Source of the DNA: a virus
Direction: 5' to 3' (one strand)
DNA: 64,000 nt
Virus record (IMG/VR): IMGVR_UViG_3300022468_000627
Coordinates: 27,892 to 91,891 of that record
Both the position numbers and the translations under genes were made by a program. Below are positions 1 to 64,000 of this stretch, one piece after another. The notes under the pieces were generated by a model that ran no database searches, was not told the origin of the DNA, and saw only the letters and a program-made list of their open reading frames with translations. Numbering within the stretch: the stretch's first letter is position 1; the number at the start of each line of letters is the position of its first letter.

Positions 1-192
1 TCATCGGACGACACGCTCAACCCGCTCAACCCCATGAGCCCGATCAGCCCCATGAACCCGGCGCGGTTCATCTACGACTCTCCCCCTTGCCGGGCGGCCG
101 CGCCCGAGTGGTCCTGCAGCCGCTCCGACGACAGCTGGTCGTCGTCAAGCGACAGTGGCAGCAGCGACAGCAGCAGCTCCTGCGGAGATTGA
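1..192 (+). CDS. 3' end of an unidentified CDS (last 63 codons, Ser/Asp-rich tail), truncated by the window edge
   Basis: Frame 1 is open from nt 1 to TGA 190-192 with strong G/C third-position bias (..NPLNPMSPISPMNPARFIYDSPP..SSSDSGSSDSSSSCGD*). It is absent from the ORF track because it has no start in the window. A hairpin terminator follows. Confidence 0.4.
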   Translation, partial: SSDDTLNPLNPMSPISPMNPARFIYDSPPCRAAAPEWSCSRSDDSWSSSSDSGSSDSSSSCGD

Positions 193-219
193 AAAAGGGC
201 GGCCACTGGCCGCCCTTTT
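192..219. terminator. Bidirectional intrinsic terminator between the convergent partial CDS and integrase
   Basis: AAAAA-GGGCGGCC-ACT-GGCCGCCC-TTTT: 8-bp GC stem flanked by an A-run and a T-run, immediately after both stop codons (190-192 plus strand, 223-225 minus strand). Confidence 0.65.
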
Positions 220-222
220 CGT

Positions 223-1494
223 TCAGCCCACCAGGGCCAGCGCCGGCTTGTCGTAGAGCACACCGCTCAGCCATGCGTTCCAGCTGTCCATGGCGGCGCG
301 CATCTGCTGGAAATAGTCGGCGCGGTCGTAGTTTTTCGACCCCGTGTCGTTCTTGGCGTGCTGCTGAATCAAATCCCGCGTGAACCGGTCCACGCCGGCA
401 TCGTGGGCGCGAGACTTCCACGTGCGCCTCAGGTCGCGCGGCTGCCACGGCTCCATCTCGTTGCCTTCCTGGGCCAGCCAGCGGCGCACGGCCTGGGACA
501 CGCTGGACAGCGAGATCAGCTCGCCACCAGACCCGGCCCGGGCCGCAAACAGCGGGCCGTCCCCAAACTGGTCTTTGAGGCTCAGCAGGGTCGGCACAAT
601 GACACGCGGCAGCGGGATCTTGTGCGCACGCTTGCGCCCCTTGGTCTTGTGCGCCGGCATGTTCCACACCAGCGCCTCCAGGTCGATCTCGCTGCCCTCA
701 ATCCGCAGCGTTTCGTGCACGCGCTGGCCGCAGGCGATGATCAGCTTGATGCACGCCTCGACCTGCTCGCCAGCGCCCGATCCGCCGCCCGAGAAGGCCT
801 CCCACACCAGCCGCAGCTCGGGCCCGGTCAGGTTGCGGTCGCGCACCGTGGTCGCCTCGGCGTCCTTCGCCACGTCCGCCACCGGGTTGTGCGCGATCCC
901 CCACTCCTGGCGCTCGGCCACCGTGTAGTCGTTTGCCGACTTGAGTGCCCAGGCGAATGCCGCCGACAGGTAGCCGCGCGCCTTGTCGGCGGCGCCACGG
1001 TGCCCGTCCTTGAAGTAGACCGACAGGAACCGGACGATGTCGTCCGGCGTGACGTCAGCCGGCGCCTTGGCGCGGCCGATGAAGTCGGCGGCGTTGTGCT
1101 TCGCCAGCAGCAGCACGCGTTCGACCTCGCCGGCATTGGTGCGCTCCTTGGCCCGCATGGCGGCCACACGCGCCTTGAACATGGCCTCCAGCGTCGGTCG
1201 CACCGCCGTGCTGGGCTTGCGCTCTGCCGCCGGGTCATTGCCGGCCGCCACCGACAAGAACACGTCACGCGCCAGCTGGCGGGCCCGGTCGGGCGGCGCG
1301 TCACTGCAGCGGCACAGCGTCATCTTGCGCTGGGTGCGCGCGGCGTCGCGGGTGCGGTAGCGCAGCACGTAGGTGCGCCGGCCCGAGGGCTGGATGCGCA
1401 CGCCGAAGCCCTCCAGCTCGGAGTCCCAAAGCCAGGTGTCGCCACTGGCGGGGGCGGGTGTGTTTTCTACAAGGGTCTTGTTCAGCTTGGGCAT
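223..1494 (-). CDS. int: Tyrosine recombinase / phage integrase (P4-like)
   Basis: 423-aa ORF. N-terminal arm-type region TWLWDSELEGFGVRIQPSGRRTYVLRYR. C-terminal catalytic-type blocks GQRVHETLRI, RRTWKSRAHDAGV..LIQQHA, SKNYDRADY. Lies next to a tRNA-derived att fragment. Confidence 0.9.
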   Translation of the reverse strand: MPKLNKTLVENTPAPASGDTWLWDSELEGFGVRIQPSGRRTYVLRYRTRDAARTQRKMTLCRCSDAPPDRARQLARDVFLSVAAGNDPAAERKPSTAVRPTLEAMFKARVAAMRAKERTNAGEVERVLLLAKHNAADFIGRAKAPADVTPDDIVRFLSVYFKDGHRGAADKARGYLSAAFAWALKSANDYTVAERQEWGIAHNPVADVAKDAEATTVRDRNLTGPELRLVWEAFSGGGSGAGEQVEACIKLIIACGQRVHETLRIEGSEIDLEALVWNMPAHKTKGRKRAHKIPLPRVIVPTLLSLKDQFGDGPLFAARAGSGGELISLSSVSQAVRRWLAQEGNEMEPWQPRDLRRTWKSRAHDAGVDRFTRDLIQQHAKNDTGSKNYDRADYFQQMRAAMDSWNAWLSGVLYDKPALALVG

Positions 1495-1667
1495 TTTGGG
1501 TCTCTTGGATGGGTGCCTGCCGTTGGCGGCCCGGGCCCATTTCGGGCGCGAACCAGGGTGAGAGGCAGTGAAATTTAAGGGGTGAACGGGATGGACGAAA
1601 TCAGGCTAAGCGGTTGTTATTATGCTCAAAAATGAGCAAGTGTGAACCGCCGTGAAGCCCCCGGATT

Positions 1668-1716
1668 CAGCTTCCCAAGCTGTATGTCGAGGGTTCGATT
1701 CCCTTCGCCCGCTCCA
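1668..1716 (+). other. att core: 3' 49 nt of a tRNA-Gly(CCC) gene (anticodon loop to CCA), not an intact tRNA
   Basis: CAGCTTCCCAAGCTGTATGTCGAGGGTTCGATTCCCTTCGCCCGCTCCA carries the anticodon loop TTCCCAA, T-arm GAGGG-TTCGATT-CCCTT, 3' acceptor strand CGCCCGC, discriminator T and CCA. The 27 nt upstream cannot form the 5' acceptor strand (GCGGGCG expected) or a D-arm. Confidence 0.75.
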
Positions 1717-1933
1717 ACCCACTCCCTAAAAAACGCTGCCGAACCAATGACTTGCACGGCGAAGCCCGGCACGTCAAGCCCAGGGCGCGCCCGGCAGGCG
1801 CCGCCCGGGCGCAGGTCGGACTTGGGCCCGGATCCAGCCCGGGCGCATGTCGCGCCCACGCAACGCTGCGCGGAGCATGATCTTTTTTGGTTATGATGTG
1901 GGTTCGGGGGCCGTCCCCGGATCAGGAGACCAC

Positions 1934-2206
1934 ATGCCAATTCAGATCGGCATCAAGTTCACCGGCAAGTACGCCGGCCACATGGACACGACTACGGGCA
2001 CCTACTGGGAGGTGCTGCCCAAGATCGAGGGCGACGCGCTCTACCTGCAGAGCCGCCTGCTGCAGCCTCGGGCGCAGGTCGGCCAGCGCACCACCGTTGG
2101 CGGGCTGTTGCGCCGCCTGCTGCCGGCCCCGATCGGCCTCGTGAACCTCACCGCTCAACCCATCCCCATCTCCGGTCCCTGGCAGGCGTCGGGACACCAG
2201 AATTGA
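1934..2206 (+). CDS. Hypothetical protein (90 aa)
   Basis: ATG 1934 preceded by CAGGAGACCAC (SD). The track ORF 1847.. has an unlikely N-terminal extension. Good GC3. Confidence 0.6.
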   Translation: MPIQIGIKFTGKYAGHMDTTTGTYWEVLPKIEGDALYLQSRLLQPRAQVGQRTTVGGLLRRLLPAPIGLVNLTAQPIPISGPWQASGHQN

Positions 2207-2209
2207 ACC

Positions 2210-2425
2210 ATGTCGATAGAAGATATTGCCCAAGAACAAGAGGCCCGGATGTGGGAGATCAACAACATGCACCGCAAGCCGCTGCCGCCCCTGGCGAAGC
2301 CCGGTGATGCCCGCTACGGGCCCGAGGAGTGCGACGAGTGCGGGGCCGAAATGCACCAGGTGCGCCGCAGCTACGGGTTCAGGCTGTGCACAGCCTGCCA
2401 GTCCGAGCGCGAGCAAAAGCGCTGA
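2210..2425 (+). CDS. TraR/DksA-family C4 zinc-finger protein
   Basis: 71 aa with CDECGAEM..(16 aa)..CTACQ (CxxC-N17-CxxC), the size and layout typical of phage TraR-like proteins. Confidence 0.75.
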   Translation: MSIEDIAQEQEARMWEINNMHRKPLPPLAKPGDARYGPEECDECGAEMHQVRRSYGFRLCTACQSEREQKR

Positions 2426-2704
2426 TCAGCGCGGCAGCGCGTCCACGAGCTTCTGCTGCCGGTCACGGCACTCGCGGTACATGCGCGCCGCGTTCACCCC
2501 CCAGCGCAGCACGGTGCCCGCCTCGCCGTCGCGCAGCTCAGCGAGCGGCGGGCACGGCTGGCGCAGGTTCGCCGGGATCAGGGGCGACTCCACGGATGGC
2601 GTCGTTGAGTGCCCGCAGGCCGTCATTATCAAGGCACACACTGCGATACACAGGCTTCTCGACAATGCGGTCCACGGTCTCGGTGATGGTCTGGTACACG
2701 ACAC
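2426..2704 (-). CDS. o-spanin (Rz1-like outer-membrane lipoprotein), overlapping the i-spanin gene out of frame
   Basis: Signal-like LCIAVCALIMTAC lipobox followed by a Pro-rich mature part. Overlaps the 3' part of 2538..2897 in another frame and extends past it. Start codon uncertain. Confidence 0.6.
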   Translation of the reverse strand: MSCTRPSPRPWTALSRSLCIAVCALIMTACGHSTTPSVESPLIPANLRQPCPPLAELRDGEAGTVLRWGVNAARMYRECRDRQQKLVDALPR

Positions 2705-2897
2705 GCTCGCGCTCCTTGAACTGTTCGTGGCCGACGGCGGCCGTGTCCGCCACCTTGGCGTCGTTGCGGCGCTTCTCGGCCTCGGCCTCGATCCGCTCCT
2801 TGTCGCGAGCGGCGTAGCGCCAGTCCTGGGTCTTCCAGGCGCCTCCAGCCGCCAGGGCGGCGGCGAGCAACGCGGCGGCGACGTGCGTCCAGATCAT
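2538..2897 (-). CDS. i-spanin (Rz-like)
   Basis: 119 aa with N-terminal TM segment (VAAALLAAALAAGGAW) then a charged coiled-coil-like region. ATGA overlap with the endolysin stop. Confidence 0.65.
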   Translation of the reverse strand: MIWTHVAAALLAAALAAGGAWKTQDWRYAARDKERIEAEAEKRRNDAKVADTAAVGHEQFKERERVVYQTITETVDRIVEKPVYRSVCLDNDGLRALNDAIRGVAPDPGEPAPAVPAAR

Positions 2898-3517
2898 GCC
2901 GCGATCGCCTTGGCGGCCCGGGAGGACAGCTTGGCTCGGTCATCGAGGCCGGCCGTGCCGCCGTTCACCAGCTTGGTGACACGAACCACGTCACCCATGG
3001 CCGAGTCGGGGATGCGGCGCTCCCACCAAGCCACGCTGGCTCGCAGCGCCACAGCGGGCCGCAGCAGCTGGTCGGGGTCGCGCACCAGATCCATGCCCAG
3101 GGCCTGCCCCACGGCGGCGTAGTTGTCGCGGCCCGTGACCTGCACGAGGCCACGGCCACGGAATTTCCAGCCATCGCCGGCATCGACGTTGCCCATGCGC
3201 CCGGCGTACACCCGGTTGGCCAACCCTTCGGGGTTGCGCACGTAGGGCGCCGCATCAGCCACGGTCGGGAAGCGCTTCGGCCAGACATCGCAGAGGCGCT
3301 GGGCCGTCGAATAGCTCAGCCCCTCCTCCAAGCGCTCCAGCATGCCGCTTTCGTGCAGCACCTGGCCCAAAAAGTCGTCCAGCTCGCTGTCCCCAGCCGA
3401 GAACGTGCCGGGCCCGACCTCGACGGCGAACACACCAGCCCAGCGCACCGCCGTGGCCGGCTTCACGCCGCAGGCAATCAGAATTTCAGCCCACTTCGGG
3501 GCTGTGCGGGTGATCAT
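2894..3517 (-). CDS. Endolysin, glycoside hydrolase family 19 (chitinase-like) type
   Basis: LGQVLHESG..LEE..YS, GNVDAGDGWKFRGRGLVQVTGRDNY, VTKLVNGG match the GH19 catalytic blocks. Sits between holin-like genes and spanins. Confidence 0.85.
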   Translation of the reverse strand: MITRTAPKWAEILIACGVKPATAVRWAGVFAVEVGPGTFSAGDSELDDFLGQVLHESGMLERLEEGLSYSTAQRLCDVWPKRFPTVADAAPYVRNPEGLANRVYAGRMGNVDAGDGWKFRGRGLVQVTGRDNYAAVGQALGMDLVRDPDQLLRPAVALRASVAWWERRIPDSAMGDVVRVTKLVNGGTAGLDDRAKLSSRAAKAIAA

Positions 3518-3791
3518 TTTGGAAGCTCCCTGGCACGCCCGACCGCCAATACCGGCTGGTCGCGGCTTGAACCGCTGTCACTGCGGCGAGTAGCCCGATG
3601 GTGTCCCAGGAGGGTTGCCAGCCGGGCAGAACGAGAGGTGCGAACAGGCAGAAAATCGAGGCGACGGTCAGCGCGTAGAACGCCATGATCACCGTCTTGC
3701 GGGTGTTGTGATCGGTCTTCACCGACCGGCAGAACTGGCTGTAGAGCAGGGCCAGCGACAGGATCAGGTGAAGGGCGGTGAGGCTGCTCAT
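3486..3791 (-). CDS. Small membrane protein (second holin or antiholin candidate)
   Basis: 101 aa with 2-3 hydrophobic helices (LTALHLILSLALLY, VIMAFYALTVASIFCLFAPLVL). ATG 3791 overlaps the upstream stop as ATGA. The 3' end overlaps the endolysin start by 32 nt. Confidence 0.5.
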   Translation of the reverse strand: MSSLTALHLILSLALLYSQFCRSVKTDHNTRKTVIMAFYALTVASIFCLFAPLVLPGWQPSWDTIGLLAAVTAVQAATSRYWRSGVPGSFQNDHPHSPEVG

Positions 3792-4177
3792 TGCGGCTCC
3801 TTGGGGGCGCCAGCACTGATGCCCCGGGCCATCGCCGCCAGCCCCTGGCGCAAAGCAGACAGCACCGGAGCCCAGCCATTGCCGAGCGCGCCGATGAAAA
3901 ACGCGACCACGGCCATGCCTTGGACTGCGGGGAACCCGTACTCTTTCTCCAGGTACCAGGCGGCCGAAGTCGTCAGAACGACAGCCGTGGACACGATGCG
4001 AGCGAGGAAGAAGGCCCCGGAGGCTCGGGTGGTGGTCGGCATCACCGACAGGGGCCACATCGCCCCGATCAGTGCGCACATGACGATAACCGCGTAGGGC
4101 CCGAAGAAGGGTCCAAGCAACGTGGTCAAGAAAATGGTGAGCGTGATCCCACCAGCGGTCGACGTTGGTTCAGCCAT
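3788..4177 (-). CDS. Holin-like membrane protein (about 4 TM)
   Basis: 129 aa and strongly hydrophobic (ITLTIFLTTLLGPFFGPYAVIVMCALIGAMW, FFLARIVSTAVVLTTSAAW, MAVVAFFIGALGNGW). First gene of the lysis cassette. Confidence 0.6.
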   Translation of the reverse strand: MAEPTSTAGGITLTIFLTTLLGPFFGPYAVIVMCALIGAMWPLSVMPTTTRASGAFFLARIVSTAVVLTTSAAWYLEKEYGFPAVQGMAVVAFFIGALGNGWAPVLSALRQGLAAMARGISAGAPKEPQ

Positions 4178-4183
4178 GGTGGG

Positions 4184-4199
4184 ATTCTGCGGTCACGAC
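4184..4199 (-). promoter_or_regulatory. Conserved late-promoter-like motif (copy a)
   Basis: Minus strand GTCGTGAC CG CAGAAT, then 6 nt (CCCACC), then ATG of the holin-like gene. Confidence 0.5.
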
Positions 4200-4209
4200 G
4201 CCGACGAAG

Positions 4210-4764
4210 TCAGGTCTTGATCAGGTAGTTCAACACCAGCGTGGGCTGGGTGTTGTTGTGCGCGCCGCCGCCGCCCTGGCTGGCCGTGGTGGGCGTCGCG
4301 CCGGCCGCCGAGCCCGAGCTGCGCAAGTCGTTGGAGCCCGACCCGGCCGAGGCCGTGGCGCCGCTGATGGCGTGGCTGTGCGCGGGCGTCTGGGCTAGGG
4401 TCAGCGTGTGGGTTTCCGCACCGCCGTTGGCGCCCAGCGTGGCCCCATCCACGCCGCTGCCCGCCGTGGTCAGCCGCGACGCAGCCGAGCCGCCCATGTT
4501 GTCCTTGCCGCCAGGCACGCGGCCGCGCAGGTCGGGCAGGTTGAAGGTGGTCGAGCCGTCGCCGGTGCCATAGGCCGTGCTGATGGCCGCGAACAGCGCC
4601 GCGTAGGTCGTGCGGCTCACCGCTTGGCCATAGCACAGCAGCCAGCCGGTGGGTGCAGTGGAGCCCGCATAGGGCAGAACGACGCCGGCCGGGGCGCCAC
4701 CGAAAGACGGGTTGATGGTGCCGGCGGCGCCGAACAGCGCCCCCAGCTTACTTGCCAGGCTCAT
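4210..4764 (-). CDS. Tail-collar-domain fibre protein
   Basis: VVLPYAGSTAPTGWLLCYGQAVSRTTYAALFAAISTAYGTGDGSTTFNLPDLRGRVP is the classic phage tail-collar signature. ATG 4764 overlaps the upstream stop (ATGA). The track ORF is 5'-extended. Confidence 0.8.
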   Translation of the reverse strand: MSLASKLGALFGAAGTINPSFGGAPAGVVLPYAGSTAPTGWLLCYGQAVSRTTYAALFAAISTAYGTGDGSTTFNLPDLRGRVPGGKDNMGGSAASRLTTAGSGVDGATLGANGGAETHTLTLAQTPAHSHAISGATASAGSGSNDLRSSGSAAGATPTTASQGGGGAHNNTQPTLVLNYLIKT

Positions 4765-5363
4765 ACACCTCCCTTGAAAGAGCGAAACGGATTGATGTGG
4801 GTCGAAATGCCGACGCGGGAGCCCATCACCTCGGCGTTGCCGAGCTTCCAGCCCAGGTACAGGCGGACGTAGCGCGTGCTGGTGAAAAACAGCTGCGCCC
4901 GCAGCATGAAGGCCGAGCCGCCGCCCTTGGCGGTGTCGATGCGCAGCTGCCAGTTGGTCGCGCCGCTGTCCCACGAGCCCGAGCCCCAGGACCGGGTCGA
5001 GAACCCGAACCCGCGCTCAAAGCCCAGGAGGTAGTAGCTCAGGCCATAGGCCGGGTTGCGGATGAGCCACCAGAAGCGCAGGCGGTACTGGGCCCAGCGC
5101 GAACCCGATCGGGCTTTGTCGGCCAGGCCTGCTGGCGTCTTGGCGTCGTACTGCCCCGTGAACCAGCCGGCATCGACGCCATCGTCCCAGGTGCTGAACA
5201 GCTGCAGCCAGCCCCAGAGGTACTGGCGCGGGCCCGGCGCCACGCACCACCGGCTGCTGTCGCGCGTGACCGCGCACAGCGCCAGCAACGGGCTCAGCAG
5301 CCAGGTGATGACGTTGAAAGCGAGCTGCAGGACGAACAGCAGCGGGTAGATCAGGAATCGCAC
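4761..5363 (-). CDS. Hypothetical membrane-anchored protein
   Basis: 200 aa with N-terminal hydrophobic segment MRFLIYPLLFVLQLAFNVITWLLSPLLALCAV. Trp/Gly-rich remainder. Tightly packed in the operon. Confidence 0.6.
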   Translation of the reverse strand: MRFLIYPLLFVLQLAFNVITWLLSPLLALCAVTRDSSRWCVAPGPRQYLWGWLQLFSTWDDGVDAGWFTGQYDAKTPAGLADKARSGSRWAQYRLRFWWLIRNPAYGLSYYLLGFERGFGFSTRSWGSGSWDSGATNWQLRIDTAKGGGSAFMLRAQLFFTSTRYVRLYLGWKLGNAEVMGSRVGISTHINPFRSFKGGV

Positions 5364-5367
5364 ATCG

Positions 5368-5808
5368 TCAGGCGGCCTGTTGCCAGGGCGCCCCCAGGAT
5401 GAATTGAACAGTGTCCGCCAGCGTGCGGGGGCTGTAGGTCGTGGGGTTGGGCAGGCCCAGGGCCGCCGCGCACCATTCCGAGCAAAAGGCCGCGCCGGGC
5501 TCGTCGTCGGCGGTGTTGAGCACCTGAGACCGCAGCAGGTCGAACCAGCCGTAAGCCTGTCCCTGCGTCAGGGCGAAGTGCTGCAGGACGCGCAGCACCA
5601 GGTGGTCCGGCAGGACGATGAAGTCCCAGTGCTCAGGGTCCAACTCGACCAGCTTGCGGCGCACGCCGCCGTCACGCAGAGACGACGAATGGCACCAGCC
5701 GTCCACCACCAGCTCGCAGTGGCTGTACTGCGAGCGCGTCCACCAACGGATGACGGCGTTGCCGACCAGACCCGGGGCCTTGTAGAGCGCGAGCTGTACG
5801 CGAGCCAT
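5368..5808 (-). CDS. Putative permuted papain-like (YiiX/C92-type) cysteine peptidase/amidase
   Basis: QYSHCELVVDG..DGGVR, GQAYGWFDLL and FCSEWCAAALG resemble the His, Tyr-Asp and Cys-Ser-Glu blocks of the permuted NlpC/P60-like fold (judged from memory). Confidence 0.5.
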   Translation of the reverse strand: MARVQLALYKAPGLVGNAVIRWWTRSQYSHCELVVDGWCHSSSLRDGGVRRKLVELDPEHWDFIVLPDHLVLRVLQHFALTQGQAYGWFDLLRSQVLNTADDEPGAAFCSEWCAAALGLPNPTTYSPRTLADTVQFILGAPWQQAA

Positions 5809-5814
5809 ACACCA

Positions 5815-6291
5815 TCAGCTGAAATACAGCCGGCGCAGCGCCAGGTTCTCGGTCTCGGCCACGGGAGTGGTCAGGATCGCAGCCTGTAGCTCGGCGGTGA
5901 CCGCCGACACCTTGGTGCCGACGTAGGCAACTGACTGCGCCACCTCGGGCAGTTGCAGGTCGATCCACTTGCGGATCTGAGCGTCCTTGATGATCGCCTG
6001 CACGCCAGCGTCGGCGCTCGTGAGCACGGCCATCTTCGCGGTGCCGAAGCGATCGAAAAACGGGCCGATGTCGATGTACCAAGCCCAGGCGGGTGCCGGT
6101 GCGGGCGCGGCGGGCTCAGGCTCGGGCACGGCCGGTGCCACGAACTGCGTGCCATCCCAGCCCCAGCCGATACCCACGCCAGGCGCGGCCGGCTCGACGC
6201 GGTCCCACTGCCCGGCGATGGCGGCCGCAAAAGCCGCGTCGGCCACGATGACGTTCTCGACCTTGCCGGCCTTGATCAGTGCGATGTCCAT
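5815..6291 (-). CDS. Hypothetical protein (fibre-assembly region)
   Basis: 158-aa ORF with good GC3 and a Pro/Ala linker in the middle. Placed by position only. Confidence 0.55.
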   Translation of the reverse strand: MDIALIKAGKVENVIVADAAFAAAIAGQWDRVEPAAPGVGIGWGWDGTQFVAPAVPEPEPAAPAPAPAWAWYIDIGPFFDRFGTAKMAVLTSADAGVQAIIKDAQIRKWIDLQLPEVAQSVAYVGTKVSAVTAELQAAILTTPVAETENLALRRLYFS

Positions 6292-6300
6292 GATGCTCCC

Positions 6301-7140
6301 TTACTCGTACCACCAGACGAGGCAGTAACCAGATCCGCCAGCGCCGCCGGCAGACGTGCCATTGGTGGTGCTCGACGCGCCTCCACCGCCGCCGCCGCCT
6401 TTGTTGGCGGCGCCTGCCATGCCGGCGGTGCTGCTGAAGCCGCTTGCGCCACCGCCAGCTGATGCGGGGACGCTGTACGTCGAGCCCTGTCCAGTTCCGC
6501 CTGCGCCGCCGCCGCAAAATCCGTCGATGCCAATGCCGGGGATGGACATTCGCGCCGTTTGATTGAATGCGTTGCCACCAGCGCCGCCACCGCCGCCGCC
6601 TACATAGGGATTGGCGATAGTATTGGTAGCGTCGGTGTAGAAGTTCGGAATTGCACCGGCGCCTCCGAGGGAGCCCGCCCCGCCGAGCTGGTTGAAGCCG
6701 GAAAATCCGCTCCCGCCTCCGCAAGCACCATTTCCACCCGTGGTCGCCATACCTCCGCCACCGTAGCCACCGCCAGGGGATGTCAGGAGCGAACCGAAAG
6801 TCGATGCGCCACCGGCAGTTCCGTTTGCACCGGCCGTAGTGCTATTGAATGCGCCTCCGCTTCCACCTGCGCCAATGGTCACTGCCACCGGCCCGGTCAC
6901 AGTGACTGGCTGCACCACAGGGAAACTGCCGCCCCCACCGCCGCCAGGACCGCCGTAGGTGCCAGTGCTTCCACCGCCACCACCACCGCAGCCGCCGCCG
7001 ACCAGCCGGACCCACACCTGCCCACCAGCCTTCAACAGCCCATCGCTCGGCACGAACGTGCCCGAGGCCAGGAACTCCTGGTAGCGCAGCTTGCCGCCGC
7101 CGCTACCGCCCACGTTGGGCACAAAAGGATTGTTGGCCAT
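6301..7140 (-). CDS. Glycine-rich fibre-like protein
   Basis: 279 aa with long GGxGG tracts and a C-terminal YCLVWWYE. ATG 7140 overlaps the upstream TAA (TAATG). Confidence 0.6.
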   Translation of the reverse strand: MANNPFVPNVGGSGGGKLRYQEFLASGTFVPSDGLLKAGGQVWVRLVGGGCGGGGGGSTGTYGGPGGGGGGSFPVVQPVTVTGPVAVTIGAGGSGGAFNSTTAGANGTAGGASTFGSLLTSPGGGYGGGGMATTGGNGACGGGSGFSGFNQLGGAGSLGGAGAIPNFYTDATNTIANPYVGGGGGGAGGNAFNQTARMSIPGIGIDGFCGGGAGGTGQGSTYSVPASAGGGASGFSSTAGMAGAANKGGGGGGGASSTTNGTSAGGAGGSGYCLVWWYE

Positions 7141-7631
7141 TACGCGAAGTCCCCCCCACCCAGCATGTTGACGGCCAGCGCGCAGTTGGTGCCGCCGACG
7201 GCCGTCGCCAGGCCGGCATAGATGCGGTAGCCAGCGGGCACCGACAGCAGGCCGAAATCGAAGTCAGCGGGCTGCGTCAGCGCGGCCACGGCAGACATAG
7301 TGGCGGAAGGCACACTCACCTCGCCCAGCAGGATGTTGTTGGCCGCCGTGGTGTTGACGCTGCCGTTGTTGGCCCAGATGCGGATCACGGTGGCGTTGGT
7401 CGCGCCGGATGGTGCCGCGCCGTTGGTGCCGGCGTAGCGCACGCGCAACTTGGGCAGCTGCGAGCCGGCAGCGCCGGCCGTGAAGATCAGCGCCATGGAC
7501 GTGCCAACCGCCTCGGTGCCGTCGTAGGCCTTGGTGCTGGTCATGGCCGTGGAAAGCAGCGCGTTGAGCGCTGCGCCCGCGTTCAGCTGCGTGGGCGCCG
7601 GGCCCTGGTTGAAAACGGTGATTGCTGCCAT
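7140..7631 (-). CDS. Hypothetical tail-fibre-associated protein
   Basis: 163-aa ORF immediately downstream of the fibre gene, with consistent GC3. Confidence 0.6.
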   Translation of the reverse strand: MAAITVFNQGPAPTQLNAGAALNALLSTAMTSTKAYDGTEAVGTSMALIFTAGAAGSQLPKLRVRYAGTNGAAPSGATNATVIRIWANNGSVNTTAANNILLGEVSVPSATMSAVAALTQPADFDFGLLSVPAGYRIYAGLATAVGGTNCALAVNMLGGGDFA

Positions 7632-7640
7632 CGTGGCTCC

Positions 7641-8732
7641 TTATGCGTTCAGCGAATTGATGCCGCCCCAGGCCGAGGCGAAGGCCCGGCCGTCGGCCCA
7701 GGCGGTGATGGTGGGCGGGCTGGCGGCGACCAGCGCCTGGCCGCTCGCCCGCATGTAGCTGGTGCACCGCCAGTTGCCCGAGCCCAGGCTCTCGAACACC
7801 GCCACGTCACCCGCCTGGGTGACGATGTTGGCGCCCGTGGGCAGGATCAGCGACGTGGCGTTGTGGGTCAGCGTCAGCGAGCCCGCGAACGTGACCGTGC
7901 GCGATCCGCCATCGGGCACCGTGGAGCCGAACGACGTGATCGTGGTCGTGCCGGTGACGGTGATCAGGTTGGAACTGGCCGACCCGAGGCTTACCGTGGC
8001 AGCGCTGGCGATCGATCCACGGGGCGACCAGTTGAGCGCGCCGGTCATGGTGTCGCCGGTCTTGTTCACAGCCTGCGCGGCCGGGATGTAGAACCACTTG
8101 CGCACCACGAACGTGTCGCTGGTGATCGCGTCGGTGGCGGTCAGCGTGAACGACGTGCCGTTGGTGGCCGTGTAGTCGTCCCCGTTGCCGATCAGCATGA
8201 CGCCGTTGCGCAGCACGTCGATCTGGCCGGGGTTGTAGCCGCCCGACACCGTGAACACGGTCTGGCCGTTGGAGGCCGGCGTGATCAGCACGTCGGCCCA
8301 GGCCGGCAGGCCGGACCCGCCGCCCGAGGACGCCACCGACAGCATGCCGTCCACGTCCACCACCAGGCCCGAGCCTACCTTGATGCCGCCCAGGCGGATC
8401 GCCGTGGCGGGCAGGTTGGACAGCTTGCCGGCCAGTGCGGTGGTCACGGTGGCTGCAAAGCTGGCGTCGTCGTTGATGGCGTCGGCCAGCTCCTTGAGCG
8501 TGTCCAGCGCGCCCGGGGCGCCGCCCACCAAGGAGGTGATGGCGGCGTTGACGGCGGCCGTCACGGCGGTGCTGTCAGCCTTGTTCGCCAGCGTGCCCTG
8601 CACGGTGTAGATCAGCGTGTCGATCAGCGCGAAGGCATCCCGGAACCGGCTGACGTCGGCGGTCTGGATGTTCGCTGCATTGGGCAGCGGGATGGAAAGA
8701 TGCGACGTGCGGTCGTCAATAACAGCGGTCAT
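7641..8732 (-). CDS. Tail fibre protein
   Basis: N-terminus HLSIPLPNAANIQTADVSRFRDAFALID and LDTLKELADAINDD are typical fibre N-terminal blocks. Ser/Thr/Gly-rich beta-type C-terminus. Confidence 0.75.
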   Translation of the reverse strand: MTAVIDDRTSHLSIPLPNAANIQTADVSRFRDAFALIDTLIYTVQGTLANKADSTAVTAAVNAAITSLVGGAPGALDTLKELADAINDDASFAATVTTALAGKLSNLPATAIRLGGIKVGSGLVVDVDGMLSVASSGGGSGLPAWADVLITPASNGQTVFTVSGGYNPGQIDVLRNGVMLIGNGDDYTATNGTSFTLTATDAITSDTFVVRKWFYIPAAQAVNKTGDTMTGALNWSPRGSIASAATVSLGSASSNLITVTGTTTITSFGSTVPDGGSRTVTFAGSLTLTHNATSLILPTGANIVTQAGDVAVFESLGSGNWRCTSYMRASGQALVAASPPTITAWADGRAFASAWGGINSLNA

Positions 8733-8740
8733 TCAATGCC

Positions 8741-9970
8741 TCACAGAGTAAGCAGTCGCAGATCCCGGACACGCGGGCGCACGGCCACGCCGCCCGTGGT
8801 CAGGTGCAGCTTGCAGCGCACGCGGGCCTCGGTGACGGCGGTCTTCTGGAACTGGTACTCGTAGAGGCCCAGATCGCCGTCGATGAGCTTGGGCGTGCCG
8901 ATCTGGGTCATGGTCAGGTCGCTGTCGCCAACATCCACGCCAGACACCGTGGGCACTACATTGGCGCCGCTCGGGATGATGGCCGAGAAAATCACCTTGG
9001 CCGTGCAGCCGGTCGCGTCGGCGTCGATGGCGGCCGAAATGTAGTCGTCGCTGGCGTGCACGACGCCCTGCACGATTTGGGTGCCAGGGTGCAGCGTGGC
9101 CGAGTTGTTGGCGTTGGAGCGCAGCCGGGCCTTGACGCCGACCGTGCCGGTGGTGGCGGCGCTGAACGCGATGCGCTGGTTGTCGCCGGCCTTCACCACG
9201 GTGCCGTCAGGCAGCGTGATCTCCAGCTCGCCGGTGGCGGCGCTGTGCGGCGACTCGATCATGGCGAGGGTCAGCAGCTCGGTCGCGCCGGTGATGCTGA
9301 CGGTGCCAAGGTCGATCAGGCGCTCGGACTCGGTGTACTGGCGGGCCACGAGGCGGAACGCCAGGTCGCGGTCCTGGTACGCGGTCCAGGTGCTGGCGTT
9401 GGACGAGGACAGCAGCACGCCCACGGTGTAGGGCTGGCTGGTGATCCACTGCTGGGCAGCGGCGTCGAACTTGCCCAGCTCGGCCACGGCCAGCTCGCTC
9501 ACGGCGTCGTTGCAGAGCACCACAATGGCGTATTCGGTGCCGGCCTCCAGGCGGGCTGGCGACGAGAACGCGAAGTTGGTCCACTGGTCGGCGGTGATGC
9601 TGCTGGCGGCCCGGCGGCTGTCGGCCACGATGGTCTGGGTCGGGTAGCCCACCTGGGTCTCGCGGATCTGCACCGACACGGCCGTGGAGCCCACGGCGGT
9701 GAACCACAGATCGACGCCCTCCAGCTGGATGGCCTCGGTGAGCGTGAAGGTCTGCGCGATAGGGTCCACGCTCTGCTGCCAGCGCGTGGTGGTGATCTGT
9801 TGCACCAGGGTGCGGATGTCTTCAATCAGCGTGCCCTGGCCAATGAAACTGGCCGTGGCCTGGCTGCCGCCCTGGCCGGTGAACGACACCTGCTTGGTGC
9901 CGGCCGGCACGTTGGCCGGGATCGTAAATTTCCCGAGAACGACACCGTTCGAGTCAGCGGTAACGGTCAT
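8741..9970 (-). CDS. Baseplate/fibre-associated structural protein
   Basis: 409-aa ORF between the DUF4815-like protein and the fibre. Placed by position only. Confidence 0.6.
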   Translation of the reverse strand: MTVTADSNGVVLGKFTIPANVPAGTKQVSFTGQGGSQATASFIGQGTLIEDIRTLVQQITTTRWQQSVDPIAQTFTLTEAIQLEGVDLWFTAVGSTAVSVQIRETQVGYPTQTIVADSRRAASSITADQWTNFAFSSPARLEAGTEYAIVVLCNDAVSELAVAELGKFDAAAQQWITSQPYTVGVLLSSSNASTWTAYQDRDLAFRLVARQYTESERLIDLGTVSITGATELLTLAMIESPHSAATGELEITLPDGTVVKAGDNQRIAFSAATTGTVGVKARLRSNANNSATLHPGTQIVQGVVHASDDYISAAIDADATGCTAKVIFSAIIPSGANVVPTVSGVDVGDSDLTMTQIGTPKLIDGDLGLYEYQFQKTAVTEARVRCKLHLTTGGVAVRPRVRDLRLLTL

Positions 9971-9984
9971 TGGTGCTCCAAAAA

Positions 9985-11913
9985 TCAGGGCGCGGTCGGC
10001 GTCACGGCCAGGCCGTCAAACGTCACCGAAGTCAGGTTTTCGCCAGGGCCGAAGCCTTCGAGGCGGAAATGCACCTCGATCTGGCGCAGGTACTCCAGCG
10101 TCTTGGTGAGCTGCACCGACTGGATGGACTGGGTCGTGTTCTCGACCGACATGTTCCCCCAGCCCTCGGTGAAGCGCAGCACGATGGGGCTGGTCCAGAT
10201 GACGTTGGTGTCGGTCCAGCGGTCGATGGCGGGCGTCAGCGTGGCCTTGGCGGGCAGCGGCGAAAACGCCAGGTAGGCGTTGATCTTCATGCTGCCCGTG
10301 CGGCGCTCCTGAGCCAGCGCCACGCGCGACGTGAAAGCGCAGGTCTCCGGGCTGGTTACGTCGGCGGTCGGCGTCTTGACCGTGGCGTCGATGCCCATGG
10401 TCAGCTCGCCGTGCGAGATGGCGGCGTACTGGGTCAGGCCCTGGTCGCGTAGGCCATCGGACAGGAACGGGTCGACAAACAGCCCCTTCTTGGCGGCGGC
10501 GTCGCGCTGGGATGCGTCGGCTTTCAGCTTCTGCTCGCTCACCATCAGGATGACGGTGTTCAGGCGGTTGTTGATCGCCTCGATGTCCTGCATGGGCACG
10601 ACGCGCACGCCGTCGTTGATGACGTAGCTGGAGGCCGTCCAGGTCTGCACCACCTGGGCCAGCGGCAGCAGGTTGTTGGGCACGCTGGGTCGCACCGGGT
10701 TGTAGTCGGTGCTGGTGCCCTCGACCCACACGAATTCGCCGTCCTCGTTCAGGCACAGGCGGTCGATGCGCGGCAGCTTGGTGTAGTAGCTGGTCTGGAT
10801 CAGGGTGCCCACCACGGCGCCGGTCACGATGAACCCGTTGTCGTCAACCGCAGTCGGAGTGACCGACATGATGTGATCGTAGGTGACGTCGTAGGACTGG
10901 CCGGGCGCCGGCTCGGCGCCGGTCAGCGACCAGTCCACCTTGCCGGCGGTCAGCTGGTAGTCGGTGCCCTGAACGTAGGTGGTCGCGCCCTGCACCACGG
11001 ACACGATTGCGACCACGGACGTGTCAGGCAGCGGATCCTGGGCGCCCGTGGTGGTGCCGTGGTTTAGCGTGGCCGTGGTGCGCTTGGTGATGCGCACCTG
11101 AGTGATGTTGGCGATCGGCGGCCGCGCCACATCCACACGGAAAGCGCCGGCAGAGCCCGAGTTTTTGGGCTCGCTGTCGATGAACCGGGTCACCGGCACG
11201 GCGTTGCGCGCCAGCCGGCGGCTGGTGGTCACGTCGATGCCGAACCCGTTCACGCGGGCACGGCCGTTGCCGACCGAGAACACCTGGTAGCCGTCCACGC
11301 GGTCAGCCAGGCGGGTGACGCCCAGGCCGCTCACAACGTAGCTGCCGCCGGCGCTGTCGCGGTCATAGCGCGCCAGGGCTTGGGTCACGCCGTCCAACTG
11401 GGGCGGGGCCTCCTTGGCGTTCACGATGCCGTCGGTGACGGTGTAGACCGGGAAGAACTCGCCGACCTGGTCGTCGCCACTCCAGGCCCACACGGGCACG
11501 ACTTTGTAGCGCTCGGCGCCCTGGCGGTTGTAGGCGCGCGACTCGACGGCAGGGTCGAGCAGCGTCGGGTCTTCCACCGAGGTGACGATGGTCGTCTGCA
11601 GGCGCAGGCCGACCGCGATGGTGCCGACGATCGGCACGGTGATGGTGGCCGGGGCCACGCCGCGCACGTTGCCGTTCAGGTAGACGGCGCCGGCCTCGCA
11701 GGTGGTCACGCCGGTGTCGGGGTCCACCACAATGCCGGCATCGCGGATGACACCGCCGTCCTTGAGCATGGCGTCGGCCACACCCTTGAGGGCGTAGGCG
11801 GCGCGCGATTGCATCTCGTCGAGCTCAGCAGACTGCAGCGGCCGGTTCGGAATGAACCGGTGCGACTCATAGTTCTTGGCCGGGTCGAACCGGTTGTAGG
11901 AATTGGTGGTCAT
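9985..11913 (-). CDS. Baseplate structural protein (DUF4815-like)
   Basis: 642 aa. N-terminus NRFDPAKNYESHRFIPNRPLQSAELDEMQS resembles the DUF4815 opening block (from memory). Confidence 0.65.
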   Translation of the reverse strand: MTTNSYNRFDPAKNYESHRFIPNRPLQSAELDEMQSRAAYALKGVADAMLKDGGVIRDAGIVVDPDTGVTTCEAGAVYLNGNVRGVAPATITVPIVGTIAVGLRLQTTIVTSVEDPTLLDPAVESRAYNRQGAERYKVVPVWAWSGDDQVGEFFPVYTVTDGIVNAKEAPPQLDGVTQALARYDRDSAGGSYVVSGLGVTRLADRVDGYQVFSVGNGRARVNGFGIDVTTSRRLARNAVPVTRFIDSEPKNSGSAGAFRVDVARPPIANITQVRITKRTTATLNHGTTTGAQDPLPDTSVVAIVSVVQGATTYVQGTDYQLTAGKVDWSLTGAEPAPGQSYDVTYDHIMSVTPTAVDDNGFIVTGAVVGTLIQTSYYTKLPRIDRLCLNEDGEFVWVEGTSTDYNPVRPSVPNNLLPLAQVVQTWTASSYVINDGVRVVPMQDIEAINNRLNTVILMVSEQKLKADASQRDAAAKKGLFVDPFLSDGLRDQGLTQYAAISHGELTMGIDATVKTPTADVTSPETCAFTSRVALAQERRTGSMKINAYLAFSPLPAKATLTPAIDRWTDTNVIWTSPIVLRFTEGWGNMSVENTTQSIQSVQLTKTLEYLRQIEVHFRLEGFGPGENLTSVTFDGLAVTPTAP

Positions 11914-11920
11914 GGTCGCC

Positions 11921-12406
11921 TTAGAAGCTGATGACGGCCTCGAAATTTTCTTGGATGGCCGGGCTGCGGAAGATCGGCGTGATGTGCTCGACGTAGAGCA
12001 TGATGCCGGGGTCCGTGACCTGGCCTGGCGTGAAATACTGCGTCCCAGGCGGCAGGCCGGTCTGCACCACGGTGTCCGAGAACACGGCGATCTCGCGGAT
12101 GACCGAGCTGGAGGCTTCGCCGAAGTCGAAATTGCCCTGCACCCAGATGTGCCGGGTCTTGGCGTTGCCCGGCGACAGGCTGAACTTGCCGGTCGCTACG
12201 TCGATGTCGCCGGCGTCGTCAGGAACCACGTAGGCCCATTGCGTGGCCGTGCGGCGGCCCAGCTCGTTCATGAGCGCGCTGGCTTCCGGGTCCTCGGCAG
12301 TCGGCGTGGTCCAGGCGCCGTCCCCGGTGCCCCACGCGAAATGCAGCGGCCGTTTCGTGATCGCGTTGGCGATCGCCTTGCGGCCAGAACTGGGAAGGAT
12401 TGCCAT
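11921..12406 (-). CDS. Hypothetical virion protein
   Basis: 161-aa ORF preceded by motif copy b and an AGAGG SD-like element. Confidence 0.6.
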   Translation of the reverse strand: MAILPSSGRKAIANAITKRPLHFAWGTGDGAWTTPTAEDPEASALMNELGRRTATQWAYVVPDDAGDIDVATGKFSLSPGNAKTRHIWVQGNFDFGEASSSVIREIAVFSDTVVQTGLPPGTQYFTPGQVTDPGIMLYVEHITPIFRSPAIQENFEAVISF

Positions 12407-12424
12407 GTTGTACCTCTGAAATTG

Positions 12425-12440
12425 ATTGTGCCGTCACGAC
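12425..12440 (-). promoter_or_regulatory. Conserved late-promoter-like motif (copy b)
   Basis: Minus strand GTCGTGAC GG CACAAT, then an 18-nt leader with AGAGG before ATG 12406. Confidence 0.45.
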
Positions 12441-13627
12441 GACGTGCGGGAATGGCGGGTGCCGATGAGCGTGCTGGTGGTCCAGGCCACGCCCTGCCAC
12501 GGCGTCTCAGACCACGGCTGGCCGGCGTACTCGACGCCCATCTTGAAAACGCGGTAGCTGCGCCAGTATTTGGTCGTCACCAGGTAGGTGAGCTGGCTCC
12601 AGGGCAGGCTCTGCCACGGGTGGGAAGGCCACGTGATCGTGCCCATGGCGGCGCCGCCGCGGTGTAGGACGCGCCGACGGTGCCGCATGGGGTAGTTGGG
12701 CACCGAGACTTCCTCGATGAGCGCGTTGTCGAGCAGCGCCAAGTCCTCGTTGCGGACGTTGGCCACGTGCCGCCGCTTGATCGCCATGCCGACCGTCGAG
12801 TCGTTGGGCACGACCAGGCCGCCGCTGTACTTGACCTGGGGCGGCAGCATGAGCACGCCGGCCGGCTTGTTGCGCAGCACGATCGGCAGCACGTCCGACC
12901 AGTCGATAGGGGTGCGCGAGAAGGGCTGGATGTAGAACGGCCCGACAAAGTCCTCGTCCTGCAGCTTGTCGGGCCCGTCGAGGTCGGATTGGTCCAGCGT
13001 GAACACATCCTGCCAAGGCTCCAGGATCTGCACGTCCTTGCCGGTGATGTCCTTGATCGCGGCCTCGATGGCGCGCGGGTTCACGCGGATGCGGAAGGCT
13101 TCTTTCGGGATGCGCAGGCGGTACGCGGGGTCCAGCTCGCCATCCAGGCGCGGCACCGAGTAGAGCGCACCCCACAGGTCCAGCCACTCACCCTCGGCGG
13201 TGGTGATGACCATCTGCAGCAGCGCCTGGCGCACCTCGTAGCTGGCGTGGTCGACCTCGCGGGTGAACGCTGAAATGAGCACCCACAGCAGGCTCGTGAA
13301 GGCCTTCACGTGGTCGCCGTTGCTGGTGTTCTGGTCGCCAGCGCCCTCCACCAGCACCAGAGCCGACTTGTGGTCGAACTGAGCCGACACATGCTGCACG
13401 TCGAAGCCGTCGGCGCGCAGCGCCCCGATCAACGCGGCCACCGTGTAGGCGGTCAGGTCGTAGGTGTGCTCGGCCGCGCCAGCCGTGGCGGTGAGCGCGC
13501 CCGACGCAATGGCCCAGGTGGCGCCATCGGCGTGCCGCAGGCGAAACACCAGCTCGGCCGCCGGGTCCTTGTCGAACACCGCGGCATGCGGGTACTTGAG
13601 CAGGCGCTGCAGGGTGGTCGCGGTCAT
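12434..13627 (-). CDS. Baseplate protein (follows the J-like protein)
   Basis: 397 aa from ATG 13627 (ATGA overlap with the J-like stop). The track ORF 12434..14119 has an Arg-rich off-frame-looking 5' extension. Confidence 0.65.
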   Translation of the reverse strand: MTATTLQRLLKYPHAAVFDKDPAAELVFRLRHADGATWAIASGALTATAGAAEHTYDLTAYTVAALIGALRADGFDVQHVSAQFDHKSALVLVEGAGDQNTSNGDHVKAFTSLLWVLISAFTREVDHASYEVRQALLQMVITTAEGEWLDLWGALYSVPRLDGELDPAYRLRIPKEAFRIRVNPRAIEAAIKDITGKDVQILEPWQDVFTLDQSDLDGPDKLQDEDFVGPFYIQPFSRTPIDWSDVLPIVLRNKPAGVLMLPPQVKYSGGLVVPNDSTVGMAIKRRHVANVRNEDLALLDNALIEEVSVPNYPMRHRRRVLHRGGAAMGTITWPSHPWQSLPWSQLTYLVTTKYWRSYRVFKMGVEYAGQPWSETPWQGVAWTTSTLIGTRHSRTSS

Positions 13628-14712
13628 AGGGCGGTGATGGTCAGCGCGCCAGGCACCAGGGCCTCGGACACGTCGCAGGCGATGTTCTCGTTGCTGTTGG
13701 GCACGATGACGCGCACGCCATCGACGGCGAGCATTTCCTCGACCAGCTCCTTGAGGTAGAGCGTGGTGCCGGGCTGCACCGCCCGGATGGCCGTGGCGAA
13801 GCGGTCGGCGATGCTCTGCTGCACCGCCGTGGTTAGCTCGTAGTCGGGGAACATGCCGACCTGCACAGCCAGCGGGATCGCGCGCTCGACCATGCCCAGC
13901 GCCTCGACACGCACGCCTGCCGGGCGGAAGCCTGGCACGATGGTGCCGCCGGCGTCGGTGTAGCCGTCCAGCGCCTGCTGGGCCCGGGCCACCAAGGCAT
14001 CCGTCGCGAGGCCCTTGCTGGAGTAGAGCCAGAACCGCACGTAGCCGCGCTCCTCCAGCACGCCCACGCGGGTGACGTACTCGTCGATGTTGCCGTCGGC
14101 GTCCGGCAGGCTGGTCCACTTCACCGCGTAGCGGCAGGCCTCCAGCGTTCCGCGCGACAGCGAGCGGACGAACTCAGCGAACCGGGCCTCGCGCTCGGCA
14201 TCGCTCTCCAGGTCGCGCCCGGAGGTGATCGCAGAGTTGCTGACCACGTAGCCGGCGCCCGGCAGCGCGGTGGTGTTGATTCCGCCAGCCGCCACGTTGC
14301 CGGCGGCGCCAACATCGGCGGCCTGCACCGGGATGCGGACCACGGGCACGCCGATGGCCCAGATCAGCGCCTCGGTGGAGTTGTAGACCCGCCCGTCAGA
14401 CGTGGCGAAGGCCGTGCCCAGCGGGATGGTGATCGCCTCGGTTGGCGCCGGCGTGAGGGAGATGCTGACGAAGCCATGGGCCCGGGCGGGCTGCAGGCGG
14501 TCGAAGCCGAAGGACTTGAAGGTGGCCACCGGGATCGCGTCGCGCAGCCCCAGCATCATCTGCAGGTACAGCTCCTCGATTTCGATGGCAGGCGCCTCCA
14601 TGAGCGTCCGCGCCACGCTGCCCGGCTGGTAGTCGGTGATCTTGTCAGTGACGCCCCGGGCGTGGTTGAGCAGCCCGGCGGTGATCGACACGAAGTCTTT
14701 GATCTGAAACAT
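13624..14712 (-). CDS. Baseplate J-like protein
   Basis: 362 aa from ATG 14712 (SD AAGGA). ITDYQPGSVARTLMEAPAIEIEELY and the overall layout resemble the Baseplate_J family. Confidence 0.75.
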   Translation of the reverse strand: MFQIKDFVSITAGLLNHARGVTDKITDYQPGSVARTLMEAPAIEIEELYLQMMLGLRDAIPVATFKSFGFDRLQPARAHGFVSISLTPAPTEAITIPLGTAFATSDGRVYNSTEALIWAIGVPVVRIPVQAADVGAAGNVAAGGINTTALPGAGYVVSNSAITSGRDLESDAEREARFAEFVRSLSRGTLEACRYAVKWTSLPDADGNIDEYVTRVGVLEERGYVRFWLYSSKGLATDALVARAQQALDGYTDAGGTIVPGFRPAGVRVEALGMVERAIPLAVQVGMFPDYELTTAVQQSIADRFATAIRAVQPGTTLYLKELVEEMLAVDGVRVIVPNSNENIACDVSEALVPGALTITAL

Positions 14713-14720
14713 GAGGGTCC

Positions 14721-15335
14721 TTATCCGGTGACGACGTCCACGACGCCGCCGGCGGCCGCCTGGGCCCGGGCGGTCACCTTGATCTTGTCGTTCTCGACGG
14801 TGGCGGCCACGGCATCGACGCTGCGCACCCGGTAGTCGGACAGGATGGTCGCCTTGGCGTACTCGGCCGCCAGCAGGCTCGCGGCTGGGCCGTTGATCTT
14901 GCCAATCAGGCGGTAGAACAGCGAACCGTAGTCGGGGTGGCGCATGGCCTGGCCGCGCGGCGTCACAACGCGGTGCTGCAGCTGCTGGCACAAGTTGGCC
15001 GATCCGCTGACCACCTCGAAGTCTCCGCTCTCGCTAGCGCGCAGCTGGCGGTCGGTCATCAGGCAGTCGCGCTCGAACACGCGGCCGGTGTCGGCCGAGC
15101 CCTCAAACACGCCGACAGGCGCCGGGATCTTGATGAAGTCGCCGGACTGCAGGACGCCATCGGCCACGCGCGCCGGGTCGTCGGTGATGAACGGCCACGA
15201 CAGGTTGTTGACCCACACCAGCTCAGGCCAGCGGTTGGCGTCACCCAGCTCGCGCGCCGCGATGCGCGGCATGTCGTCGCCGTACTCGGTGGCCGCCAGG
15301 CGAACCGGCGGCATCTCGCGGCTGAACACGGTCAT
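14721..15335 (-). CDS. Baseplate wedge protein: N-terminal LysM-like (gpX-like) module fused to a gp25/GpW-like module
   Basis: GDDMPRIAARELGDANRWPELVWVN (LysM-like), then TPRGQAMRHPDYGSLFYRLIG..ILSDYRVRSVDAV (gp25/W-like). Confidence 0.65.
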   Translation of the reverse strand: MTVFSREMPPVRLAATEYGDDMPRIAARELGDANRWPELVWVNNLSWPFITDDPARVADGVLQSGDFIKIPAPVGVFEGSADTGRVFERDCLMTDRQLRASESGDFEVVSGSANLCQQLQHRVVTPRGQAMRHPDYGSLFYRLIGKINGPAASLLAAEYAKATILSDYRVRSVDAVAATVENDKIKVTARAQAAAGGVVDVVTG

Positions 15336-16501
15336 GCGGAGACCCCCGAGACGATGGCGGACACGTTGCGCTCGACCTCGGCCAGCGGAAGCGGCGCCAG
15401 AACGGGGTCGGCGTTTTTCACGGCCTTGACCGAGAACAGCGCCGAGCTGGTGATGCTCACCGAATTCTGGGTCGGCAGCATGAGCTGAAAGACGTTCAGG
15501 CCAGCGTAGGGGCTTGGCGGCCGGCCGCCCGTGGTGCTGGAGCAGTTGGACGCGCCGTAGAGGTCGTCGTACTGCTCGTAAGGCGTGCGCGGCCGCAGCG
15601 CGTTCTGGAAGATGCAGACGACCTGGTTGTAGGCGGCTGCGATGCGGGCCGCCCGGACCTTGATGTCGAGCGGCAGGTTCAGCACCGACTGCACGGTGCG
15701 GAACAGGTTCAAGCCGACCTGAGCCATGTCGCGGGCGAGCTCGATGGCCTGATTGGCGATACCGGTCGCGAAGTTGGTGATGCCATTCACTACGGTCTGC
15801 ACCGCCGTGAACACGCGCGTGGACATGGCCAGGAAGTCTTTGACCAGCGAGCCGATGTTCGTGCTCACGCCCGGGGGCAGGACGGAGGCCGGAAGCCCGA
15901 AGCCGTCGCCCTGGTTGGCGATCTCGTCGGTGGCCGTGCCCAGCGCGGTCATGCCAGCGCCGGAATTGCCGTACTCAGGCACGGTGATGACAGGCACGTC
16001 GACCGTGGTCGCCAGGGCCTGCAGGGTGATGTTGTACTGGAACAACAGGGGGCGCGACTTGGAGCGCCGCAGCTGGAACTGCATGGGCACGACGGACCAT
16101 GCGAAGTTGTCCAGGGCGTCCACGAACAGCAGGCGCACGCCGGCCGGGTCGGCGCCCTGGTCGATCGCGAACTGCTTGGCGGCGTGGTAGTCCTTCTGCA
16201 CCAGCTGGTTCAGCGCCTCGAACGAGCCGAAGCCGTCCATGCCCAGGCCCTGAGCGTAGCGCCAGCCGGTGGTTCCCGCGATCACGCAGGACGGCAGCGC
16301 CTCGCCGAAGTTGTCCACCCAGCCGGTGATGTCGCGCCCCATGGTCTGGTGCACGGTCGCACGCGAGCTTTCCGTCCGAGTCAGGTCCTCGGGCCGGATC
16401 GGCAGGGTCACGGGCTGGCGGATCTGGCCCCGGTCATCGAGGATGAAGGTGATGGGTCGGACGCCAGCGCGCTGGTCCGTGGGCGCGGGTGCAGCGATCA
16501 T
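15332..16501 (-). CDS. Baseplate protein (hypothetical)
   Basis: 389-aa ORF. ATG 16501 lies 6 nt after motif copy c. Stop overlaps the next start. Confidence 0.65.
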   Translation of the reverse strand: MIAAPAPTDQRAGVRPITFILDDRGQIRQPVTLPIRPEDLTRTESSRATVHQTMGRDITGWVDNFGEALPSCVIAGTTGWRYAQGLGMDGFGSFEALNQLVQKDYHAAKQFAIDQGADPAGVRLLFVDALDNFAWSVVPMQFQLRRSKSRPLLFQYNITLQALATTVDVPVITVPEYGNSGAGMTALGTATDEIANQGDGFGLPASVLPPGVSTNIGSLVKDFLAMSTRVFTAVQTVVNGITNFATGIANQAIELARDMAQVGLNLFRTVQSVLNLPLDIKVRAARIAAAYNQVVCIFQNALRPRTPYEQYDDLYGASNCSSTTGGRPPSPYAGLNVFQLMLPTQNSVSITSSALFSVKAVKNADPVLAPLPLAEVERNVSAIVSGVSA

Positions 16502-16507
16502 GCGCCC

Positions 16508-16523
16508 ATTCTGGCGTCACGAC
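16508..16523 (-). promoter_or_regulatory. Conserved late-promoter-like motif (copy c)
   Basis: Minus strand GTCGTGAC GC CAGAAT, then GGGCGC, then ATG 16501. Confidence 0.5.
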
Positions 16524-16524
16524 A

Positions 16525-17571
16525 TCAGCCCTTGTTCTCGTTGCCCGGCAGCGGGTCGCCCGTGGGCACGGTCTGGGCAATCGTGGTGTCGGGGCTCTGC
16601 TGCAGCTGGCCGTTGGCGTCGATGTAGAGGCTGTTGTTGCCAGGCAGCACCACGGACGACAGCACGTTGCCGCTGGCGTCGGTGTAGAGCTTGTCGCCGT
16701 CGGGCACCACGGTGGTGACGGGGCCGTTCGGCGTGTCCACGGTGACCACGCGCTGGTTCTGCACGTAGTAGTTGCCGTTGCCGTCCCACTGCACCAGGTT
16801 GCCGTAGGCGTCGCGCTGGGGCACGAAGGTGTCGCCGCCGCCCGAGCCGCCCCCGGTCCCGCCGCCGTCGCCGCCACCATCGCCAGAGCTGGGCGCGTTC
16901 TTGAGCGAGCCAGCCACCGGCGGGCCGGACGTGTCGCCGCCCTTCTTGACGCCCGAGTGGGTATGGGTGGTCAGGCTCACGCCGCCGGCCACGACGTCGC
17001 CGCTGACCACGACCTTGCCCGTGATCGTGACCACGCCGCCCTTGATCTCGAACACCACGCCGCCCAGCGACATGCGCATGGCGACCTTCTTGTCCTTGTT
17101 GCGGTCGAGCTGCAGGGACTCGTCGAAATTCTTCTTCTCCAGGTCCTCGTGGGCCAGCTTGTCCTCCTCGGCGATGCGCACGAAGGCGCCGCTGGGGTGG
17201 TACAGCTCGACGTTCCCGTTGCCGTCGATGGTGGTGTAGACGTCGGACTGGTGGCGGCTGAAACGCCGCTGCTTGTCCTTGAACGTCATCTGGCTGATCT
17301 GGGGGTAGAGGAACCCGACCACGATCGGGTTGCCACGCCCCATGAAGCCCACCAGCACCTCCATGTCCTGGCCGTCGCGCTGGGTGATGTCCCACTTGTC
17401 GCCGGTCTTCTTGACCTCGGGCAGGTCCACGCTGCCGCTGCGGGCGCTGGCGCTCTGCGCCATGATGGGCACGCCAGTGAGGCGCGAGCCGTCATCGCAC
17501 ATCACCAGGTCGCAGCTGTGATCCTCGGGGTGGGTGGCGACCACGATCGCCTTGCGCAGCCCGGCCATCAT
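16525..17571 (-). CDS. Baseplate central spike (gpV / Mu gp45-like) with a Gly-rich linker and repeat-bearing C-terminal extension
   Basis: VVSGDVVAGGVSLTTHTHSGVKKGGDTSGPP is the spike HxH block, followed by GDGGGDGGGTGGGSGGG and Y.D..GN-type repeats. Confidence 0.7.
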   Translation of the reverse strand: MMAGLRKAIVVATHPEDHSCDLVMCDDGSRLTGVPIMAQSASARSGSVDLPEVKKTGDKWDITQRDGQDMEVLVGFMGRGNPIVVGFLYPQISQMTFKDKQRRFSRHQSDVYTTIDGNGNVELYHPSGAFVRIAEEDKLAHEDLEKKNFDESLQLDRNKDKKVAMRMSLGGVVFEIKGGVVTITGKVVVSGDVVAGGVSLTTHTHSGVKKGGDTSGPPVAGSLKNAPSSGDGGGDGGGTGGGSGGGDTFVPQRDAYGNLVQWDGNGNYYVQNQRVVTVDTPNGPVTTVVPDGDKLYTDASGNVLSSVVLPGNNSLYIDANGQLQQSPDTTIAQTVPTGDPLPGNENKG

Positions 17572-19091
17572 CAGAGCAGCCCCAGGTTGTCATCGGCCCG
17601 GCGCGACTGCTCGATCAGGTAGGGCGAGCCCTCCATCGAGGCGCGCGTGGCGAAGCCTTCGCCGCGGTCAAATTGCAGCGTGGTGGTGTAGGACTGGAGC
17701 GGCATGAATTCGTGGTCGATCTGGTGCACGTAGGCCATGTAGCGGATGTTGCCCTCGATGAAGACGCCATAGTCGCCGGCCTTCATGAGGTCGTTGACGC
17801 CGTCCACGCGCTCGGGCCCGCCCTTCACCACGGCGGCGCCCTGCTCGTAAATGACGTTGTCCTTGTTCATTTCGGACATGATGCGGCGGCGCTTCTCGAT
17901 CCAGCTTTGCTGGAGCGCGCTGCGTGCCTCATGCTCAGTTTTCGGTAGGCTCGGGCCCATGTTGGTGATGGTGTCCTCGCCCTGTTGGCTCTCGGCATTC
18001 ATGGGCCGAGCGCCGTAGTATTTTTTCGCGGCGTTCGGGTAGTCCTTGATCGAGACCGACCCCTCCTGCAGACCGAACAGGCGCCGCACTATGTCGTCAA
18101 TCAGGTCAAACTTGCTGTTGTTCACCCAAAAGTAGTTGGCCACGTTGGCGTCGGAGCGCGTGGCGTTCATCGACTTGATCATGTGGTCCTTGATCAGCGA
18201 AACGCCCGGAATGGGGGCGTCGTCCTGGATCTTGGCTGAGGCCCGGGTGGCGGGCGTGGACAGCAGGAACGCCGGGATGGGGCGGTACACCAGATGCACG
18301 CCATCCTCGCGGTCCTCGGTGTAGAGCTCGTTCCAGACGCCCACGTCGCCGTGAAAGCGCATGATGTCGTAGATCGAGCCCTGGCTGTTCTGGTAGCTGT
18401 TGTTGACCACGCCATGTGCCACGGTGACACCATCCCCTACGGTGATCTGCCGGGGCACAAGCGACCAATCGGGCATGAAGCCAGCCAGGTGAGGATTGAT
18501 GATCCTGTCGATCATGCGCCGCATGAATTCGTTCGCAGGCAAGGTATTGACGGCCTGCACCCCCAGGTCCTGCCACAGGCTGTAGTTGGTCAGCAGCGGG
18601 ACCCCATCGACGTAGTTCGTCATGTAGAGCACCTGGTAGGTCTGCCAGATTTTCCCGAAGTCCTGCCCGACCACCGCCACGGTGCGCTGCGGCCGCCCGT
18701 CGTCGCCCTGGATGCGCTGGCGCGTCACGTTCGACACGAAGCCCCGCATCACGATCGGCAATTGTGCAGGGCGCGGCCCCAGGCCGCCCCACATGCGGAT
18801 CTCAATCACGTCCATAGGCTCGATCAGGCCGTACACCGTCTCCAGCGTGCCATCGCTCCACGATGAGCTGGCAGCATCGGCGAACGAGATCGAGAACGCG
18901 CCGGCCGGCTGCCGCACCGACTTGGAGGTGCGCACCGATGAACCAAGGCTCAGGAATGGCGTCAGGTCGATGAACGGGTCTTTGCCCTGGTACCGGCCTG
19001 ACACGGCCCAGTTGCCGTCCAGGGACTCGCGGCTGATGGTTTTGAACAGCCGGACGGACAGGTCGGGCTTGGCTTCTTGTGCGTATGGCAT
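17571..19091 (-). CDS. Baseplate hub-region protein (hypothetical)
   Basis: 506-aa ORF between tape measure and spike. Placed by position only. Confidence 0.6.
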   Translation of the reverse strand: MPYAQEAKPDLSVRLFKTISRESLDGNWAVSGRYQGKDPFIDLTPFLSLGSSVRTSKSVRQPAGAFSISFADAASSSWSDGTLETVYGLIEPMDVIEIRMWGGLGPRPAQLPIVMRGFVSNVTRQRIQGDDGRPQRTVAVVGQDFGKIWQTYQVLYMTNYVDGVPLLTNYSLWQDLGVQAVNTLPANEFMRRMIDRIINPHLAGFMPDWSLVPRQITVGDGVTVAHGVVNNSYQNSQGSIYDIMRFHGDVGVWNELYTEDREDGVHLVYRPIPAFLLSTPATRASAKIQDDAPIPGVSLIKDHMIKSMNATRSDANVANYFWVNNSKFDLIDDIVRRLFGLQEGSVSIKDYPNAAKKYYGARPMNAESQQGEDTITNMGPSLPKTEHEARSALQQSWIEKRRRIMSEMNKDNVIYEQGAAVVKGGPERVDGVNDLMKAGDYGVFIEGNIRYMAYVHQIDHEFMPLQSYTTTLQFDRGEGFATRASMEGSPYLIEQSRRADDNLGLL

Positions 19092-19094
19092 GGC

Positions 19095-21950
19095 TTATCG
19101 GCGGTCGGAAACGTCGGGCTGGGGGGCGGTGACGCGGGTCTGCAGTTCCTGGCGCGGAGCCACCTCGCGCCCAGAGCTGTCCTTGTGGACGATGTCCACG
19201 CGCAAAGGGTCAAACGACACGGCCGAGCCACGGCCCCAATTTTGGCCATTCGGGACTTCGGGCAAAGGGGTGCCCGTGTAGTTTTTCTTCGCGGTCTCGA
19301 CCATCTTGCGGAAGGCATCCCAAGAGTGTTTCCCTTGGTTCGGGCTGCTGCCGGTCGGCAGAGATTGCCACTCGTTACCCATACCCGGCTTTCGCGCGGC
19401 CCCCTCAAAGTCACCGTTGAGCACCATGTCCAGGACGCCACGCTGACGAAGCGTCTCAATGAACGCCTTATCCTGAGACTCAGGCGAGAAATCCGTGAGC
19501 CCTAGCTTCGCGGCCAGGCCGCGCCATGTGCGGTTGACGAATTGGTACCGGCCGGCGGCCGTGCTCGGCCCATCGGCGGTGACGAGCCCCACTTTGTTCG
19601 GGTGCTGCCCCAGGTCGGTGATGGCCTTGTTGAATTTTCCCTGGCCCACGAGGGTGTTGTAGTTCGCCCCTTCGGACATGGCGACCACGTCCGAAAAGAT
19701 TTTCAGGTTCTTGCGTTTCTCGGGGTCAGCGATGTCGGACATGCTGGACGCCATAGGAACGGAGCTCCCAGCGCCATTCGGCGTCCCCGCCGCGGCCGCT
19801 GTCGTAGCTGACTGGCGCGCCGCGTTGATCCGCCCAGGCAGCGCCTGTTCCTCGGTCTTGATCCTGCTGTCGCGATCCGTCTTGGCGGCGTCCATCTCGC
19901 CGTCGATACCCTTGAGGCGTTCTTGGATCTCGCCCCGGCGCTTGTTGTATTCCTCCTCGCTGATCTGCCCCATGGCCCGCTTGCCACGCAGGCCGCGCTC
20001 CTCGTCGAGCAGGCCGGTGCGCTCGTCGCGCAGCTTCTTGCGGGTGCTCTCGTAGCCCGAGTGGATGCCGCTGATAGCGTCCTTGCTCTCAGCGCGGGCA
20101 ATGTCCTCCATGACCTGGGCGGGCGTCTTGTCGCCCTTGCCGGCCAGGTGCAGGATGCCCTTGCGAATGTCGAGCAGCGCCGGCACGGCGTAGTCGGCCA
20201 TCTTGGTTTTGATGTTGTCGAGGGCCGCCCGGCTGTCGCGGATCTCCTGGCCCTGCGTGCGCTCCTGCTCGTACTGGGCCGACAGCTTGGCAAGGACGCT
20301 TTTCTGGTCCTCGGCGCTGCCCTTCATCGCCTTTTCGAGCTCTTCCTTGTCCTTCTGGCTGACGTCGGAGCGGCCCCGGAACTGGTCGGCCAAGGCCTTG
20401 CGGTCGTCGTCGGTGCCGGTCACGGCCTTCGACAGGTTGAGCAGGCCCGACGCATTCATGCCCTTCATGTCCCCGGCGTACTTCTGCAGCTCGCCCATCT
20501 CGTTCGGCTTGAGCGACAGGGCCGCCATGGCCTGGTTCATGTTCAGGCCGGTGTGGTTCGCGAAGGCGTTGGCGCGCAGCAGCTTCTGGCTTTCGGAGTT
20601 GCCGGCGTACTTCTCCTCGATCAGCTTGCGGGTCTCGTCGTAGAAGGTGCTGGAGCCCGTCGGGCCGGTCTGGCCCATGTACGCCATGTAGGGGCTGGCC
20701 TTGCCGTTGCGGTCAAAGCCAAACATCTGGTCCTTGGTGGCGAACATGCCGCCCTCGCGCAGGACCTGCATCTGCAGGGGGTCGAGACCCATGCGGTTGG
20801 CCACCATGGAGGTGAAGAACTGCGAGGCCTCGCCCTTGGCGCCGCCGGCCGACAGCGCCGCGTTCATGCGGCCCAGCATGGAGGCTGCGCCCGTGGGGTC
20901 CATGCCGGCGCGGCCGCTGCCGACCATGGCCGAGAACATGCCGCCGTAGCCCTCGACGTTGGCCGCCGTCAGGCTCTGCCGGGTCTGGGCCGTGGCGAAG
21001 TTGCCGATAGCCTCCATCACCTCGTCGGCCTTGGCGAAGGCGTCGCTCTTGGCGATGGTCTCGCCGATCAGCAGCGCCATGCGGCGGCTGTCCTGGGTGT
21101 CGCGGGTGACGCCGACGCCGCGCATCTGCCCCAGGAACCCAACTCCCTGCGAAGGGTCCAGGCCGAAGGCTCGCGACATGCCCACGCCCAGGCCAAGCTC
21201 CTCGGGCAGCGACTTGTAGCCCTGGCCGCTCAGGTTGCCGGACTTGGCGAACTGCTGCGCAAGGCCAGCCGTCTCGTCGTAGGTGAGGCTCAGGCCTTCG
21301 CCGGTCTTCATGACCGCCGTCTTAAGGCCGATGAACGACGCCTGCACATCGCCCAGCGTCCGCTTGAGGCGGTCGTAGGCGATATTGTTGTTCTCGGCCT
21401 TCTCGATGTTGTCGGCGATGGCGCCCACCAGCTTGCCAGCGCCCAGGGCCAGCATGCCCCCCATGAGCCCGGCCATGCCCGCGCCGAAGCCGGACGACAT
21501 GCCGGTACCGATGGCATTGGCCGCCACGTTGCCGACCGGGCCAGCGGCCCGCAGCCCGGCCTGGGCGGTGGTGGCCGCCAGGCCCTTCGGGGTGTGGCGC
21601 CAGTTGCCCCCCTCCTCGGGCTCTGCCGACTGCCCACCGGTCTGCATGTACCGGTCGATCTGGGCCATCTTGCGCTTGTAGGCCCCGGGGTTCGGGTACA
21701 TGCGCTGGAAGTCGGTTTCCTCAAAGGACCGACCTTCCTGCTTGGTGTCCCGCTGCCGGCGGGCCATCTCGCGATCCAGTTTCAGCAGGGTCTGGAACAG
21801 CTCGTTGACGCGGCTCACCGACTCCTTGCCGACAGGGTCGATCTTGCGCTTCCCGACCCGTTCGAGCGTCTTCTCCAGCTGCTGGGCGGTCTGCTGCGCG
21901 CCCTGAGCATTCAGCTTGGCCTCGACGCCAATTTCCATCTTGTTCGACAT
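19095..21950 (-). CDS. Tail tape measure protein with C-terminal GH104-type lytic transglycosylase domain
   Basis: 951 aa, Gly/Ala/Met-rich and coiled-coil-like, located after the chaperone. C-terminus has AMSEGANYNTLVG..HPNK..STAAGRYQFVNRTW (AAGRYQF at 19540-19560). Confidence 0.85.
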   Translation of the reverse strand: MSNKMEIGVEAKLNAQGAQQTAQQLEKTLERVGKRKIDPVGKESVSRVNELFQTLLKLDREMARRQRDTKQEGRSFEETDFQRMYPNPGAYKRKMAQIDRYMQTGGQSAEPEEGGNWRHTPKGLAATTAQAGLRAAGPVGNVAANAIGTGMSSGFGAGMAGLMGGMLALGAGKLVGAIADNIEKAENNNIAYDRLKRTLGDVQASFIGLKTAVMKTGEGLSLTYDETAGLAQQFAKSGNLSGQGYKSLPEELGLGVGMSRAFGLDPSQGVGFLGQMRGVGVTRDTQDSRRMALLIGETIAKSDAFAKADEVMEAIGNFATAQTRQSLTAANVEGYGGMFSAMVGSGRAGMDPTGAASMLGRMNAALSAGGAKGEASQFFTSMVANRMGLDPLQMQVLREGGMFATKDQMFGFDRNGKASPYMAYMGQTGPTGSSTFYDETRKLIEEKYAGNSESQKLLRANAFANHTGLNMNQAMAALSLKPNEMGELQKYAGDMKGMNASGLLNLSKAVTGTDDDRKALADQFRGRSDVSQKDKEELEKAMKGSAEDQKSVLAKLSAQYEQERTQGQEIRDSRAALDNIKTKMADYAVPALLDIRKGILHLAGKGDKTPAQVMEDIARAESKDAISGIHSGYESTRKKLRDERTGLLDEERGLRGKRAMGQISEEEYNKRRGEIQERLKGIDGEMDAAKTDRDSRIKTEEQALPGRINAARQSATTAAAAGTPNGAGSSVPMASSMSDIADPEKRKNLKIFSDVVAMSEGANYNTLVGQGKFNKAITDLGQHPNKVGLVTADGPSTAAGRYQFVNRTWRGLAAKLGLTDFSPESQDKAFIETLRQRGVLDMVLNGDFEGAARKPGMGNEWQSLPTGSSPNQGKHSWDAFRKMVETAKKNYTGTPLPEVPNGQNWGRGSAVSFDPLRVDIVHKDSSGREVAPRQELQTRVTAPQPDVSDRR

Positions 21951-21958
21951 GGCAGTGG

Positions 21959-22250
21959 TCAGGTCAAAGGTTCAAAATCGTCCGGCATCGGCTGCCCGGG
22001 GCGGAAGCCAGCCAGCTCGGCGGCCACGTTGTTCTCGTCAAAGTCGGGGTCCTCAAACTCCTCCTTGGCCTTCGGATCGTCGTAGAACGTGTGCATCCAG
22101 AAGTCCTCAAGCATGTCCTCGATGGTGGCATCCAGGAATCGCGGGTCGGTTCGGGTGAGGTTGTACTTGCGGCGGAACCAGAATTCGACTGTCTCGGAAC
22201 CGTTACGCGCCGCTTGCTTGCACCGCCAGTCCCTTTGCTTGACGAAAAGA
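21959..22250 (-). CDS. +1-frame extension of the tail assembly chaperone (frameshift product, C-terminal part)
   Basis: Start-less ORF of about 94 codons with excellent GC3 (..VEFWFRRKYNLTRTDPRFLDATIEDMLEDFWMHTFYDDPKAKEEFEDPDFDENNVAAELAGFRPGQPMPDDFEPLT*). Open only from just upstream of TCTTTTCGT (22242-22250) and ends 8 nt before the tape-measure ATG. Confidence 0.55.
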
Positions 22251-22547
22251 GCGCTCCTTTGCTGTCAGCGCGTCGTAGACGGCGTTCAGCTTGGCGTAGG
22301 TCTCGGGGTCGAGCGGGTCCAGCTTGTCCAGGTCCCAGCCGTCCGGCGCCTCGACGGTGAGCACGCGCAGGGCCGACAGCCAGCCGCCCATGGTCATGAG
22401 CCACACAGTCGGCTCGACGCCCTGCAGGATCTTGGCGTACTCGCGCTGGATCGCGATCTCGTCGCCCATGGTGCGCTTGCCGAACACGAAGCAGCCGATG
22501 TTCTCGACCGGGATTTCAAAGTCAGAGGAGGCAGGGGTGCGGGACAT
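22203..22547 (-). CDS. Tail assembly chaperone (0-frame product)
   Basis: 114-aa ORF between tube and tape measure. SD AAGGAAC upstream. Confidence 0.7.
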   Translation of the reverse strand: MSRTPASSDFEIPVENIGCFVFGKRTMGDEIAIQREYAKILQGVEPTVWLMTMGGWLSALRVLTVEAPDGWDLDKLDPLDPETYAKLNAVYDALTAKERSFRQAKGLAVQASGA

Positions 22548-22568
22548 AGGGTGTTCCTTGGATGATGG

Positions 22569-22602
22569 AAAAAGGCCGCGCGACCCGAAGATCAGCGCGG
22601 CC
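22569..22602 (-). terminator. Intrinsic terminator after the tail tube gene
   Basis: Minus strand GGCCGCGCUGAUC-UUCG-GGUCGCGCGGCC followed by UUUUU. Confidence 0.65.
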
Positions 22603-22627
22603 TACATGATCGCCTCACGACTGCGCG

Positions 22628-23050
22628 TTAGGCGCCGGTGCCGGTCACATCAAGGGCCATGAACTGGGCCGAGCTCACCACGATCTGGTGGGCCTGGATG
22701 TCGATGTCGCCAGAGGCGAACGAGCAGCCCTTGTACTTGCGCAGGAGCTTGCCGTCGGTCTTGGCGTACACCTCAAAGTCGAACACCAGACCCTGCAGCA
22801 CGGCGTCGCCGTTCTCGGGGGTGATGCCGACCGCCTGCATGTTGTCCTTGATCAGGACCATGTTCTGCACGCTCAGCGAGTGGCGCGCCATGGTGGGCAC
22901 GTACTCCTGCACGTGGATGTCGCCGATCCCCGAGGCGGGATCCGGGCTGTAGTCGTCGCTGGCGCGCACCGAGCGGATCATGCCCACCTGGCGGCCATCC
23001 AGCAGCACGATCGTGGTGTTGCCACTGCGAACCTTCTGGTTTTGCTGCAT
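22628..23050 (-). CDS. Tail tube protein
   Basis: 140-aa ORF directly after the sheath gene. Called on position and size. Confidence 0.7.
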   Translation of the reverse strand: MQQNQKVRSGNTTIVLLDGRQVGMIRSVRASDDYSPDPASGIGDIHVQEYVPTMARHSLSVQNMVLIKDNMQAVGITPENGDAVLQGLVFDFEVYAKTDGKLLRKYKGCSFASGDIDIQAHQIVVSSAQFMALDVTGTGA

Positions 23051-23062
23051 TTAATGCCCCTT

Positions 23063-24778
23063 TTAGGAAGATGCGGTGCCGCTGTAGGGGACCGCGTAGA
23101 TGGTCGCGAGGATGTAGTTCACCGGGATGGCCGGCGAGCACTCGAACTGCACGCGCAGCACGTCACCCTCCAGGGCGGCCGTGATGTTGCGATAGGCCGG
23201 GCTCTGCGCGTCACCCACCAGCACGCCGGGGCCCTGGGGCTCGGCCTTCGCCAGCTCGCTCAAGGCGGACTCGGTGATGCTGATCGCGCGCTGCAGGCTG
23301 ATCGGGCCACCCTTGGCGCCGCGCAGCACGTCCAAGGCCTCGCGCACGCGGCGGGCGGTGTAGTCCAGCGCCCAGCCGGTGGATTGCTCGACCTTCGCGT
23401 AGTTGCGGTCGGACAGCCAGGTGGTGATGGACTTCACGACCTTGTAGCCGGTGTCCACCTTCTCGACGCAGAACACGCCGCCGTTGATCAGCACGTCGGT
23501 GTCGGTCGGGTTGCGCAGCTCGCGCTCCAGGCCGCGCACCTTGATCGCCTTGTTGGTCAGCGGGGTGCCGGGGTTCACGCCAGAGAACGCGCCAGCCACC
23601 AGGGCGGCGGTGATGTAGGGCGGGAACAGGGTCTGCTTGCCGGCCAGGTTGTAGTTGTAGTGGCCGATGTGGACCAGTGAGGTCCGCTTGCTGTTGAGCG
23701 ACTTGGCGGCGTCGATCGCCTGCAGGTCGGTCGTGTTGGCCACGGTGCCGCAGATGACGCGGCGCTCCTTAAGGGCAACATCGCTCATGTAGGTGGCGTG
23801 CGTGTCAGCCAGGGCGTGAATGGCGGCGTCACCGCTCACCGGCGAGACCCACTGCACGTCGGCGGTCTGCAGCACCTCGAAGGCGGCAGCCCAGTCGTTG
23901 AAAGTGGTCGTGCCGTCGCTGCCACCGGTCATGAACGTCCAGTCGGCCACAGCCGGGGGCTTGCCGGCGTTGTTCGCGCGGGTGGCGCGGACGAAGTCCT
24001 GGGTCGGGCCGTTCAGCCAGTCGATGACGGCCTGCAGGTCGCCCTTGACGGTGTAGGCGGCAGTCTTGACGTCCTGAGCGGTCACGAAGTCCAGGCCCTG
24101 CAGCGCAGGCGAGTTGTAGCTGGTGTCCAGCACGTTCGCCTCGAAGCCGGCCACCACGTTGATGCGGTCCACCAGGTCGATGATGACGGGGTACTGGGTC
24201 AGGTCCAGGGTCTCGACCACGGTGCCGGCGGGGGCGGACAAGATCACCTGAGTGCCGTTCACCGTGATGGTGGCCGAGGCCTGGCCGCCGGTGTAGTGCA
24301 CCGAGAACGCGCGACGCTCGATGTTGTCCTTGGTGTAGTAGTCATTGCCGCGCTTGGTGGTCACGCGCAGGCCCGAGATGCTGCCGGCCTCGACCTTGTA
24401 CTGCAGCTGGTTCTCGCGAACGCCGTAGTTGTTCGAGGTCAGGTTCACGACCGTGTTGTTGCTGGCGTCCTTGAGCACGCCCGTGGACTGCACGGCGTTG
24501 TCGACGCGGATGACGACGACGGTTTCAGGGCCGCCGGTCTCGGGCGACGGGTCGAAGGCGGCGCGCACGGCCTCCAGCAGCTCACCGGAGACCAGCTCGC
24601 GCTGCGCCTCCTGGGGGCTGCCGTAGCGAAGCACGGTCTTCGGCTTGCCGCCGGCGGCGCGGCCCACCAGGGCCACGATGTTGCCGACGGACGAGTTCTT
24701 GGGGTCCAGCGCGCTGTCGTTGATGACCGACGCCGTCGCCGGCGAAACAATCAGCCGGCCGTTGAAAAAAACACTCAT
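23063..24778 (-). CDS. Tail sheath protein
   Basis: 571-aa ORF. N-terminus SPATASVINDSAL..VGNIVALVGRAAGGKP is typical of sheath proteins. Followed by tube, chaperone and tape measure. Confidence 0.85.
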   Translation of the reverse strand: MSVFFNGRLIVSPATASVINDSALDPKNSSVGNIVALVGRAAGGKPKTVLRYGSPQEAQRELVSGELLEAVRAAFDPSPETGGPETVVVIRVDNAVQSTGVLKDASNNTVVNLTSNNYGVRENQLQYKVEAGSISGLRVTTKRGNDYYTKDNIERRAFSVHYTGGQASATITVNGTQVILSAPAGTVVETLDLTQYPVIIDLVDRINVVAGFEANVLDTSYNSPALQGLDFVTAQDVKTAAYTVKGDLQAVIDWLNGPTQDFVRATRANNAGKPPAVADWTFMTGGSDGTTTFNDWAAAFEVLQTADVQWVSPVSGDAAIHALADTHATYMSDVALKERRVICGTVANTTDLQAIDAAKSLNSKRTSLVHIGHYNYNLAGKQTLFPPYITAALVAGAFSGVNPGTPLTNKAIKVRGLERELRNPTDTDVLINGGVFCVEKVDTGYKVVKSITTWLSDRNYAKVEQSTGWALDYTARRVREALDVLRGAKGGPISLQRAISITESALSELAKAEPQGPGVLVGDAQSPAYRNITAALEGDVLRVQFECSPAIPVNYILATIYAVPYSGTASS

Positions 24779-24790
24779 GGAAAACCTCGC

Positions 24791-25000
24791 TTAAACGGGA
24801 GTGTTGACGAAGGCGTCGAACCGCTGGCGGAAAGCCGCAGCGGTGTCCTTGAGGCGGCCGGCCCGCTTTTCGACGTGCTCGAAGCCGCCGATCAGCTCAG
24901 GGCGGGTGATGGTTTCGGACAGCCGAGTGCAGAACTCGACCAGGGTGATCTTGGCCTCGGCCTGAACCTCGTCGGCCACGGCGGTATCGTTTTTAGGCAT
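24791..25000 (-). CDS. Hypothetical small protein
   Basis: 69 aa from ATG 25000 (8-nt overlap with the upstream stop). The track ORF is 5'-extended. Confidence 0.5.
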   Translation of the reverse strand: MPKNDTAVADEVQAEAKITLVEFCTRLSETITRPELIGGFEHVEKRAGRLKDTAAAFRQRFDAFVNTPV

Positions 25001-25829
25001 TCGCGCTCCTTGAAATGACTTGGGAAATGGCAGCCACCGGGCCGCCAACACGGACAGGCGCGACGCACGAAAAAGTGCCCACCGCCTGGTACAGCTGAGC
25101 CGGGTACTCGCCGTTGATGGCGTCGATGTCCTGCAGGGACAGGCTGACCTCGGCCCAGCCGAAGCCGTCGAACACGTCCAGATTGCCGATGATCAGACGA
25201 CGGATCGCCTTGCGCAGCTCGATGCGCTGGTCGCTGTTGAGACTCCAGCCCACGACGGTGACGCGCACGCGCGCCCACCAGCCCTGGGACTCGTTCCACT
25301 CGAAGCCTGGGGAATCGAAGGTGTCGCCCGAGATGCACTCACCAATGCCGCGCTCCTCGGGGTCTTCGCCCTCCAGGTGCAGCGTCACCAGCGGAAACCG
25401 CAGCTGCTGCTCCAGGGATGGCGGCGCCGTGTAGACCTCGATGTAGCCAGCGTCGGTCTGGAAGTTGCCTCGGTCGCATTCGACCTTGAGCCCGACCTCC
25501 AGCCGCTCGCGCAGGTGCGACATGACGTCGGTCGTGTGCTCCTCGTAGTCGGCCACGGCCGTGCCGCTCATCACCGGGCCCGGCGTCCACGTGACGCGGT
25601 CAGAGGTGAAAAACGGGCAGTAGAACTGCGGCACCTCGTTGGGCACGCTGTTCGAGTCGATGATGACGTCCTCGGTGCCCTGGTAGACCAGCAGCGCATC
25701 CGGGTCGTCGTGCCCGGTGAACGTGCCAGTCCCCTTGCGCAACACCTTCCACTCGCTGGCGCCCGCCGGCGGCGCGAAGAACAGCCGCAGCGCATTGCCA
25801 ACGTGGAGAGGTTGGATCGTGGTGATCAT
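24993..25829 (-). CDS. Hypothetical neck/tail-completion protein
   Basis: 278-aa ORF preceded by motif copy d. Placed by position upstream of the sheath. Confidence 0.65.
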   Translation of the reverse strand: MITTIQPLHVGNALRLFFAPPAGASEWKVLRKGTGTFTGHDDPDALLVYQGTEDVIIDSNSVPNEVPQFYCPFFTSDRVTWTPGPVMSGTAVADYEEHTTDVMSHLRERLEVGLKVECDRGNFQTDAGYIEVYTAPPSLEQQLRFPLVTLHLEGEDPEERGIGECISGDTFDSPGFEWNESQGWWARVRVTVVGWSLNSDQRIELRKAIRRLIIGNLDVFDGFGWAEVSLSLQDIDAINGEYPAQLYQAVGTFSCVAPVRVGGPVAAISQVISRSANA

Positions 25830-25838
25830 GACGGGCTC

Positions 25839-25854
25839 ATTCTCTTGTCACGAC
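25839..25854 (-). promoter_or_regulatory. Conserved late-promoter-like motif (copy d)
   Basis: Minus strand GTCGTGAC AA GAGAAT, then 9 nt, then ATG 25829. Confidence 0.45.
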
Positions 25855-25859
25855 GCCAT

Positions 25860-25875
25860 GGCGTGACGGCAGAAT
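25860..25875 (+). promoter_or_regulatory. Conserved late-promoter-like motif (copy e, plus strand)
   Basis: Plus strand GGCGTGAC GG CAGAAT, then GGCCGC, then ATG 25882. Back-to-back with copy d. Confidence 0.45.
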
Positions 25876-25881
25876 GGCCGC

Positions 25882-26652
25882 ATGCGCTACTCCATCAGCT
25901 TTGAACTGACCTCGCAGCTCGACCTGGCATCTGGCTTCAATGCCCGGGTCTTTCCGCTGATCAACCAGGCGGTGAACGCCGTCGCCCAGGCCACGGCGGC
26001 GAACTGGCGCGAGGCGGTGATGCGCGCCCGGTTGTGGAGCGGCGAAAAGGACGCCTACGCCGGCTCCATCGCCTACCGCATGACCGGCGATTTCAGCGCC
26101 GTGGTGTTCTCGGACTACAAGAACGCCCAGGAAATTGAGACCGGCCGGCCGCCGCGCGACCTCAAGAAGATGCTGCAGACCAGCATGAAGGTGCGCGTGA
26201 GCAAGAAGGGCCTGCGCTACCTGATCATCCCGTTCCGCCACGGCGCGCCGGGGTCGAACAGCAACCCCATGCCGGCCGACGTCTACCAGCAGGCCAAGAT
26301 GCTGACGGCCAGCAACATTGTCGGCCACGGCCGGCGCCTGTCTGGCACCGGGGCGTGGAGCCTCAAGACGCAGCAGCCGGCCACGGTGCGTCAGCGCAAG
26401 TACAAGTGGGGCGAACGGATGGATGGCCCGGACGTGCCGCGCCACCAACAAGGCATGGTGCGCATGGACACCAGCACCAAGAACCAGAAGCGCAGCACGT
26501 ACCTGACGTTCCGGGTGATGTCGGAGAAGTCGCGCGGCTGGATCGTGCCCGCCCAGCCCGGTCAGAACATCGTCCAGGGCGTCACCGACAACATGCGCCC
26601 GATCGCCGATCGCATCTTCAAGGAAGCCGGCAATCTCTCGATGAAAGGTTAG
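25882..26652 (+). CDS. Hypothetical virion-morphogenesis-region protein (inverted orientation)
   Basis: 256-aa ORF with good GC3. The only plus-strand gene inside the structural block. Its stop overlaps the convergent stop of 26649..27299. Confidence 0.65.
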   Translation: MRYSISFELTSQLDLASGFNARVFPLINQAVNAVAQATAANWREAVMRARLWSGEKDAYAGSIAYRMTGDFSAVVFSDYKNAQEIETGRPPRDLKKMLQTSMKVRVSKKGLRYLIIPFRHGAPGSNSNPMPADVYQQAKMLTASNIVGHGRRLSGTGAWSLKTQQPATVRQRKYKWGERMDGPDVPRHQQGMVRMDTSTKNQKRSTYLTFRVMSEKSRGWIVPAQPGQNIVQGVTDNMRPIADRIFKEAGNLSMKG

Positions 26653-27299
26653 CGCCCGAACAGGTCCCACTTGCGCGCGGTCACGCGCTTGGGAAGGCGC
26701 ATCCCGCTGTGCTCATTGCGGTCGCTGGGGAGCTCAAGGAAGATGAAATATTCGTCAAATTTGGTGCCCGTCAGCGAGTACGTGACGCCGGCCGGCGGCT
26801 CCAGCGCGCCGGGCGCCCAGGACAGGTTGCCGTTGGCGTCCACCGTCGGCAGATCGCCCTCGACGATGACCTCGCGGTTCTGCGGGTGCAGCCAGAAGCA
26901 GCGGGCGATCTTCTCGGGCTTGAACAGCAGCCGTTCCTTGAACGAGCCGCGCTTGAGCGGCATGCTGAACACGTCAGTGCTGTTGAGCATGAGGATGCGG
27001 TCGTACTGGCCGCCCAGCTCCCACACAGGGCTCGACTGCGGGATGGTGAGCACCATGTCGCCAGCCTCATACGAGCCCGAGTTTTGCCACTGCAGCTGCA
27101 CGGACTGGCTGGCAACGCCGACCACGGTGCTGACCGCCGGATCCCACAGCCGCCCCTTGCCCTGGCAGAGCGCATGCTTGGGGTCTGGCGCGCCCGAGTC
27201 CGGGCTGACGCACGCGCAGCCGTAGGAGTGCCGCCAGGTGACGGCCTGGCCGATGTTCTCCAGGAAGCGGTCGAAGGCCGCAGCGTTGAAGCGCATCAC
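26649..27299 (-). CDS. Hypothetical neck-region protein
   Basis: 216-aa ORF with a Cys cluster YGCACVSPDSGAPDPKHALCQGKG. Coupled to the upstream gene. Confidence 0.65.
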   Translation of the reverse strand: MMRFNAAAFDRFLENIGQAVTWRHSYGCACVSPDSGAPDPKHALCQGKGRLWDPAVSTVVGVASQSVQLQWQNSGSYEAGDMVLTIPQSSPVWELGGQYDRILMLNSTDVFSMPLKRGSFKERLLFKPEKIARCFWLHPQNREVIVEGDLPTVDANGNLSWAPGALEPPAGVTYSLTGTKFDEYFIFLELPSDRNEHSGMRLPKRVTARKWDLFGR

Positions 27300-28408
27300 A
27301 TCACCCCGATGCGAATGCCATGGATGGCCGACATCAGCCCGCCGTTCGAGCCTTTGCCGCCGTGCAGGATGCGGTCAATCGTGTCGGAGTGCTTCTCCAT
27401 GTCGTTGCTGATCGACTGGCTCAGGCCGTCCGCGCTGATCGAGCCGGACGCCGGCAGGAAAGCGTCCTCGATGATCTTGAGCGCGGCCTTCTTGTAGACC
27501 ACGTCCAGCAGCTCGGGGTAGTTCGCCGGCACGTCCTTGAGGCCCGCCACGTAGGTGATTTGGATCGCCAACGGGATGGTGCGCCCCTGGCCGATGGCCT
27601 GCATGACGAAGGCGTTGAGCGGCGCCGCGAACGAGGTTGCGGACGGCACAAACTGGATCTGGCCGTACTTGCGGTCGGCGCGAATCCAGTCCAGCGGCAG
27701 GTCATAGTGCGCCGTGGGGCCGCCCGGGTAGGCGAAGCGCACGCGGCTGACCGACTGCAGCGGCTTGTTGCGGAGCTTGATCATGCCCCACTTGTCGTTG
27801 AACTGAAAATCGCTGGGCTGGTAGTCGTAGCCCGGGTCCACGCCCCAAGGCTGGCCGTTGAGCGCGTCGATTTCGGCCTGGCTGGGCTCATCGGGGAAGA
27901 ACGCCGTGGGCGCCAGCGGCACGCGCAGCTCGTGCGCTATCTCGGCCTCGGCGGCGCGCAGCTTGTCCCAAAGGAAGTCGTCGCCCACGTCCACGGTCGG
28001 CATGGCGCCGGCGGCCGCCAGCATGAGGCGGTCGCGGCGCAGCTTGGCCACGGCCAGCATGCGGTTCGGGAACAGCGCCGAGCCGGCTGCATTGCTGTCG
28101 TCGACCAGGTAGAGGCGGATGGTGCGCTCGTCGCGCCGGCCCTGGGTGGAGACGACGGTGTTCGTCAGCACGTACCAGGTCCAGGCCTGGGCGTTTTGCG
28201 CCTGCACCCACACCGACGCGCTGGCGCCGCTCACGCCGGGGGTGTTCAGGGTGAGCGCGGCGTCAGCCGACCAGGTGCTGGTGTTGATCGTGTCGCCGGG
28301 GGCGAGCGCCAACCAATCGGACCAGTCGATGCGGTAGTCGAGGTAGGCGTCCTTGTCCTGCTGCGCCCACAGCCCCGTGCTGTCCTGGTTGAGTGTTGCC
28401 ATGGTCAA
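27296..28408 (-). CDS. Hypothetical head-tail connector-region protein
   Basis: 370-aa ORF (TTG 28408 overlapping the upstream TGA, or ATG 28402). N-terminal YLDYRIDWSDWLALAPGDTINTSTW block. Confidence 0.65.
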   Translation of the reverse strand: MTMATLNQDSTGLWAQQDKDAYLDYRIDWSDWLALAPGDTINTSTWSADAALTLNTPGVSGASASVWVQAQNAQAWTWYVLTNTVVSTQGRRDERTIRLYLVDDSNAAGSALFPNRMLAVAKLRRDRLMLAAAGAMPTVDVGDDFLWDKLRAAEAEIAHELRVPLAPTAFFPDEPSQAEIDALNGQPWGVDPGYDYQPSDFQFNDKWGMIKLRNKPLQSVSRVRFAYPGGPTAHYDLPLDWIRADRKYGQIQFVPSATSFAAPLNAFVMQAIGQGRTIPLAIQITYVAGLKDVPANYPELLDVVYKKAALKIIEDAFLPASGSISADGLSQSISNDMEKHSDTIDRILHGGKGSNGGLMSAIHGIRIGVM

Positions 28409-30639
28409 GCCTTGAATGAACGTCCAGCGACGATGGTAAATTCACGACCGCCAGCGCCCGCCCGGGCCCGGCGGGCCGGCGCGACGGTGGTGCGCGACAC
28501 CCGTGCGGCCGCCGTGACTCCAGCCGATCGGGCGGCTTCCATGGTGAGCGTCCGGTCGGCCGGGGTGGCGTTCGCGACGAAGTAGACAGCGCCCCCGCCT
28601 GAGCCCTGCCGCTGCAAAGCCAGCGTGCCGGTGATCTTGTGCACTTGGAACACGCGCGCGCTGGCGCTCAACGGCTCAGCCACACCGCCATCCCCGGCCA
28701 GCTCGTGCGCCTGCTCAATCCCCCCAGCCGCTGCAGCCGCGGCCTGGGCCATGGCAGCGGCCAGCAGCTTGTGCACTTGGGCCAGCGCAGCATCGAGGCT
28801 TGCCGCCGTCTGCAGGCAGTCTGCCGCAGCGACTTCCTGGTTGCGGGTGACCCGCCCGGCGGCCGCCGCAGCATCCTGGGATGTGGCCGAGGAAGCCAGC
28901 TGGTGCACACCCAGCACCACACCCGGCGCACAGGAAGCCGACTGGGCCGACCCGGCGCCGCGCAGGTTGTGGGCCAGCGCGATGACGCCGGCGCCAGAGG
29001 TCTGCGATTGGGTGGACGCCTGGCCGGCCATGCCCAGCGCCTGCGCCAGCGCGCCGGTCGACGAGATCGCCGCCGCCGACGAAGGAGCCCCGGCCAGGGG
29101 GTGCACCTGCCGGGCGACCCCGGCCCCGCTCGCGGCAGACTGCGCCGCAGGCGCGCCGGCCAGCACGTGAGCGACCACCACGGCTCCGGCAGCGGATGCG
29201 TGGGCTTCGGTCGCGGTGGCGCCAGCCAGGATGTTGACGGCGACCAGCGCGCCGGTGCCGGCTTGGTTTGCCTGGGAGACTCCGGCCCCGGCCAGCGCCT
29301 GCGCCTGGGTGATGGTGCCTGCACCAGCCGCGCCGGCCTGGGACGATGCGCCGCCGGCGAGCTGGTGCACCTGGGCCACCTGCCCGGGGCTGCACACCGG
29401 CTGCTGGGTGACGCTTGCGCCAGCGGTGGCCGTGGCGAGAACGACGACGCCGACCGACGAGGCAGCCGCCTGCTGGGCGCCCTGCCCGGCCAGGGCGTGC
29501 AGCTGCACGGCGGCGCTTGCCGATGACGCGCCGGCTTGGGAAGCCGACGCGGCGGCAAGCACCTGGGCCTGCCAAATGGCGCCGGCTGCAGCCGCGCCCG
29601 TCTGGGAGCAGGCCGCCGCCGCCAGCACGTGCGCCTGGGTTTCAGCACCGGTGCTGCTGGCGCTTGCCTGCTGGCACGCCGCGCCGGCCAGCAGCTGAAC
29701 CTGCACCACGGCCGCCGCGCCGCTGGAGGCGCCCTGCGAGGACGTGGCCCCAGCCAGCACAGCGGTCTGGCCGGCCGCGCCAGCCGTGGCCGACGCGGAT
29801 TGCAGCGCCCCGGCGGCGGCGAGGATGTGCACCAGGGAGGCCGCGCCCGCGCCGCTGGCGGCCAACTGCTGGGCAGACGCTGCCGCCAAAGCCTGAATCT
29901 GGGTCACGGCGCCCGCCGCCGAGCCGGCCGCTTGAGTGGATCCGGCGCCGGCGATCGCGTGCACCTGGGCCGCGCCGCCCGTGCCTGCCGTGCTGGCCTG
30001 CGAAGACGCAGCGCCGAGCAGGGCCAGGGCCTGCACCACGGTGCCGGTTCCCGATGCGTTGGCCTGGGTCGATCCGGCGCCAACCAGCGCCACGGCCAAG
30101 GCCACGGCGCCAGCGCTGGAGGCGTTCCCCTGAGAGCTTGCCGAGCCTGCGGTGGCGTGCACCTGGCCGGCAACGCCGGTCGCAGAGGATGCCGTCTGGC
30201 TGGCGCCCGCTGCGGCCAGAACCTGCACGCCGGTAACGGCGCCGGTTGCCGACGACTGCGCCTGGCTGGAGGCCGCCGCCTGCAGGGCCTGGGTGAGCAC
30301 GACGACGCCAGTGCTGGCCGTCTGAGCCTGAGAGGTGGCCGACACGGCCAGGGCGTGGACCTGGGTCTCGACGCCGGTGCCGGCAGCGTTGGCCTGGGTG
30401 CTGCCAGCCCCGGCCAGCAGCGCCACCTGGGAGGCCGTGCCGGTGCTGGTCGTGGCAGCCTGGGTGACGGACGTCCCGGTGAGGGAGATGGTCGACGGCG
30501 AGGCCGCCGCGTTCAGGAAGAAGGCCGCAGCCAGGTTCTTGACGAGCGGGCTTTTCGCCACCAGCCGGCTGGCGAGCCGGGAGGCGCCGCCGCGCCCGGT
30601 TCGGCCAGCCCCGGGGAAGCCTCGGCGCAGCCGGGCCAT
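28405..30639 (-). CDS. Ala/Gly/Ser/Gln-rich repeat protein (29 tandem 22-residue units), putative fibrous virion protein
   Basis: 744-aa ORF tightly coupled on both sides (3-nt gap upstream, TTGA/ATG overlap downstream). Basic N-terminus and a non-repetitive 57-aa C-terminus. Confidence 0.65.
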   Translation of the reverse strand: MARLRRGFPGAGRTGRGGASRLASRLVAKSPLVKNLAAAFFLNAAASPSTISLTGTSVTQAATTSTGTASQVALLAGAGSTQANAAGTGVETQVHALAVSATSQAQTASTGVVVLTQALQAAASSQAQSSATGAVTGVQVLAAAGASQTASSATGVAGQVHATAGSASSQGNASSAGAVALAVALVGAGSTQANASGTGTVVQALALLGAASSQASTAGTGGAAQVHAIAGAGSTQAAGSAAGAVTQIQALAAASAQQLAASGAGAASLVHILAAAGALQSASATAGAAGQTAVLAGATSSQGASSGAAAVVQVQLLAGAACQQASASSTGAETQAHVLAAAACSQTGAAAAGAIWQAQVLAAASASQAGASSASAAVQLHALAGQGAQQAAASSVGVVVLATATAGASVTQQPVCSPGQVAQVHQLAGGASSQAGAAGAGTITQAQALAGAGVSQANQAGTGALVAVNILAGATATEAHASAAGAVVVAHVLAGAPAAQSAASGAGVARQVHPLAGAPSSAAAISSTGALAQALGMAGQASTQSQTSGAGVIALAHNLRGAGSAQSASCAPGVVLGVHQLASSATSQDAAAAAGRVTRNQEVAAADCLQTAASLDAALAQVHKLLAAAMAQAAAAAAGGIEQAHELAGDGGVAEPLSASARVFQVHKITGTLALQRQGSGGGAVYFVANATPADRTLTMEAARSAGVTAAARVSRTTVAPARRARAGAGGREFTIVAGRSFKA
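28579..30489 (-). repeat. In-frame tandem repeat array, period about 66 nt (22 aa), 29 degenerate units
   Basis: Units such as QVHAIAGAGSTQAAGSAAGAVT / QVHQLAGGASSQAGAAGAGTIT / QAHVLAAAACSQTGAAAAGAIW. Manual segmentation sums exactly to residues 51-687. Confidence 0.8.
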
Positions 30640-30642
30640 GGC

Positions 30643-31455
30643 TTACCCGTTGACGACCAGCATGCGGCAGGTCGGCACGCCGGTGCTGGTGCTGTCGGCC
30701 TGCGCAACCAGCCACAGGCAGGACTCGGCCCACACCTGCGGCGCGCCGATCATGTCCCAGGCCTGGGCGTCTACGGCGTTCGCCACCCGCACGTCGAACT
30801 CGGCCAAGCGCCGGGCCAGGATGACGTTGAACGCGCCGGCCGTGGCAACCGTGCCGCCGACCGTCACGCTCTCGATCTTCTGCACGCCCTTGTCGCCAGC
30901 CTGCAGCGGCATGGCGATGACGCGCGGCGTGGTGAAGCCCGACAGGGACGCCGTGGCGCCGGTGGTGCGCCCGGTGGCGCCGGTCTCGTTGGTGTAGTTC
31001 ACCGACACGGTGGTGGCCGTGGCCGAGAACGTGGTGGTCAGCTCCAGCAGGATCTCGCAGTCAGCGAAGTCCGTGCCGCCCGGCACGCGGCCGGTGATCG
31101 ACGGCTGGCTGGCGAACGTGGTCGTGGCGAGGGCCGTGGCCGACACGGCGCCAGCGCCCCAGAGCCGGTCGTACAGGATGGCGCCGCCGGTCACGCTGTT
31201 GCGGAAGTTCGCCGCCGCCAGGTAGCCCGTGGCACTGGCGCCCAGTGCGTTGAGCAGAGGCGCGCCGGCCGTGGCGTCGGTGAACAGCACGCCGGCCGCT
31301 GTGTTGCCGACCGCCATCGTGCCGGCGCCAGGGTTGCCGGCCGTGCCCCACAGCGAGAACTGCTGCGCCGCCACCGAGGTGACGGCGGCGGTCTTGCGGA
31401 TGGAAGCCCATTGCCGGGCGGCCGCAAACCAGCCGTCGGCGGTAGTGATCGCCAT
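30643..31455 (-). CDS. Hypothetical virion protein
   Basis: 270-aa ORF, Ala/Thr/Gly-rich and beta-type. Confidence 0.65.
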   Translation of the reverse strand: MAITTADGWFAAARQWASIRKTAAVTSVAAQQFSLWGTAGNPGAGTMAVGNTAAGVLFTDATAGAPLLNALGASATGYLAAANFRNSVTGGAILYDRLWGAGAVSATALATTTFASQPSITGRVPGGTDFADCEILLELTTTFSATATTVSVNYTNETGATGRTTGATASLSGFTTPRVIAMPLQAGDKGVQKIESVTVGGTVATAGAFNVILARRLAEFDVRVANAVDAQAWDMIGAPQVWAESCLWLVAQADSTSTGVPTCRMLVVNG

Positions 31456-31461
31456 GGCCTA

Positions 31462-31845
31462 TCAGGTGGGCTGGTTGGACGTGTAGGTCAGCTGCGGGAA
31501 GTTGACCGTGTTGCCGGACGTGATGACCTGGTCGGTGGTTTCGTCCGTCACCCACAGCACCTTGGCCGAGCCGTCGGTGAACGCGATGTGCAGGTTCGGC
31601 GAGGCGCCAGACCCGGCCGAGGCCGTCGCACTCTTGCCGGCGGCCGTGGTCAGCACGCGATTGTTGCCGGACGAGGTGATCGTGTAGTCACCGGCCACCA
31701 TGGTGACATCGGCCAGCAGGTTGCTGACCACGGTCGCGTAGCTGTCGCCGGCCGTATAGGCCTTGATCAGCAGCATGTGCGTGGCCGCGTTCTTGATGGC
31801 GTTCAGGCCACCATCCAGCACATCGGAATGAACGAACTTCGCCAT
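31462..31845 (-). CDS. Hypothetical virion protein
   Basis: 127-aa ORF with SD AGGAG 7 nt upstream of the ATG. Confidence 0.65.
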   Translation of the reverse strand: MAKFVHSDVLDGGLNAIKNAATHMLLIKAYTAGDSYATVVSNLLADVTMVAGDYTITSSGNNRVLTTAAGKSATASAGSGASPNLHIAFTDGSAKVLWVTDETTDQVITSGNTVNFPQLTYTSNQPT

Positions 31846-31881
31846 TTCGGCTCCTAAATGAAACTTTTGGTAACAGTGATG

Positions 31882-31897
31882 ATTCTGGCGTCACGAC
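31882..31897 (-). promoter_or_regulatory. Conserved late-promoter-like motif (copy f)
   Basis: Minus strand GTCGTGAC GC CAGAAT directly after terminator 31899-31924. A 36-nt leader with AGGAG precedes ATG 31845. Confidence 0.5.
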
Positions 31898-31898
31898 G

Positions 31899-31924
31899 AA
31901 AAAAGGGCTGCCGTGAGGCAGCCC
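31899..31924 (-). terminator. Intrinsic terminator
   Basis: Minus strand GGGCUGCC-UCAC-GGCAGCCC followed by UUUUUU. Confidence 0.7.
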
Positions 31925-31949
31925 TTCGGGTCATCGCGCCGACCGTTCG

Positions 31950-32180
31950 TCAGAGCTTGCTGGGCAGCGTCAGCGCCAGCGAGGCGACGTTGGTCGTGCC
32001 GGCCGCCGTGGCGATGGCAGCCGACGAGGCGCCAGCCGCACCGATGGCGTCCAGCTTCGCCAGGATGGCGTTCTGGTTGGAGATGACGTTCTCCAGCATG
32101 TCACCCAGCTTGGCGTTGCCAGCGGCCGGGTTCATGCGGTTCAGGTCGTTCTTGAGATTGCCGGAGCCTTTGGTGCTCAT
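31950..32180 (-). CDS. Hypothetical small head-region protein
   Basis: 76-aa ORF between the capsid-proximal genes and a terminator. Confidence 0.55.
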   Translation of the reverse strand: MSTKGSGNLKNDLNRMNPAAGNAKLGDMLENVISNQNAILAKLDAIGAAGASSAAIATAAGTTNVASLALTLPSKL

Positions 32181-32214
32181 GATGGTCTTTCAAGTGTGGG
32201 CTCGCGCCCGGTTG

Positions 32215-32523
32215 TTACTGCTGCTCGCCAGCCTTGGCCTTCTCGGCGGCTTCGACTTCGGTGCGCAGGCGGTCAATGCCCCAGTTGCTCTTGACCTTGA
32301 GCTCGACGGCCTCGGCGCGGGCCAGCAGGGCGTCTTTCTCGGCGGTCGCGGCGGGGTCTTCGGCGGGCTTGGCGCCCACCAGCTCATAGCCGGGGATCTC
32401 GGCGAACGCGGCAGCCTGGTCGTCGGGGATGTCCTCGGAAAGCATGCCCTTGTCGTGGGCGTCGAACTTGACGCCGTTGATCAGCTCGCTGGCGTTGGGA
32501 AGGGTGCACAGAACTTTTGCCAT
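32215..32523 (-). CDS. Hypothetical head-region protein
   Basis: 102-aa ORF with SD AGGAGAAACCC before the ATG, directly downstream of the major capsid gene. Confidence 0.6.
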   Translation of the reverse strand: MAKVLCTLPNASELINGVKFDAHDKGMLSEDIPDDQAAAFAEIPGYELVGAKPAEDPAATAEKDALLARAEAVELKVKSNWGIDRLRTEVEAAEKAKAGEQQ

Positions 32524-32543
32524 GGGTTTCTCCTGGGTTGGGG

Positions 32544-32566
32544 AAAGGGCGCCCCGGAGGGCGCCC
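32544..32566 (-). terminator. Weak or partial terminator after the major capsid gene
   Basis: 8-bp GC hairpin GGGCGCCC-UCCG-GGGCGCCC followed by only UUU. Confidence 0.4.
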
Positions 32567-32582
32567 CTTACTGGTCAGCCGA

Positions 32583-34037
32583 TCAGTTGAAGGGCTTCCA
32601 CTTCGCGCCGCTGGGCAGGATGTTCTTGATCACGGCGTGGTGGCGACGCTTGGTGATGCGCAGGTAGCCGAACATCAGCTGGGCCCAGGGGATGACCGCG
32701 GCGTTGGTCGGGTACAGCGGGAACTTCATCATGGGCAGGAGCTGGCGCCAGTTGATGGCATGGTCGCCGGGGCTCATGTTCAGGATGTAGGACTTGGTGG
32801 TGCCCGGGATGTCGCGGTTCAGGTCCACGTAGGTGGTGGTCGCGCCGGCGCAGGCCACGCGAACCATCTGGCGGAAGTCGCTCGGCGTGTTGGTGCCGCT
32901 CAGGCGGCTGCGATAGATCGCGTAGCCGGTTTCCTGGGCGCCAGCGGAGCGGGTGATGGTCAGGGTCACCTTCTTGCCAGCGGCCACGGCCACCTGGGCG
33001 CTGATCACGCCGGTGGACTGGCCCTTGGAGTTGAGGCCGGTCACCAGGTAGTAGTAGTTGCCGGCGCGGCCAGCGGTGAAGTTGCTCGACGCATCGCTCA
33101 CGGTGGCGTCGGTGGCCAGCGTGGGCTTGAGGCCGTCGTTGGCTGCGGCCAGGGTCGGGTAGGTCACCTGGAAGGGCACGGTCTGGTCGCCGTCGTTGAT
33201 GAACACGTCGTTCATCGTCTTGACGTCACCCCAGGAGGTGCGGATGCCCACCACGGGGGAGCCCAGCGAGATACCGCCGTTCGGCACGTTGTTCAGGCTC
33301 ACGCGGAAAGCGGGGTCCAGACCGGTGTCGAAATCGGCCTGCACCAGCTGCGACATGAACAGGTGGGTCGGCGTGCCGAAGTTGTCGCGCTTGGAGACCT
33401 GGGCGGCAGCGGCGTTCACCAGGTTGATCGAGGCCAGGGAATTGGCGTCGGCGTCCAGGATGTTGCCGGTATCGACCTGGCCGGCGTTCACGCCAGCGAG
33501 GATCTGGGCGTAGATGCCGTCGAATTCGGTCGGCACCACAGCGCTGTCACCCTCGAAGCTCAGGTACTCGGCATCGGTCAGCAGCTGCTTGGCGCCGGCC
33601 TGCTGTTCGATGGCTTCCGAGTTGGCGATGTTGTTGCCCAGGGTGGACACCAGCGAGACCTGACGCTTGGTCATCAGGTACTTCACCAGGCCCACGCGGC
33701 GAGCGTAGGAACCGGTGCTCTCGTCGATGACGCCGGTTTCGGTGTTGGTCGAGCCGCCCAGGAAGCCGCCGACGCCGGACTGTTCAGTCCATTCGTCCAC
33801 GGTCGCGCCAGCGCCAGTCTTGGCCAGTTCGTTGAACAGCTTGAAGTGCTTGTTCTCCTGGATGGTGGCCTGCATCGTGCGATCCAGGGACTGGATGCGG
33901 AACGAGCTGCCACCGACCAGGGTGGAGGTGTCGGTGCCGTAACCAGCCGTCAGAGCCTTTTGCAGCTCGGCGATCGCGGTACCTTCCATGGAGCCAGTGG
34001 TGGATGCACCGGCCGCGAGTTCAGGCAAATTGAACAT
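32583..34037 (-). CDS. Major capsid protein
   Basis: 484-aa ORF directly after the scaffold. Strong SD GAGAGGAAATTCA. N-terminal ALTAGYGTD..L.GG..FRIQSLD block typical of HK97-fold capsid families. Confidence 0.8.
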   Translation of the reverse strand: MFNLPELAAGASTTGSMEGTAIAELQKALTAGYGTDTSTLVGGSSFRIQSLDRTMQATIQENKHFKLFNELAKTGAGATVDEWTEQSGVGGFLGGSTNTETGVIDESTGSYARRVGLVKYLMTKRQVSLVSTLGNNIANSEAIEQQAGAKQLLTDAEYLSFEGDSAVVPTEFDGIYAQILAGVNAGQVDTGNILDADANSLASINLVNAAAAQVSKRDNFGTPTHLFMSQLVQADFDTGLDPAFRVSLNNVPNGGISLGSPVVGIRTSWGDVKTMNDVFINDGDQTVPFQVTYPTLAAANDGLKPTLATDATVSDASSNFTAGRAGNYYYLVTGLNSKGQSTGVISAQVAVAAGKKVTLTITRSAGAQETGYAIYRSRLSGTNTPSDFRQMVRVACAGATTTYVDLNRDIPGTTKSYILNMSPGDHAINWRQLLPMMKFPLYPTNAAVIPWAQLMFGYLRITKRRHHAVIKNILPSGAKWKPFN

Positions 34038-34063
34038 TGAATTTCCTCTCTGAAAGGACGTGG

Positions 34064-34077
34064 TTACTGCATCACGC
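34064..34077 (-). promoter_or_regulatory. Possible degenerate copy of the promoter-like motif inside the scaffold gene 3' end
   Basis: Minus strand GCGTGATG CAGTAA (one nt shorter than consensus), 26 nt upstream of the capsid ATG. Confidence 0.25.
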
Positions 34078-34708
34078 GAGCGACGATGCTGGGGGGGATG
34101 GCCTGGCCCTTGTTCAGGCAGGTCTCAGCCATGGCGATGTCGATGCCCGAGATGCGGCCTTCTTTCTGAGCGTTCAGCGCCTTGGCGAAGAACACTTCGG
34201 GGGTCACGCCATCGGCGGCGCCAATGGACTTGGCCATGGTGTCGGTGTTGGCGGTGGCGGCGGGCTTCTCGACCACGGACAGCACGGCTTTGCGGCCACG
34301 GCCTTCGCCGGACAGCTTGGCGACGCGCTCGGTCAGAGACTTGATCAGCTCGCCCTGGCCCTTGATCAGCTCCACGGTCTGGCCGAGGGCCTTCGCCAGG
34401 TTGCTGTCGAGGCCTTCGACGCGCTCGCTCAGGGACTTGAGCATTTCGCTGCCGTCGAAAGCCTGCACCTTGGTGCCGTCGTCGAGGGTCAGCTCGAAGG
34501 ACTTGGCCATGGGGTCGCCATCGCCATCGGCGCCGTCGGCAGGCTTCTCGCCCTTGCCGTCGCCGCCTTCACCCGCCCCGCCTTCCTCGGCGGCAGCTTG
34601 GATTTTCTTTTCATCCTCGCCGTTGTCCGCCGGGAGGGCTTTGGCGAGCTCGGTTTGCTCAGTGGTGAGCGTTTGCAGCTCACCCATCAGCTTCTCGAAA
34701 TCACTCAT
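34064..34708 (-). CDS. Scaffolding protein
   Basis: 214 aa, acidic, low-complexity and coiled-coil-like (EEGGAGEGGDGKGEKPADGADGDGD), between protease and capsid. Confidence 0.7.
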   Translation of the reverse strand: MSDFEKLMGELQTLTTEQTELAKALPADNGEDEKKIQAAAEEGGAGEGGDGKGEKPADGADGDGDPMAKSFELTLDDGTKVQAFDGSEMLKSLSERVEGLDSNLAKALGQTVELIKGQGELIKSLTERVAKLSGEGRGRKAVLSVVEKPAATANTDTMAKSIGAADGVTPEVFFAKALNAQKEGRISGIDIAMAETCLNKGQAIPPSIVARVMQ

Positions 34709-35616
34709 TGCTTACTCCGTTTGTTGAGACCGATTTTCAAATCGCGCATGAAGCGCTCCACCCATTCAGCGGCCTGGTCCGGCGGGATGCTGAATTGATC
34801 GGCGGCGAACTTGACGAGCTCGCGAGCGCCAGGGTTCTGGCCGGCAGAGCCGGCTCGCATGCCTCCCGCGAGCTTGTCGCGGAAGTCGAAATAGGAATGG
34901 ATCTTGTGATCCAGGGACTGGCGGCGCATCGCGGCCCCACCAGACAGCACGGCCGAGTCGGTGCCGTAGCCGGCCTCCAGGGCCTTGGCGAAGTCCAGGC
35001 CGGCCGACGTCCACGACTTTGCGAACGCGCCCAGCGGGATCGTCGCGCAGGTGCCAACGTGCTGGTTCACCGGGGTCTTGCTCACGCCGATGTTGGTCCA
35101 ACGAACCTTGGACACGATGGCCTTGCGCAGCTTGGTCTTGGGGTCGATCTCGATCCCCTTCGCCAGCACGGCGCCGCCGACCGACGGATACCAGCGCTGC
35201 GGCGGGTTCAGGTCGGTGATGCTCGACCAAAAGTCGTTGGCACGCTCAGCCGCCGGGCCGCTGCCGGTGTAAATCTCAGCCTTCACGAACGTGGTCTTGC
35301 CGGTCTGGCGCACGTCGATGGGACGGCCAATCTCATAGAGCTCGCAGCCAGGAATCCCGGGGCGGCCCTTGGCCGGGTCCGGCTTGCCGATCAGCGTGTA
35401 ATGGTCGATGTCGATGTTGCCGTAGCGCTTGAAGTAGTCGGCCGACTCGGCGAGCGCCTTGGCGGCGATGACCTCGTCCTGCTGGTCGACGCCCTCATTG
35501 CTGGCCTCAAAGTAGACGACGCGCTGCCCGCCATCGGTGTGAGGCGTGGCCTTGAGCATGTTACCGATGCTCAAATAGTCGGGGATGCCCGCAAGCAGCT
35601 GGTCGTCGCTGAACAT
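34705..35616 (-). CDS. Prohead protease (HK97-type serine protease-like)
   Basis: 303 aa. GNIDIDHY and RWTNIGVSKTPVNQ resemble the His and Ser blocks. Sits before scaffold and capsid. The C-terminus repeats a capsid N-terminal motif. Confidence 0.65.
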   Translation of the reverse strand: MFSDDQLLAGIPDYLSIGNMLKATPHTDGGQRVVYFEASNEGVDQQDEVIAAKALAESADYFKRYGNIDIDHYTLIGKPDPAKGRPGIPGCELYEIGRPIDVRQTGKTTFVKAEIYTGSGPAAERANDFWSSITDLNPPQRWYPSVGGAVLAKGIEIDPKTKLRKAIVSKVRWTNIGVSKTPVNQHVGTCATIPLGAFAKSWTSAGLDFAKALEAGYGTDSAVLSGGAAMRRQSLDHKIHSYFDFRDKLAGGMRAGSAGQNPGARELVKFAADQFSIPPDQAAEWVERFMRDLKIGLNKRSKQ

Positions 35617-35623
35617 GCGGGTG

Positions 35624-35639
35624 ATTTTGTTGTCACGAC
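35624..35639 (-). promoter_or_regulatory. Conserved late-promoter-like motif (copy g)
   Basis: Minus strand GTCGTGAC AA CAAAAT, then 7 nt, then ATG 35616. Confidence 0.5.
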
Positions 35640-35663
35640 GCGACGCGCATTTTCCGCGCGCAC

Positions 35664-35687
35664 AAAAAAAGCCCGCCGAAGCGGGCT
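35664..35687 (-). terminator. Intrinsic terminator
   Basis: Minus strand AGCCCGC-UUCG-GCGGGCU followed by UUUUUUU. Confidence 0.7.
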
Positions 35688-35714
35688 AACTCTCTGTCTC
35701 TGTCGCGCTGCCGA

Positions 35715-35957
35715 TTATGCCAGTGCAGCCCGGGCTTGTGCGATGACCTGCTGCAGCCGACCGCGCTCCTCGACCATCTCCATGTAGGCATCGGGCTCGC
35801 TGGTGGACTTGGCCTGCGCGGCGGGCAGCTTGCCCTCGATGTCATCGAGCAGGTGCTGTGCGCGCTCCAAAATCTGGCGCTCCATCGCCTCGGTCTGCTG
35901 CGCCATGGCGCCCAGCTCGCCAAGCTGGCGGCGGGTGTTCTCGATGTGCTGCGTCAC
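35715..35957 (-). CDS. Hypothetical coiled-coil protein
   Basis: 80 aa from GTG 35957 (GTGA overlap with the upstream stop). The track ORF is 5'-extended. Confidence 0.5.
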   Translation of the reverse strand: MTQHIENTRRQLGELGAMAQQTEAMERQILERAQHLLDDIEGKLPAAQAKSTSEPDAYMEMVEERGRLQQVIAQARAALA

Positions 35958-36166
35958 TTGCTGACCTCGGACAGGCACCAAGCCCGCATGTCGGGCTGGC
36001 GGATGTTGTAGCACTGCGAGCGCTCACGGTGCACGCGCGCCAGGCAGTAGCTGCGGGCGTCGCCGTCCGCGATGTTGTAGCAGGCGCCCGAGTGGGGCTG
36101 CTGGGCGTTGGCGGGCACGGCAACCAGGGCGGAAAGCAGAAGGGCGAAAAGGGCAGGCTTGATCAT
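35954..36166 (-). CDS. Small secreted Cys-repeat protein
   Basis: 70 aa from ATG 36166. Signal peptide MIKPALFALLLSALVAVPANA, then two CYNI..D.R.(Y/W)CL repeats. Confidence 0.55.
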   Translation of the reverse strand: MIKPALFALLLSALVAVPANAQQPHSGACYNIADGDARSYCLARVHRERSQCYNIRQPDMRAWCLSEVSK

Positions 36167-36179
36167 GAATTGAGTGTAA

Positions 36180-39100
36180 TCAAAAAAGAGCATCCTGTGA
36201 ATCCTGCTGCAGCACCTGCCGGTGCTTGAGGAAGTGCGCGATCCCGGTGTCGTCCAGGCCTTCCATGGACGACGTCATGAGCTCACGCAGCCCGTACTTC
36301 TTGGACAGGCGTTCGCGCGCCTTGTGCACCTCAGGGTGGTCAGCCACGCCGTCGATCAGCTCGACGTCGTTCTTCTGCCCCGTGCGGAAAATCCGGCCCT
36401 GGCGCTGGGCGTGGGTCATGGCGGTCTGCGGCGTGTCGAACTGGTAGAGCCACTGGCCGCGCTGGATGTTCATGCCCGTGGCCCCGGCGTCGCTCGCCAC
36501 CAGGATGTCCGCCCCGGGCTCGCCGCCCTCTGGGTTGAACAGCAAGCGCTTGCGCTCCTTGTCCTTGCCGCTGTCGCTGCCGGTGATCGTCACCACGCGG
36601 TGCCCGGCCTTCTCCAGGCGCTCGGCCAGCATCTTCACGGCCTCGCGGTTGTGCGCGAACACCACGCCCGGCTTGCCCTTGCGCGCGGAGGCGTGATTGA
36701 GCACGTCGTCAACCAGCGGGTTGTCAGGATGCGTGTTGATGACCCGCTGCACCGCCGACGACTTCATGATGCCCAGGCTCTGCTGGAGCTGGCGGGCGAC
36801 GTCCTGGTGCTCGGCCTCGGGCACGCCCTCGAACGAGGCCGGGCTGATCGCCTTCATGGCGTCCACGTCCACCTTGCCCTCCATGCGGGCGATGCGGGCG
36901 CTGGTGAAATGCTTGTCTAACTCGGCAAGCGAATCCTGCTGCCCCTTAGACAAGGAAACCTTCGATTCCTTGCGGTCTGCGCGGACGTCGGGGTCGATCT
37001 TGCTTGGATAAACATGGCGTGCCATCTCGCGCCGTAGACTATCTTTCGAGGCCAGCGTGTCGGCGCCATACCGGCGCATGAAGGCGTCCCGGTCAGCGTA
37101 GCGGCCCGGGTCCATCTTGTGCATGAGGTCGAACACCTCGCTGGCGTCGTTCTTCACCGGATCGCCGCTGGCCGCGACGTAGTAGGGCGTGTGCTCGCTC
37201 AGGGCGTCGACGACGTTCGCCAGGCCGCTGTTCTCCTTGCCCGCACGGTTGAGCGTGTACTGGCTCTCATCGGTGGTCAGGTAGTCGAAGTCGATGCCCT
37301 CGCGGTCCATGATGCTGCGCATCCAGGCCTTGCGCTCGGCAGGCGCCATGGCCTGCAGGCGGTCGGACATTTCAGCCGGGCTGATCCCAGCGTGCTGGGC
37401 GCCGAGGTGCATCATGTCGTCGCGGAACGACTGGTGCGTCATGACGCAGAAATGGTGCTCGGGGTTCTTGTAGGCCTTGATGCGCTCCTCGCGGCTCGCG
37501 CCTGGCTCGCAGTGCCAATTGAACTTGCCCGGCTGCAGGTAGCGCAGGGCCTCGCCGCTGAACTGGCCCTGCACGATGCTGGGCACCAGGAACAGGCCGC
37601 GCTTCGCCTTGCCCTGGCCGTGCAGGTGCGTGAACGCCGCCATCTGCAGCAGGGACTTGCCAGAGCCGGTGCCGAACGCCGCCACGACGCGCTTGTTTGC
37701 CTCTACCAGCTTCACCAGGCGCTGGCGGGCGTAGTTCTTGCCGCCGCTCATCGTGGGGTTCCACAGCTTGACCTGCTGGCCCGGCTTAAAGTTCTTGCCG
37801 ACCTGGTTCATCATGCCGGCGATCTGCCGCTCGGCCACATGGCCCACGGTGTAGCGCTCGTCGCCAGCCAGCGCCGCCGGCGCGGCGTCCTCGCTGGGCG
37901 GGGCATCGTCGGCGCCAAAGAACCCCATCTGCGCCTGCTCGAATGCCTCCTGCTGCTGGCGCGCGGCGTCGAGCTTGTCTGAGACCGCGCCCGAGGCGTA
38001 GCGCCCCTGCACGCGCTCGCGCAGGCCGTCCACCAGCTCGCGTTCGCGGTTCATGCGCTCCTCGCGCGCGGCCGGGTCCACGGCGTCGAGGTGGTTGAGG
38101 TTGTTGCGGATGACCTGCCGGCCGATCTTGATGGGCCGGCCGGGGTTGAGCCGGTTGTGGTTGTCGGCGAAGGACCGCGCCACGTTGGACTTGATCATGT
38201 CCTGCAGCGCCTCGTAGGCCTTCTCGTGGCCGTGCATGACGTCGATGTAGCGGTTCCAGTCCAGCCCTGCCGCCGTCATCTTGCCGGCCACATCGTCACG
38301 CTGTGCCTTCCACTCCTGCCACTCGGGGTTGGCAGCAGTCTCGCCGAACATGTCCGTCGTCTCGCGCTCGGGCTCGCTGCCGTCCAGGCGCTCCAGCTCG
38401 GCGCGGTGCGCGGCCTGCTCGGGGTTCTCCTTCGCCACGTTGCGGTAGAAGAACTCGCGCAGCGCGCGCTGATCCTGGGGCGTGAGCTCACCCAGCTGCT
38501 TGAACGCGGCCACGCCCTCGGGGTGCTCGGAAAGCGCCCGGTGCAGGGCGTCCACCGACCGCTGGTCGACCTTGAACTGCTGGCTGTTGAGCGCCGACCG
38601 CTCGCCGCCGTAGCGCTGCTGCACGAAGGCGTCGGCCAGATCGTTGAAGTAGCCAGCCCGGGACTCGGCGCGCACCAGCTTGCCGCGCTCGTCGCGCGTG
38701 GGCGCGATGTGCTCCAGCACCTGCATGTACTCGTCGCGGCGGTCGCCCACCTTCTGCAGCATGTCGAACGACAGAAGGTCGGCGTAGATGTCGGCCGGCG
38801 TGTCGCCGTCGGCGGCGCGGCCGCCGATGTAGTCCTTGATGGCCTGGGCCATGGCCTCGCTGCCGGGTGCACCTGGCGGCTGGAACGGCTCAGCCAGGCG
38901 CGGCGCCACGCCTGGCTTCACGTCCATGCCCAGGTCGGGCCGGTTCGCCACCCCCAACGGCAGCCAGCCATCCTCATCGTGGTCGCCGCGGATGATCGCC
39001 AGGTTGCGCTTGACCTGCTCGACGTCGTCGCGGCTCACGGGCTTGGCCAGCCGGTCGAGGCCAGCGGCCTTGATGGTCAGGAAGGTGTCGCCGGCAACGG

Positions 39101-40748
39101 ACTCCAGCGTGTAGTCGCCGCGCTGCAGGCCGATGGCGCGGACGCGGCGGATGGCGTCCTCGATGCCGACCTTGCCGAGCGAGCCCTGCCACTGGTCCTT
39201 GGCGCCCTGCTTGAGCGCCACGGACAGGGCCGCGTTGGCCTCCATCTCGCCCAGGGCCTGGCCTAGGATCTTCTGCGCGTCGCCGACCGCTTTGCGCCGG
39301 CGGCCGTTCAGCTCCTGCGCCACCTGCAGGTCCGCGCCGGTGGCGGCCTCGCCCAGCTCGATTTCCTTGGCGGCCTCCATCAGCTCCCGGGCCTCGCCCA
39401 GCGCCTCCTGGCTGGTCGCCATGTAGTGGTGCAGGTGAAATTCCTGCACGCCCTCGGTGATGCGCTCAGCGTCCTCGGGCAGATCCTGGTGGATTCGTCG
39501 CGCCAGCACCTGCGCAGCGCCGGCGATGCCCAGCACGTCCACGACCGAGCGATCCACCAGTGCCTCGCCGCCCACGGCCAGCGCCAGGCTGTTGATGCTG
39601 TTGTAGGCGCCGATGCCGATGTGCTTGCCCAAGGTCTCCTCGGGCCGGTCGCCCGCCAGCCGCTTGAACTCGGACAGGAAGGCTTGGGTCTGCGCCGTGC
39701 GCAGGTCGTTGTTCAGCTCCTCGGCCAGCTTGGCGTCATCGTCGGGGCTGGCGGTGTACTCCAGCACGAACGCCTTGGGCTCGGCCGCTGTGCTGTTGAT
39801 CTTGGCGGCCTGCTCGCGGGCCTTCTGCTGCACCTGCTTGAGCCGCTTGGCGGCCTTGAGCATGTCCACCGCCTTGCGGGTGTCGGCCAAGGTCGCCCGG
39901 GCGTCCGGCGCCGCTGGCTCGCGGATGCCCTCCAGTTCGTGCTGCAGCAGCTTGGCGGTCTCGCCGCGCTGCACGGCAGCCCGGCGCTGTCCCTCGGTCA
40001 TCTGAGCCTGCTTGGCCGCTTTCACCTTGTCCGCCTCAGCCTTGAGGTCGGCGTCGGTCAGGCCGGCGTCCTCGGCACGGCCCTTGAAGTCGGAGCTGAA
40101 ACCCAGGCCGCCGGACTTCTCTGGGATCGGCGCCAGGTCCTGCACGGACAGGGTTTCGGGGTCCTTGGCGTCGAGCGGAACCTCGCCAATCCCGGCCTCC
40201 ATGCGGCTCGCGTGGTCGGCCACCAGGCGCTGGCGCTGCATGTCCACGGCCTGCATGGCGCGCGCCAGGACGGTGTTGTGGTGCTTGACCCGCAGCTTGG
40301 CCTGGGCAGCGTCGGACAGGTGCGCGTAGTCCTGCTCGGGGAATTCGAGGTCTTTGGCCTCCCAGCCAAGGGACTGAGCCACGGTCTGCACAAACTCGCG
40401 CTCATGCTGGCGCTGCTGGGCGCGCAGGTCTTCCTTGGCCTTGTTCTTGGCCGCGACCACGCCGGCCGCCTTGTCTCGCTCGCGCTGGGCCTTGGCTTCT
40501 TCCTTCTTGGCCGCGCGCCGTTCTTCGGCTTCCTTCTTGTACTCGGATTCCTTGCGGACGTGGCGCAGCTTGAGGTAGTTCAGCTTGCCGCCGGCGCCGC
40601 CGATGACGTGGGCGCTGCCGTCAGGGTTTGGCTGGATCAGGACCGGCTGGCCCGGGCCGCTGTCGCCGTTGGGGTGAACGGTGATCCACCGGGCGTTTGG
40701 TGGCAAAGCGGCTTTCAGAAAGAGGACGGGGCGGACTTTGGGCAGCAT
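36180..40748 (-). CDS. Giant (1522 aa) helicase-containing protein, candidate virion-packaged effector
   Basis: Walker A AAFGTGSGKS (about nt 37653-37673), DExx YLTTDESQ, helicase-C blocks ASDAGATGMNIQ..QFDTPQTAMTHAQRQGRIFRTGQ. About 1000 aa of non-enzymatic N-terminal region. Leaderless-type motif h upstream. Confidence 0.85.
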   Translation of the reverse strand: MLPKVRPVLFLKAALPPNARWITVHPNGDSGPGQPVLIQPNPDGSAHVIGGAGGKLNYLKLRHVRKESEYKKEAEERRAAKKEEAKAQRERDKAAGVVAAKNKAKEDLRAQQRQHEREFVQTVAQSLGWEAKDLEFPEQDYAHLSDAAQAKLRVKHHNTVLARAMQAVDMQRQRLVADHASRMEAGIGEVPLDAKDPETLSVQDLAPIPEKSGGLGFSSDFKGRAEDAGLTDADLKAEADKVKAAKQAQMTEGQRRAAVQRGETAKLLQHELEGIREPAAPDARATLADTRKAVDMLKAAKRLKQVQQKAREQAAKINSTAAEPKAFVLEYTASPDDDAKLAEELNNDLRTAQTQAFLSEFKRLAGDRPEETLGKHIGIGAYNSINSLALAVGGEALVDRSVVDVLGIAGAAQVLARRIHQDLPEDAERITEGVQEFHLHHYMATSQEALGEARELMEAAKEIELGEAATGADLQVAQELNGRRRKAVGDAQKILGQALGEMEANAALSVALKQGAKDQWQGSLGKVGIEDAIRRVRAIGLQRGDYTLESVAGDTFLTIKAAGLDRLAKPVSRDDVEQVKRNLAIIRGDHDEDGWLPLGVANRPDLGMDVKPGVAPRLAEPFQPPGAPGSEAMAQAIKDYIGGRAADGDTPADIYADLLSFDMLQKVGDRRDEYMQVLEHIAPTRDERGKLVRAESRAGYFNDLADAFVQQRYGGERSALNSQQFKVDQRSVDALHRALSEHPEGVAAFKQLGELTPQDQRALREFFYRNVAKENPEQAAHRAELERLDGSEPERETTDMFGETAANPEWQEWKAQRDDVAGKMTAAGLDWNRYIDVMHGHEKAYEALQDMIKSNVARSFADNHNRLNPGRPIKIGRQVIRNNLNHLDAVDPAAREERMNRERELVDGLRERVQGRYASGAVSDKLDAARQQQEAFEQAQMGFFGADDAPPSEDAAPAALAGDERYTVGHVAERQIAGMMNQVGKNFKPGQQVKLWNPTMSGGKNYARQRLVKLVEANKRVVAAFGTGSGKSLLQMAAFTHLHGQGKAKRGLFLVPSIVQGQFSGEALRYLQPGKFNWHCEPGASREERIKAYKNPEHHFCVMTHQSFRDDMMHLGAQHAGISPAEMSDRLQAMAPAERKAWMRSIMDREGIDFDYLTTDESQYTLNRAGKENSGLANVVDALSEHTPYYVAASGDPVKNDASEVFDLMHKMDPGRYADRDAFMRRYGADTLASKDSLRREMARHVYPSKIDPDVRADRKESKVSLSKGQQDSLAELDKHFTSARIARMEGKVDVDAMKAISPASFEGVPEAEHQDVARQLQQSLGIMKSSAVQRVINTHPDNPLVDDVLNHASARKGKPGVVFAHNREAVKMLAERLEKAGHRVVTITGSDSGKDKERKRLLFNPEGGEPGADILVASDAGATGMNIQRGQWLYQFDTPQTAMTHAQRQGRIFRTGQKNDVELIDGVADHPEVHKARERLSKKYGLRELMTSSMEGLDDTGIAHFLKHRQVLQQDSQDALF

Positions 40749-40754
40749 CCGCCC

Positions 40755-40770
40755 ATCGTAGGGTCACGAC
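40755..40770 (-). promoter_or_regulatory. Conserved late-promoter-like motif (copy h)
   Basis: Minus strand GTCGTGAC CC TACGAT, then GGGCGG, then ATG 40748. Confidence 0.5.
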
Positions 40771-40771
40771 C

Positions 40772-41101
40772 TCAAAGCCCGCCCGCGTCCGGGTCCACCA
40801 GCCGGAACGTGCCGCCGCCGGCCAGGTCTTCGACCTCGCTGCCGCCCAGGTTGAAACTGGCGTTCTTGCGGTACTCCTCGACGGCCGCCGCCAAGGCCTC
40901 CTGCAGGTCGGCGTGGTGCGGCATGCGGGCGGTCACGTCGGTGTCGATGTGGTCGCCCAGCAGGTGCAGGTTGTCGCGGGTGTAGAAGCGCAGCAGGGCG
41001 CGCTTGACAAGGTACCAGTAGACCCCGAAGGCGCGGTACCGGCGGGGGTCATCCTGGAGCAGCTGCAGCGTGCTGGCCGCGAAGGTTTTCGGGTCGATCA
41101 T
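40772..41101 (-). CDS. Hypothetical protein
   Basis: 109-aa ORF. ATGA overlap with the stop of the 2065-aa gene. Confidence 0.6.
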   Translation of the reverse strand: MIDPKTFAASTLQLLQDDPRRYRAFGVYWYLVKRALLRFYTRDNLHLLGDHIDTDVTARMPHHADLQEALAAAVEEYRKNASFNLGGSEVEDLAGGGTFRLVDPDAGGL

Positions 41102-44100
41102 GCGGCCTCCTTGGTGGATTCGCGGGCACTGGCGGCCTGCAGGTATTCGTCGATCACGTCACCCAGCTTACGGCCTGCACGGCGCTGTCCCTCGGGGTCG
41201 TAGCCGTAACCGCTGGGCGCCGAAAACGGACCACCCAGGTTGTACTGGCGAAGCTGACCAACGGTTTGATCAAGGATGCCCATGCGGCCGGCCACCTTCT
41301 TGATCAGGTTCAGCGTGCGCACGCTCTGGCTGTAGTGCCCGGCGATCGCCCGCAACGTGGCTTCATCGTTCTTGCTCAGGCCGTGGCGATCGCCGGACTC
41401 AGCAATGGCCTCGGCGAGGTCATTGTGGCCGCTGTTGCGCGCCATGCGGATCAGCGCGGCATGCTTGGTCTGGTTTTCGCCGCCAGTCGCGTAGCCGTCA
41501 TGGCCCACAGTGCCCACCTTGTCGTCCAGCTCGCCCAGGTGGCGCATCCGGGCCCAAGCCAGCGCCAGCGCCTCTTTCGGGTAGCTGGCCTTGAAGTCGC
41601 GCGCGTAGCCGCCCTCGGCCTTGCCGCCCAGCTTCGCCAGCGGGAACAGCGCATTCAGCACCTCGTGCCCAGCCTTGGCGCGTCGGATGGTTTGCATCTG
41701 CTCGTCCTGCAGCCGGGCCTTGGCCTCCTTCTCCAGCGCCGACGACACGCCGTACATCCGCTGGCCGCTTAGGCTGTCCAGTAGCCCCTTCATGGGATTG
41801 ATGTGCCGATCGCTGTAGCTTGCGCCCTGGTACTCGCGCGCCGCCAGCACGTCATAGCCACCGCTGCGCGGTCCACGCCCCTTGGACCGGTTGACCGACC
41901 GGCTGCTGATACGGGCGCCGCGCCGCGCGTCCATCCATGCCTGAATGGCTTTCTCTTTCGCCGCCTCGGTGGGAAGCAGGTAGTCGTGAGTCTCGTGCTT
42001 GTCCTTGGTCGAGTAGCTCGGCACCTTCTCGATCTTGCCCGTAGCCTTCTCAACCATGTAGGCGTCGCCCAGGTCGTGAAAGCCCTTGTACGAGGCCTTC
42101 GCATCCTTGATCTGCCGCTGAATCAGGTCGTTGTTTTTCTCCAACACAGCCGACGGCATGGCCTTCACATCCTCCCACTTGGTGAGGCTGTTCAGCTTCT
42201 CGTTGGCGGCGGACTCCATGGCCTTGCCCACCTCCTCGGCCTCGGCGTTCTTGTCGAAGTCGTAGGGCTTGGCGTCGCTCAGCTCGGACATGGGCAGCGT
42301 CACCTTGTGGCCGCCGCTCGTGTCGGCGTAGCGCCGCATGGTCACGGTGCCGGCCTTCATGTTGACGCCCGTCACCACCATCTTGCCGTCCTTGGCGAAG
42401 TCCAGGCCGACGTCGGCGGTCAGCACCGTGCCGGTCTGGGGGTGGATCAGCACGTCGGTCGCGCTGTCGAGCGCGGCCTTGGCCGACCAGTATTTGTTGT
42501 TGAACAGGCTGGTCTTGGTGGCCTCGATTTTTTGGCGCAGCCGCTGGGCGCTGGTCGTGTTCTTGTTCTTGAGCGAGCCGTAGCTGCGCGACATTTCGGT
42601 GAAGCGCACGAACTCGGCCTGGGCGTCGGAGCGCTTGCCGGCGTCATAGCGGGCGGTGGCCGATGCCTTGTCCTCCGCGTACTTCTTGCGGGCCTCCTCC
42701 GGGTCGGCCGCCAGCATGATGCGCATGTCCTCGTTCGAGAACGAGCCCTCGCGCGCCAGGTTCTCGACGCGGTCGCCGCCGTTCCACAACAGGTCCTGCC
42801 AATCCTTCTTGGCCGCCACGGCCTGGTAGCGGTAGCCGTCGAAGCTGCCCTTGGACAGGTAGGTGTGGATGCGCAGCGACTCGTTCATGTTGCCCTGGCG
42901 CAGGCCGCGCCCGTTGCGCTGCTGCAGCGTGGCGGGCTCCCACGGCACGTCCATGTGGTGGATGTCGGTCGTGGTCTTCTGCATGTTCAGGCCCTCGGCC
43001 ATCGTGGCGTTGCCCACCACGACCTTGAGCTTGCCGGCGTTGAAGGCGTTGGCGATGTTCTGCCGCTTCACCGCCGAGCCGGCGACCTGGGCGTTGATGA
43101 CGCCGATCTCCTCGCGCTTGAACCCGGCATCGACCAGGGCGGCCACGATCTTGTCGTGGCTGTCGATGTACTCGCTGAACACGATCTGGCCGCCGTCCTT
43201 GCCGCCCTCGACGCACTGCTTCGCCAGGTGCGCGTACTTCGGGCTGCTGGCGCCGCCGTACTTGGCCTTGTCCAGCAGGGACAGGTCCAGCGCCGCCTTG
43301 TTCATCTTGTCCATGATGGCGAAAATGTGCGCGTCGCCGGTGGCGTCCTTCTTGCCAGCCGACTCCTCGGCCAGCTCGCGCAGCTCGGCGTAGACGGCCT
43401 GCTGCGCCGGGCTCATGTCCACCAGGTGCAGCCGGTCGTCGCGCTCGGGCAGCTTGAGCCCCACCTGGTCGGCGGTGCGACGGTCGATGTAGCGCGCCAT
43501 GATCTCGCGCAGCTCGTCCAGGTTCTTGAACCCGGACACCACGGTGGCGTCCTCGATGTCGCCGCCGGTGCCCAGCACCTTGTCGGCCTTGAACTCGCAG
43601 AAGCGGTCCAGGAACTCCTCGCTGTTGCGGATCTTGATGCGCTCAAAGGCCTCGGGCGCGATGTGCGACAGCATGGAGTAAATCTCCAGCGGGCTGTTCT
43701 TGGTCGGCGTGGCCGTCAGGCCGTAGACGTTCTTCCCGCCGTTGTTGTCGCGCACCCACCGGGTCTTGAGGTTGAAGTCGAGCGCGCGGTTCGACAGCCC
43801 CTGTCCGCCCAGGAATTTCGGCTGCTCGCCGAACCGGGCCCGGGCGGCGTACAGGTTCTTCTGGTGGTGCATTTCGTCCTGGATCAGCATGTCCGCGCCG
43901 AGCTCGTTGAAGTAGATGGCGTCGGTGCGGTCGCTAAACTCGCGCTGGGCGATGTGCTGCTCGTAGCGCTCCTTGATGGCCTTGCGCCGCTTGTCGCCGG
44001 CGTTGCCCAAGGACTCGCCACGCTGCACCCAGAAGTCGTCGCTGTAGTAGCGCTCCTTGGTCTCGGGATCGAGGTCGACCTCCTCGAACGCCGGCTCGCT

Positions 44101-47100
44101 GATCAGGATGAAATCGTAGTCGTTCTGGCGCAGGTCGTGGTACTTGCGTTTTCGCTCGCTCGCCGAGTCGTCCTTGCCGATCAGCGAGCCGTCTTTGGCC
44201 CGGCTGAAATTCGCGCCGACGGTCAGCACGCGGGCGCCCGGGAACCAGGTCTCGGCCTCCTCAAACCAGTTGGCCAGCACCGACTTGGGCACCACGATGA
44301 TCGGGCGCTTGGCCTGGCCGTTGACCTTCGCCATGCGCGCCAGCAGCAGGCCGCCCAAGGTTTTTCCCAGGCCCACGTCGTCGGCCACGATGCCCTTGCC
44401 CAGCGCCAGGGACTTGCGCAGGCTCGACCAGCGCCAGTCGCGCACCGTGCGGTCGGCGGCCAGGCCGGGCACGTCGATGGGCGAATTGCTGAACTCGGGG
44501 GCCACGTAGCCCCGGAAGCTGCGGTTGTAGAGGTCTTCGACGCGGTCGCGGTGGGTGCTGCCGCACAGCCACTCCTTGAACTCCGCATTCATGGCCTCGA
44601 CGCGCGGCAGGTCCTCCTCCTTCCGAATGCCGGTGCGGTTGAGGTACTTGTCGATCAGCTTGGTGTCGCCGTACTGGTTGCCGCCAGCCACGTGGTACAG
44701 GCCGTCGGCGAACGTGATCTCGACGGGCGCTTGCTTCTTGGTCCAGTCATTGGCCTCCGGCCCATCGAACTGGCGCCAGTTGAGGTACGCGGCCAGGACG
44801 TCGGTGGGCACGAACGCGCTGTTCATCTGGAAATCGACGTCATCCAGCGACTTCGCGTCGATTGCCTTCTCCAGGCGCTCGACCTGCAGGCGGCGCTTGT
44901 CGGCCATGTCAGGCTCGGAGCCGGCCTCCAAGGCCGCCCGCGCAGCGTCCAGCTTGGGCCACAGCTCGCCGGTCAGGTAGGCGTCCATCGTGGTCCACTG
45001 GCCGCCGCCGGCGTAAGCGTAGCGCGGGTCGGCCGCCAGCTGGTCCAGCACCTCGTCGGCATTCTTGCCCAGGCGCTCGGACAGCTCGCCGGCCGTGAAC
45101 GTGCCGCTGTCGCGCTCCAGCGCCATGCTTTGGGCGGCGCTGTCGAACGTGCCCTCGGTCTTGCGCGTTCGCCCGGCCACCAGGTCGGACAGCTTGCCCT
45201 GGCGGTCCACGGCGCCGATCAGCGCGTACAGGCTCTTGTCGGCCATGGCGGCCGCCATCAGCTCGGGGTCGTCAGCCGGCACGCCGTGCTTCTCGACGTA
45301 GGCGCGAATGCGTGCCTCCAGCGCCGGGCGGTCAACGGCCTCCATGCCGGACGCCAGCCGGCCAATGTCGGCGGCCAGCTCCTGCGCCTGGCTGATCGAC
45401 TCGGTCTGCATGAACTCGTCGAGGCGGTGCCAGCGCGGCGGGTCGCCCTGCAGGATCAGGGTGACGCCATCCACCACCTTGGTGTCGCCCACCTTGGCGG
45501 CGTTGGCGTAGGGCCGGCGGAACGCTGCCGAGATGGCGCGCTCCTTGGCGGCCTCGTCGTCGCCCAGCGCCTCCAGCACCTGGTGCATGGACACGGGCGC
45601 TGTCTCGGCCGCCGGGCGGAACGCGGCGATCTCCTCGGGCACGCCCTGCATGGAGCCTTCGACCGTGATGTCGCTGCCCATGCCGGCCTTGGCGCGCCAG
45701 CCCTCGGTCATCGTGCCCAGCACGTTCTCGGCGCCGCGGCCCGTGAAGTAGCCGCCGGCCAGAAACTCCTCGTCCCAGACGCCCAGCTTCTGCAGCGTGG
45801 CCTGGTCAACCGTGCCCAGCGCGCCGGCCACGTCGTCTGGCCGCTTGCGGAAGTAGACGACGTCGGTCGTCACCTCGGTGTGCGAGTGCTCGAACGCCGT
45901 GTTGGGCATGCGCTGGGCGCCCAGGAATTCGCCCTTGCGCAGCAGGTTCTCGCGGAACGCCCGGGCCGACTTGCTGTCCATGATGCCGGTCGGCACCACC
46001 AGCGCCACCAGGCCGCCGGGCTTGCACTTGTCCAGCGCGGTGTCGGTGAAATACTGCTCGGCCGTGCTGATGTTGACCTTGTCGTCCTTCGCCAGGAAGC
46101 CGCGTGGGCCGTAAGGCGGGTTGCCGATGACCACGTCGAACTGGCGGTCATCGGTCGTGGCGAATCGCTCGAAGCCGGATGTGATGATCTCGTGTCGGTC
46201 GCCGTGCAGCGCGTGGGCCGCCTGGGCGCTGGTCGGGTCCAGCTCGACGCCGGTCACGCGCACGCCGGCCGGCGCCGTGTGCAGGAACACGCCGGTCGCG
46301 CAGCTCGGCTCCAGGGCTGTGCCGTGCTGGAAGCCCAGCGCCTGCAGCGCAGTCCACATGCCGCGCGCCACGTCGGGGTCGGTGTAGAACTCGTTCAGGC
46401 TGTCGCCACAGCCGCCGTTGCCGCTGTACTGGCGGAACTGCGCCAGATCGCCGGCGGTGAACGGGCCGCCCTCGGCCAGGCGCTCGACGACGGCGGCGTT
46501 GATGGCGCGGCGCTTGGCCTTGCTGGTGCCGGCGGCCACGCCGAACGGGGCCGCGGGCTCGTGGGCAACGGCTTGGGTCGGCGCGGGCTCGGGAGCCGGT
46601 GCCGGGGTAGGCTCAGGCGCTGCGGGCGCCCGGGCCTCGACGGGTTTGTTCTTGAGGTGCTTTTCCCGGATGAACCAGCCGCCCTGGTGGCGCATGGTGT
46701 ACGGGTCGATCTCCCGGGCCTGCGCTTCGGTCAGGTCGGTGCGCACGACGCCGCGCAGCACCTTGCCCTTCTTGGCGGTGCGGTACTCGACGAGCGGGAG
46801 GTCGGGCGCGGGCGCGGCCGCAGGAATCGGTTTTGCGCTGGGCTCGGGTTCCGCAACCGGTTTTGCGCTGGCGGAATCGGTTTTGGGCGCCTCGGGCGCC
46901 TGGCTGAACAGGTCGGCCTGCTTCTCGGCTGCGGGCTCGGCCTGGGCCGGCTTGGGCGCCGCGCCCAGCATCGCCCATACCGCCTCGGGCGTGGTCTTGC
47001 CCACCTCGGCCATCTTGGCGATCAGCTGCTGCTGTTGCCCCTCGGGTAGGCCAGCCAGGATCTTCGCCATGCCGGCCGGGCCGCCGTAGCGCCCCAGGAA

Positions 47101-47295
47101 CGTGTCGAGCTTGCTGCGCCGCTTTGCCGGCTCAGGCGCGGCGTGGTGGCCGCCGAACAGCGAATGCTGCTTGACCGCCAGCTTCTGGATGCGGACGTGG
47201 GGCTGCACGACAGTGCCGTCCTTGCGGACGTGGGCAGCCACGTGCACCGGGGCGTCGAACAGGGCGAGTTGGGATTTCGTGAAGAAAACGAGCAT
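41098..47295 (-). CDS. Giant (2065 aa) N6-adenine methyltransferase / SNF2-type helicase fusion (DarB-like), candidate virion-packaged anti-restriction protein
   Basis: SAM motif LEPSCATGVF, catalytic NPPY (nt 46111-46122), helicase motif I DDVGLGKT (GLGKT at 44359-44373), motif II QDEMHHQKN, motif III LTATPTKNSP, motif V/VI NATMAEGLN..EPATLQQRNGRGLRQGN. Confidence 0.9.
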   Translation of the reverse strand: MLVFFTKSQLALFDAPVHVAAHVRKDGTVVQPHVRIQKLAVKQHSLFGGHHAAPEPAKRRSKLDTFLGRYGGPAGMAKILAGLPEGQQQQLIAKMAEVGKTTPEAVWAMLGAAPKPAQAEPAAEKQADLFSQAPEAPKTDSASAKPVAEPEPSAKPIPAAAPAPDLPLVEYRTAKKGKVLRGVVRTDLTEAQAREIDPYTMRHQGGWFIREKHLKNKPVEARAPAAPEPTPAPAPEPAPTQAVAHEPAAPFGVAAGTSKAKRRAINAAVVERLAEGGPFTAGDLAQFRQYSGNGGCGDSLNEFYTDPDVARGMWTALQALGFQHGTALEPSCATGVFLHTAPAGVRVTGVELDPTSAQAAHALHGDRHEIITSGFERFATTDDRQFDVVIGNPPYGPRGFLAKDDKVNISTAEQYFTDTALDKCKPGGLVALVVPTGIMDSKSARAFRENLLRKGEFLGAQRMPNTAFEHSHTEVTTDVVYFRKRPDDVAGALGTVDQATLQKLGVWDEEFLAGGYFTGRGAENVLGTMTEGWRAKAGMGSDITVEGSMQGVPEEIAAFRPAAETAPVSMHQVLEALGDDEAAKERAISAAFRRPYANAAKVGDTKVVDGVTLILQGDPPRWHRLDEFMQTESISQAQELAADIGRLASGMEAVDRPALEARIRAYVEKHGVPADDPELMAAAMADKSLYALIGAVDRQGKLSDLVAGRTRKTEGTFDSAAQSMALERDSGTFTAGELSERLGKNADEVLDQLAADPRYAYAGGGQWTTMDAYLTGELWPKLDAARAALEAGSEPDMADKRRLQVERLEKAIDAKSLDDVDFQMNSAFVPTDVLAAYLNWRQFDGPEANDWTKKQAPVEITFADGLYHVAGGNQYGDTKLIDKYLNRTGIRKEEDLPRVEAMNAEFKEWLCGSTHRDRVEDLYNRSFRGYVAPEFSNSPIDVPGLAADRTVRDWRWSSLRKSLALGKGIVADDVGLGKTLGGLLLARMAKVNGQAKRPIIVVPKSVLANWFEEAETWFPGARVLTVGANFSRAKDGSLIGKDDSASERKRKYHDLRQNDYDFILISEPAFEEVDLDPETKERYYSDDFWVQRGESLGNAGDKRRKAIKERYEQHIAQREFSDRTDAIYFNELGADMLIQDEMHHQKNLYAARARFGEQPKFLGGQGLSNRALDFNLKTRWVRDNNGGKNVYGLTATPTKNSPLEIYSMLSHIAPEAFERIKIRNSEEFLDRFCEFKADKVLGTGGDIEDATVVSGFKNLDELREIMARYIDRRTADQVGLKLPERDDRLHLVDMSPAQQAVYAELRELAEESAGKKDATGDAHIFAIMDKMNKAALDLSLLDKAKYGGASSPKYAHLAKQCVEGGKDGGQIVFSEYIDSHDKIVAALVDAGFKREEIGVINAQVAGSAVKRQNIANAFNAGKLKVVVGNATMAEGLNMQKTTTDIHHMDVPWEPATLQQRNGRGLRQGNMNESLRIHTYLSKGSFDGYRYQAVAAKKDWQDLLWNGGDRVENLAREGSFSNEDMRIMLAADPEEARKKYAEDKASATARYDAGKRSDAQAEFVRFTEMSRSYGSLKNKNTTSAQRLRQKIEATKTSLFNNKYWSAKAALDSATDVLIHPQTGTVLTADVGLDFAKDGKMVVTGVNMKAGTVTMRRYADTSGGHKVTLPMSELSDAKPYDFDKNAEAEEVGKAMESAANEKLNSLTKWEDVKAMPSAVLEKNNDLIQRQIKDAKASYKGFHDLGDAYMVEKATGKIEKVPSYSTKDKHETHDYLLPTEAAKEKAIQAWMDARRGARISSRSVNRSKGRGPRSGGYDVLAAREYQGASYSDRHINPMKGLLDSLSGQRMYGVSSALEKEAKARLQDEQMQTIRRAKAGHEVLNALFPLAKLGGKAEGGYARDFKASYPKEALALAWARMRHLGELDDKVGTVGHDGYATGGENQTKHAALIRMARNSGHNDLAEAIAESGDRHGLSKNDEATLRAIAGHYSQSVRTLNLIKKVAGRMGILDQTVGQLRQYNLGGPFSAPSGYGYDPEGQRRAGRKLGDVIDEYLQAASARESTKEAA

Positions 47296-47300
47296 GCGGC

Positions 47301-47324
47301 GGCACCAGTGGCGGGACTGGTGCC
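47301..47324 (-). promoter_or_regulatory. 5'-leader hairpin just upstream of the methylase-helicase start codon
   Basis: Minus strand GGCACCAGU-CCCGCC-ACUGGUGCC (9-bp stem) ends 5 nt before ATG 47295. Confidence 0.4.
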
Positions 47325-47325
47325 G

Positions 47326-47341
47326 ATTGTGCTGTCACGAT
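47326..47341 (-). promoter_or_regulatory. Conserved late-promoter-like motif (copy i)
   Basis: Minus strand ATCGTGAC AG CACAAT. Overlaps the stop codon of 47335..48558. Confidence 0.4.
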
Positions 47342-48558
47342 GCCGGCGGCGCCGTAATGCTGGCTGCAATTGCCTGGAGCGCCTTCTTGGGTGCGACGAA
47401 TTCCTTTTTGGCCCCCATGTCGGTGTGGCCAACGCGGATCAGGTCGGCGATGTGCGGCCGCACTGCGCGCGAGCTGATGCCGAACACCTTTGCGGCCGCA
47501 GGGATGAACCACTCCAGCCCAGCCGAGCCATCGCGCAGACCGAGCAGCTTGAGGTCGGCGTCCGAGGCCTCGCCGCCAGACAGCAGGCGATCGCGCAGAT
47601 TGCTCACCGCCCCAGCGTGGTCAGCAGCCGCCTTATCGTGGGTTGCACGTGTCTGCAGCGACTGGCTGGCAGCGTTGACCGCATCCTCGGGCTTGGCGTG
47701 GTAGTTCCCCAGCACCTCGCCGTTGACCTCGACGCCGTAGTGCCCACTGATCAGCCCCTTGCCGCGTCGCCATTTCGCGCCCGGGATGTCAGCCAGCAGG
47801 TGGTCGTGCTCGCCGGGCGGCGCAGGGCCCGCGCTCTCGCCCCCGAACAGGTCACGAGTGTCCTTCACCGGGTCCTTGCCGGCATACGGGCTCGGCCCCA
47901 TCGGCTTGCCGCTGCTGGCACCGCCGAACAGGCTCATCTGCCCGGGACCGCCAGGCGTGCCGTGGGCCGCCCGCCCGTGGTAGCCGCGCGCGTTGACGAT
48001 CCGGCCGCCGCGCAGGTACGGGCCGACGTAGCCCTTGAAGAACAGCACGACGGCGGGCTGGGCCTTGATCATGGCCGGCGCGTTGCGCGTGGCGCGAACC
48101 TTGGCGATGAACTCGGCCACCGGCATAGCCGTGATGCCGCCGAAGAATCGCGGATCGTCGTAGTGCTCCAGGTAGGCGTCGCGGGCCTCGTCCATGCTGG
48201 CGAAGTTGATCATGCACTTCTGCTCGTCGGGCGTGTCCCACTGTTTGCGCTTCATCTGCTGCACGACGTAAACCTCGGGCGCGTCCGGGTAGCTGCCAAT
48301 GAACACGTCCACCGGGTCACCATCCACTCCAAGCGTGCCCAGGATCTCGCCGTAGGCGTAGCGAAACACCGTGCGCCAAGCCTTGCCGGTCTCGTCGACG
48401 CCCTCGCGCACCGTGCCCTCGGGATGCTCGATGGCAATGGTCAGGCCGTGCCAGTCCTGGCGCAGCTTGGGGTAGTCGCCGGACTTCGCCTGCTCGGGCG
48501 TCGGGTCGCCGCCGATCATGGTGCGGGTGGCCGGATGGGATTTCAGGAGGATGATCAT
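47335..48558 (-). CDS. Inorganic-pyrophosphatase-like domain protein with unknown C-terminal half
   Basis: 407 aa. IAIEHPEGTVREG..YAYGEILGTLGVDGDPVDVFIG..DEQKCM resembles family I PPase blocks (E.P.G.., YG.iP.T..DGDP.DV). ATGA overlap with the MuF stop. Confidence 0.7.
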   Translation of the reverse strand: MIILLKSHPATRTMIGGDPTPEQAKSGDYPKLRQDWHGLTIAIEHPEGTVREGVDETGKAWRTVFRYAYGEILGTLGVDGDPVDVFIGSYPDAPEVYVVQQMKRKQWDTPDEQKCMINFASMDEARDAYLEHYDDPRFFGGITAMPVAEFIAKVRATRNAPAMIKAQPAVVLFFKGYVGPYLRGGRIVNARGYHGRAAHGTPGGPGQMSLFGGASSGKPMGPSPYAGKDPVKDTRDLFGGESAGPAPPGEHDHLLADIPGAKWRRGKGLISGHYGVEVNGEVLGNYHAKPEDAVNAASQSLQTRATHDKAAADHAGAVSNLRDRLLSGGEASDADLKLLGLRDGSAGLEWFIPAAAKVFGISSRAVRPHIADLIRVGHTDMGAKKEFVAPKKALQAIAASITAPPAS

Positions 48559-49712
48559 TCGCGGTCTTTCTCGCCCTGGGCGAGCTGGGCGCGGATCCAG
48601 TCGCCGAACTCGGCGCTGTCACCTGGCCGGTCGGTGACGGTGGGCACCCAACGCCCCCGGCAATGCGGGTGCACCAGCCCGGCAGGCACGGTCCACATTT
48701 CGTCCGCCTCGCGCTCGACGAAGGCGTTGCCCACGCGCTTGCGCGGGCTGGCGCTGCGCCCGATGTTGTTCTTCCCCGCCCAAATTTGAGTGTCGGGGTC
48801 CTTGTGCACCATGCCCGGGTCCACCACGGTGACGACCATGCCGTCGATCTTGCGGCAGAACGCGCAGGCGTTCCGGTACTGCTCGACGCGCTTCACCTTG
48901 GTGCCGGCCGGCAGGCTGGAGATGTAGCCCTGGGTCTGGGCTTCGCCCGCTTCGGTGACGGCGATGCGCCGCCAATCGCGGTTGAGCGTGCCGAAGGCGT
49001 CGAGCAGCTTGGTCTCCAGCGACGAGCCAGGGCCCTGCACGCCCAGCGCGCGCTGGGTGACGTGCTCGGCGATGACGCCACGCATGGCGTGCCGCGCGCT
49101 CTCGGCCAGGTGACGCACGTTCTCGGCGCAGCGCTGGGCGGCAAAGTCCATCATCGCACGCTGGGCCTGGGTGGCGCCGAATGCGGCCGCGACCGCCTCG
49201 GTGGTGCCAGGCATCGCCATGATCATGGCGTCGGCCTGCTTGGCGTCAACCTCGCTCATGGCGGCCTGCACGCGACCCATGATGCTCGACCGCGCCGACA
49301 GCCATTCGGCCTCGGTGCGCATGTCCTCGGGCGGCAGGTAGCGCTGCGCCAGGTAGTCCACCGCCAGCATGTGGTCGTCGAGCGTCCACTCGGCCGGCGG
49401 CAGGTGCTCCAGGTACAGCTTGACCAGCGACTTCTCGGCCTCGTTCCAGCGCTCCATGACGCCAGCCGGTCGGGCGATGCGCTCACCGGCCGTGTGCCGG
49501 TGGCCTTCTGTCCACGCCAGCAGCTCAGTGCGGAACGCATCGAGGCGCGCCAGGCCGCGCTGGGTGAACAGCTCGACCAGGCGGGCGATCAGCGGGCTGT
49601 CCATCGGCGCCCAGATACCGTCGTCGTGGTCGTGCCCGGCCTTGCACAGGTACTCCAGCGCGGCGTTCGTGCGCGGCTCGTCGAGGTCGATGATGTCGAT
49701 GAATAGGCCCAT
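48555..49712 (-). CDS. MuF / SPP1 gp7-like head morphogenesis protein
   Basis: 385 aa. RRIAVTEAGEAQTQGY and C-terminal AGLVHPHCRGRWVP match the MuF family R..TE and HPNCRC-type blocks. Confidence 0.8.
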   Translation of the reverse strand: MGLFIDIIDLDEPRTNAALEYLCKAGHDHDDGIWAPMDSPLIARLVELFTQRGLARLDAFRTELLAWTEGHRHTAGERIARPAGVMERWNEAEKSLVKLYLEHLPPAEWTLDDHMLAVDYLAQRYLPPEDMRTEAEWLSARSSIMGRVQAAMSEVDAKQADAMIMAMPGTTEAVAAAFGATQAQRAMMDFAAQRCAENVRHLAESARHAMRGVIAEHVTQRALGVQGPGSSLETKLLDAFGTLNRDWRRIAVTEAGEAQTQGYISSLPAGTKVKRVEQYRNACAFCRKIDGMVVTVVDPGMVHKDPDTQIWAGKNNIGRSASPRKRVGNAFVEREADEMWTVPAGLVHPHCRGRWVPTVTDRPGDSAEFGDWIRAQLAQGEKDRE

Positions 49713-49718
49713 GCTCGC

Positions 49719-49734
49719 ATGGTGCCATCACGAC
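49719..49734 (-). promoter_or_regulatory. Conserved late-promoter-like motif (copy j)
   Basis: Minus strand GTCGTGAT GG CACCAT, then GCGAGC, then ATG 49712. Directly after terminator 49735-49763. Confidence 0.5.
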
Positions 49735-49763
49735 AAAAAGCCGGGGCGGTCTCCCACCCCGGC
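49735..49763 (-). terminator. Intrinsic terminator
   Basis: Minus strand GCCGGGG-(10-nt loop)-CCCCGGC followed by UUUUU. Confidence 0.65.
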
Positions 49764-49928
49764 CTTCGCCGCCTGACGCGCGGTATCGGTCTGGCCCCAG
49801 GCGAGCGGTGCCCGAAGACACCACCAGGAGACGCCGCCCACCCATGAAACGGCACGCCCGTACCAGACTGCGGCCCTTACATCCCGAGGATCCGCTGCGG
49901 TCGACACCCAACCATGCCCTTGCGGGCG
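49735..49928 (-). ncRNA. Predicted small RNA of about 195 nt (promoter motif k to terminator 49735-49763)
   Basis: Discrete unit bounded by motif copy k and an intrinsic terminator, with no credible ORF. Long-range pairing GCCGCCCGC / GUGGGCGGC. Confidence 0.4.
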
Positions 49929-49934
49929 GCCCCC

Positions 49935-49950
49935 AGTGTGGCGTCACGAC
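49935..49950 (-). promoter_or_regulatory. Conserved late-promoter-like motif (copy k), not followed by an ORF
   Basis: Minus strand GTCGTGAC GC CACACT directly after terminator 49951-49976. Confidence 0.45.
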
Positions 49951-49976
49951 AAAAAGAAACCCGCACGAGGCGGGTT
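49951..49976 (-). terminator. Intrinsic terminator
   Basis: Minus strand AACCCGC-CUCGU-GCGGGUU followed by UCUUUUU. Confidence 0.65.
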
Positions 49977-50740
49977 GAAAAGCGGCCGAAGCCACTCAGG
50001 GAGGAGGTTGATGGTGCAGCGCTCGAAGCCCAACGCAATGCGCCAGTGTCGATCCCGACGCCGCCAAAACAGGCCCAGGTTCAATCGACTTACCCCGAGG
50101 CCAACGGCTCTTGCACACCATCACATCAGCGGGCCGGGCTTGATACCGGCTCCACGCGGGGTAACAACGGGCCGCAGGCCGGACCAACCGCCCACTTTCC
50201 CCCGCCCGCTCACTCCTGGCCCTGGCCGCTGGTCGGCTGTACCTCTTGTGCTGGCCTAATGTTCAGGCGTTTCCTTCAGCGCCGCCGCTGATGTGATGGT
50301 CCTCGTCTTTCCGAGGCGTCTCCCGTGGGTGGGTCGACCTGTGGTTTGCATTTATCGGGGCAGACCCACACAAACTGCTACCCGTGCTCGTTGATAGCGG
50401 CCAGGAACCCCCGACCCAAACCATCAAGCGTGATGACTGGCTGGCGCCGACGTGCTTCCCGGGCAACCTAGTGGTCGGAGCTGAAACCGTCTCTCTGTGT
50501 GCCAATCATCACACTTGATGGCCCTGGTTTACAAAGCCAGGCATCAAGGCCGGTTGCCCATCCGGCGCACCCTGAATTCGCGCAAGGCGTATAGGGGCGG
50601 CTCCCATCGCTGGGTTCTGCTGATTTCCCCGCAGTCTCCTACGGTAAGGGGCTCAACTGGCCCAGCAGACGTGTTCCCGGTTTGATTCCCAGCCCGGCCT
50701 GCAAGCGTCGTCGGAATGGTTGAATTCTAACCCAAAACGA
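49951..50740 (-). ncRNA. Candidate large structured non-coding RNA (about 790 nt) downstream of the alarmone hydrolase gene
   Basis: No ORF with coding-type GC3, and visibly lower GC. A 16-bp helix (50117-50132 / 50285-50300). A 20-bp helix (50421-50440 / 50502-50521) whose two non-Watson-Crick positions are G.U on the minus strand but C.A on the plus strand. Ends at an intrinsic terminator. Confidence 0.4.
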
Positions 50741-51337
50741 TCAGAGCTTGTCCAGCCCCGTGAGGTACGTTGTAGAAAACAGACGTTCCAGCACCGGATG
50801 CTTGGCGCCCATGGACTGCACCACTTGGCGCGCGTCGTCGAAATACTTGCGCTTGCGGGCTGCGTCCCAATCCGGCGGCGACGCCACCAGGTCGCGCAGG
50901 TTCGCCGTCTTGTCGGCCATCTTCACAGCGGCCGCGCGCGGGCTCATCTTCGCCGCGTGGGCGGCCTGCCATGCGGCCTTGCCGCCAGGACCGAAGTCCG
51001 CCGGGTTGGTCAGCTCGGCCACCAGATCGGCGACGTCGTGCCCAAACTCCGCGACGAGGTTCGCGTGCGTGGCACCCGTGTCCTCCATCGTGTCATGCAG
51101 CAGGGCGGCCTGCAGGGTGACGTGATCGGTGATGCCGGCCTCGTCGTGCAGGATGCGGGCCACGGCGCGCGGGTGCTCGATGTAGGGGACCAGCGGGGCG
51201 CCGGGCTTGCCCTTGCGGTACTGGCCGGCGTGGGCCTTGTCGGCGTAGCGGTCGGCATTGCGGACGTGGGGCGAGACGTAGACGCCATCGCGGCGGGTGT
51301 GCCCCCGAACCTGGATCGACTTGAACAGGAGGATCAA
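50741..51337 (-). CDS. Small alarmone hydrolase (RelA/SpoT-type HD domain) with a 28-aa N-terminal shared motif
   Basis: AHAGQYRKG..PYIEHPRAVARIL and AALLHDTMEDT are the RSH hydrolase His and HD..ED blocks. The only usable start is TTG 51337 (TTGA overlap with the upstream stop, AGGGGG 6 nt upstream). The track's ATG 51511 extension is Arg-rich off-frame-type sequence. Confidence 0.8.
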   Translation of the reverse strand: MILLFKSIQVRGHTRRDGVYVSPHVRNADRYADKAHAGQYRKGKPGAPLVPYIEHPRAVARILHDEAGITDHVTLQAALLHDTMEDTGATHANLVAEFGHDVADLVAELTNPADFGPGGKAAWQAAHAAKMSPRAAAVKMADKTANLRDLVASPPDWDAARKRKYFDDARQVVQSMGAKHPVLERLFSTTYLTGLDKL

Positions 51338-51561
51338 GCGGCCCCCTGCTCGGCCGGTTGCTGGGCGGCGGGCTGCTGCTCGCCCTGAGGCCGCTGGCCC
51401 ATCAGGCGCTGCGCCTCGGTTTCGTCGATCTCGTCGCCCCAGTCGATGTCCTTCGGCACGGCGCCCTGGTACGACACGAACTCGCTGCCGTTCCAGACTT
51501 CCTTGGGCCACGCCCGGGCTGGGCCCCGAAACAGCGCTCCCTCGTTCTCAATGAAAATCAT
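51334..51561 (-). CDS. Small acidic protein (75 aa), candidate antitoxin or adaptor
   Basis: ATG 51561 shares its A with the upstream TGA. Strong GC3. Asp/Glu-rich (DIDWGDEIDETEAQ). Confidence 0.55.
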   Translation of the reverse strand: MIFIENEGALFRGPARAWPKEVWNGSEFVSYQGAVPKDIDWGDEIDETEAQRLMGQRPQGEQQPAAQQPAEQGAA

Positions 51562-53003
51562 CACGCAACCCTCCGAAACAACAATGCCATTGTAGCCGCT
51601 TGATCGGATTTGATCAAAGTCTTGTCCTGGCTGCCGTTGCTTTTCGACCACGCATCGTCGTAGATCGCCTTCTGGCGCTTCAAGGCCTCGTAGTACGACC
51701 GGTGGTCATCGTCCGACCAGCTGTCGCCAGGCTCGGGCTCGCCGTACTTGCCTTGCAGCGACCGCGTGATTTCGTAGTCCTTGTGGCCCTTCTCCTTCGC
51801 CAGGGTCATCGCCTTGGTGTGGATCTGCAGCTCGGCCACCATGCCGTTGGGCAGCTTCACGAACGCCATGAGGTCGCGGTAGCCCTCGGCGGTCGGCTTC
51901 GCAAACCGGTTCTTGGGCTTCTGGGCGATCTCCAGGCCGGCGGCTTTCATGTGCTCCAGCGCCTGCTTGACGTGGCCCATGGTGGGCACGCTGATCGTGC
52001 CGCGCACGATGTCGCGCAGCTGCGACCAGTCGCCCTTGTAGTCGGCGTCGACCTTCTCCTTGGCTCGCTTCTCGCCCTTGAGTGGCGCAATGAACAGGAA
52101 GCCGTCGCCGTTCTCCCACTGCTCGGGGGTGATCTGCTCGGGCTTCATCCCGGTCTTGAGGCCCATGGCCTGCTGCACCTTACCCAGCATGCCCCGGAAC
52201 TGCTCCAGGCCCTCGGTGCCCTTCTGCACCAGCTCGTCCCAGCTCTGGGCGGGCTGGTTGACCTTGTCCGGCAGCGCCTCGATCGTGGCCTTGTCGAACA
52301 GCGACGCGGCATCGACCGGCGCCGGCTGGGCCTGCTCCTGGGCGCCCTGCTCGGGCTGGGCGTCATGCGGGCTGGCGTCGGGTGCGCCGTCGCCCTGCCA
52401 GTGGTGCGTGATCTTGTCGTGGGGCACGCGGTGCTCGCCGCCCTTGGGGTCGCGCACTGTGACGCCGTGCTGGCCGGCAGACAGAACCTGGCCGTGGCCG
52501 CGATGCTCGCCGTTCTCGTAGCCGATGTGCTGGCCTGCCTGGGCCGGCGGGCCGCCGATGTCGGTGCTCACCCAGCGCGTGGTCTGCACGCCGTTCTTGT
52601 CGGTGACCTTCTTCTGCTGCAGGCCAGGGCCGGGCGCCGGGCCCGCCTTGAGAAACAACACCGGGCGCCGCCCGAATGCTTTTGCCACCATGGGGTCGTC
52701 CTTGGATTCGTTGGGGGTGGCCACGAAGCGACGACGGCCGCTGGCGTCCTGCACCAGCATGCCGTCCTCGCCGTGGTCGATGACGTCGTAGCGCTGCGGG
52801 ATCCGCTGCTTGTGGCCCAGCACCTTGTCCCAGCGGACTTTCTGGTGCTGGCCGTCGATCTTGACGGTGACGCCGTGGCGGCCGTGCGCGGTCACCTCGC
52901 CGGTGCACGGCTGGCCGCCATGGTGCACGTACAGGTGGTCACCCACCTCGACATCGCCGCGCGGCTCGGGCTCTTTCTGGGGCTTCGGGGGCTTGAAGGT
53001 CAT
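51561..53003 (-). CDS. RelA/SpoT-like nucleotidyltransferase (small alarmone synthetase / toxSAS-like) with N-terminal duplicated His-rich SH3-like modules
   Basis: 480 aa from ATG 53003 (ATGA overlap with the portal stop). The C-terminal half has PLKGEKRAKEKV, LRDIVRGTISV, AEGYRDLMAFV, VAELQIHTKAM, GHKDYE in the order of the RelA_SpoT synthetase blocks. Confidence 0.8.
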   Translation of the reverse strand: MTFKPPKPQKEPEPRGDVEVGDHLYVHHGGQPCTGEVTAHGRHGVTVKIDGQHQKVRWDKVLGHKQRIPQRYDVIDHGEDGMLVQDASGRRRFVATPNESKDDPMVAKAFGRRPVLFLKAGPAPGPGLQQKKVTDKNGVQTTRWVSTDIGGPPAQAGQHIGYENGEHRGHGQVLSAGQHGVTVRDPKGGEHRVPHDKITHHWQGDGAPDASPHDAQPEQGAQEQAQPAPVDAASLFDKATIEALPDKVNQPAQSWDELVQKGTEGLEQFRGMLGKVQQAMGLKTGMKPEQITPEQWENGDGFLFIAPLKGEKRAKEKVDADYKGDWSQLRDIVRGTISVPTMGHVKQALEHMKAAGLEIAQKPKNRFAKPTAEGYRDLMAFVKLPNGMVAELQIHTKAMTLAKEKGHKDYEITRSLQGKYGEPEPGDSWSDDDHRSYYEALKRQKAIYDDAWSKSNGSQDKTLIKSDQAATMALLFRRVA

Positions 53004-54748
53004 GGCTCGAATTTGAAGACGGGCAGGCCGAATGCCTTGGCCATGTCGGCCGGCTCGGACTCGGCGGGCCGGTCGGGCTGCTGGGCGCCAGCGTCGGGCC
53101 GCCCGAAGTCCTGACCGTCCTCGCCGCCGAAGTCCTGGCCGTCGCCGCCCTGCTCGTCCGGCCCGGGACCGCCGCTGGGCTGCTGGCCGGGCTGGCCGAA
53201 GTCTTCTTGCTGGGGCATGGCCTCCTGCTGCCAGACGCCGACCAGCGACGGGTTCAGCGGCGCGTCGCCCCACTTGCCATCGGCCTTTTCGAGCCCATCC
53301 TCGGCACGCATCTCGTTGACGGTCAGCGTCAGCTTCTTGCGCTCGAAAACCTGCTTCTCGTCTTCCTCGTCGAGGCCGGTCCACTGGAACTCGTACTTGT
53401 CGGAGAACTCGCCAATCACGTACTGGCTCATCGTGTCTTCGAGGTAGGCCAGCAGCGGGCGCAGGCCCTTGTCCTTGGAGAATGCCAGCTTCTCCTCGGT
53501 GTCGTTGCCGCTGAGCGAGCTGGTGCCCGACGTGAAGCTCTCGAAGTTGATTTCGTCAGGTGCGATGCCGTAGATCGCGCAAATGATCGACCCCAGGAAG
53601 GTCATCCATTTGCTGAACATAATTTCGCTGGCCTGCTCGCCGAAGCTCTCGAATTTGGCCGCCGACTCCTGGTCTTTCGACACCATCACCGGCAGCGTCC
53701 AGGCATTGTTGATGCCCTTGACCATGCCGTTCCAGTACCGCTTGAACGCCGAAATGTCCTCGTCGGCGTAGTTGCCGAACAGGTTCAGCACGCCACGCGG
53801 CATGGCGTTGCTGTCGAAGAACTTGGTGTTGTAGGTGAAGGCGTTCAGGAACCCCGTCACCACGCGGATCAGCAGCTCGGTCTCAGCCAGGCCGTAGCCG
53901 CCGGCGATCACGTCGGTGCGCGGGTTGCGCGGCACGTAGATCAGGTCGTCGTAGCTGTAGGCCGTGCGGATCTGGCCCTGCACCACCTGCAGCGCGAAAA
54001 TCTCGTCCTCGCCGCGGTAGCCCTCCTCCGAGCACAGCCGGATGGTGGCGCCGTCCACGGCGTAGACGCCATCCAGGCCCAGCGACTTGTCGCGCTTCCA
54101 CTCGGTCTCGATCGCCATGCTGTCCATGGTCAGGCTGTCGCGCACCAGCTTCTTCATCAGGTTCGGGAAGCTGTCGCGCTTGAGGCGCATGCGCTGGCGC
54201 GGCCGGGTCTCCCAGCCCGAGTTGAGCACGAACGACTCCAGCAGCTTCATGGTCTGCTGCTCGTTCTCGTCCACGTTCTCGGCCTGCTCCTTGCTGGCGA
54301 TCTTGAAGCCCAGGCCCTTGCCGCCCTTCTGCGGCCGGCAGAACCGCTCGACCTGGCGCTGTCGGGTCATGATGACGGCGTTCAGGATGGGGGTCTGCTC
54401 GACCATGGCGCGCATGGCGTCGAACGAGAACTGCCCGGGGCGCTCGAACCAGTCGCCGTTGACGTTGATCTGCAGGTCGTCGATCCACACCGACTGCATG
54501 CCGCGCTCGCCGGCTTTCTTCTCGCGCCCGCCTGGGAACGGGATGATGTTGCCGCGCTGGGCCTTGGCGAATGCCTGGTCCTGCAGGTCCTGGTTGATGT
54601 AGTCGATGATCGGCTGGATGTTCGACGCCGGGATCAGGTCGGACAAAGCGCGCGGCATCGCGGATTTTTGCAGTTCCGCCATGGCCTCCTGCCGCTCGTC
54701 GGCGGGGGCGCGCGGGTCAGCGAGTACAGAGCGGGCAGCGTCGGTCAT
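53000..54748 (-). CDS. Portal protein
   Basis: 582-aa ORF at the head of the head-morphogenesis operon, with the size and acidic C-terminus typical of portals. Motif l upstream. Confidence 0.8.
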   Translation of the reverse strand: MTDAARSVLADPRAPADERQEAMAELQKSAMPRALSDLIPASNIQPIIDYINQDLQDQAFAKAQRGNIIPFPGGREKKAGERGMQSVWIDDLQINVNGDWFERPGQFSFDAMRAMVEQTPILNAVIMTRQRQVERFCRPQKGGKGLGFKIASKEQAENVDENEQQTMKLLESFVLNSGWETRPRQRMRLKRDSFPNLMKKLVRDSLTMDSMAIETEWKRDKSLGLDGVYAVDGATIRLCSEEGYRGEDEIFALQVVQGQIRTAYSYDDLIYVPRNPRTDVIAGGYGLAETELLIRVVTGFLNAFTYNTKFFDSNAMPRGVLNLFGNYADEDISAFKRYWNGMVKGINNAWTLPVMVSKDQESAAKFESFGEQASEIMFSKWMTFLGSIICAIYGIAPDEINFESFTSGTSSLSGNDTEEKLAFSKDKGLRPLLAYLEDTMSQYVIGEFSDKYEFQWTGLDEEDEKQVFERKKLTLTVNEMRAEDGLEKADGKWGDAPLNPSLVGVWQQEAMPQQEDFGQPGQQPSGGPGPDEQGGDGQDFGGEDGQDFGRPDAGAQQPDRPAESEPADMAKAFGLPVFKFEP

Positions 54749-54754
54749 TCCGCA

Positions 54755-54770
54755 AGCGTAGCGTCACGAC
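54755..54770 (-). promoter_or_regulatory. Conserved late-promoter-like motif (copy l)
   Basis: Minus strand GTCGTGAC GC TACGCT, then TGCGGA, then ATG 54748. Confidence 0.5.
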
Positions 54771-54788
54771 AACAGCCGTCCGTGGCGC

Positions 54789-54818
54789 TTGCGCTTTTTT
54801 GATTATTTGCAGGATAAT
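54789..54818 (+). promoter_or_regulatory. Possible sigma70-type promoter for the plus-strand block
   Basis: TTGCGC, 18-nt spacer, GATAAT, in an AT-rich divergent intergenic region. Confidence 0.3.
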
Positions 54819-54890
54819 TACCCCATCGCAGCAGCGCAGTCAAGAAACTGATTTCGACTCTGTTTCTGGTTGCCAGCAAAGCAAGCATTC

Positions 54891-55127
54891 ATGCGGGTTT
54901 CGGTCCCGCCGCCAAAGTCCCGGGCGCACGTCGGGCGCAACACTTCATCACCTATGAACTTCAACCACAAGAGTGCTTGGCCGCTGCCTGCGCCGCCGGC
55001 CAAGCGCTGGCCGTTCGCTATCGCGCACCAACACGACCTGCACAAAACCTGCCTGAGCTGCGGCGCCCGCGTGCCCGTGAAGCCGGACGGAACGGTGCCC
55101 GATGGCGGGCTGCCCTGCGGGCATTGA
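54891..55127 (+). CDS. Small zinc-ribbon-like protein (start uncertain: TTG 54870, ATG 54891 or ATG 54954)
   Basis: C-terminal CLSCG..(19 aa)..PCGH. GC3 is good from about 54891. Confidence 0.45.
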   Translation: MRVSVPPPKSRAHVGRNTSSPMNFNHKSAWPLPAPPAKRWPFAIAHQHDLHKTCLSCGARVPVKPDGTVPDGGLPCGH

Positions 55128-55168
55128 TCAACCCAGCCCGGCCGCGCGCCGGGCGATGAAAGGAAGGT

Positions 55169-55444
55169 ATGAGCGACAAGACACAGGACCTGATCCGCGA
55201 GATGCAGGAGAACGTGGCCAAATACGGCCGCGAGAACACCACCACCTATCTGATGGTGCAGGCCATCAATGCGCTCACCAAGAACGCGGCCGACCTGGCC
55301 CAGGCCCGGGCCGAGCTGGAGGCCGTGGGGGCTGGTGGGGTGCAGCGGCTGAATGACTGCGACACTACCCGCTACTGCAACAGCGTGCAGCGCTGCACGG
55401 CACGCGACGAGGATCGCGCCAACGGCATCAAGGAGGGCGCGTGA
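55169..55444 (+). CDS. Hypothetical protein
   Basis: 91-aa ORF with SD GAAAGGAAGGT before the ATG. Confidence 0.6.
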   Translation: MSDKTQDLIREMQENVAKYGRENTTTYLMVQAINALTKNAADLAQARAELEAVGAGGVQRLNDCDTTRYCNSVQRCTARDEDRANGIKEGA

Positions 55445-55635
55445 TGGCCGCCCCGCTCACCCCCTGCGCCTGCCTGGGCGCCCGCAACGGCGAGCCGCAC
55501 TGCAACTGCGTGATGGAGCGCCTGAACCTGCCGCGCAGCCCAGAGCACGTAGCCGAGAGCGAGCGCATTGAGCGCGAGATGAAGGCGCTGCTGCCGCACC
55601 TGTTTGGCGGGCAGATGGAAGGCGGTGCCGCATGA
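55441..55635 (+). CDS. Hypothetical Cys-rich small protein
   Basis: 64 aa, CACLGARNGEPHCNC. GTGA/ATG overlap with the upstream stop. Confidence 0.5.
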   Translation: MMAAPLTPCACLGARNGEPHCNCVMERLNLPRSPEHVAESERIEREMKALLPHLFGGQMEGGAA

Positions 55636-55835
55636 CGCGCAGAATCAAGTTGCTGCTGACGTACTACTTGATCGCCGTCGTGCATGGGCTGCCGATCATG
55701 ATCGGATTTCTTGTCGGTCTGGTTTGGCATCGCATGACTCAGGGCGTGGCCCTTGCGCGCCCGTATTTGGATGATGTTGACGCGCGCGCAGAGGCTGCCC
55801 TGGACGAGACGAGGAAAAGAGGCGACACCCAATGA
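55632..55835 (+). CDS. Small membrane protein
   Basis: 67 aa, TM LLLTYYLIAVVHGLPIMIGFLVGLVW. ATGA overlap. Confidence 0.55.
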   Translation: MTRRIKLLLTYYLIAVVHGLPIMIGFLVGLVWHRMTQGVALARPYLDDVDARAEAALDETRKRGDTQ

Positions 55836-56092
55836 CCGCCCCCTACCACCCCCTCACCGGCACCTTCGACGCGCTCGACGCCAGCCGGCGCGAGTGGTGG
55901 GGCGACGGCGTGATGATCCGGGCCGTCAGCCTGTTTGAGATCACGGCGCCGCCGCAGGTCGGCCGGACACCCCACCCCGCCTGGGGCACCTACCCCGACC
56001 GACCGCGCTGCATCATGGTCGAGGCGCCGCCGTCGGCGCTGGCCGCCAAGCACCTGCCCAGCGACGACACCGAGGGAGGCGCCTGTGAGTGA
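55832..56092 (+). CDS. Hypothetical protein
   Basis: 86-aa ORF, ATGA overlap. Confidence 0.5.
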   Translation: MTAPYHPLTGTFDALDASRREWWGDGVMIRAVSLFEITAPPQVGRTPHPAWGTYPDRPRCIMVEAPPSALAAKHLPSDDTEGGACE

Positions 56093-56360
56093 ACCCATCC
56101 GTTCCGGCGACCACGCCATCATCATCGAGGGCGCCCTGGGCACCACCGGGCCCAACATCGGCAAGCGCGTGCGCGTCGGCCTGCTGAAGGGCGAGCACTC
56201 ACGCCACGGCCGGATCTGGCGCGTGCACGGCGAGGGTCTGATCACCGAGTACGGCGCCACCGGCAATGAGCTCGACTGCGCCCAGGCCTGGCTGCGCAAG
56301 ATCGAGCCGCCCACGCCGCCCGGCCAGGCCACCACCACCCGGCGCGAGGTCACGGCTTGA
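56085..56360 (+). CDS. Hypothetical protein (SH3/KOW-like small beta protein)
   Basis: 91 aa from GTG 56085 with GGAGG 7 nt upstream. GDHAIIIEG..GKRVRVGLL..GRIWRVHGEG. Confidence 0.5.
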   Translation: MSEPIRSGDHAIIIEGALGTTGPNIGKRVRVGLLKGEHSRHGRIWRVHGEGLITEYGATGNELDCAQAWLRKIEPPTPPGQATTTRREVTA

Positions 56361-56764
56361 GCCGGCCGCACCCGCCCGCCACGACGCGCGACGCCATTCT
56401 GGGCTTGCTGAGCACAGCCGACATGACCGCGCGCGACATCAGCGACGCCTTGGGCCGCGGCATCAAGGCCGTCGAGTCGTCGATCCGCAACATGCGCGTG
56501 CTGAGCCCCGGCCAGTTCCTGCACGTGGTCGGCTACCGGCGCCAGGTGAACCGGCCCGGGCGCGAGGCGCCGGTCTACCGCGCCGGCCCGGGCGAGGACG
56601 CACCGCGCCTTGACCTGCGCACGCCCGAGGTGCGCCGCGAGTACAAGCTGCGCGCCCGCAGCAAGGCACGAACCCGGCCGCCGGCCCCGAGCAAGCCACG
56701 CCCGGCCCGTCGCCGGCCCGCCATGCCGTTCGACCAGCTGGTGCGCCACCTGAGCGCGAACTGA
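56357..56764 (+). CDS. Putative winged-helix DNA-binding protein with a basic tail
   Basis: 135 aa from TTG 56357 (TTGA overlap). RDAILGLLSTADMTARDISDALGRGIKAVESSIRNM is HTH-like. Arg/Pro-rich C-terminus. Confidence 0.5.
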   Translation: MSRPHPPATTRDAILGLLSTADMTARDISDALGRGIKAVESSIRNMRVLSPGQFLHVVGYRRQVNRPGREAPVYRAGPGEDAPRLDLRTPEVRREYKLRARSKARTRPPAPSKPRPARRRPAMPFDQLVRHLSAN

Positions 56765-56883
56765 CTGCCAATCATTTTCGACGACGAAAAAACAACAGCG
56801 GCATCAACGTTTTGGGCTTTTTTGATTCATAATTGGCCCCGGGTCGGGCGCGGTGCCTGACCAGATTTCAAACAGGAGTTTCG

Positions 56884-57156
56884 ATGAACAAATCCGAATT
56901 GGTCGAGCTGATTTCCAAGGACGCCGACATCAGCAAGGCTGCCGCTGGCCGGGCGCTGCAATCCGTCGTGGATCGCACCACCGCCGCGCTGCGCAGAGGC
57001 GACACCGTCGCCATCACCAGCTTCGGCACCTTCGGCGTGACCAAGCGCGCCGCCCGCACCGGCAAGAACCCGCGCACCGGCGAGTCCCTGACCATCGCCG
57101 CCCGCAAGTCGCCGTCGTTCAAGCCCAGCAGTGTCCTCAAGGACTCGCTGAACTGA
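56884..57156 (+). CDS. HU/IHF-family DNA-binding protein (HU-like)
   Basis: 90 aa, MNKSELVELISK..ISKAAAGRAL..GFGTF-type FGTFGVTKRAARTGKNPRTGESLTIAARKSPSFKPS. SD CAGGAG upstream. Confidence 0.85.
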   Translation: MNKSELVELISKDADISKAAAGRALQSVVDRTTAALRRGDTVAITSFGTFGVTKRAARTGKNPRTGESLTIAARKSPSFKPSSVLKDSLN

Positions 57157-57197
57157 TCAACCAGCCGCTGGGCCTTCGCGGGCCCGGCCTGACAGCC

Positions 57198-57464
57198 ATG
57201 ACCACCAGAACCACCAAGCACGACTACACCAAGCTGGACGCCGCAATTCTGGCGGCGCTGCACCCGAGCAGAGGGAGTGTCACCTCCGCTGCCATTGACC
57301 GCGACAAGGATGTGAAGGCCGCGATTGAGCACCTGCGCCAAGCGCAGAGCGACAAGGCCCCATTCCGTTTCGTTGACGCGCGCCTGCAGGCCCTGCGCAA
57401 GGCCGGCAAGATCCGCCATGCCGGGAAAGGCTGGAGCCAGGTCGAGAAGGATGGTGCAGCATGA
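57198..57464 (+). CDS. Hypothetical protein
   Basis: 88 aa from ATG 57198. The track ORF 56853.. is an off-frame extension over the HU gene. Confidence 0.5.
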   Translation: MTTRTTKHDYTKLDAAILAALHPSRGSVTSAAIDRDKDVKAAIEHLRQAQSDKAPFRFVDARLQALRKAGKIRHAGKGWSQVEKDGAA

Positions 57465-57739
57465 AGCGCTCCGCACTCGCCCTGGTGCTCGCCGGGCTGG
57501 CCCTGGCCGGCTGTCTGGAGCGGCGTCCGCCCGAGGCCCGCGCCAATGCAGGCGTGGCTTTCCAAGTCGATCGCCTGTTCACCCACGACGGCTGCACGGT
57601 CTACCGCTTCGTGGACGAAGGATATTCCCGCTACTTCACGCGCTGCACAGGCGCCGCATCGGCTGGCGCAGCCTGGCGTGAGTCGTGCGGCAAGAACTGC
57701 ACGCGGTCTGTCGAGGTGCCGACTGGGGGTGCCCAATGA
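57461..57739 (+). CDS. Lipoprotein
   Basis: MKRSALALVLAGLALAGC signal peptide plus lipobox. ATGA overlap. Confidence 0.6.
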   Translation: MKRSALALVLAGLALAGCLERRPPEARANAGVAFQVDRLFTHDGCTVYRFVDEGYSRYFTRCTGAASAGAAWRESCGKNCTRSVEVPTGGAQ

Positions 57740-58023
57740 GCCACACCCCCGAGCAAGCCCGCCTGTTGTGGTGCCCGATGGTGCGGGCGTCCAACGGTAA
57801 CGATTACTCTGCCAACTGCGGCAACATCGAGCCCGACCGCACCCCAGGCTACGCCCGCTGCATCGCCGACAAGTGCGCCATGTGGCGGTGGGAGTACATG
57901 ACGGCCAGCGTACCGGTCGAGGTTCAAGGCGCCGGTCACGACATGGCCCGCACCTTTGAGACCCGCGTCGTTCGCACCCACGGCTACTGCGGCCTCGCCG
58001 GCCGCCCGGAGGTCTCCGCTTGA
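57736..58023 (+). CDS. Hypothetical Cys-rich protein
   Basis: 95 aa from ATG 57736 (ATGA overlap). LWCPMVR..CIADKCAMWRW. Confidence 0.55.
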   Translation: MSHTPEQARLLWCPMVRASNGNDYSANCGNIEPDRTPGYARCIADKCAMWRWEYMTASVPVEVQGAGHDMARTFETRVVRTHGYCGLAGRPEVSA

Positions 58024-58556
58024 GCTACAAGTTCCAGCCCGGCACCCTGCCCCACCGCGCCGCCCAGTACCTGCTGCGCCTGCAGCCCGGCGAGACCGTC
58101 AGCACGGCCGCGATGGCCGAGGCGCTGGAGGTCGATGGCACCATCCTGACGACCACCCTCATGACCGCCGTGAAGCACGGCGCCATTGCGAAGGACAAGA
58201 TCGACGGGCATCTGCGCTGGCGCATGGGTGACGGCACGCCGCTGCCCCTGCCCGACGACTACGAGCCCGACCAGCCTCTGCCGCCACGGCGGCCGCTGGC
58301 GTCTCGCGCCCTGATCGACGCCATCAAGTCGGCGCCCAACGCCTTCGCCCTGGCCCAGCGCGCCAGCGAGCCACCTGCCCCGGCACCCGCGCCGGCAGAA
58401 GCACCCCTCCCCACCCCGGCGCCCCAGGCGGGCGCCCTGCGCTTCGCCTACTACAGCGACGGCACCATGGAGCTGATCAAGGGCAGCCAGTGCCTGCAGC
58501 TCGACCAGGACGAAGCCGCCGACCTGCTGGGCTTCGGCGCGCGCGTCTGCGGTTGA
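58020..58556 (+). CDS. Hypothetical protein (N-terminal wHTH-like, Pro-rich middle)
   Basis: 178 aa from TTG 58020 (TTGA overlap). Confidence 0.55.
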   Translation: MSYKFQPGTLPHRAAQYLLRLQPGETVSTAAMAEALEVDGTILTTTLMTAVKHGAIAKDKIDGHLRWRMGDGTPLPLPDDYEPDQPLPPRRPLASRALIDAIKSAPNAFALAQRASEPPAPAPAPAEAPLPTPAPQAGALRFAYYSDGTMELIKGSQCLQLDQDEAADLLGFGARVCG

Positions 58557-58680
58557 CCCGCCCCACCTAGAACTTGAGCGCAATCCTTCCATGCGCTGGC
58601 GGAATCCGTCCTACCATGGGATGGACTCCAGATTGCCAAGCTGCAATGAGGCTCGAAGCAAAACGAAGCGGCTGGCAGGC

Positions 58681-59043
58681 ATGCCCCATCTCCTCACCAA
58701 AAAACGCCTAAGTCGAATCATCGAATTCATCGAGGCCAACCTTGGAAATGGTTTCGATCTAAACGATCTGTCCAACGCCGCTGCGCTCAGCCGCTTCCAT
58801 CTGTGCCGATCGTTCAAGTGCACTACTGGCATGACGCTTTCGCAGTACGTCATGAGCCGGAAGATCGAGGCCGCCAAAACCATGCTGGCCGACGAGGAGG
58901 CGTGCCTGGTGATGATCGCTGGCACCTGCGGATTTGCCAGCCAGAGCCACATGTGCACAGCCTTCAAGAAGGCCACGGGCATGACGCCGTCGGCCTACCG
59001 CGCCCAGCTCAAAACAGACCCCGTATCTGTTTTGAGCGCCTGA
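58681..59043 (+). CDS. Stand-alone AraC-family HTH domain protein (MarA/SoxS/Rob-size)
   Basis: 120 aa from ATG 58681. LSNAAALSRFHLCRSFKCTTGMTLSQYVMSRKIEAAKTML and IAGTCGFASQSHMCTAFKKATGMTPSAYR are the two AraC HTH units. Low GC (29 of the first 60 nt). Confidence 0.8.
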   Translation: MPHLLTKKRLSRIIEFIEANLGNGFDLNDLSNAAALSRFHLCRSFKCTTGMTLSQYVMSRKIEAAKTMLADEEACLVMIAGTCGFASQSHMCTAFKKATGMTPSAYRAQLKTDPVSVLSA

Positions 59044-59103
59044 ATTCCACAGGCCAGGCCTGCGTTTCCACGCAATCCACGCCAGCTCGGGCGCGCATCG
59101 GGC

Positions 59104-61236
59104 TCAGCGCGCCACGAACAGCACGCAACCCTGGTCCTTGGCCTGAACGAGGATGTCGCGGTCGGCGCAGCGGCCATCCTTGAACGCCGAGCACCGGCCG
59201 CACACCTGGCCGGGCGGCAGCTCCTCGATCATGGCCGTCACCGCCGTGGGCAGGCCGGGCATGTTCAGGCTCTCGGCCTTGGCGCGCATCTCGGCCTGGT
59301 GGGAGCCGCCCTCGGGGATCAGGAACGAGGCCGTGCCGTGCGAGCGGGCCCAGGCCACATCGCAGAGCATGTTGGCGTAGGAAAAGTGGGGGTCGATGCC
59401 GACCTTCTTCACGCTGCGCTTGTACTGGTTGGTCTCGTCGTCCTTCTCGGCCACCAGGGCGGTTTTCGTGAAGTGGTGGAACGCCCGGGGCAGGACCGGC
59501 AGCAGCTGGCGCTGGCCCTTCTCGATGACCTCCTGCACCAGGCCCTGCGGGTCGGGGAACACGCACATGGGGTCGGGCGCCGTGAAGCGGGCCATCGAGA
59601 CCTGCATGCACTTGTACTGGTCCATGCGCAGGGTCCAGCGGTCGCGGGCCTCCTCGCTGGTGCGCCGGTCGCTGGTGTTCAGCTTGGGGGCGTCGCCCCA
59701 GATGATCATGTCCTCCTTGAGCGAGCCGAACGAGTCGCAGATGAACACCCGGCCAGGGTGCCGGGCCGCGAACTTCTTAGCGTCGTTGTAGTTCGGGTTG
59801 ATCTCGACCACGCACACCGCGATGCCGAACTGCTCCATGAGCTCGGAGCTGCGCCCGAACGGGTCGGCGCTGTAGGTTTCCTCGACGTGCACCACAGCCT
59901 GGCGGCCGTCGGGCAGCCGCTTCTTGATGACGTGCACGTTGAAGTTGCCCATCTGGTCGATGCCCATGAAGTAGCCATGGCCGCGCGTCTCCCACTGCAC
60001 GCCCAGCTGCCGGCCCACCGCCGCGCAGCGCGCCAGGTGCTCCAGGGTCACGGGCACCTGCGACGGGTCAAGGTACGGCATGCCGAGCTTCCGGTTGTAG
60101 AAGTTCTTCATGTCCGTGGCCGTGTTGTAGGCCGAGATGATTTCCTCGGCGCTGATCGTCGGGCTCAGGAACTGGGGGAAGTGGATCGAGCGGATGCGCA
60201 GCTTGCGCTCGCGCCGCGGCACGTGGAGCTGCACGCCCGGGTCCTTCTCGGGGTGCTCTGCGATCCACTCGCCATGCTGGGGGTCCTCCAGCCAATGGCC
60301 GTTGGGGCACACGTAGCGGTAGGTGTCGCGCTCCTTGTCGAAGCGGATGCACTCGGGGAAGTAGCGCACCAGGGGCTTGGCCGCGCCGCAGGTGGGGCAG
60401 CGCGAGTGAAACTCGTGCTGGGTGCCCAGCTTGTACCAATGGTGGATGTCGGCGTCCGGCCAGTTCGCCGTCGAGCCCATGATGACCGACCGGATCCGGC
60501 TGGCCGAGACACGCTCCAGCGTCTTCTCGATCTGGGCGATCGTCATTTCCTGGACTTCGTCAAACGACAAAACGTCCATGGGCATAGACTCGGTGGTGGC
60601 CCGGCCCGAGGTCCACGCGAACAGGAACACGGCTTTCGCGATCTGGCGCAGGCCAACGTTGCCCTCGCCGGACTTGCGGCCGCTACCGTCGGTGGCCTCC
60701 TGGGTCATGAGCGCGTGCACCTCGGGCACGCTGCGCACGGCGTCGATGAAGCGGATCGACGACTTGATCTGCGCCAGGCGCTGGTCGGGCAGGAACATGC
60801 CGACCGTGCACCGGCCGATGTCCTCGCCGAACTTGAGGCCCATATAGATCGCCGCCAGCATCTCCATGACGGTGAACCCCACCTGGGCGCACTTCATGAG
60901 CACCAGCATGTAGCGGTAGGCCTCATCTTCGGTGCTGGGCACCTGGTCGTAGATCCACGCCATGGCCGGGCGGTCGTCCAGCGTGAACGGCTTGCCGTCC
61001 ACCTTGAGGCCGTCGCTGCCGTCCGGCTTGGTGCCGCGCGCCAGCTTCTCGCACCACTGGCGGAAGTTCATCCCCGCCGGGATCACCTCCTTCTCGTCGA
61101 CCCGGAAACCGGTCTTGATCTCCAGCTCGGTTATGGCCCGCTGCAGGCCCAGGTGAAAGTCGGGCATCACCCGCCGGTTACCGCTGCCGGTGCCCGTGCC
61201 CCGGTAATACAGGGCGTTCTTGGAGCGGCCGAACAC
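59104..61236 (-). CDS. Terminase large subunit (lambda GpA-like)
   Basis: 710 aa. Walker-A-like LMKCAQVGFT, DVLSFDEVQEM (Walker B-like), and a C-terminal Cys cluster CGRCSAFKDGRC. Confidence 0.85.
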   Translation of the reverse strand: MFGRSKNALYYRGTGTGSGNRRVMPDFHLGLQRAITELEIKTGFRVDEKEVIPAGMNFRQWCEKLARGTKPDGSDGLKVDGKPFTLDDRPAMAWIYDQVPSTEDEAYRYMLVLMKCAQVGFTVMEMLAAIYMGLKFGEDIGRCTVGMFLPDQRLAQIKSSIRFIDAVRSVPEVHALMTQEATDGSGRKSGEGNVGLRQIAKAVFLFAWTSGRATTESMPMDVLSFDEVQEMTIAQIEKTLERVSASRIRSVIMGSTANWPDADIHHWYKLGTQHEFHSRCPTCGAAKPLVRYFPECIRFDKERDTYRYVCPNGHWLEDPQHGEWIAEHPEKDPGVQLHVPRRERKLRIRSIHFPQFLSPTISAEEIISAYNTATDMKNFYNRKLGMPYLDPSQVPVTLEHLARCAAVGRQLGVQWETRGHGYFMGIDQMGNFNVHVIKKRLPDGRQAVVHVEETYSADPFGRSSELMEQFGIAVCVVEINPNYNDAKKFAARHPGRVFICDSFGSLKEDMIIWGDAPKLNTSDRRTSEEARDRWTLRMDQYKCMQVSMARFTAPDPMCVFPDPQGLVQEVIEKGQRQLLPVLPRAFHHFTKTALVAEKDDETNQYKRSVKKVGIDPHFSYANMLCDVAWARSHGTASFLIPEGGSHQAEMRAKAESLNMPGLPTAVTAMIEELPPGQVCGRCSAFKDGRCADRDILVQAKDQGCVLFVAR

Positions 61237-61237
61237 G

Positions 61238-61912
61238 TCAGACCTTCATCATGTCGAGGGTCATGCCGGTGCGCGCGTTGAGCGCCGCCAGGCGCTGCAT
61301 GATCCGCTGCTGGCACTCGGGGCTTTCCTTCCCGATCTCGTCGATGATGGTCTCGTAGAAGTTCTGCATCGTCCGCAGGTCCCACACCTCCTGCACCGCC
61401 TTGATGGCGGTCTCCAGCAGGTGCGCGCGCCGCACGATGGACTTGTCGAACGCCGCCGGGTTGTTGATCGCCTCGACGGGGTTGCCGTCCTTGTCGCGCT
61501 TCAAGGCGTAGGTGCGCAGCATCTGGGCGTCGCCATACAGGCGTTGGATTTCCGCAACAAAGTCGATCGTGCGCAGCCCTTCGTCGCCGTGCTTGGCGAT
61601 GTAGGCCGGGCTGGGCGCGGCCGGCAGGTGGTCGACGATCGGCTCAGCCTCGGGCGCCAGCTTCTCGCGCATCTTCGAGCCGTTGCGCGTGGTGGGGAAC
61701 TTCTTGACGCTGGCCGCCAGCCGGTCGCGGGCCCGGTTCAGGTCGGTCGGCCGGGGCGTCTCGTTGCGGGCCTGGCGCAGCCAACGCCACTTGGTCTGGT
61801 CGTGCACGTCCGGGAACTGGTCGAGCACGAGGCGCCAGTCTTTGGCGCCGTGGACGGCCATGTGCGCGTGCACGGCCTCGATGAATTTCGCTTTGCTGGG
61901 ATGGTCTGCCAT
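61238..61912 (-). CDS. Putative terminase small subunit
   Basis: 224-aa ORF abutting the large-subunit start. Called on position and size only. Confidence 0.5.
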   Translation of the reverse strand: MADHPSKAKFIEAVHAHMAVHGAKDWRLVLDQFPDVHDQTKWRWLRQARNETPRPTDLNRARDRLAASVKKFPTTRNGSKMREKLAPEAEPIVDHLPAAPSPAYIAKHGDEGLRTIDFVAEIQRLYGDAQMLRTYALKRDKDGNPVEAINNPAAFDKSIVRRAHLLETAIKAVQEVWDLRTMQNFYETIIDEIGKESPECQQRIMQRLAALNARTGMTLDMMKV

Positions 61913-61918
61913 GCCCCG

Positions 61919-61934
61919 ATAGTAGCGTCACGAA
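61919..61934 (-). promoter_or_regulatory. Conserved late-promoter-like motif (copy m)
   Basis: Minus strand TTCGTGAC GC TACTAT, then CGGGGC, then ATG 61912. Confidence 0.5.
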
Positions 61935-62055
61935 TTCGCGGCCACGCTATCAGGCATCGTCGCGCCCGAGCAGCGCCCGAACCATCAAGCGATGCTTGAC
62001 AGTTGAGCATTGGCGCGGGTTTCCGGGTGGTTCGCGACAGACTCAAAGTCTGTTT

Positions 62056-62267
62056 TCAGTCCGGCTTGCCCGCCCCGCAGACCGCGCACCACCAGGTGCC
62101 GTGGCCCGGGGCCTCGGGATCCTCGCGGAAGTTGGCGGGCCACTGGTCGCGCGGCAGCAGCAGGGTCTCGAACCGTGGCCCATGGGCGTGCGGGCGGCGC
62201 CGTAGTAGGGCACCAGCACGTAGCCGTCGGGGTCGGTGCAGGCGGGCAGGTCATGGGGCGGCTCCAA
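62056..62267 (-). pseudogene. Small Cys-containing gene whose coding signal switches frame (-1) midway
   Basis: High-GC3 frame from TTG 62267 (EPPHDLPACTDPDGYVLVPYYGAARTPMGH). A different high-GC3 frame follows from about 62170 to TGA 62056-62058 (RFETLLLPRDQWPANFREDPEAPGHGTWWCAVCGAGKPD*). Confidence 0.35.
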
Positions 62268-62460
62268 TGTCGGCCATCGCCAGCAGCACCTGGGCGAGCT
62301 TGCGTGCCGCCTCGGGCTCCAGCGGCACCGTGAACTGGCGATCCCTGTCGGCTGCCGTCAATTCGACGCGGGAGTTGGTGGCGTTCCACCCCACGGTGAT
62401 CTTGGGTGGCGGCGCAGGGCGCGGAGGTGCTGGAGGCGGCTGGCTGACGTTCCAGCTCAT
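62251..62460 (-). CDS. Hypothetical protein
   Basis: 69-aa ORF, ATGA overlap with the upstream stop. Confidence 0.5.
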   Translation of the reverse strand: MSWNVSQPPPAPPRPAPPPKITVGWNATNSRVELTAADRDRQFTVPLEPEAARKLAQVLLAMADIGAAP

Positions 62461-62828
62461 GGGGCACCTCGGTCGCGGATGGCCTTTTCAATATCAATGG
62501 CCGCCTGGTTGTAACCGTCATCGAATCCGGTCTTGCCGGCAGCGCATGTGCGACGGGCGATGGTTGCGCACGCCTCGCGCTCGGCGGCCATGGCTTCACG
62601 CACAGCGCGCCGCCGCTCGACGCCGGAGCGGACAAGTCGCTCCTTCAAATCGACCACCTCAGTCTGGGCAGCGATGCGAGCAGCACGCTCGGCGGCGGCC
62701 ACCAGGGCGGCGAAGCTCGCCAAGAAAGGCGTCAGGTCTGCGCCCCCCACGAGGGCGCAGGACCCCCGCGAGTCAACCAGCCCCGCCTCGCCCGCCATGC
62801 GCAGGATCTTGTCGCGGGGGGTGGTCAT
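62457..62828 (-). CDS. Hypothetical protein
   Basis: 123 aa from ATG 62828 (ATGA overlap). The track ORF is 5'-extended. Confidence 0.55.
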   Translation of the reverse strand: MTTPRDKILRMAGEAGLVDSRGSCALVGGADLTPFLASFAALVAAAERAARIAAQTEVVDLKERLVRSGVERRRAVREAMAAEREACATIARRTCAAGKTGFDDGYNQAAIDIEKAIRDRGAP

Positions 62829-63094
62829 GACCGCCCCCGCAGAAAGCGTCCCACCCGGCGAGGCCACGGCAGTGGCCCAGGGCGAAGCGACGGCAGTGGG
62901 CGGAGGCCCTCGGCCATGGCCATCAGACGCAGGGTTCGGGCGTCGGCAATGTTGGTGGCCGAGCGCGAAAGCGGGCGCGTGGTTCGGAAGTGAAGCTGCG
63001 CCATTCGGAACATGGCCGGGTTCGGGTGGCGCGGCGCGAGGCAGAAACGCACGCGGTACCGGCGGCCGTGGCGGGAGGCGTAGGGGGTGGTCAT
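62825..63094 (-). CDS. Hypothetical basic protein
   Basis: 89 aa from ATG 63094 (ATGA overlap at both ends) with good GC3. Corresponds to the 3' part of track ORF 62825..63391. Confidence 0.45.
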   Translation of the reverse strand: MTTPYASRHGRRYRVRFCLAPRHPNPAMFRMAQLHFRTTRPLSRSATNIADARTLRLMAMAEGLRPLPSLRPGPLPWPRRVGRFLRGRS

Positions 63095-63423
63095 GCCGCT
63101 CCCCCCGCCAGCATCGCCATGAACACCACCCATGCGATGGCCCAGATCGCCAGCAGCACCATGGTCAGCGACCAGCGCTTGGGCTCGGGCCCAGGCTGCC
63201 CGTTGTGGCCCTGGCACTCGGACCAGCAGCGGCCGCAGGGGGCCAGGCGGCCGGCCAGCGCCGGCCGGGTGTCCAGCGGCGCGGCCTGATGGGCGGGCCA
63301 CTCGATCTCGGGGAATGTGATGTGCGCGCCGGGCGGGCGCTGGGCGTTGCGCAGCTCGTCCACCACGCCGCGCGGGCTGTGTGTCTGGCATTGCGCACCG
63401 AGCTGGTGCTGTTCTTGTTTCAT
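63091..63423 (-). CDS. Hypothetical protein with C-terminal TM anchor
   Basis: 110 aa. C-terminal MVLLAIWAIAWVVFMAMLAGG. ATGA overlap with the upstream stop. Confidence 0.5.
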   Translation of the reverse strand: MKQEQHQLGAQCQTHSPRGVVDELRNAQRPPGAHITFPEIEWPAHQAAPLDTRPALAGRLAPCGRCWSECQGHNGQPGPEPKRWSLTMVLLAIWAIAWVVFMAMLAGGAA

Positions 63424-63857
63424 GGCAATCCTACGGTTTCGCGGATCGACTCCGCTGCATGGATGATGGCGGCCGGCGTGCCAGCCTCAATGATGGTGCG
63501 GGCCCGGTCGCAGGCCGCGCGGAACGCCTGGGCGTCAGCGGCTGTCAGCACGGCGCCGGACGCCGCGCACTGGGTCGCCGCGCTGATCGCGCCACGGATG
63601 ACGCGCAGCTCGGGCGTGTCGGCGCTCTTGACGTCGAACACGTGCACGAAGCCCGCGATGGTCAGCATGGTGACCATGCCCTCCAGCACCTCGGGCGCGT
63701 GCTCGCCCAGCGACATCCAGGCGCGCGTCTGGTCCACCAGCAGGGCATTGAGCCACTGCAGGCGGGTTTTGTTGATCGCACGGGCCTGTGCGGGCGTGTA
63801 GAGCGGCTTCGGCGGTGCCAGGGCAGCTCCACGGTTGAGGACGTCGAACAGGTTCAT
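63420..63857 (-). CDS. Hypothetical protein
   Basis: 145 aa from ATG 63857 (ATGA overlap with the partial upstream gene, GGTGAGG SD-like). The track start at 63950 is rejected. Confidence 0.55.
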   Translation of the reverse strand: MNLFDVLNRGAALAPPKPLYTPAQARAINKTRLQWLNALLVDQTRAWMSLGEHAPEVLEGMVTMLTIAGFVHVFDVKSADTPELRVIRGAISAATQCAASGAVLTAADAQAFRAACDRARTIIEAGTPAAIIHAAESIRETVGLP

Positions 63858-64000
63858 GACCTCACCATCGGGCAGCCGAACGTGCGGCTCTGCAGGCATG
63901 TCGGGCGGCGCACGGCTGTGCTCAGAAGCCCGCAGCCTTCGCAGAGCCACACTGGCGTTTTGTCAGCTGGGTGCCCTGGCAGCAGCGGGCCGCCGGCGGG
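63854..64000 (-). CDS. 3' end of a small zinc-ribbon-like gene (5' end outside the window)
   Basis: Open high-GC3 frame ..PVWLCEGCGLLSTAVRRPTCLQSRTFGCPMVRS* ending in an ATGA overlap with the next gene. Confidence 0.4.
   Translation of the reverse strand, partial: PAGGPLLPGHPADKTPVWLCEGCGLLSTAVRRPTCLQSRTFGCPMVRS

Follow-up and report, generated by a model that had tools for sequence, protein, structure and literature searches.

The 64,000-nt window, the whole stretch of DNA that was analysed, carries many copies of a 16-mer that is probably the late promoter of a phage family, read with a phage factor and serving leaderless first genes. The motif consists of an 8-nt box, a 2-bp gap and a hexamer (GTCGTGAC-NN-nAnnAT). 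In the mechanism that we propose, the host's sigma-70-type holoenzyme would read the hexamer as its -10 element, and the asymmetric box GTCGTGAC at -22 to -15 would replace the missing -35 element. The box would be read by a factor that the phage encodes and produces earlier in infection, either an activator/appropriator or a very divergent sigma. Transcription would start 7 nt (sometimes 8) after the hexamer T, and in about half of the copies the start nucleotide would be the A of the ATG. The first genes of late operons (portal, protease, small-terminase (terS) position, holin-like, helicase, minor head, and the baseplate and tail operons) would thus be leaderless, with the downstream genes of these operons using ordinary ribosome sites; the remaining copies would give leaders of 12-74 nt, many with a ribosome site or a 5′ hairpin.

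The window is part of a temperate myovirus of about 94 kb whose host is a proteobacterium; the phage encodes an integrase and is 75% identical to Bordetella phage PHB04. Its hosts belong to the Pseudomonadota and not to the Actinobacteria.

Motif enrichment and placement

With at most one mismatch, the 16-mer GTCGTGACNNNANNAT occurred 16 times in the window against 0.52 expected, a number that none of 100 shuffles equalled. The box alone was found 10 times (3.1 expected). At least 13 copies had been claimed in the initial annotation; its quoted sequences and coordinates, in which minus-strand positions denote the motif 5′ end, were all correct on re-reading, and its list lacked the copies at 2188-2203 (+) and 28433-28448 (-). 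Non-coding DNA, which makes up 7.5% of the window, held 14 of the 16 copies (binomial P about 2e-14), the other two lying within the final codons of the upstream gene, and all 16 faced a downstream gene. Consensus sigma-70 promoters showed no enrichment in the window. The exact composite GTCGTGAC-NN-CACAAT-N6-ATG gave 32 scattered single matches in 596 Gb of bacterial genomes, where about 69 were expected by chance, and is therefore no general host signal.

Table 1 Copies of the putative promoter in the window, with hexamer-to-ATG distances or predicted leaders
Sequence	Position	Strand	Distance or leader	Context
variant box GTCGGGAC AC CAGAAT	2188..2203	+	6 nt (tgaacc) to ATG 2210	71-aa DksA/TraR-like zinc-finger protein (PHROG 54 match)
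GTCGTGAC CG CAGAAT	4184..4199	-	6 nt to ATG 4177	holin-like gene: 3-transmembrane protein upstream of GH19 endolysin (2894..3517)
GTCGTGAC GG CACAAT	12425..12440	-	18-nt leader with AGAGG ribosome site, ATG 12406	virion structural protein; tail-fibre genes next
GTCGTGAC GC CAGAAT	16508..16523	-	6 nt to ATG 16501	baseplate/virion protein operon; upstream stop codon ends 1 nt before box
degenerate GTCGTGAG GC GATCAT	22606..22621	-	terminator-like hairpin, then Shine-Dalgarno site and ATG 22547	function doubtful
GTCGTGAC AA GAGAAT	25839..25854	-	9 nt to ATG 25829	operon with tail sheath and tube
GGCGTGAC GG CAGAAT	25860..25875	+	6 nt to ATG 25882	
GTCGTGAA TT TACCAT	28433..28448	-	30-nt leader, ATG 28402	in end of upstream gene; adaptor/'tail fibre' homologue
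GTCGTGAC GC CAGAAT	31882..31897	-	36-nt leader with AGGAG, ATG 31845	right after terminator hairpin
GTCGTGAC AA CAAAAT	35624..35639	-	7 nt to ATG 35616	about 25 nt after terminator; head maturation protease, followed by scaffold-like and major capsid genes that each have a Shine-Dalgarno site
GTCGTGAC CC TACGAT	40755..40770	-	6 nt to ATG 40748	1522-aa helicase
ATCGTGAC AG CACAAT	47326..47341	-		putative promoter copy for 2065-aa DarB-like methylase-helicase
DarB-like gene leader	47296..47325	-	30 nt, ATG 47295	perfect 10-bp hairpin from predicted +1 to 4 nt before ATG; without Shine-Dalgarno site
GTCGTGAT GG CACCAT	49719..49734	-	6 nt to ATG 49712	right after terminator; minor head/MuF-like
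GTCGTGAC GC CACACT	49935..49950	-		right after terminator; without downstream ORF
GTCGTGAC GC TACGCT	54755..54770	-	6 nt to ATG 54748	portal
TTCGTGAC GC TACTAT	61919..61934	-	6 nt to ATG 61912	small-terminase position, preceding large terminase (59104..61236)

Of the genes, the protease was confirmed as such, homology to PHB04 confirmed the names portal and helicase as well as DarB-like, the MuF gene is a homologue of 'minor head protein' genes, and the names holin and terS rest on the features in Table 1, the latter on position only. Hairpins lie before the copies with 5′ ends at 31897, 35639, 49734 and 49950, in agreement with the terminators noted earlier; at 22621, also listed initially as close to a terminator, the hairpin follows the motif, and in PHB04 it stands before the box. 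Such a terminator-like hairpin immediately 3′ of the motif was also seen at two copies in relatives. RNA from the copy at 49935 would run for about 190 nt, as far as the terminator before the 49719 copy. These copies with a hairpin behind them, and the one at 49935 without a gene, are odd for the proposed promoter.

Profile of the putative promoter

In a profile of 138 motif copies, neither a -35 element nor a TG at -15/-14 was seen. Relative to the predicted start, the box spans -22 to -15, and the hexamer has the consensus CACAAT, in which A (-11) and T (-7) are invariant. At -12, C is commoner than T, which is poor for sigma-70. T never occurs at -8, and the preferred bases are C at -1 and A at +1. 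Leadered copies retain A as the most frequent base at hexamer+7 (14/37), with a pyrimidine at hexamer+6 in 26/37.

It is improbable that host RNA polymerase alone, with a primary or alternative sigma, reads the motif and that the box is just an unusual spacer or extended -10. The hexamer is -10-like, and the motif is used from Burkholderiales to Enterobacterales and therefore must interface with very conserved host machinery. However, this reading is at odds with the absence of a -35 element and of the TG, and with the lack of enrichment of the composite in bacterial genomes. In addition, the phage is temperate, and constitutive expression of virion and lysis genes would be impossible unless a repressor sat on every copy. 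To our knowledge, the motif matches no known host sigma consensus.

A repressor or other phage DNA-binding protein might instead use the 8-mer mainly as an operator, as C1 does in P1, whose record lists more than a dozen dispersed asymmetric operators. The temperate lifestyle fits this possibility, and a protein bound at the box, right beside the -10 element, could obstruct polymerase. However, operators accompany complete promoters, and nothing else here supplies upstream recognition. The early sigma-70-type promoters are marked by a different repeated element (TAATCAAA(T/A)TTGAG-like), and the fixed distances of 2 bp from box to hexamer and 6 nt from hexamer to ATG are promoter geometry. We therefore regard a primary operator role as very improbable and favour the late promoter read with a phage factor.

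Conservation in related phages

PHB04, the Pseudomonas phages Dolphis and Touem01, Aeromonas ST4, a Paraburkholderia contig (L033) and 22 metagenomic relatives all have this box and hexamer with the same spacing, and ECML-606-1 and fHe-Yen8-01 share in this conservation. More than 25 related genomes carry an invariant box within variable flanks at orthologous genes. Upstream of the portal gene, a comparison of 20 related viral loci revealed an invariant 8-mer and a conserved spacing between differing flanks. The divergent pair formed by the leftward 25839 and rightward 25860 copies is kept in PHB04, Dolphis, ECML-606-1 and fHe-Yen8-01, and the G variant of the 2188 box is present at the orthologous PHB04 site (88125). 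The arrangement at the terS position recurs in Dolphis (across the record ends), Touem01 and L033, whereas the PHB04 copy before this gene has a 30-nt leader. Three phages (the window phage, PHB04 and ECML-606-1) have a 5′ hairpin of different sequence in the DarB-like leader, beginning at the predicted +1 in the first two and one nucleotide later in ECML-606-1, which supports the predicted start.

Start codons and ribosome sites

The hexamer is exactly 6 nt from an ATG in eight window copies, 7 nt in one and 9 nt in another (Table 1), and each of these ten ATGs is the first start codon of a long ORF. Among 91 distinct copies in the family, the ATG is 6 nt away in 33 and 7 nt away in 11 (together 48%), whereas random positions are followed by an ATG at 5-7 nt in only 2% of cases. 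Enrichment, orientation, intergenic placement, conservation and this spacing peak support the phage-specific promoter class without -35 that was originally proposed, which would serve virion, packaging and lysis genes with starts at or beside the A of the ATG; the distribution of Shine-Dalgarno sites and the starts mapped in a distant Thermus relative (both below) support it too.

The ten motif-adjacent ATGs also lack Shine-Dalgarno sites, as had been stated. Their mean pairing energy was -2.6 kcal/mol compared with -5.6 for 38 other genes, and none of the ten reached -6 or below compared with 17 of the 38 (p = 0.0014). Shine-Dalgarno sites occur only at motif copies with a leader. If translation is leaderless as predicted, these messengers, beginning at the start codon, would be unusual for phages of such hosts. 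Leaderless mRNAs are rare in Pseudomonadota, and E. coli-type hosts translate them inefficiently. Leaders indeed predominate in the enterobacterial relatives: those of E. coli and Yersinia keep the box with leaderless copies at 1/9 and 1/4.

The position directly before start codons without a Shine-Dalgarno site might also suit an RNA-level translation or processing signal within a longer transcript. We consider this scarcely credible. In about half of the copies, 12-74 nt separate the motif from the ATG and contain an ordinary ribosome site, in many cases of the GGAG type; several copies directly follow intrinsic terminators, and one has no ORF. Moreover, an nAnnnT hexamer with 6-7-nt spacing indicates transcription initiation, as measured in Thermus phage Lalka27a (bioRxiv 10.64898/2026.04.20.719267).

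Candidate phage factors

The annotations of PHB04 and Dolphis include no RNA polymerase gene, suggesting that the late promoter would be served by host RNA polymerase. The initial annotation had envisaged a dedicated late sigma factor or an activator; a phage sigma that replaced host sigma-70, as T4 gp55 or SPO1 gp34 does, would make an activator at the box unnecessary. The invariant -11A/-7T and the adjacent upstream element would fit one sigma with region-2 and region-3-like contacts, and many proteins conserved in the family lack a functional assignment. A further point is the distant relationship of the virion module to that of SPO1-like phages (portal about 33% identical), which use phage sigmas. 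However, no sigma-70 domain (Pfam, E < 0.05) or PHROGs sigma annotation was detected among the conserved non-structural proteins tested, and neither a gp55-like nor an Lpa-like protein was found. Lalka27a shares the promoter architecture and was likewise reported to lack a recognisable sigma (bioRxiv 10.64898/2026.04.20.719267). Therefore, a phage sigma in place of sigma-70 seems unlikely, and reading of the box by a phage factor together with the host holoenzyme is preferred.

As a speculation, the leading candidate for this factor may be a pair of zinc proteins encoded outside the window (PHB04 gp072/gp071), to which the observations point weakly. Among 50,697 phage records, homologues of gp072 were present in all nine family members and in no others, a distribution common to every core gene of the family. 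Mecenats66 has both the most divergent gp072 homologue and the weakest motif. The gp072 gene is the first after a sigma-70-like promoter adjoining the origin; the origin iterons vary from phage to phage, unlike gp072 and the box. The gp072 family comprises 899 cluster representatives, some fused to gp071 and some with an N-terminal winged-helix-like segment. The protein had no match in Pfam, PHROG or PDB, and its confident AlphaFold model (pLDDT 84) showed no fold match in PDB and no sigma-like fold, the latter also arguing against a phage sigma.

Comparison with known late promoters

The initial annotation compared the motif with an extended -10 and with T4 late promoters. The box differs from the canonical TGn extended -10, and at -22 to -15 its nearest analogue is the '-22 box' of P1 rather than the T4 late promoters. 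An experimental parallel is Lalka27a, a distant relative that has portal, capsid, protease, helicase and DarB-like genes in common with the family. It has 16 late promoters of the form TAGGGT-N6-AUG without a -35 element. For about half of these the start has been mapped, 6 nt beyond the -10, and the majority of transcripts are leaderless (bioRxiv 10.64898/2026.04.20.719267); we re-read these promoter sequences. The mapped late starts of Lalka27a and the predicted starts of the window motif thus have the same arrangement of -10 element, 6 nt and AUG.

Distribution and placement of the motif

A 16-bp motif, composed of an 8-mer box (GTCGTGAC), two further nucleotides and a -10-like hexamer (nAnnAT), recurs in the window. 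Allowing up to one mismatch, the 16-mer GTCGTGACNNNANNAT has 16 copies where 0.52 would be expected, and no dinucleotide-preserving shuffle out of 100 came near 16 copies. The 8-mer alone occurs 10 times (3.1 expected), always on the minus strand. When every copy was re-read with its flanks, the motif sequences quoted in the initial annotation all proved correct, and two copies beyond its list were recovered (first two motif rows of the table). With genes delimited by codon-position GC and by homology to Bordetella phage PHB04, non-coding DNA, only 7.5% of the window, holds 14 of the 16 copies (P about 2e-14). The remaining two copies lie within the last codons of the upstream gene, and all 16 face a downstream gene.

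The hexamer had been described as lying mostly 6 nt before an ATG. Indeed, this gap is exactly 6 nt in eight copies, and it is 7 nt in one and 9 nt in another. All ten of these motif-adjacent starts are ATG, and each is the earliest possible start of its long ORF. Leaders of 18-58 nt follow five window copies, and AGAGG or AGGAG occurs within the leaders of the copies at 12440 and 31897. The proposed lack of a Shine-Dalgarno sequence was borne out by pairing the 20 nt upstream of each ATG with the anti-Shine-Dalgarno sequence, which gave -2.6 kcal/mol for the ten motif-adjacent genes versus -5.6 kcal/mol for 38 other genes (p = 0.0014). A weaker 5′ structure in leaderless mRNAs was not significant within the window, and consensus sigma-70 promoters were not enriched there. 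That the motif acts as a signal at the RNA level is barely conceivable, because its distance to the ATG is variable and ribosome sites intervene.

Probable promoter architecture and predicted start sites

In a profile of 138 aligned copies, a near-invariant G T C G T G A C occupies -22 to -15 (C or T at -15), followed by variable positions -14 and -13 (G at -14 in 48% of copies) and a hexamer of the pattern C/T-A-c-a-A/C-T with the consensus CACAAT. C is preferred at -1 and A at +1, and positions -6 to -2 and those past +3 are unconserved. Conservation is zero upstream of -24. Therefore, a -35 element is absent, as had been noted. The bases -11A and -7T are those flipped out of the helix by sigma-70-family proteins, 6 nt is the canonical gap between a -10 element and +1, and transcription starts favour a pyrimidine at -1 with A at +1. 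Copies with a leader have A at hexamer+7 in 14 of 37 cases and a pyrimidine at hexamer+6 in 26 of 37, and ribosome sites are confined to such copies. Motif copies were found behind terminator hairpins, in agreement with the terminator proximity reported before.

A hairpin of -15 to -18 kcal/mol in the leader of the DarB-like gene begins exactly at the predicted +1 in the window and PHB04, and one nucleotide later in Escherichia coli phage ECML-606-1. It ends 3-4 nt before the AUG, without a Shine-Dalgarno sequence, and the structure is kept in the three phages by three different sequences. It would look like the expected 5′-terminal stabilising stem.

The -11A/-7T bases of the hexamer, the canonical 6-nt gap, the -1/+1 preference detectable even in leadered copies, the copies behind terminators, the confinement of ribosome sites to leadered copies and the onset of the DarB-like hairpin at the predicted +1 support the view that the 16-bp motif is a phage promoter, whose transcripts would begin at the ATG in the leaderless copies. 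Thus the promoter and leaderless interpretation of the initial annotation is supported with corrections, its start sites and late timing being predictions from sequence. Alternatively, the box might be a dispersed repressor operator, but this is highly improbable, since nothing else could provide the upstream recognition and a different repeated element is found at early promoters.

Besides these promoter features, a GC-rich hairpin with a T-run directly follows a promoter copy and precedes the start codon in three genomes, so that a terminator would stand downstream of its own promoter. These hairpins could be attenuators, 5′ stabilisers or decayed sites. The copy said to have no ORF indeed has none downstream. 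It lies between two terminator-like hairpins that end a stretch of about 1 kb without a credible ORF, running from an HD-phosphohydrolase-like gene to the minor-head-protein gene, and its predicted transcript is about 190 nt. PHB04 carries a phosphatase gene at this place, and Rfam gave nothing significant for the window or for this gene-free stretch at 49.7-50.7 kb, perhaps the remnant of a gene or a non-coding RNA. A conserved block ('tcaattat..gcaaata(a/c)tcaaaaa..gcgcaag') immediately precedes the portal promoter and faces the rightward genes that diverge from it; more than 12 related loci have this block at the equivalent position. It resembles TAATCAAATTTGAG repeats at the early promoter of a Paraburkholderia relative and is possibly an immunity operator or early promoter; a repeat search of the window's early regions found no convincing operator repeats.

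Coordinates of the features in the window and in related genomes
Feature	Genome	Coordinates	Strand	Gene order or remark
Tyrosine integrase	window	223..1494		1
Motif copy	window	2188-2203	+	
Motif copy	window	28433-28448	-	
Motif copy between two hairpins	window	49935-49950		no ORF downstream
DksA/TraR-like zinc-finger protein, 71 aa	window	2210-2425	+	2-3, adjoins integrase, then lysis cassette
Tail fibre, baseplate, tape-measure, tube, sheath	window			4
Adaptor, capsid, protease; then 1522-aa helicase	window			5-6
Ulx-like and DarB-like (2065 aa); minor head protein; portal	window			7-9
Short rightward cluster with HU-like and AraC-like genes	window			10
HU/TF1-like DNA-binding protein	window	56833-57156	+	rightward cluster, portal-terminase interval
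AraC/MarA-type two-HTH protein, 150 aa	window	58591-59043	+	rightward cluster, portal-terminase interval
Large terminase and small-terminase-position gene	window			11
DarB-like leader hairpin	window	47296-47325	-	
DarB-like leader hairpin	PHB04	32556-32585		
DarB-like leader hairpin	ECML-606-1	about 53721-53749		
Hairpin and T-run after promoter copy	window	22570-22621	-	
Hairpin and T-run after promoter copy	Dolphis	28081-28124		
Hairpin and T-run after promoter copy	ECML-606-1	about 7513-7559		
Stretch without credible ORF	window	49735-50740	-	
Conserved block upstream of portal promoter	window	54788-54830	-	
Motif copy upstream of annotated gp066 start	PHB04	59525-59549		L002 9525-9549
Origin-like region adjoining gp072	PHB04	61555-62145		
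Origin-like region adjoining gp072	Dolphis	65875-66688		
Origin-like region adjoining gp072	ECML-606-1	79699-80205		
Origin-like region adjoining gp072	L033 (Paraburkholderia contig)	9373-10000		

Host context and regulatory genes of the window

At a DNA identity of about 75%, the window (GC 67%) is collinear with the 94-kb myovirus vB_BbrM_PHB04, a Bordetella phage of the genus Phabquatrovirus; further matches are to Pseudomonas phages Dolphis and Jeremy and to Aeromonas phage ST4. One family-specific gene has homologues in Paraburkholderia and Caballeronia genomes. A portal search of species-representative genomes gave no relative, and neither an identical protein record nor a matching plasmid was found. 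An actinophage context was ruled out, the nearest relatives infecting Bordetella, Pseudomonas, Aeromonas and enterobacteria. This kinship indicates a proteobacterial rather than an actinobacterial host, and therefore the leaderless arrangement is more unusual than may have been assumed initially.

The DksA/TraR-like gene is served by a box variant, GTCGGGAC, which the orthologous site in PHB04 shares. DksA/TraR-type proteins dock in the secondary channel of RNA polymerase and influence promoters whose discriminators are GC-rich, as those of the window's predicted late promoters are. The AraC-type gene, whose product is possibly a lysogenic-conversion regulator, is shared with PHB04 and Dolphis and missing from ECML-606-1; ST4 has an AraC-family regulator by annotation.

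Conservation among related phages

All relatives examined carry the signal. PHB04 has some 20 copies, the 6-nt gap again separating them from the portal, protease, baseplate and other genes, and Dolphis has about 17, one of them 6 nt before the terminase ATG and spanning the record ends. Pseudomonas phage Touem01, ST4, Yersinia phage fHe-Yen8-01, ECML-606-1 and a 94-kb Paraburkholderia contig are carriers too. Upstream of the portal gene, the 8-mer is invariant in 20 viral contigs whose portal proteins are 55-95% identical, with both flanks freely variable. The spacing to the ATG is 6 or 7 nt at all but one of these loci, the single exception having a 25-nt leader that carries GGAG.

Pooling all genomes gave 91 distinct strict copies. 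An ORF-opening ATG follows at 6 nt in 33 and at 7 nt in 11 of them (44 of 91 together), compared with an ATG at 5-7 nt for only 2% of random positions; in the rest a leader of 12-74 nt intervenes, often with a GGAG-like site. The proportion of strict copies with an ATG at 5-8 nt is 6/10 in the window, 6/11 in PHB04, 5/11 in Dolphis, 6/8 in Touem01 and 3/4 in ST4, and 1/9 in ECML-606-1 and 1/4 in fHe-Yen8-01. Morganella phage Mecenats66 has no strict copies and two variant copies in 41 kb. Since the leaderless share differs among hosts, the promoter is independent of the leaderless arrangement, a form that certain hosts, but not enterobacteria, seem to tolerate or favour.

In 596 Gb of bacterial genomes, the composite GTCGTGAC-NN-CACAAT-N6-ATG gave 32 scattered singletons, whereas about 69 were expected by chance, and it is therefore no general bacterial signal. 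That the host polymerase reads the motif on its own is very unlikely, given this absence from bacterial genomes and the lysis and virion genes that a temperate phage would thereby leave to its host.

Two further observations concern annotation. In PHB04, an ATG 78 nt ahead of the annotated gp066 start has a motif copy 6 nt in front of it; some database start codons among these phages may be wrong, and the motif could correct them. The exact composite motif is also present close to one end of each of two contigs (L047 and L055) from a Gammaproteobacteria MAG (A5-S03_163); these contigs may represent a further member of this phage family.

Search for a putative factor reading the box

The promoter class proposed in the initial annotation is supported, but its dedicated late sigma factor or activator was not recovered, among the sequences searched, as a homologue of any known sigma or of Lpa, the late activator of phage P1. 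The annotations of PHB04 and Dolphis list neither an RNA polymerase nor a sigma factor, and Pfam and PHROG scans of conserved non-structural proteins revealed no sigma domain; highly divergent sigmas can escape such scans, and about 30 kb of the phage genome lie beyond the window. A phage sigma rather than an activator reading these promoters, a variant of the same model, is possible but rather unlikely. Few proteins conserved in PHB04, Dolphis and ECML-606-1 are neither structural nor obviously replicative, namely gp071, gp072, gp104 and gp108 (PHB04 numbering).

Three proteins encoded in the window were considered and set aside as a universal factor. The AraC-type protein is absent from ECML-606-1, where the motif persists; no PHB04 counterpart of the HU-like protein was detectable; and no DksA/TraR-like protein was detected in ECML-606-1. 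For gp104, a resemblance to CueR/MerR was insignificant (E = 0.26) and was discounted.

The genes of gp072 and gp071, located outside the window, are the first behind a sigma-70-like promoter, in an operon running toward the terminase genes. gp072 (173 aa) has several conserved CxxC pairs, two of which form a clear CxxC...CxxC zinc site, and gp071 (95 aa) is a zinc ribbon. Identity to gp072 exceeds 50% across the best 120 of 226 homologues. Among 50,697 phage records, gp072 is present in exactly the nine family members, a pattern common to any core gene of the phage family, and its most divergent copy belongs to Mecenats66, the phage with the weakest motif. The wider family counts 899 representatives, including some natural gp072-gp071 fusions and some members with an N-terminal winged-helix-like segment (Pfam hits below threshold). 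gp072 itself had no Pfam, PHROG or PDB sequence match, and its confident AlphaFold model showed neither a similar PDB fold nor a sigma-like fold. On the basis of distribution and position gp072 is a candidate, and together with gp071 it tentatively ranks as the best candidate for the factor reading the box.

An origin-like region, an AT-rich core flanked by 6-12 iterons, adjoins gp072 in four genomes. Its iterons vary between phages (GGATACC, GGTAACC, CCGTTCC). A role of gp072 as an origin-binding initiator, suggested by the adjoining iterons, was judged less likely, since the iterons differ between phages and gp072 and the box do not.

In a possible, still doubtful scenario, the gp072/gp071 zinc family, with its 899 representatives, would retarget host RNA polymerase to the box at -22 to -15, and in the phages of Burkholderiales, Pseudomonas and Aeromonas the opening gene of every late operon would routinely be expressed from a leaderless message. 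If so, gp072/gp071 would be a previously unrecognised phage zinc-protein family of no known fold, and leaderless initiation would work with much greater efficiency in these Gram-negative hosts than expected from the E. coli paradigm, or else the phage would change the translation apparatus late in infection.

Implications

Full-text searches found no promoter or transcription accounts for PHB04, Dolphis, Touem01, Mecenats66, ECML-606-1 or fHe-Yen8-01, and literature searches gave no transcriptome for any family member; the 8-mer occurred in the literature only inside primers. The motif offers a regulatory map (promoters, operon starts and corrected start codons) for a widespread group of roughly 90-kb temperate myoviruses that includes Phabquatrovirus PHB04, Dolphis, Jeremy, Touem01, ST4, ECML-606-1, fHe-Yen8-01 and many prophages and metagenomic contigs. 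It also points to a factor that would reprogram bacterial RNA polymerase via an unusual promoter position. With the same promoter and genes predicted to be leaderless in the Pseudomonas, Bordetella and Aeromonas phages and leadered in the E. coli and Yersinia phages, the family provides a natural comparison for Gram-negative leaderless translation. As a compact 16-bp factor-dependent promoter, the motif could become an orthogonal expression part.

Comparison with known systems

The T4 late class is defined by a -10-region element (TATAAATA) alone, with no -35 and no upstream box; it needs the phage sigma gp55 (with gp33 and the sliding clamp), and its transcripts have leaders. The likeness lies in a phage-specific late class without a -35. 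Pfam and PHROG scans of the conserved non-structural proteins found no phage sigma of the gp55 or SPO1 gp34 type. Extended -10 (TGn) promoters of sigma-70 likewise function without a -35 through contacts just upstream of the hexamer, but their TG at -15/-14 is absent here, where the conserved bases lie at -22 to -15. Promoters of T7-type single-subunit RNA polymerases were rejected: no RNA polymerase is annotated in PHB04, Dolphis or the Thermus phage Lalka27a, and the conservation expected through +1 to about +6 was not seen in the profile. Gram-negative leaderless mRNAs, in which the AUG is the 5′-terminal triplet and no Shine-Dalgarno sequence is present, are known from lambda cI (transcribed from PRM) and Tn1721 tetR. 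These are isolated, weakly expressed regulators, whereas here the first genes of most late operons would be concerned, across a whole phage family.

For the reading of a box, phage P1 is, by analogy, the nearest conceptual precedent. P1 and the phage of the window are both temperate myoviruses of about 94 kb with DarB/Ulx-type genes, a divergent promoter pair and about a dozen late promoters, in which a -10 hexamer is combined with a short spacer-region box that replaces the -35. The annotated P1 record lists eleven late promoters of the form AAGTGACTT-N4-TAnnnT. They are activated by Lpa, whose gene is driven by an early, operator/repressor-controlled promoter just upstream of the packaging genes. 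The hexamer type agrees (TAnnnT in P1, nAnnnT here, with no -35 in either), and the pentamer GTGAC is common to AAGTGACTT and GTCGTGAC. However, the P1 box is a 9-bp inverted repeat (AAGTnACTT) centred near -22 and 4 bp upstream of the hexamer, whereas GTCGTGAC is an asymmetric 8-mer 2 bp upstream of it; as both box and gap differ, the common GTGAC lies 4 bp further upstream in P1. Dependence on host SspA is among the defining features of the P1 class, and in the P1 sequences examined the late transcripts start 19-42 nt or more ahead of their genes. A tblastn search with Lpa (gp10) against the window and PHB04 gave chance hits only (E > 3), PHROG scans of 30 proteins from the window and PHB04 turned up nothing Lpa-like, and PHB04 virion proteins have no P1 match except the DarB-like and tape-measure/transglycosylase proteins.

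The closest to experimental support for leaderless late starts comes, again by analogy, from Lalka27a, which has in common with this family the portal (35% identity), capsid, protease, sheath, helicase and DarB/Ulx-like genes. Its late promoters, 16 in number, have TAGGGT as the -10 element, keep a C at -25 and lack a -35; for half of them the mapped starts fell 6 bp downstream of the -10, most transcripts are leaderless, the authors infer an unknown phage factor, and the phiYS40 late promoters are grouped with this type by citation (bioRxiv 10.64898/2026.04.20.719267). Re-reading of the Lalka27a sites gave TAGGGT-N6-ATG before the orthologous portal and helicase genes and TAGGGT-N7 before the protease (GTG start) and DarB-like genes. 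Both systems thus place many copies of a -10-like element 6 nt before the start codons of late genes, with no -35 and with few terminators among these genes. They differ in that Lalka27a has TAGGGT with C at -25 and no GTCGTGAC box, compared with a CACAAT-like hexamer here, that its host is Thermus, where leaderless mRNAs are common, and that its start sites were measured, those of the window family being predicted. No gp072/gp071 homologue was detectable in Lalka27a.

Against this background, a -10 element combined with a phage-specific upstream box (P1) and leaderless late transcripts (Thermus phages) are already known. What is new is the sequence of the box, its position at -22 to -15, the apparent absence of a known activator, and the systematic use of predicted leaderless starts in phages of Pseudomonadota.

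Follow-up and report, generated by a model that had tools for sequence, protein, structure and literature searches.

Enzyme-rich genes between portal and prohead protease of a PHB04-like tailed phage: a candidate cassette of internal, ejected proteins

Genes and features of the interval

The DNA analysed here (the window, a 64-kb stretch of a viral record) carries a head-assembly module in which the portal and prohead protease genes are separated by a measured gap of 17.4 kb (Table 1). An earlier note on this DNA had described an interval of about 17 kb with 11 genes and an RNA locus; the length is borne out, and a recount gives 10 protein genes, all on the minus strand, and one 1-kb non-coding island. 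The enzyme types that it listed are all present, with domain or homology matches for the RelA/SpoT-like protein, the HD hydrolase, the InPase, the methylase-SNF2 protein and the SF2 helicase, and its observation of enzyme genes within a head-assembly operon is partly confirmed.

Table 1. Features of the interval and of the flanking head genes (window coordinates)
Feature	Coordinates	Strand	Size	Remarks
Portal promoter box GTCGTGA	54764–54770	-		late-type; then -10-like box, ATG 6 nt on
Portal	53000–54748	-	582 aa	Pfam Phage_portal E 3e-19
Post-portal polymorphic effector (putative)	51561–53003	-	480 aa	C-terminal RelA/SpoT-type nucleotide pyrophosphokinase, ~51783–52061
Acidic ORF	51334–51561	-	75 aa	no tag; candidate immunity/partner protein of RelA/SpoT-type effector
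Mesh1/SAH-type small alarmone hydrolase	50741–51337	-	198 aa	HD_4 E 8e-15
Non-coding island	49713–50740	-	~1 kb	ORF-free
Conserved hairpin element	~50660–50716	-		in island
Terminator	49958–49976	-		in island
Promoter box of RNA unit	49944–49950	-		in island
RNA unit	~49737–49930	-	~190 nt	in island; ends in terminator
MuF promoter box	49728–49734	-		in island
MuF/SPP1-gp7-like minor head protein	48555–49712	-	385 aa	fold match; baseline head-module gene
Two-module InPase cargo protein	47335–48558	-	407 aa	PF18823 InPase E 3e-39
DarB-like protein	41098–47295	-	2065 aa	N6-adenine methylase (NPPY) + SNF2 helicase
Ulx-like protein	40772–41101	-	109 aa	phrog_1629 'Ulx-like anti-restriction' E 8.6e-17
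SF2 helicase	36180–40748	-	1522 aa	own late-type promoter, box 40764–40770
Small Cys-containing protein	35954–36166	-	70 aa (ATG 36166) or 79 aa (start 36193)	signal-peptide-like N-terminus
Coiled-coil protein	35715–35957	-	80 aa	partner of large helicase
Intrinsic terminator	35670–35687	-		after coiled-coil gene
Prohead protease	34705–35616	-	303 aa	phrog_1028 E 1.6e-35; promoter box 35633–35639
Scaffold	34064–34708	-	214 aa	seven h-x-K-[AS]-h sites
Major capsid protein	32583–34037	-	484 aa	phrog_752 E 8e-88

The start of the first gene overlaps the portal stop as ATGA. Its product consists of a Tudor/SH3-like N-domain, a junction (MVAK↓AFG...PVLFLK↓AG, ~52635–52700; arrows follow the lysine), a second small beta domain and the C-terminal RelA/SpoT-type domain. 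The RelA_SpoT profile scores 26.5–27.1 bits against a cutoff of 27, which places it at the Pfam threshold, and the best PDB match is the (p)ppApp synthetase Tas1 (6ox6, E 2.8e-5). This N-region stands at the head of at least 302 protein clusters, whose C-terminal domains vary; among the 85 members of at least 400 aa, 24 carry Zeta_toxin, 17 RelA_SpoT and 5 InPase, and ART-PolyVal, RadC and MuF_C occur once each. To judge by these architectures, the protein behaves like a polymorphic toxin of RelA/SpoT or Zeta type, each type with its own small partner gene. The acidic-ORF family always follows RelA-type versions (PHB04, L005, L006, L015), a different small ORF lies downstream of the Zeta-toxin version (L018), and among the relatives compared no small ORF follows the toxin-less versions. 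The acidic ORF is less likely to be cargo than a partner or immunity protein of the producer cell. The HD hydrolase has Mesh1/HDDC3 as its closest solved relative (E 1e-28 over residues 27–184); a tag module of 26 aa at its N-terminus, (M)ILLFK↓S...TRRDGVYVSPHVR, is not part of the catalytic domain. Its TTG start overlaps the stop of the upstream gene.

The following non-coding island lacks codon-position GC periodicity. The proposal of a structured RNA locus holds in so far as the island has two conserved elements with covariation, although no Rfam family matched it. The hairpin is present in 10 viral contigs with covariation in its stem, while the RNA unit is kept in 6 genomes with compensatory changes at 23 of 51 pairs; fold z-scores are -2.6 and -1.7. 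For the next protein, named MuF in the earlier note, the profile matches are all sub-threshold (VG15 0.0035, Phage_min_cap2 0.014, Phage_Mu_F 0.074), but the MuF-like fold is confirmed by structure prediction. The AF2 model (pLDDT 82.9, pTM 0.78) has as its top Foldseek BFVD matches minor capsid and head morphogenesis domain proteins (probability 1.0, E 7e-6 to 1e-3), and the matches include MuF-Zeta and MuF-ART fusion proteins. The C-terminus carries a C..C...HPHCRGRW motif.

The InPase protein, whose start overlaps the MuF stop as ATGA, comprises the tag MIILLK↓S, a polyvalent-type InPase domain (48100–48495), a second-tag junction (MIK↓A...VVLFFK↓G, ~48004–48057) and a 220-aa C-module. Among the PHROGs it matches families of virion structural, minor head and DarB-like polyvalent proteins. 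Nothing in PHB04 matches the C-module, and the alignment of that phage's own InPase protein, gp028 (169 aa), is confined to the N-terminal part of the window protein; in L006, extra sequence parts the C-module from the InPase domain within one 787-aa ORF.

The DarB-like protein begins with a tag module, MLVFFTK↓S...HVRKDGTVVQPHVR, and continues with a clade-specific N-region of about 300 aa, the methylase and the SNF2 helicase (Pfam Eco57I, N6_Mtase, SNF2-rel_dom and Helicase_C). BLASTP aligns it collinearly with P1 DarB over three blocks (E 1e-47), and it matches phrog_11801, phrog_1685 and phrog_10089 ('DarB-like antirestriction'). The Ulx-like gene is translationally coupled to it, in the same darB-then-ulx order as in P1; the direct match to P1 Ulx is weak (E 1e-5). 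The InPase protein also matches phrog_10089, which from its annotation and profile length of ~4,600 positions is probably the Bcep22/JC1 giant-protein family.

The large helicase starts with the tag module MLPKVRPVLFLK↓A...RWITVHPNG, followed by a 1000-aa non-helicase N-region and the domains ResIII, DEAD and Helicase_C (residues 1009–1457). It is matched over its full length by phrog_62 and is not P1 DdrB. The same helicase lies between MuF and protease in Mecenats66, L016 and L009, and in Thermus phage phiMa a large helicase is found directly upstream of the head genes. The coiled-coil protein co-occurs with it (PHB04 gp023, Mecenats66 ORF62, phiMa gp60) and is missing from Dolphis, ST4, L008 and L010, relatives that lack the helicase. 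In L016 an 86-aa ORF, known by position alone, occupies the coiled-coil slot.

Gene order in relatives and expression

Portal and protease had been taken to be normally adjacent. In the cargo-less Dolphis, ST4, L008 and L010 the order is instead portal-MuF-protease and, except in L010, a small secreted or membrane protein precedes the protease; the MuF-like gene is found in all relatives. Homologues of the small Cys-containing protein lie between MuF and protease in L008, and Dolphis gp7, a 'membrane protein' of equal size, occupies the same slot. Because cargo-less relatives carry them there, MuF and the small protein are, on comparative grounds, baseline genes and not cargo, and the extra DNA amounts to about 15 kb. 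The comparison of this interval among related phages, suggested in the earlier note, thus finds variable cargo sets around an existing baseline: PHB04, L005–L007, L015, L017 and L018 carry such sets in the same two slots, and the cultured Bordetella phage PHB04 has the gene order seen here. Other insertions include a NinI-type phosphatase (PHB04), a NUMOD3 homing-endonuclease-like gene (L018) and tRNA genes (L017, L018). An integrase gene in PHB04 suggests that the clade may be temperate.

The genes do not all use one promoter motif, as had been thought. Exact GTCGTGA boxes inside the interval precede only the ORF-less RNA unit (49950), MuF (49734) and the 1522-aa helicase (40770); the DarB-like gene is preceded by a variant with one mismatch, and the other genes are translationally coupled. 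Two further boxes, those of the portal (54770) and of the protease (35639), flank the interval. The portal promoter of PHB04 has the same arrangement. Start/stop coupling, by contrast, is real at seven junctions (ATGA, TGATG, TTGA, GTGA). On the structural-gene strand the boxes precede portal, MuF, helicase, protease and tail genes, and expression of the cargo appears to be late, 'late' being read from the genes that the promoter precedes.

A tag on the cargo modules and its counterpart in head proteins

Each cargo module starts with a short hydrophobic-Lys tag. A regular expression derived from the window's own sequences, then checked on independent loci, gives six matches in a six-frame translation of the whole window, every one in frame within a cargo gene; four sit at N-termini and the other two at junctions between modules. 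Composition predicts 0.09 matches, and 2000 shuffles never yielded more than two. At the independent loci, 26 of 29 matches fall at cargo N-termini or junctions. The tag also occurs outside the head module in cargo-like genes, namely gp049 of PHB04, whose promoter is a late one, and an ADP-ribosyltransferase of 1177 aa in ST4. Since it is also internal, at module junctions, it is not a start-codon effect; the internal copies may be left over from gene fusion instead of marking cleavage sites.

The tag fits an h-x-K↓[A/S] motif which recurs in the scaffold, capsid N-terminus, protease C-terminus and portal tail of relatives. The scaffold in the window has 32.6 h-x-K-[AS]-h sites per 1000 aa, an enrichment of about 30-fold, against 0–6 in every other window ORF (~1 per 1000 overall). 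Scaffolds of Dolphis, ST4, PHB04, Mecenats66 and L016 have four to six sites, and that of phiMa has one. In the major capsid protein a candidate maturation site (...AELQK↓ALTAGYGTD) lies some 27 residues from the N-terminus; relatives conserve both the site and the block after it. The C-terminal segment of the protease, following an h-x-K↓A site, repeats the N-terminal segment of the capsid protein, and protease residues 208–240 match phrog_752. The C-terminal tail of the portal, ...DMAKAFGLPVFKFEP, has the h-x-K-[AS] and hydrophobic-K/R signature of the cargo junctions, and is kept in all relatives, cargo-less ones included.

Packaging of the cargo and its alternatives

Established here are the genes present with their homologies, the tag with its specificity, the enrichment of the motif and the gene order as compared among phages. 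They point, with a probability of roughly 0.7, to an internal-protein (ejected-effector) cassette of a PHB04-like tailed phage, with modules inserted on both sides of MuF. Virion-packaged, co-injected cargo, the earlier note's proposal, is well supported, if indirectly, by several independent lines, and is the best-supported of the readings weighed; MuF and the secreted mini-protein drop out of the cargo, as the acidic ORF probably does. The cargo proteins, each with the same N-terminal tag, most likely enter the capsid and are injected with the DNA. This is strengthened by the homology to P1 DarB and Ulx and by domain matches to virion-proven polyvalent proteins, as well as by a head-module position kept in distant phages, the apparent late expression and the shared tag. 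P1 virions contain DarB and Ulx, and the first 30 residues of P1 DarB are a capsid-targeting signal, although no signal common to the P1 Dar proteins was found by those authors (PMC9024508). That signal has no sequence similarity to the tag. The DarB-like giant protein gp69 of JC1 (4515 aa) was identified by mass spectrometry in CsCl-purified virions, with 51 unique peptides (PMC9144972). Iyer 2017 lists InPase, RelA/SpoT, methylase-SNF2 helicase and MuF as phage-type polyvalent domains, predicts their packaging and describes solo versions beside late structural genes (PMC5512222).

From these comparisons we infer packaging, cleavage, ejection and every biochemical role, as follows. Late-type promoters would drive cargo and structural genes together, with translational coupling of many genes. 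The tag module, of ~25–45 aa, has four or five hydrophobic residues, then a lysine and a small residue; in several cases, namely HD, DarB-like and InPase C-module, a short stretch centred on D/N-G comes next. The tag would direct cargo into the assembling procapsid, probably via MuF, portal or scaffold, a role like that of the first 30 residues in P1 DarB and of the capsid-targeting sequence in T4. The prohead protease probably trims the tags at h-x-K↓[A/S/G] and splits two-module proteins at their internal junctions, since the same motif occurs in the scaffold, the capsid propeptide boundary, the protease C-terminus and the portal tail. At infection the cargo would exit the capsid with the DNA. 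The DarB-like and Ulx-like proteins may then, like their P1 counterparts, shield it from type I restriction; the second helicase, together with its coiled-coil partner, may act on the incoming DNA, the InPase may remove pyrophosphate or a nucleotide signal, and the Tas1-like enzyme and Mesh1-like hydrolase may manipulate the alarmone or ATP pools of the host. The acidic protein, which has no tag, would stay in the producer cell as partner or immunity protein of the synthetase.

The novelty of the multi-gene format had been overstated. P1 Dar is itself multi-gene, Iyer 2017 lists the domains and PHB04 shares the gene order, and the packaged-effector strategy is a good example of a known one. 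What is new is the hydrophobic-Lys tag on every cargo module and the post-portal polymorphic-toxin-like protein.

An alternative that we consider unlikely is that these are late enzymes which remain unpackaged. The methylase-helicase would modify progeny DNA, the helicases would serve replication, recombination or packaging, the alarmone enzymes would tune the dying host, and the head operon would be a tolerant insertion site. A late-made methylase could indeed protect progeny DNA by simple modification before packaging, with no injection, but late-only anti-restriction or host shut-off is useful mainly if carried into the next cell. The P1 homologues DarB and Ulx are virion proteins, as is JC1 gp69, and the InPase and DarB-like proteins share the match to a PHROG annotated as DarB-like antirestriction. 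As to the helicases, the replication helicases of PHB04 are separate genes elsewhere in its genome, and the head-module position of the large helicase is kept as far as phiMa. The tag would on this account be a folding element, a degradation signal or a translation-start constraint, against which stand its internal copies and the Lys-small residue signature common to scaffold, capsid, protease and portal sites. This alternative retains some weight from the interval clearly being a hot spot for insertions of many kinds and from packaging itself being something that we infer; co-injection of an alarmone synthetase with a hydrolase also looks self-cancelling, which counts against packaging.

Still less probable is that the RelA/SpoT-like gene, acidic ORF and HD hydrolase form a toxSAS-type toxin-antitoxin moron, unrelated to Dar-like cargo, which benefits a lysogen or acts in abortive infection or superinfection exclusion. 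The gene order resembles that of toxSAS modules, for which Jimmy et al. are said to have described protein and hydrolase antitoxins in 2020, the small ORF co-varies with toxin type, the toxin Tas1 is the closest solved relative and the clade may be temperate; yet the PADLOC defence models match none of the three, the coupling to the portal stop places the synthetase behind a late-type, not a lysogenic, promoter, the hydrolase is tagged as well, and the toxin domain is fused to a cargo-tagged N-region that always follows the portal gene and elsewhere carries InPase, ART-PolyVal and MuF_C, typical of injected polyvalent proteins.

Gene content of the portal-to-protease interval

The genes that separate the portal from the prohead protease lie on the minus strand, as does every gene of this finding, in a window of about 67% G+C. 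The earlier note counted 11 genes and an RNA locus here; the content was correctly described, although the interval holds 10 protein genes and a non-coding island. It had also described many of the genes as start/stop-coupled, and overlaps occur at seven junctions.

Features of the portal-to-protease region and of neighbouring loci in the window
Feature	Coordinates	Strand	Evidence or remark
Portal	53000-54748	-	Phage_portal, E 3e-19
RelA/SpoT-like protein, 480 aa	51561-53003	-	RelA_SpoT 26.5-27.1 bits, Pfam cutoff 27
Acidic ORF, 75 aa	51334-51561	-	
HD hydrolase	50741-51337	-	HD_4, E 8e-15
ORF-free island, 1028 bp	49713-50740	-	no codon periodicity
Hairpin within the island	50660-50716	-	loop CUGGGAAUCAAACCGGG
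Unit of ~190 nt within the island	~49737-49930	-	own promoter box and intrinsic terminator
MuF-like protein, 385 aa	48555-49712	-	predicted structure, Foldseek
InPase protein, 407 aa	47335-48558	-	PF18823, E 3e-39
Methylase and SNF2 helicase (DarB-like), 2065 aa	41098-47295	-	Pfam, BLASTP against P1 DarB
109-aa ORF (Ulx-like)	40772-41101	-	PHROG Ulx family
SF2 helicase, 1522 aa	36180-40748	-	domain matches
Small protein, signal-peptide-like N-terminus	35954-36166	-	
Coiled-coil ORF, 80 aa	35715-35957	-	
Terminator	35670-35687	-	
Protease	34705-35616	-	
Scaffold, 214 aa	34064-34708	-	
Capsid protein	32583-34037	-	
Repeat protein, 744 aa	28405-30639	-	~29 imperfect 22-aa repeats

The claim that the cargo has been inserted was borne out when portal-to-protease gene order was compared among relatives. 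Of the more distant relatives, Pseudomonas phage Dolphis, Aeromonas phage ST4 and the contig L008 have only the portal, MuF and protease genes, preceded at the protease by one for a small secreted or membrane protein; contig L010 lacks this small protein. Because these cargo-less relatives carry MuF and the secreted mini-protein, both belong to the baseline, and the extra DNA in the window amounts to ~15 kb. The nearest cultured phage, Bordetella phage vB_BbrM_PHB04 (PHB04, a Phabquatrovirus), is 76% identical in nucleotide sequence over 44% of the region. Its portal-to-protease gene order (gp023–gp035) is identical to that of the window, with protein identities of 52–73% and with the same N-terminal tags and promoter boxes. 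PHB04 differs in having a NinI-type phosphatase gene where the window has its 1-kb island, an InPase protein without the second module, and an extra 59-aa membrane ORF.

Other genomes fill the two slots, portal-to-MuF and MuF-to-protease, with differing sets of modules. Before the protease, contig L016 and Morganella phage Mecenats66 carry just the large helicase and one or more small ORFs, the small ORF of Mecenats66 encoding a coiled-coil protein. L017 carries a 468-aa tagged protein and a 1419-aa protein containing LPD1, while L018 encodes a Zeta-toxin protein at the position of the window's RelA/SpoT-like protein. L007 has a 1569-aa methylase and HExxH protein which shares its N-terminal module with the window's DarB-like protein. 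The large helicase also has a homologue in Thermus phage phiMa, with genes for an 80-aa protein, the protease, the scaffold and the capsid protein following it.

The earlier statement that all of these genes use the same promoter does not hold. Within the interval, exact GTCGTGA boxes are found only at 49950, 49734 and 40770, preceding the ORF-less unit, the MuF-like gene and the 1522-aa helicase gene, respectively; a variant with one mismatch lies upstream of the 2065-aa gene. On the minus strand of the whole window the boxes lie at 54770, 49950, 49734, 40770, 35639, 31897, 25854, 16523, 12440 and 4199. Each promoter-like unit consists of GTCGTGA, 4–5 nt, a -10-like (T/C)AC(A/G)AT box, ~6 nt and the ATG. 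The units are confined to the structural-gene strand, and the same units are present in PHB04. This layout recalls the late promoters of P1, which have a -22 box and a -10 box, and the spacing to the ATG implies that late mRNAs may be leaderless or nearly so.

Comparison with the P1 Dar system and polyvalent proteins

The 2065-aa protein aligns with P1 DarB by BLASTP in three collinear blocks (methylase, central region and helicase; best E 1e-47), contains NPPY and DExH motifs, and is matched by DarB-like PHROG families. In a chain of about 2000 residues or more, it thus combines the N6-adenine methylase, the central region and the SNF2-type helicase in the collinear order that characterises the DarB family. 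The next gene, joined by an ATGA overlap, encodes the 109-aa Ulx-like protein (phrog_1629, 8.6e-17), just as ulx follows darB beside the portal gene in P1. Six Dar proteins, DarB and Ulx among them, are packaged by P1, and the first 30 residues of DarB send a reporter to the P1 capsid (PMC9024508). DarB carried in the P1 virion shields the entering DNA against type I restriction. The capsid-internal P1 set (Dar, for defence against restriction: DarB, Ulx, DarA, Hdf, DdrA and DdrB) and the window cassette, a candidate set of the same sort, are alike in being multi-gene sets beside portal and protease genes, and P1 and PHB04 have genomes of similar size (both ~94 kb).

The two systems also differ. 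Among the proteins of the interval, PHROG and Pfam gave no match to DdrA or to the scaffold-like DarA and Hdf. DdrB was rejected as the identity of the 1522-aa helicase, to which it has no similarity. Beyond the Dar set, the window adds alarmone enzymes, an InPase and a second helicase. The N-terminal 300 residues of the window's DarB-like protein are unrelated to those of P1 DarB; word-indexed protein searches with this N-terminal region and with the helicase N-terminus returned almost nothing useful. All cargo in the window shares a tag, but no common tag was found for the P1 Dar proteins, and the targeting signal of P1 DarB was discarded as its equivalent for want of convincing similarity.

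The cassette is also closely related in content to the polyvalent proteins, in which 2 to 15 effector domains are joined in one polypeptide. Phage-type polyvalent proteins bearing InPase, RelA/SpoT, methylase-helicase and MuF domains were described by Iyer, Burroughs, Anand, de Souza and Aravind (2017), who predicted that they are packaged and reported versions standing alone next to late structural genes (PMC5512222). The window's InPase domain is of the polyvalent-protein type; its PHROG matches are to virion structural protein, minor head protein and DarB-like antirestriction families, and it occurs in 460 phage records, most commonly annotated as minor head protein. Together with RelA_SpoT, N6_Mtase and SNF2 domains in a head-gene context, and with the MuF association, it makes up a repertoire like that of Bcep22 gp75 and JC1 gp69, and LPD and zincin (HExxH) domains are found in the relatives L017 and L007. 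The window is, however, a split version: its proteins have one to three modules each, spread over coupled genes rather than fused in one polypeptide of 2000–4600 aa, with larger fusions of 787, 843 and 1569 aa in relatives. It also differs in lacking a zincin peptidase domain, and in carrying at its module boundaries a motif that matches the putative prohead-protease site.

The MuF assignment depends on fold and position. Matches to Pfam stayed below threshold (VG15, E 0.0035, 18 bits against a cutoff of 26; Phage_min_cap2, 0.014; Phage_Mu_F, PF04233, 0.074), and solved structures gave no match by sequence or fold. The predicted model (pLDDT 82.9, pTM 0.78) has as its top Foldseek matches predicted structures of minor capsid or head morphogenesis domains, at probability 1.0 but with TM-scores of only 0.3–0.45; MuF–Zeta-toxin and MuF–ADP-ribosyltransferase fusions are among the matches. 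The family has more than 1000 members, and the position after the portal is kept in all relatives.

Packaging of the cassette's products as effectors is the best explanation of these data, with a probability of about 0.7. The observation in the earlier note was essentially right, and its argument for novelty was overstated. A 4515-aa DarB-like protein of JC1 has been detected in virions (PMC9144972), and DarB–Ulx pairs were noted earlier in the Thermus Lalka phages. Given these precedents, along with P1 and the 2017 survey, the cassette is a split, well-preserved case of a known strategy and not a new kind. Three features appear undescribed in the literature on P1 Dar, polyvalent proteins, JC1 and Lalka: the tag with its match to the putative protease motif, a toxin-swapping family of post-portal proteins, and the conserved head-module pair of the large helicase and its coiled-coil partner.

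The N-terminal tag, the prohead protease and the post-portal family

The hydrolase, the InPase protein, the DarB-like protein and the 1522-aa helicase all begin with four or five hydrophobic residues, a lysine and a small residue: (M)ILLFKS, MIILLKS, MLVFFTKS and ...PVLFLKA, respectively. The same motif occurs inside the RelA-like protein (PVLFLKAG, residue ~115) and the InPase protein (VVLFFKG, residue ~178), at the very points where modules are split off or added in homologues; further Lys-small sites, MVAK|AFG and MIK|A, lie upstream of each internal tag. In several modules the tag is continued by a short stretch centred on D/N-G, for example TRRDGVYVSPHVR, HVRKDGTVVQPHVR and LRGGRIVNARGYHGR.

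A six-frame translation of the whole window yields six matches to the tag expression, all at the named cargo sites; composition predicts 0.09 matches in the cargo proteins, and none of 2000 shuffles gave more than two. As the expression was derived from these cargo sequences, the fair test lies in other loci. Across ~340 kb of related loci, 26 of 29 matches fall at cargo-type N-termini or junctions. The tag is absent from three of the four cargo-less loci, the fourth (L010) having one match, in a 49-aa ORF. It is also absent from a PB1-like portal–InPase fusion, ORF17 of phage 14-1, the one out-of-clade example examined. Tagged genes are found outside the head module as well: in ST4, 34694-38227 encodes a 1177-aa ADP-ribosyltransferase starting MRLLLLKS, and in PHB04, 1579-2334 encodes the 251-aa gp049, which starts MSTVILFLKS and has its own late-type promoter.

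The Lys-small pair that ends the cargo tags recurs in the head proteins. The scaffold has seven hydrophobic-x-Lys-[Ala/Ser]-hydrophobic sites (32.6 per 1000 residues), against 0–6 per 1000 in every other ORF of the window and ~1 per 1000 overall. The capsid protein has a single such site ~27 residues in (AELQK|ALTAGYGTD), and the portal has one in its tail (DMAK|AFGLPVFKFEP). Residues ~208–240 of the protease copy residues ~27–55 of the capsid protein; a Lys-[Ala/Ser] site stands before this copy in the protease C-terminus, and the duplication is kept in all relatives, including Thermus phiMa. The scaffold, capsid and protease sites are also present in PHB04, Dolphis, ST4, Mecenats66 and L016, and the portal-tail site in PHB04, Dolphis, ST4, Mecenats66 and L015–L018. 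The phiMa scaffold has only one site.

In T4 the prohead protease makes many cuts in the scaffold and one in the capsid protein, and removes the targeting peptide from internal proteins. The distribution of sites in the window resembles this pattern, and we infer that the tag would be an address and a processing site both. The likeness extends to the T4 internal proteins and Alt, and to the ejection proteins of phiKZ and SPN3US, in which a short N-terminal targeting peptide, sufficient in the T4-type system for entry into the capsid, ends in the cleavage motif of the scaffold and capsid. The motifs themselves are different (L/I-x-E| in T4 and [A/S/G]-x-E| in phiKZ-like phages, as opposed to a putative h-x-K|[A/S/G] in the window), and the window protease belongs to a different family, unrelated in sequence to the T4 type.

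The RelA/SpoT-like protein belongs to a large family of post-portal proteins. Its motifs R-x-K...K, D-x-V-R-G and E-L-Q-I-H-T can be recognised by eye. Among solved structures, only one scored below E 0.1 against the putative synthetase domain: Tas1 (E 2.8e-5), an interbacterial toxin and (p)ppApp synthetase effector. The hydrolase is closest to Mesh1/HDDC3 (1.3e-28, residues 27–184), with SAH structures at 1e-10, and has the HD...ED motif of Mesh1/SAH enzymes (LLHDTMEDT). A full HMMER scan with residues 1–235 of the post-portal protein identified 302 clusters at 50% identity; the match is nearly always N-terminal, and lengths range from ~90 to 2130 aa. Among the 85 cluster members of at least 400 aa, C-terminal Zeta_toxin domains are found in 24, RelA_SpoT in 17 and InPase in five, with ART-PolyVal, RadC, MuF_C, HD_4 and SNF2 helicase in one each. 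Two junction lysines of the family are at least 90% conserved. The small ORF downstream, whose product has no tag, belongs to one family after RelA-type proteins and to another after the Zeta version, and is missing after toxin-less versions; this tracking of toxin type fits a cognate partner or immunity protein.

This arrangement, a constant N-terminal delivery region and a variable C-terminal toxin (RelA/SpoT, Zeta or ART) followed by a small cognate gene, is like that of the MuF-anchored polymorphic toxins of temperate phages. The delivery region is not MuF, however, but an uncurated N-terminal domain, always after the portal gene. Identity of the cassette as a defence system was discounted, as PADLOC matched nothing beyond generic helicase and methylase domains and left the RelA-like protein, the acidic ORF and the HD, InPase and Ulx-like proteins without any match.

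A broader proposal is considerably less secure than packaging itself. The tag module, ~25–45 aa long, might be a general, portable capsid-address label that a large phage clade reads and cuts with its prohead protease, so that tagged effectors are loaded and injected, a Tas1-like (p)ppApp/(p)ppGpp synthetase and the Mesh1-like hydrolase together producing a short, self-limiting pulse of host shut-off; on present evidence this is rather doubtful. The junction motif is present in at least 302 clusters. Tagged effectors of this kind may include the DarB-like protein, the helicases, the InPase, the ADP-ribosyltransferase, and Zeta or RelA/SpoT toxins. If the tag were a true capsid-targeting and processing signal, it would provide a sequence rule for predicting the injected proteins of a large, mostly uncultured clade, and a means of packing foreign proteins into capsids, for which T4 and P1 have already been used. 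A further suggestion from the cassette is that the enzymes for manipulating alarmone or ATP pools (a Tas1-like synthetase and a Mesh1-like hydrolase) and Zeta-type kinases could be delivered pre-made at infection. Host-takeover activities injected in this way, if real, would form a new class. The most useful product of the analysis is a set of predictions at the level of sequence, for which cultured PHB04 offers a direct test.

The non-coding island and neighbouring features

Rfam searches of the island, at gathering and permissive thresholds, gave only terminator-like sub-threshold matches, and a known RNA family was dismissed accordingly. No tRNA or tmRNA was detected in the island, and ARAGORN finds no tRNA in the window. 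A decayed phosphatase gene was likewise rejected, as tblastn with PHB04 gp031 was empty and codon periodicity is lacking.

The ~190-nt unit, just upstream of the MuF promoter, is kept in six related genomes with a conserved core, GACCGUCUGCGGUUCAUUCGGGAUAUAAAGGCCGCAG, and compensatory changes in 23 of 51 predicted pairs; single-sequence folding z-scores for the island RNA are unremarkable (-2.6 and -1.7). An nhmmer search with its alignment found no copy beyond the six training genomes. The RNA might have a part in assembling the head or loading the cargo. In relatives without cargo its place is taken by a different spacer of ~200 nt, which is also conserved. A tRNA-Met-like sequence with a CAU anticodon is visible by eye in the post-portal/MuF gap of L017 (~8480-8560) and L018 (~9020-9095), at the island's place.

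The hairpin, with an invariant loop and a covarying 6–9-bp stem, matches no Rfam family. It recurs in ten viral contigs, often directly 3' of a tRNA gene; loci in which it was seen are L015, L005, L007, L019, L021, L022, L024, L025 and L027–L029.

The small protein before the coiled-coil ORF has two CYNI...R..C repeats. It keeps its position between MuF and the protease in relatives without cargo too, a surprising location for an exported protein. The gene of the 744-aa protein lies in a stretch of 74% G+C and immediately precedes that of the fibre-tail adaptor (Gp77 domain). The protein has no Pfam match, is 30% alanine, is rich in Gly, Ser and Gln, and has a repeat period of 22/66; Tandem Repeats Finder detects no repeats in its gene at the DNA level.
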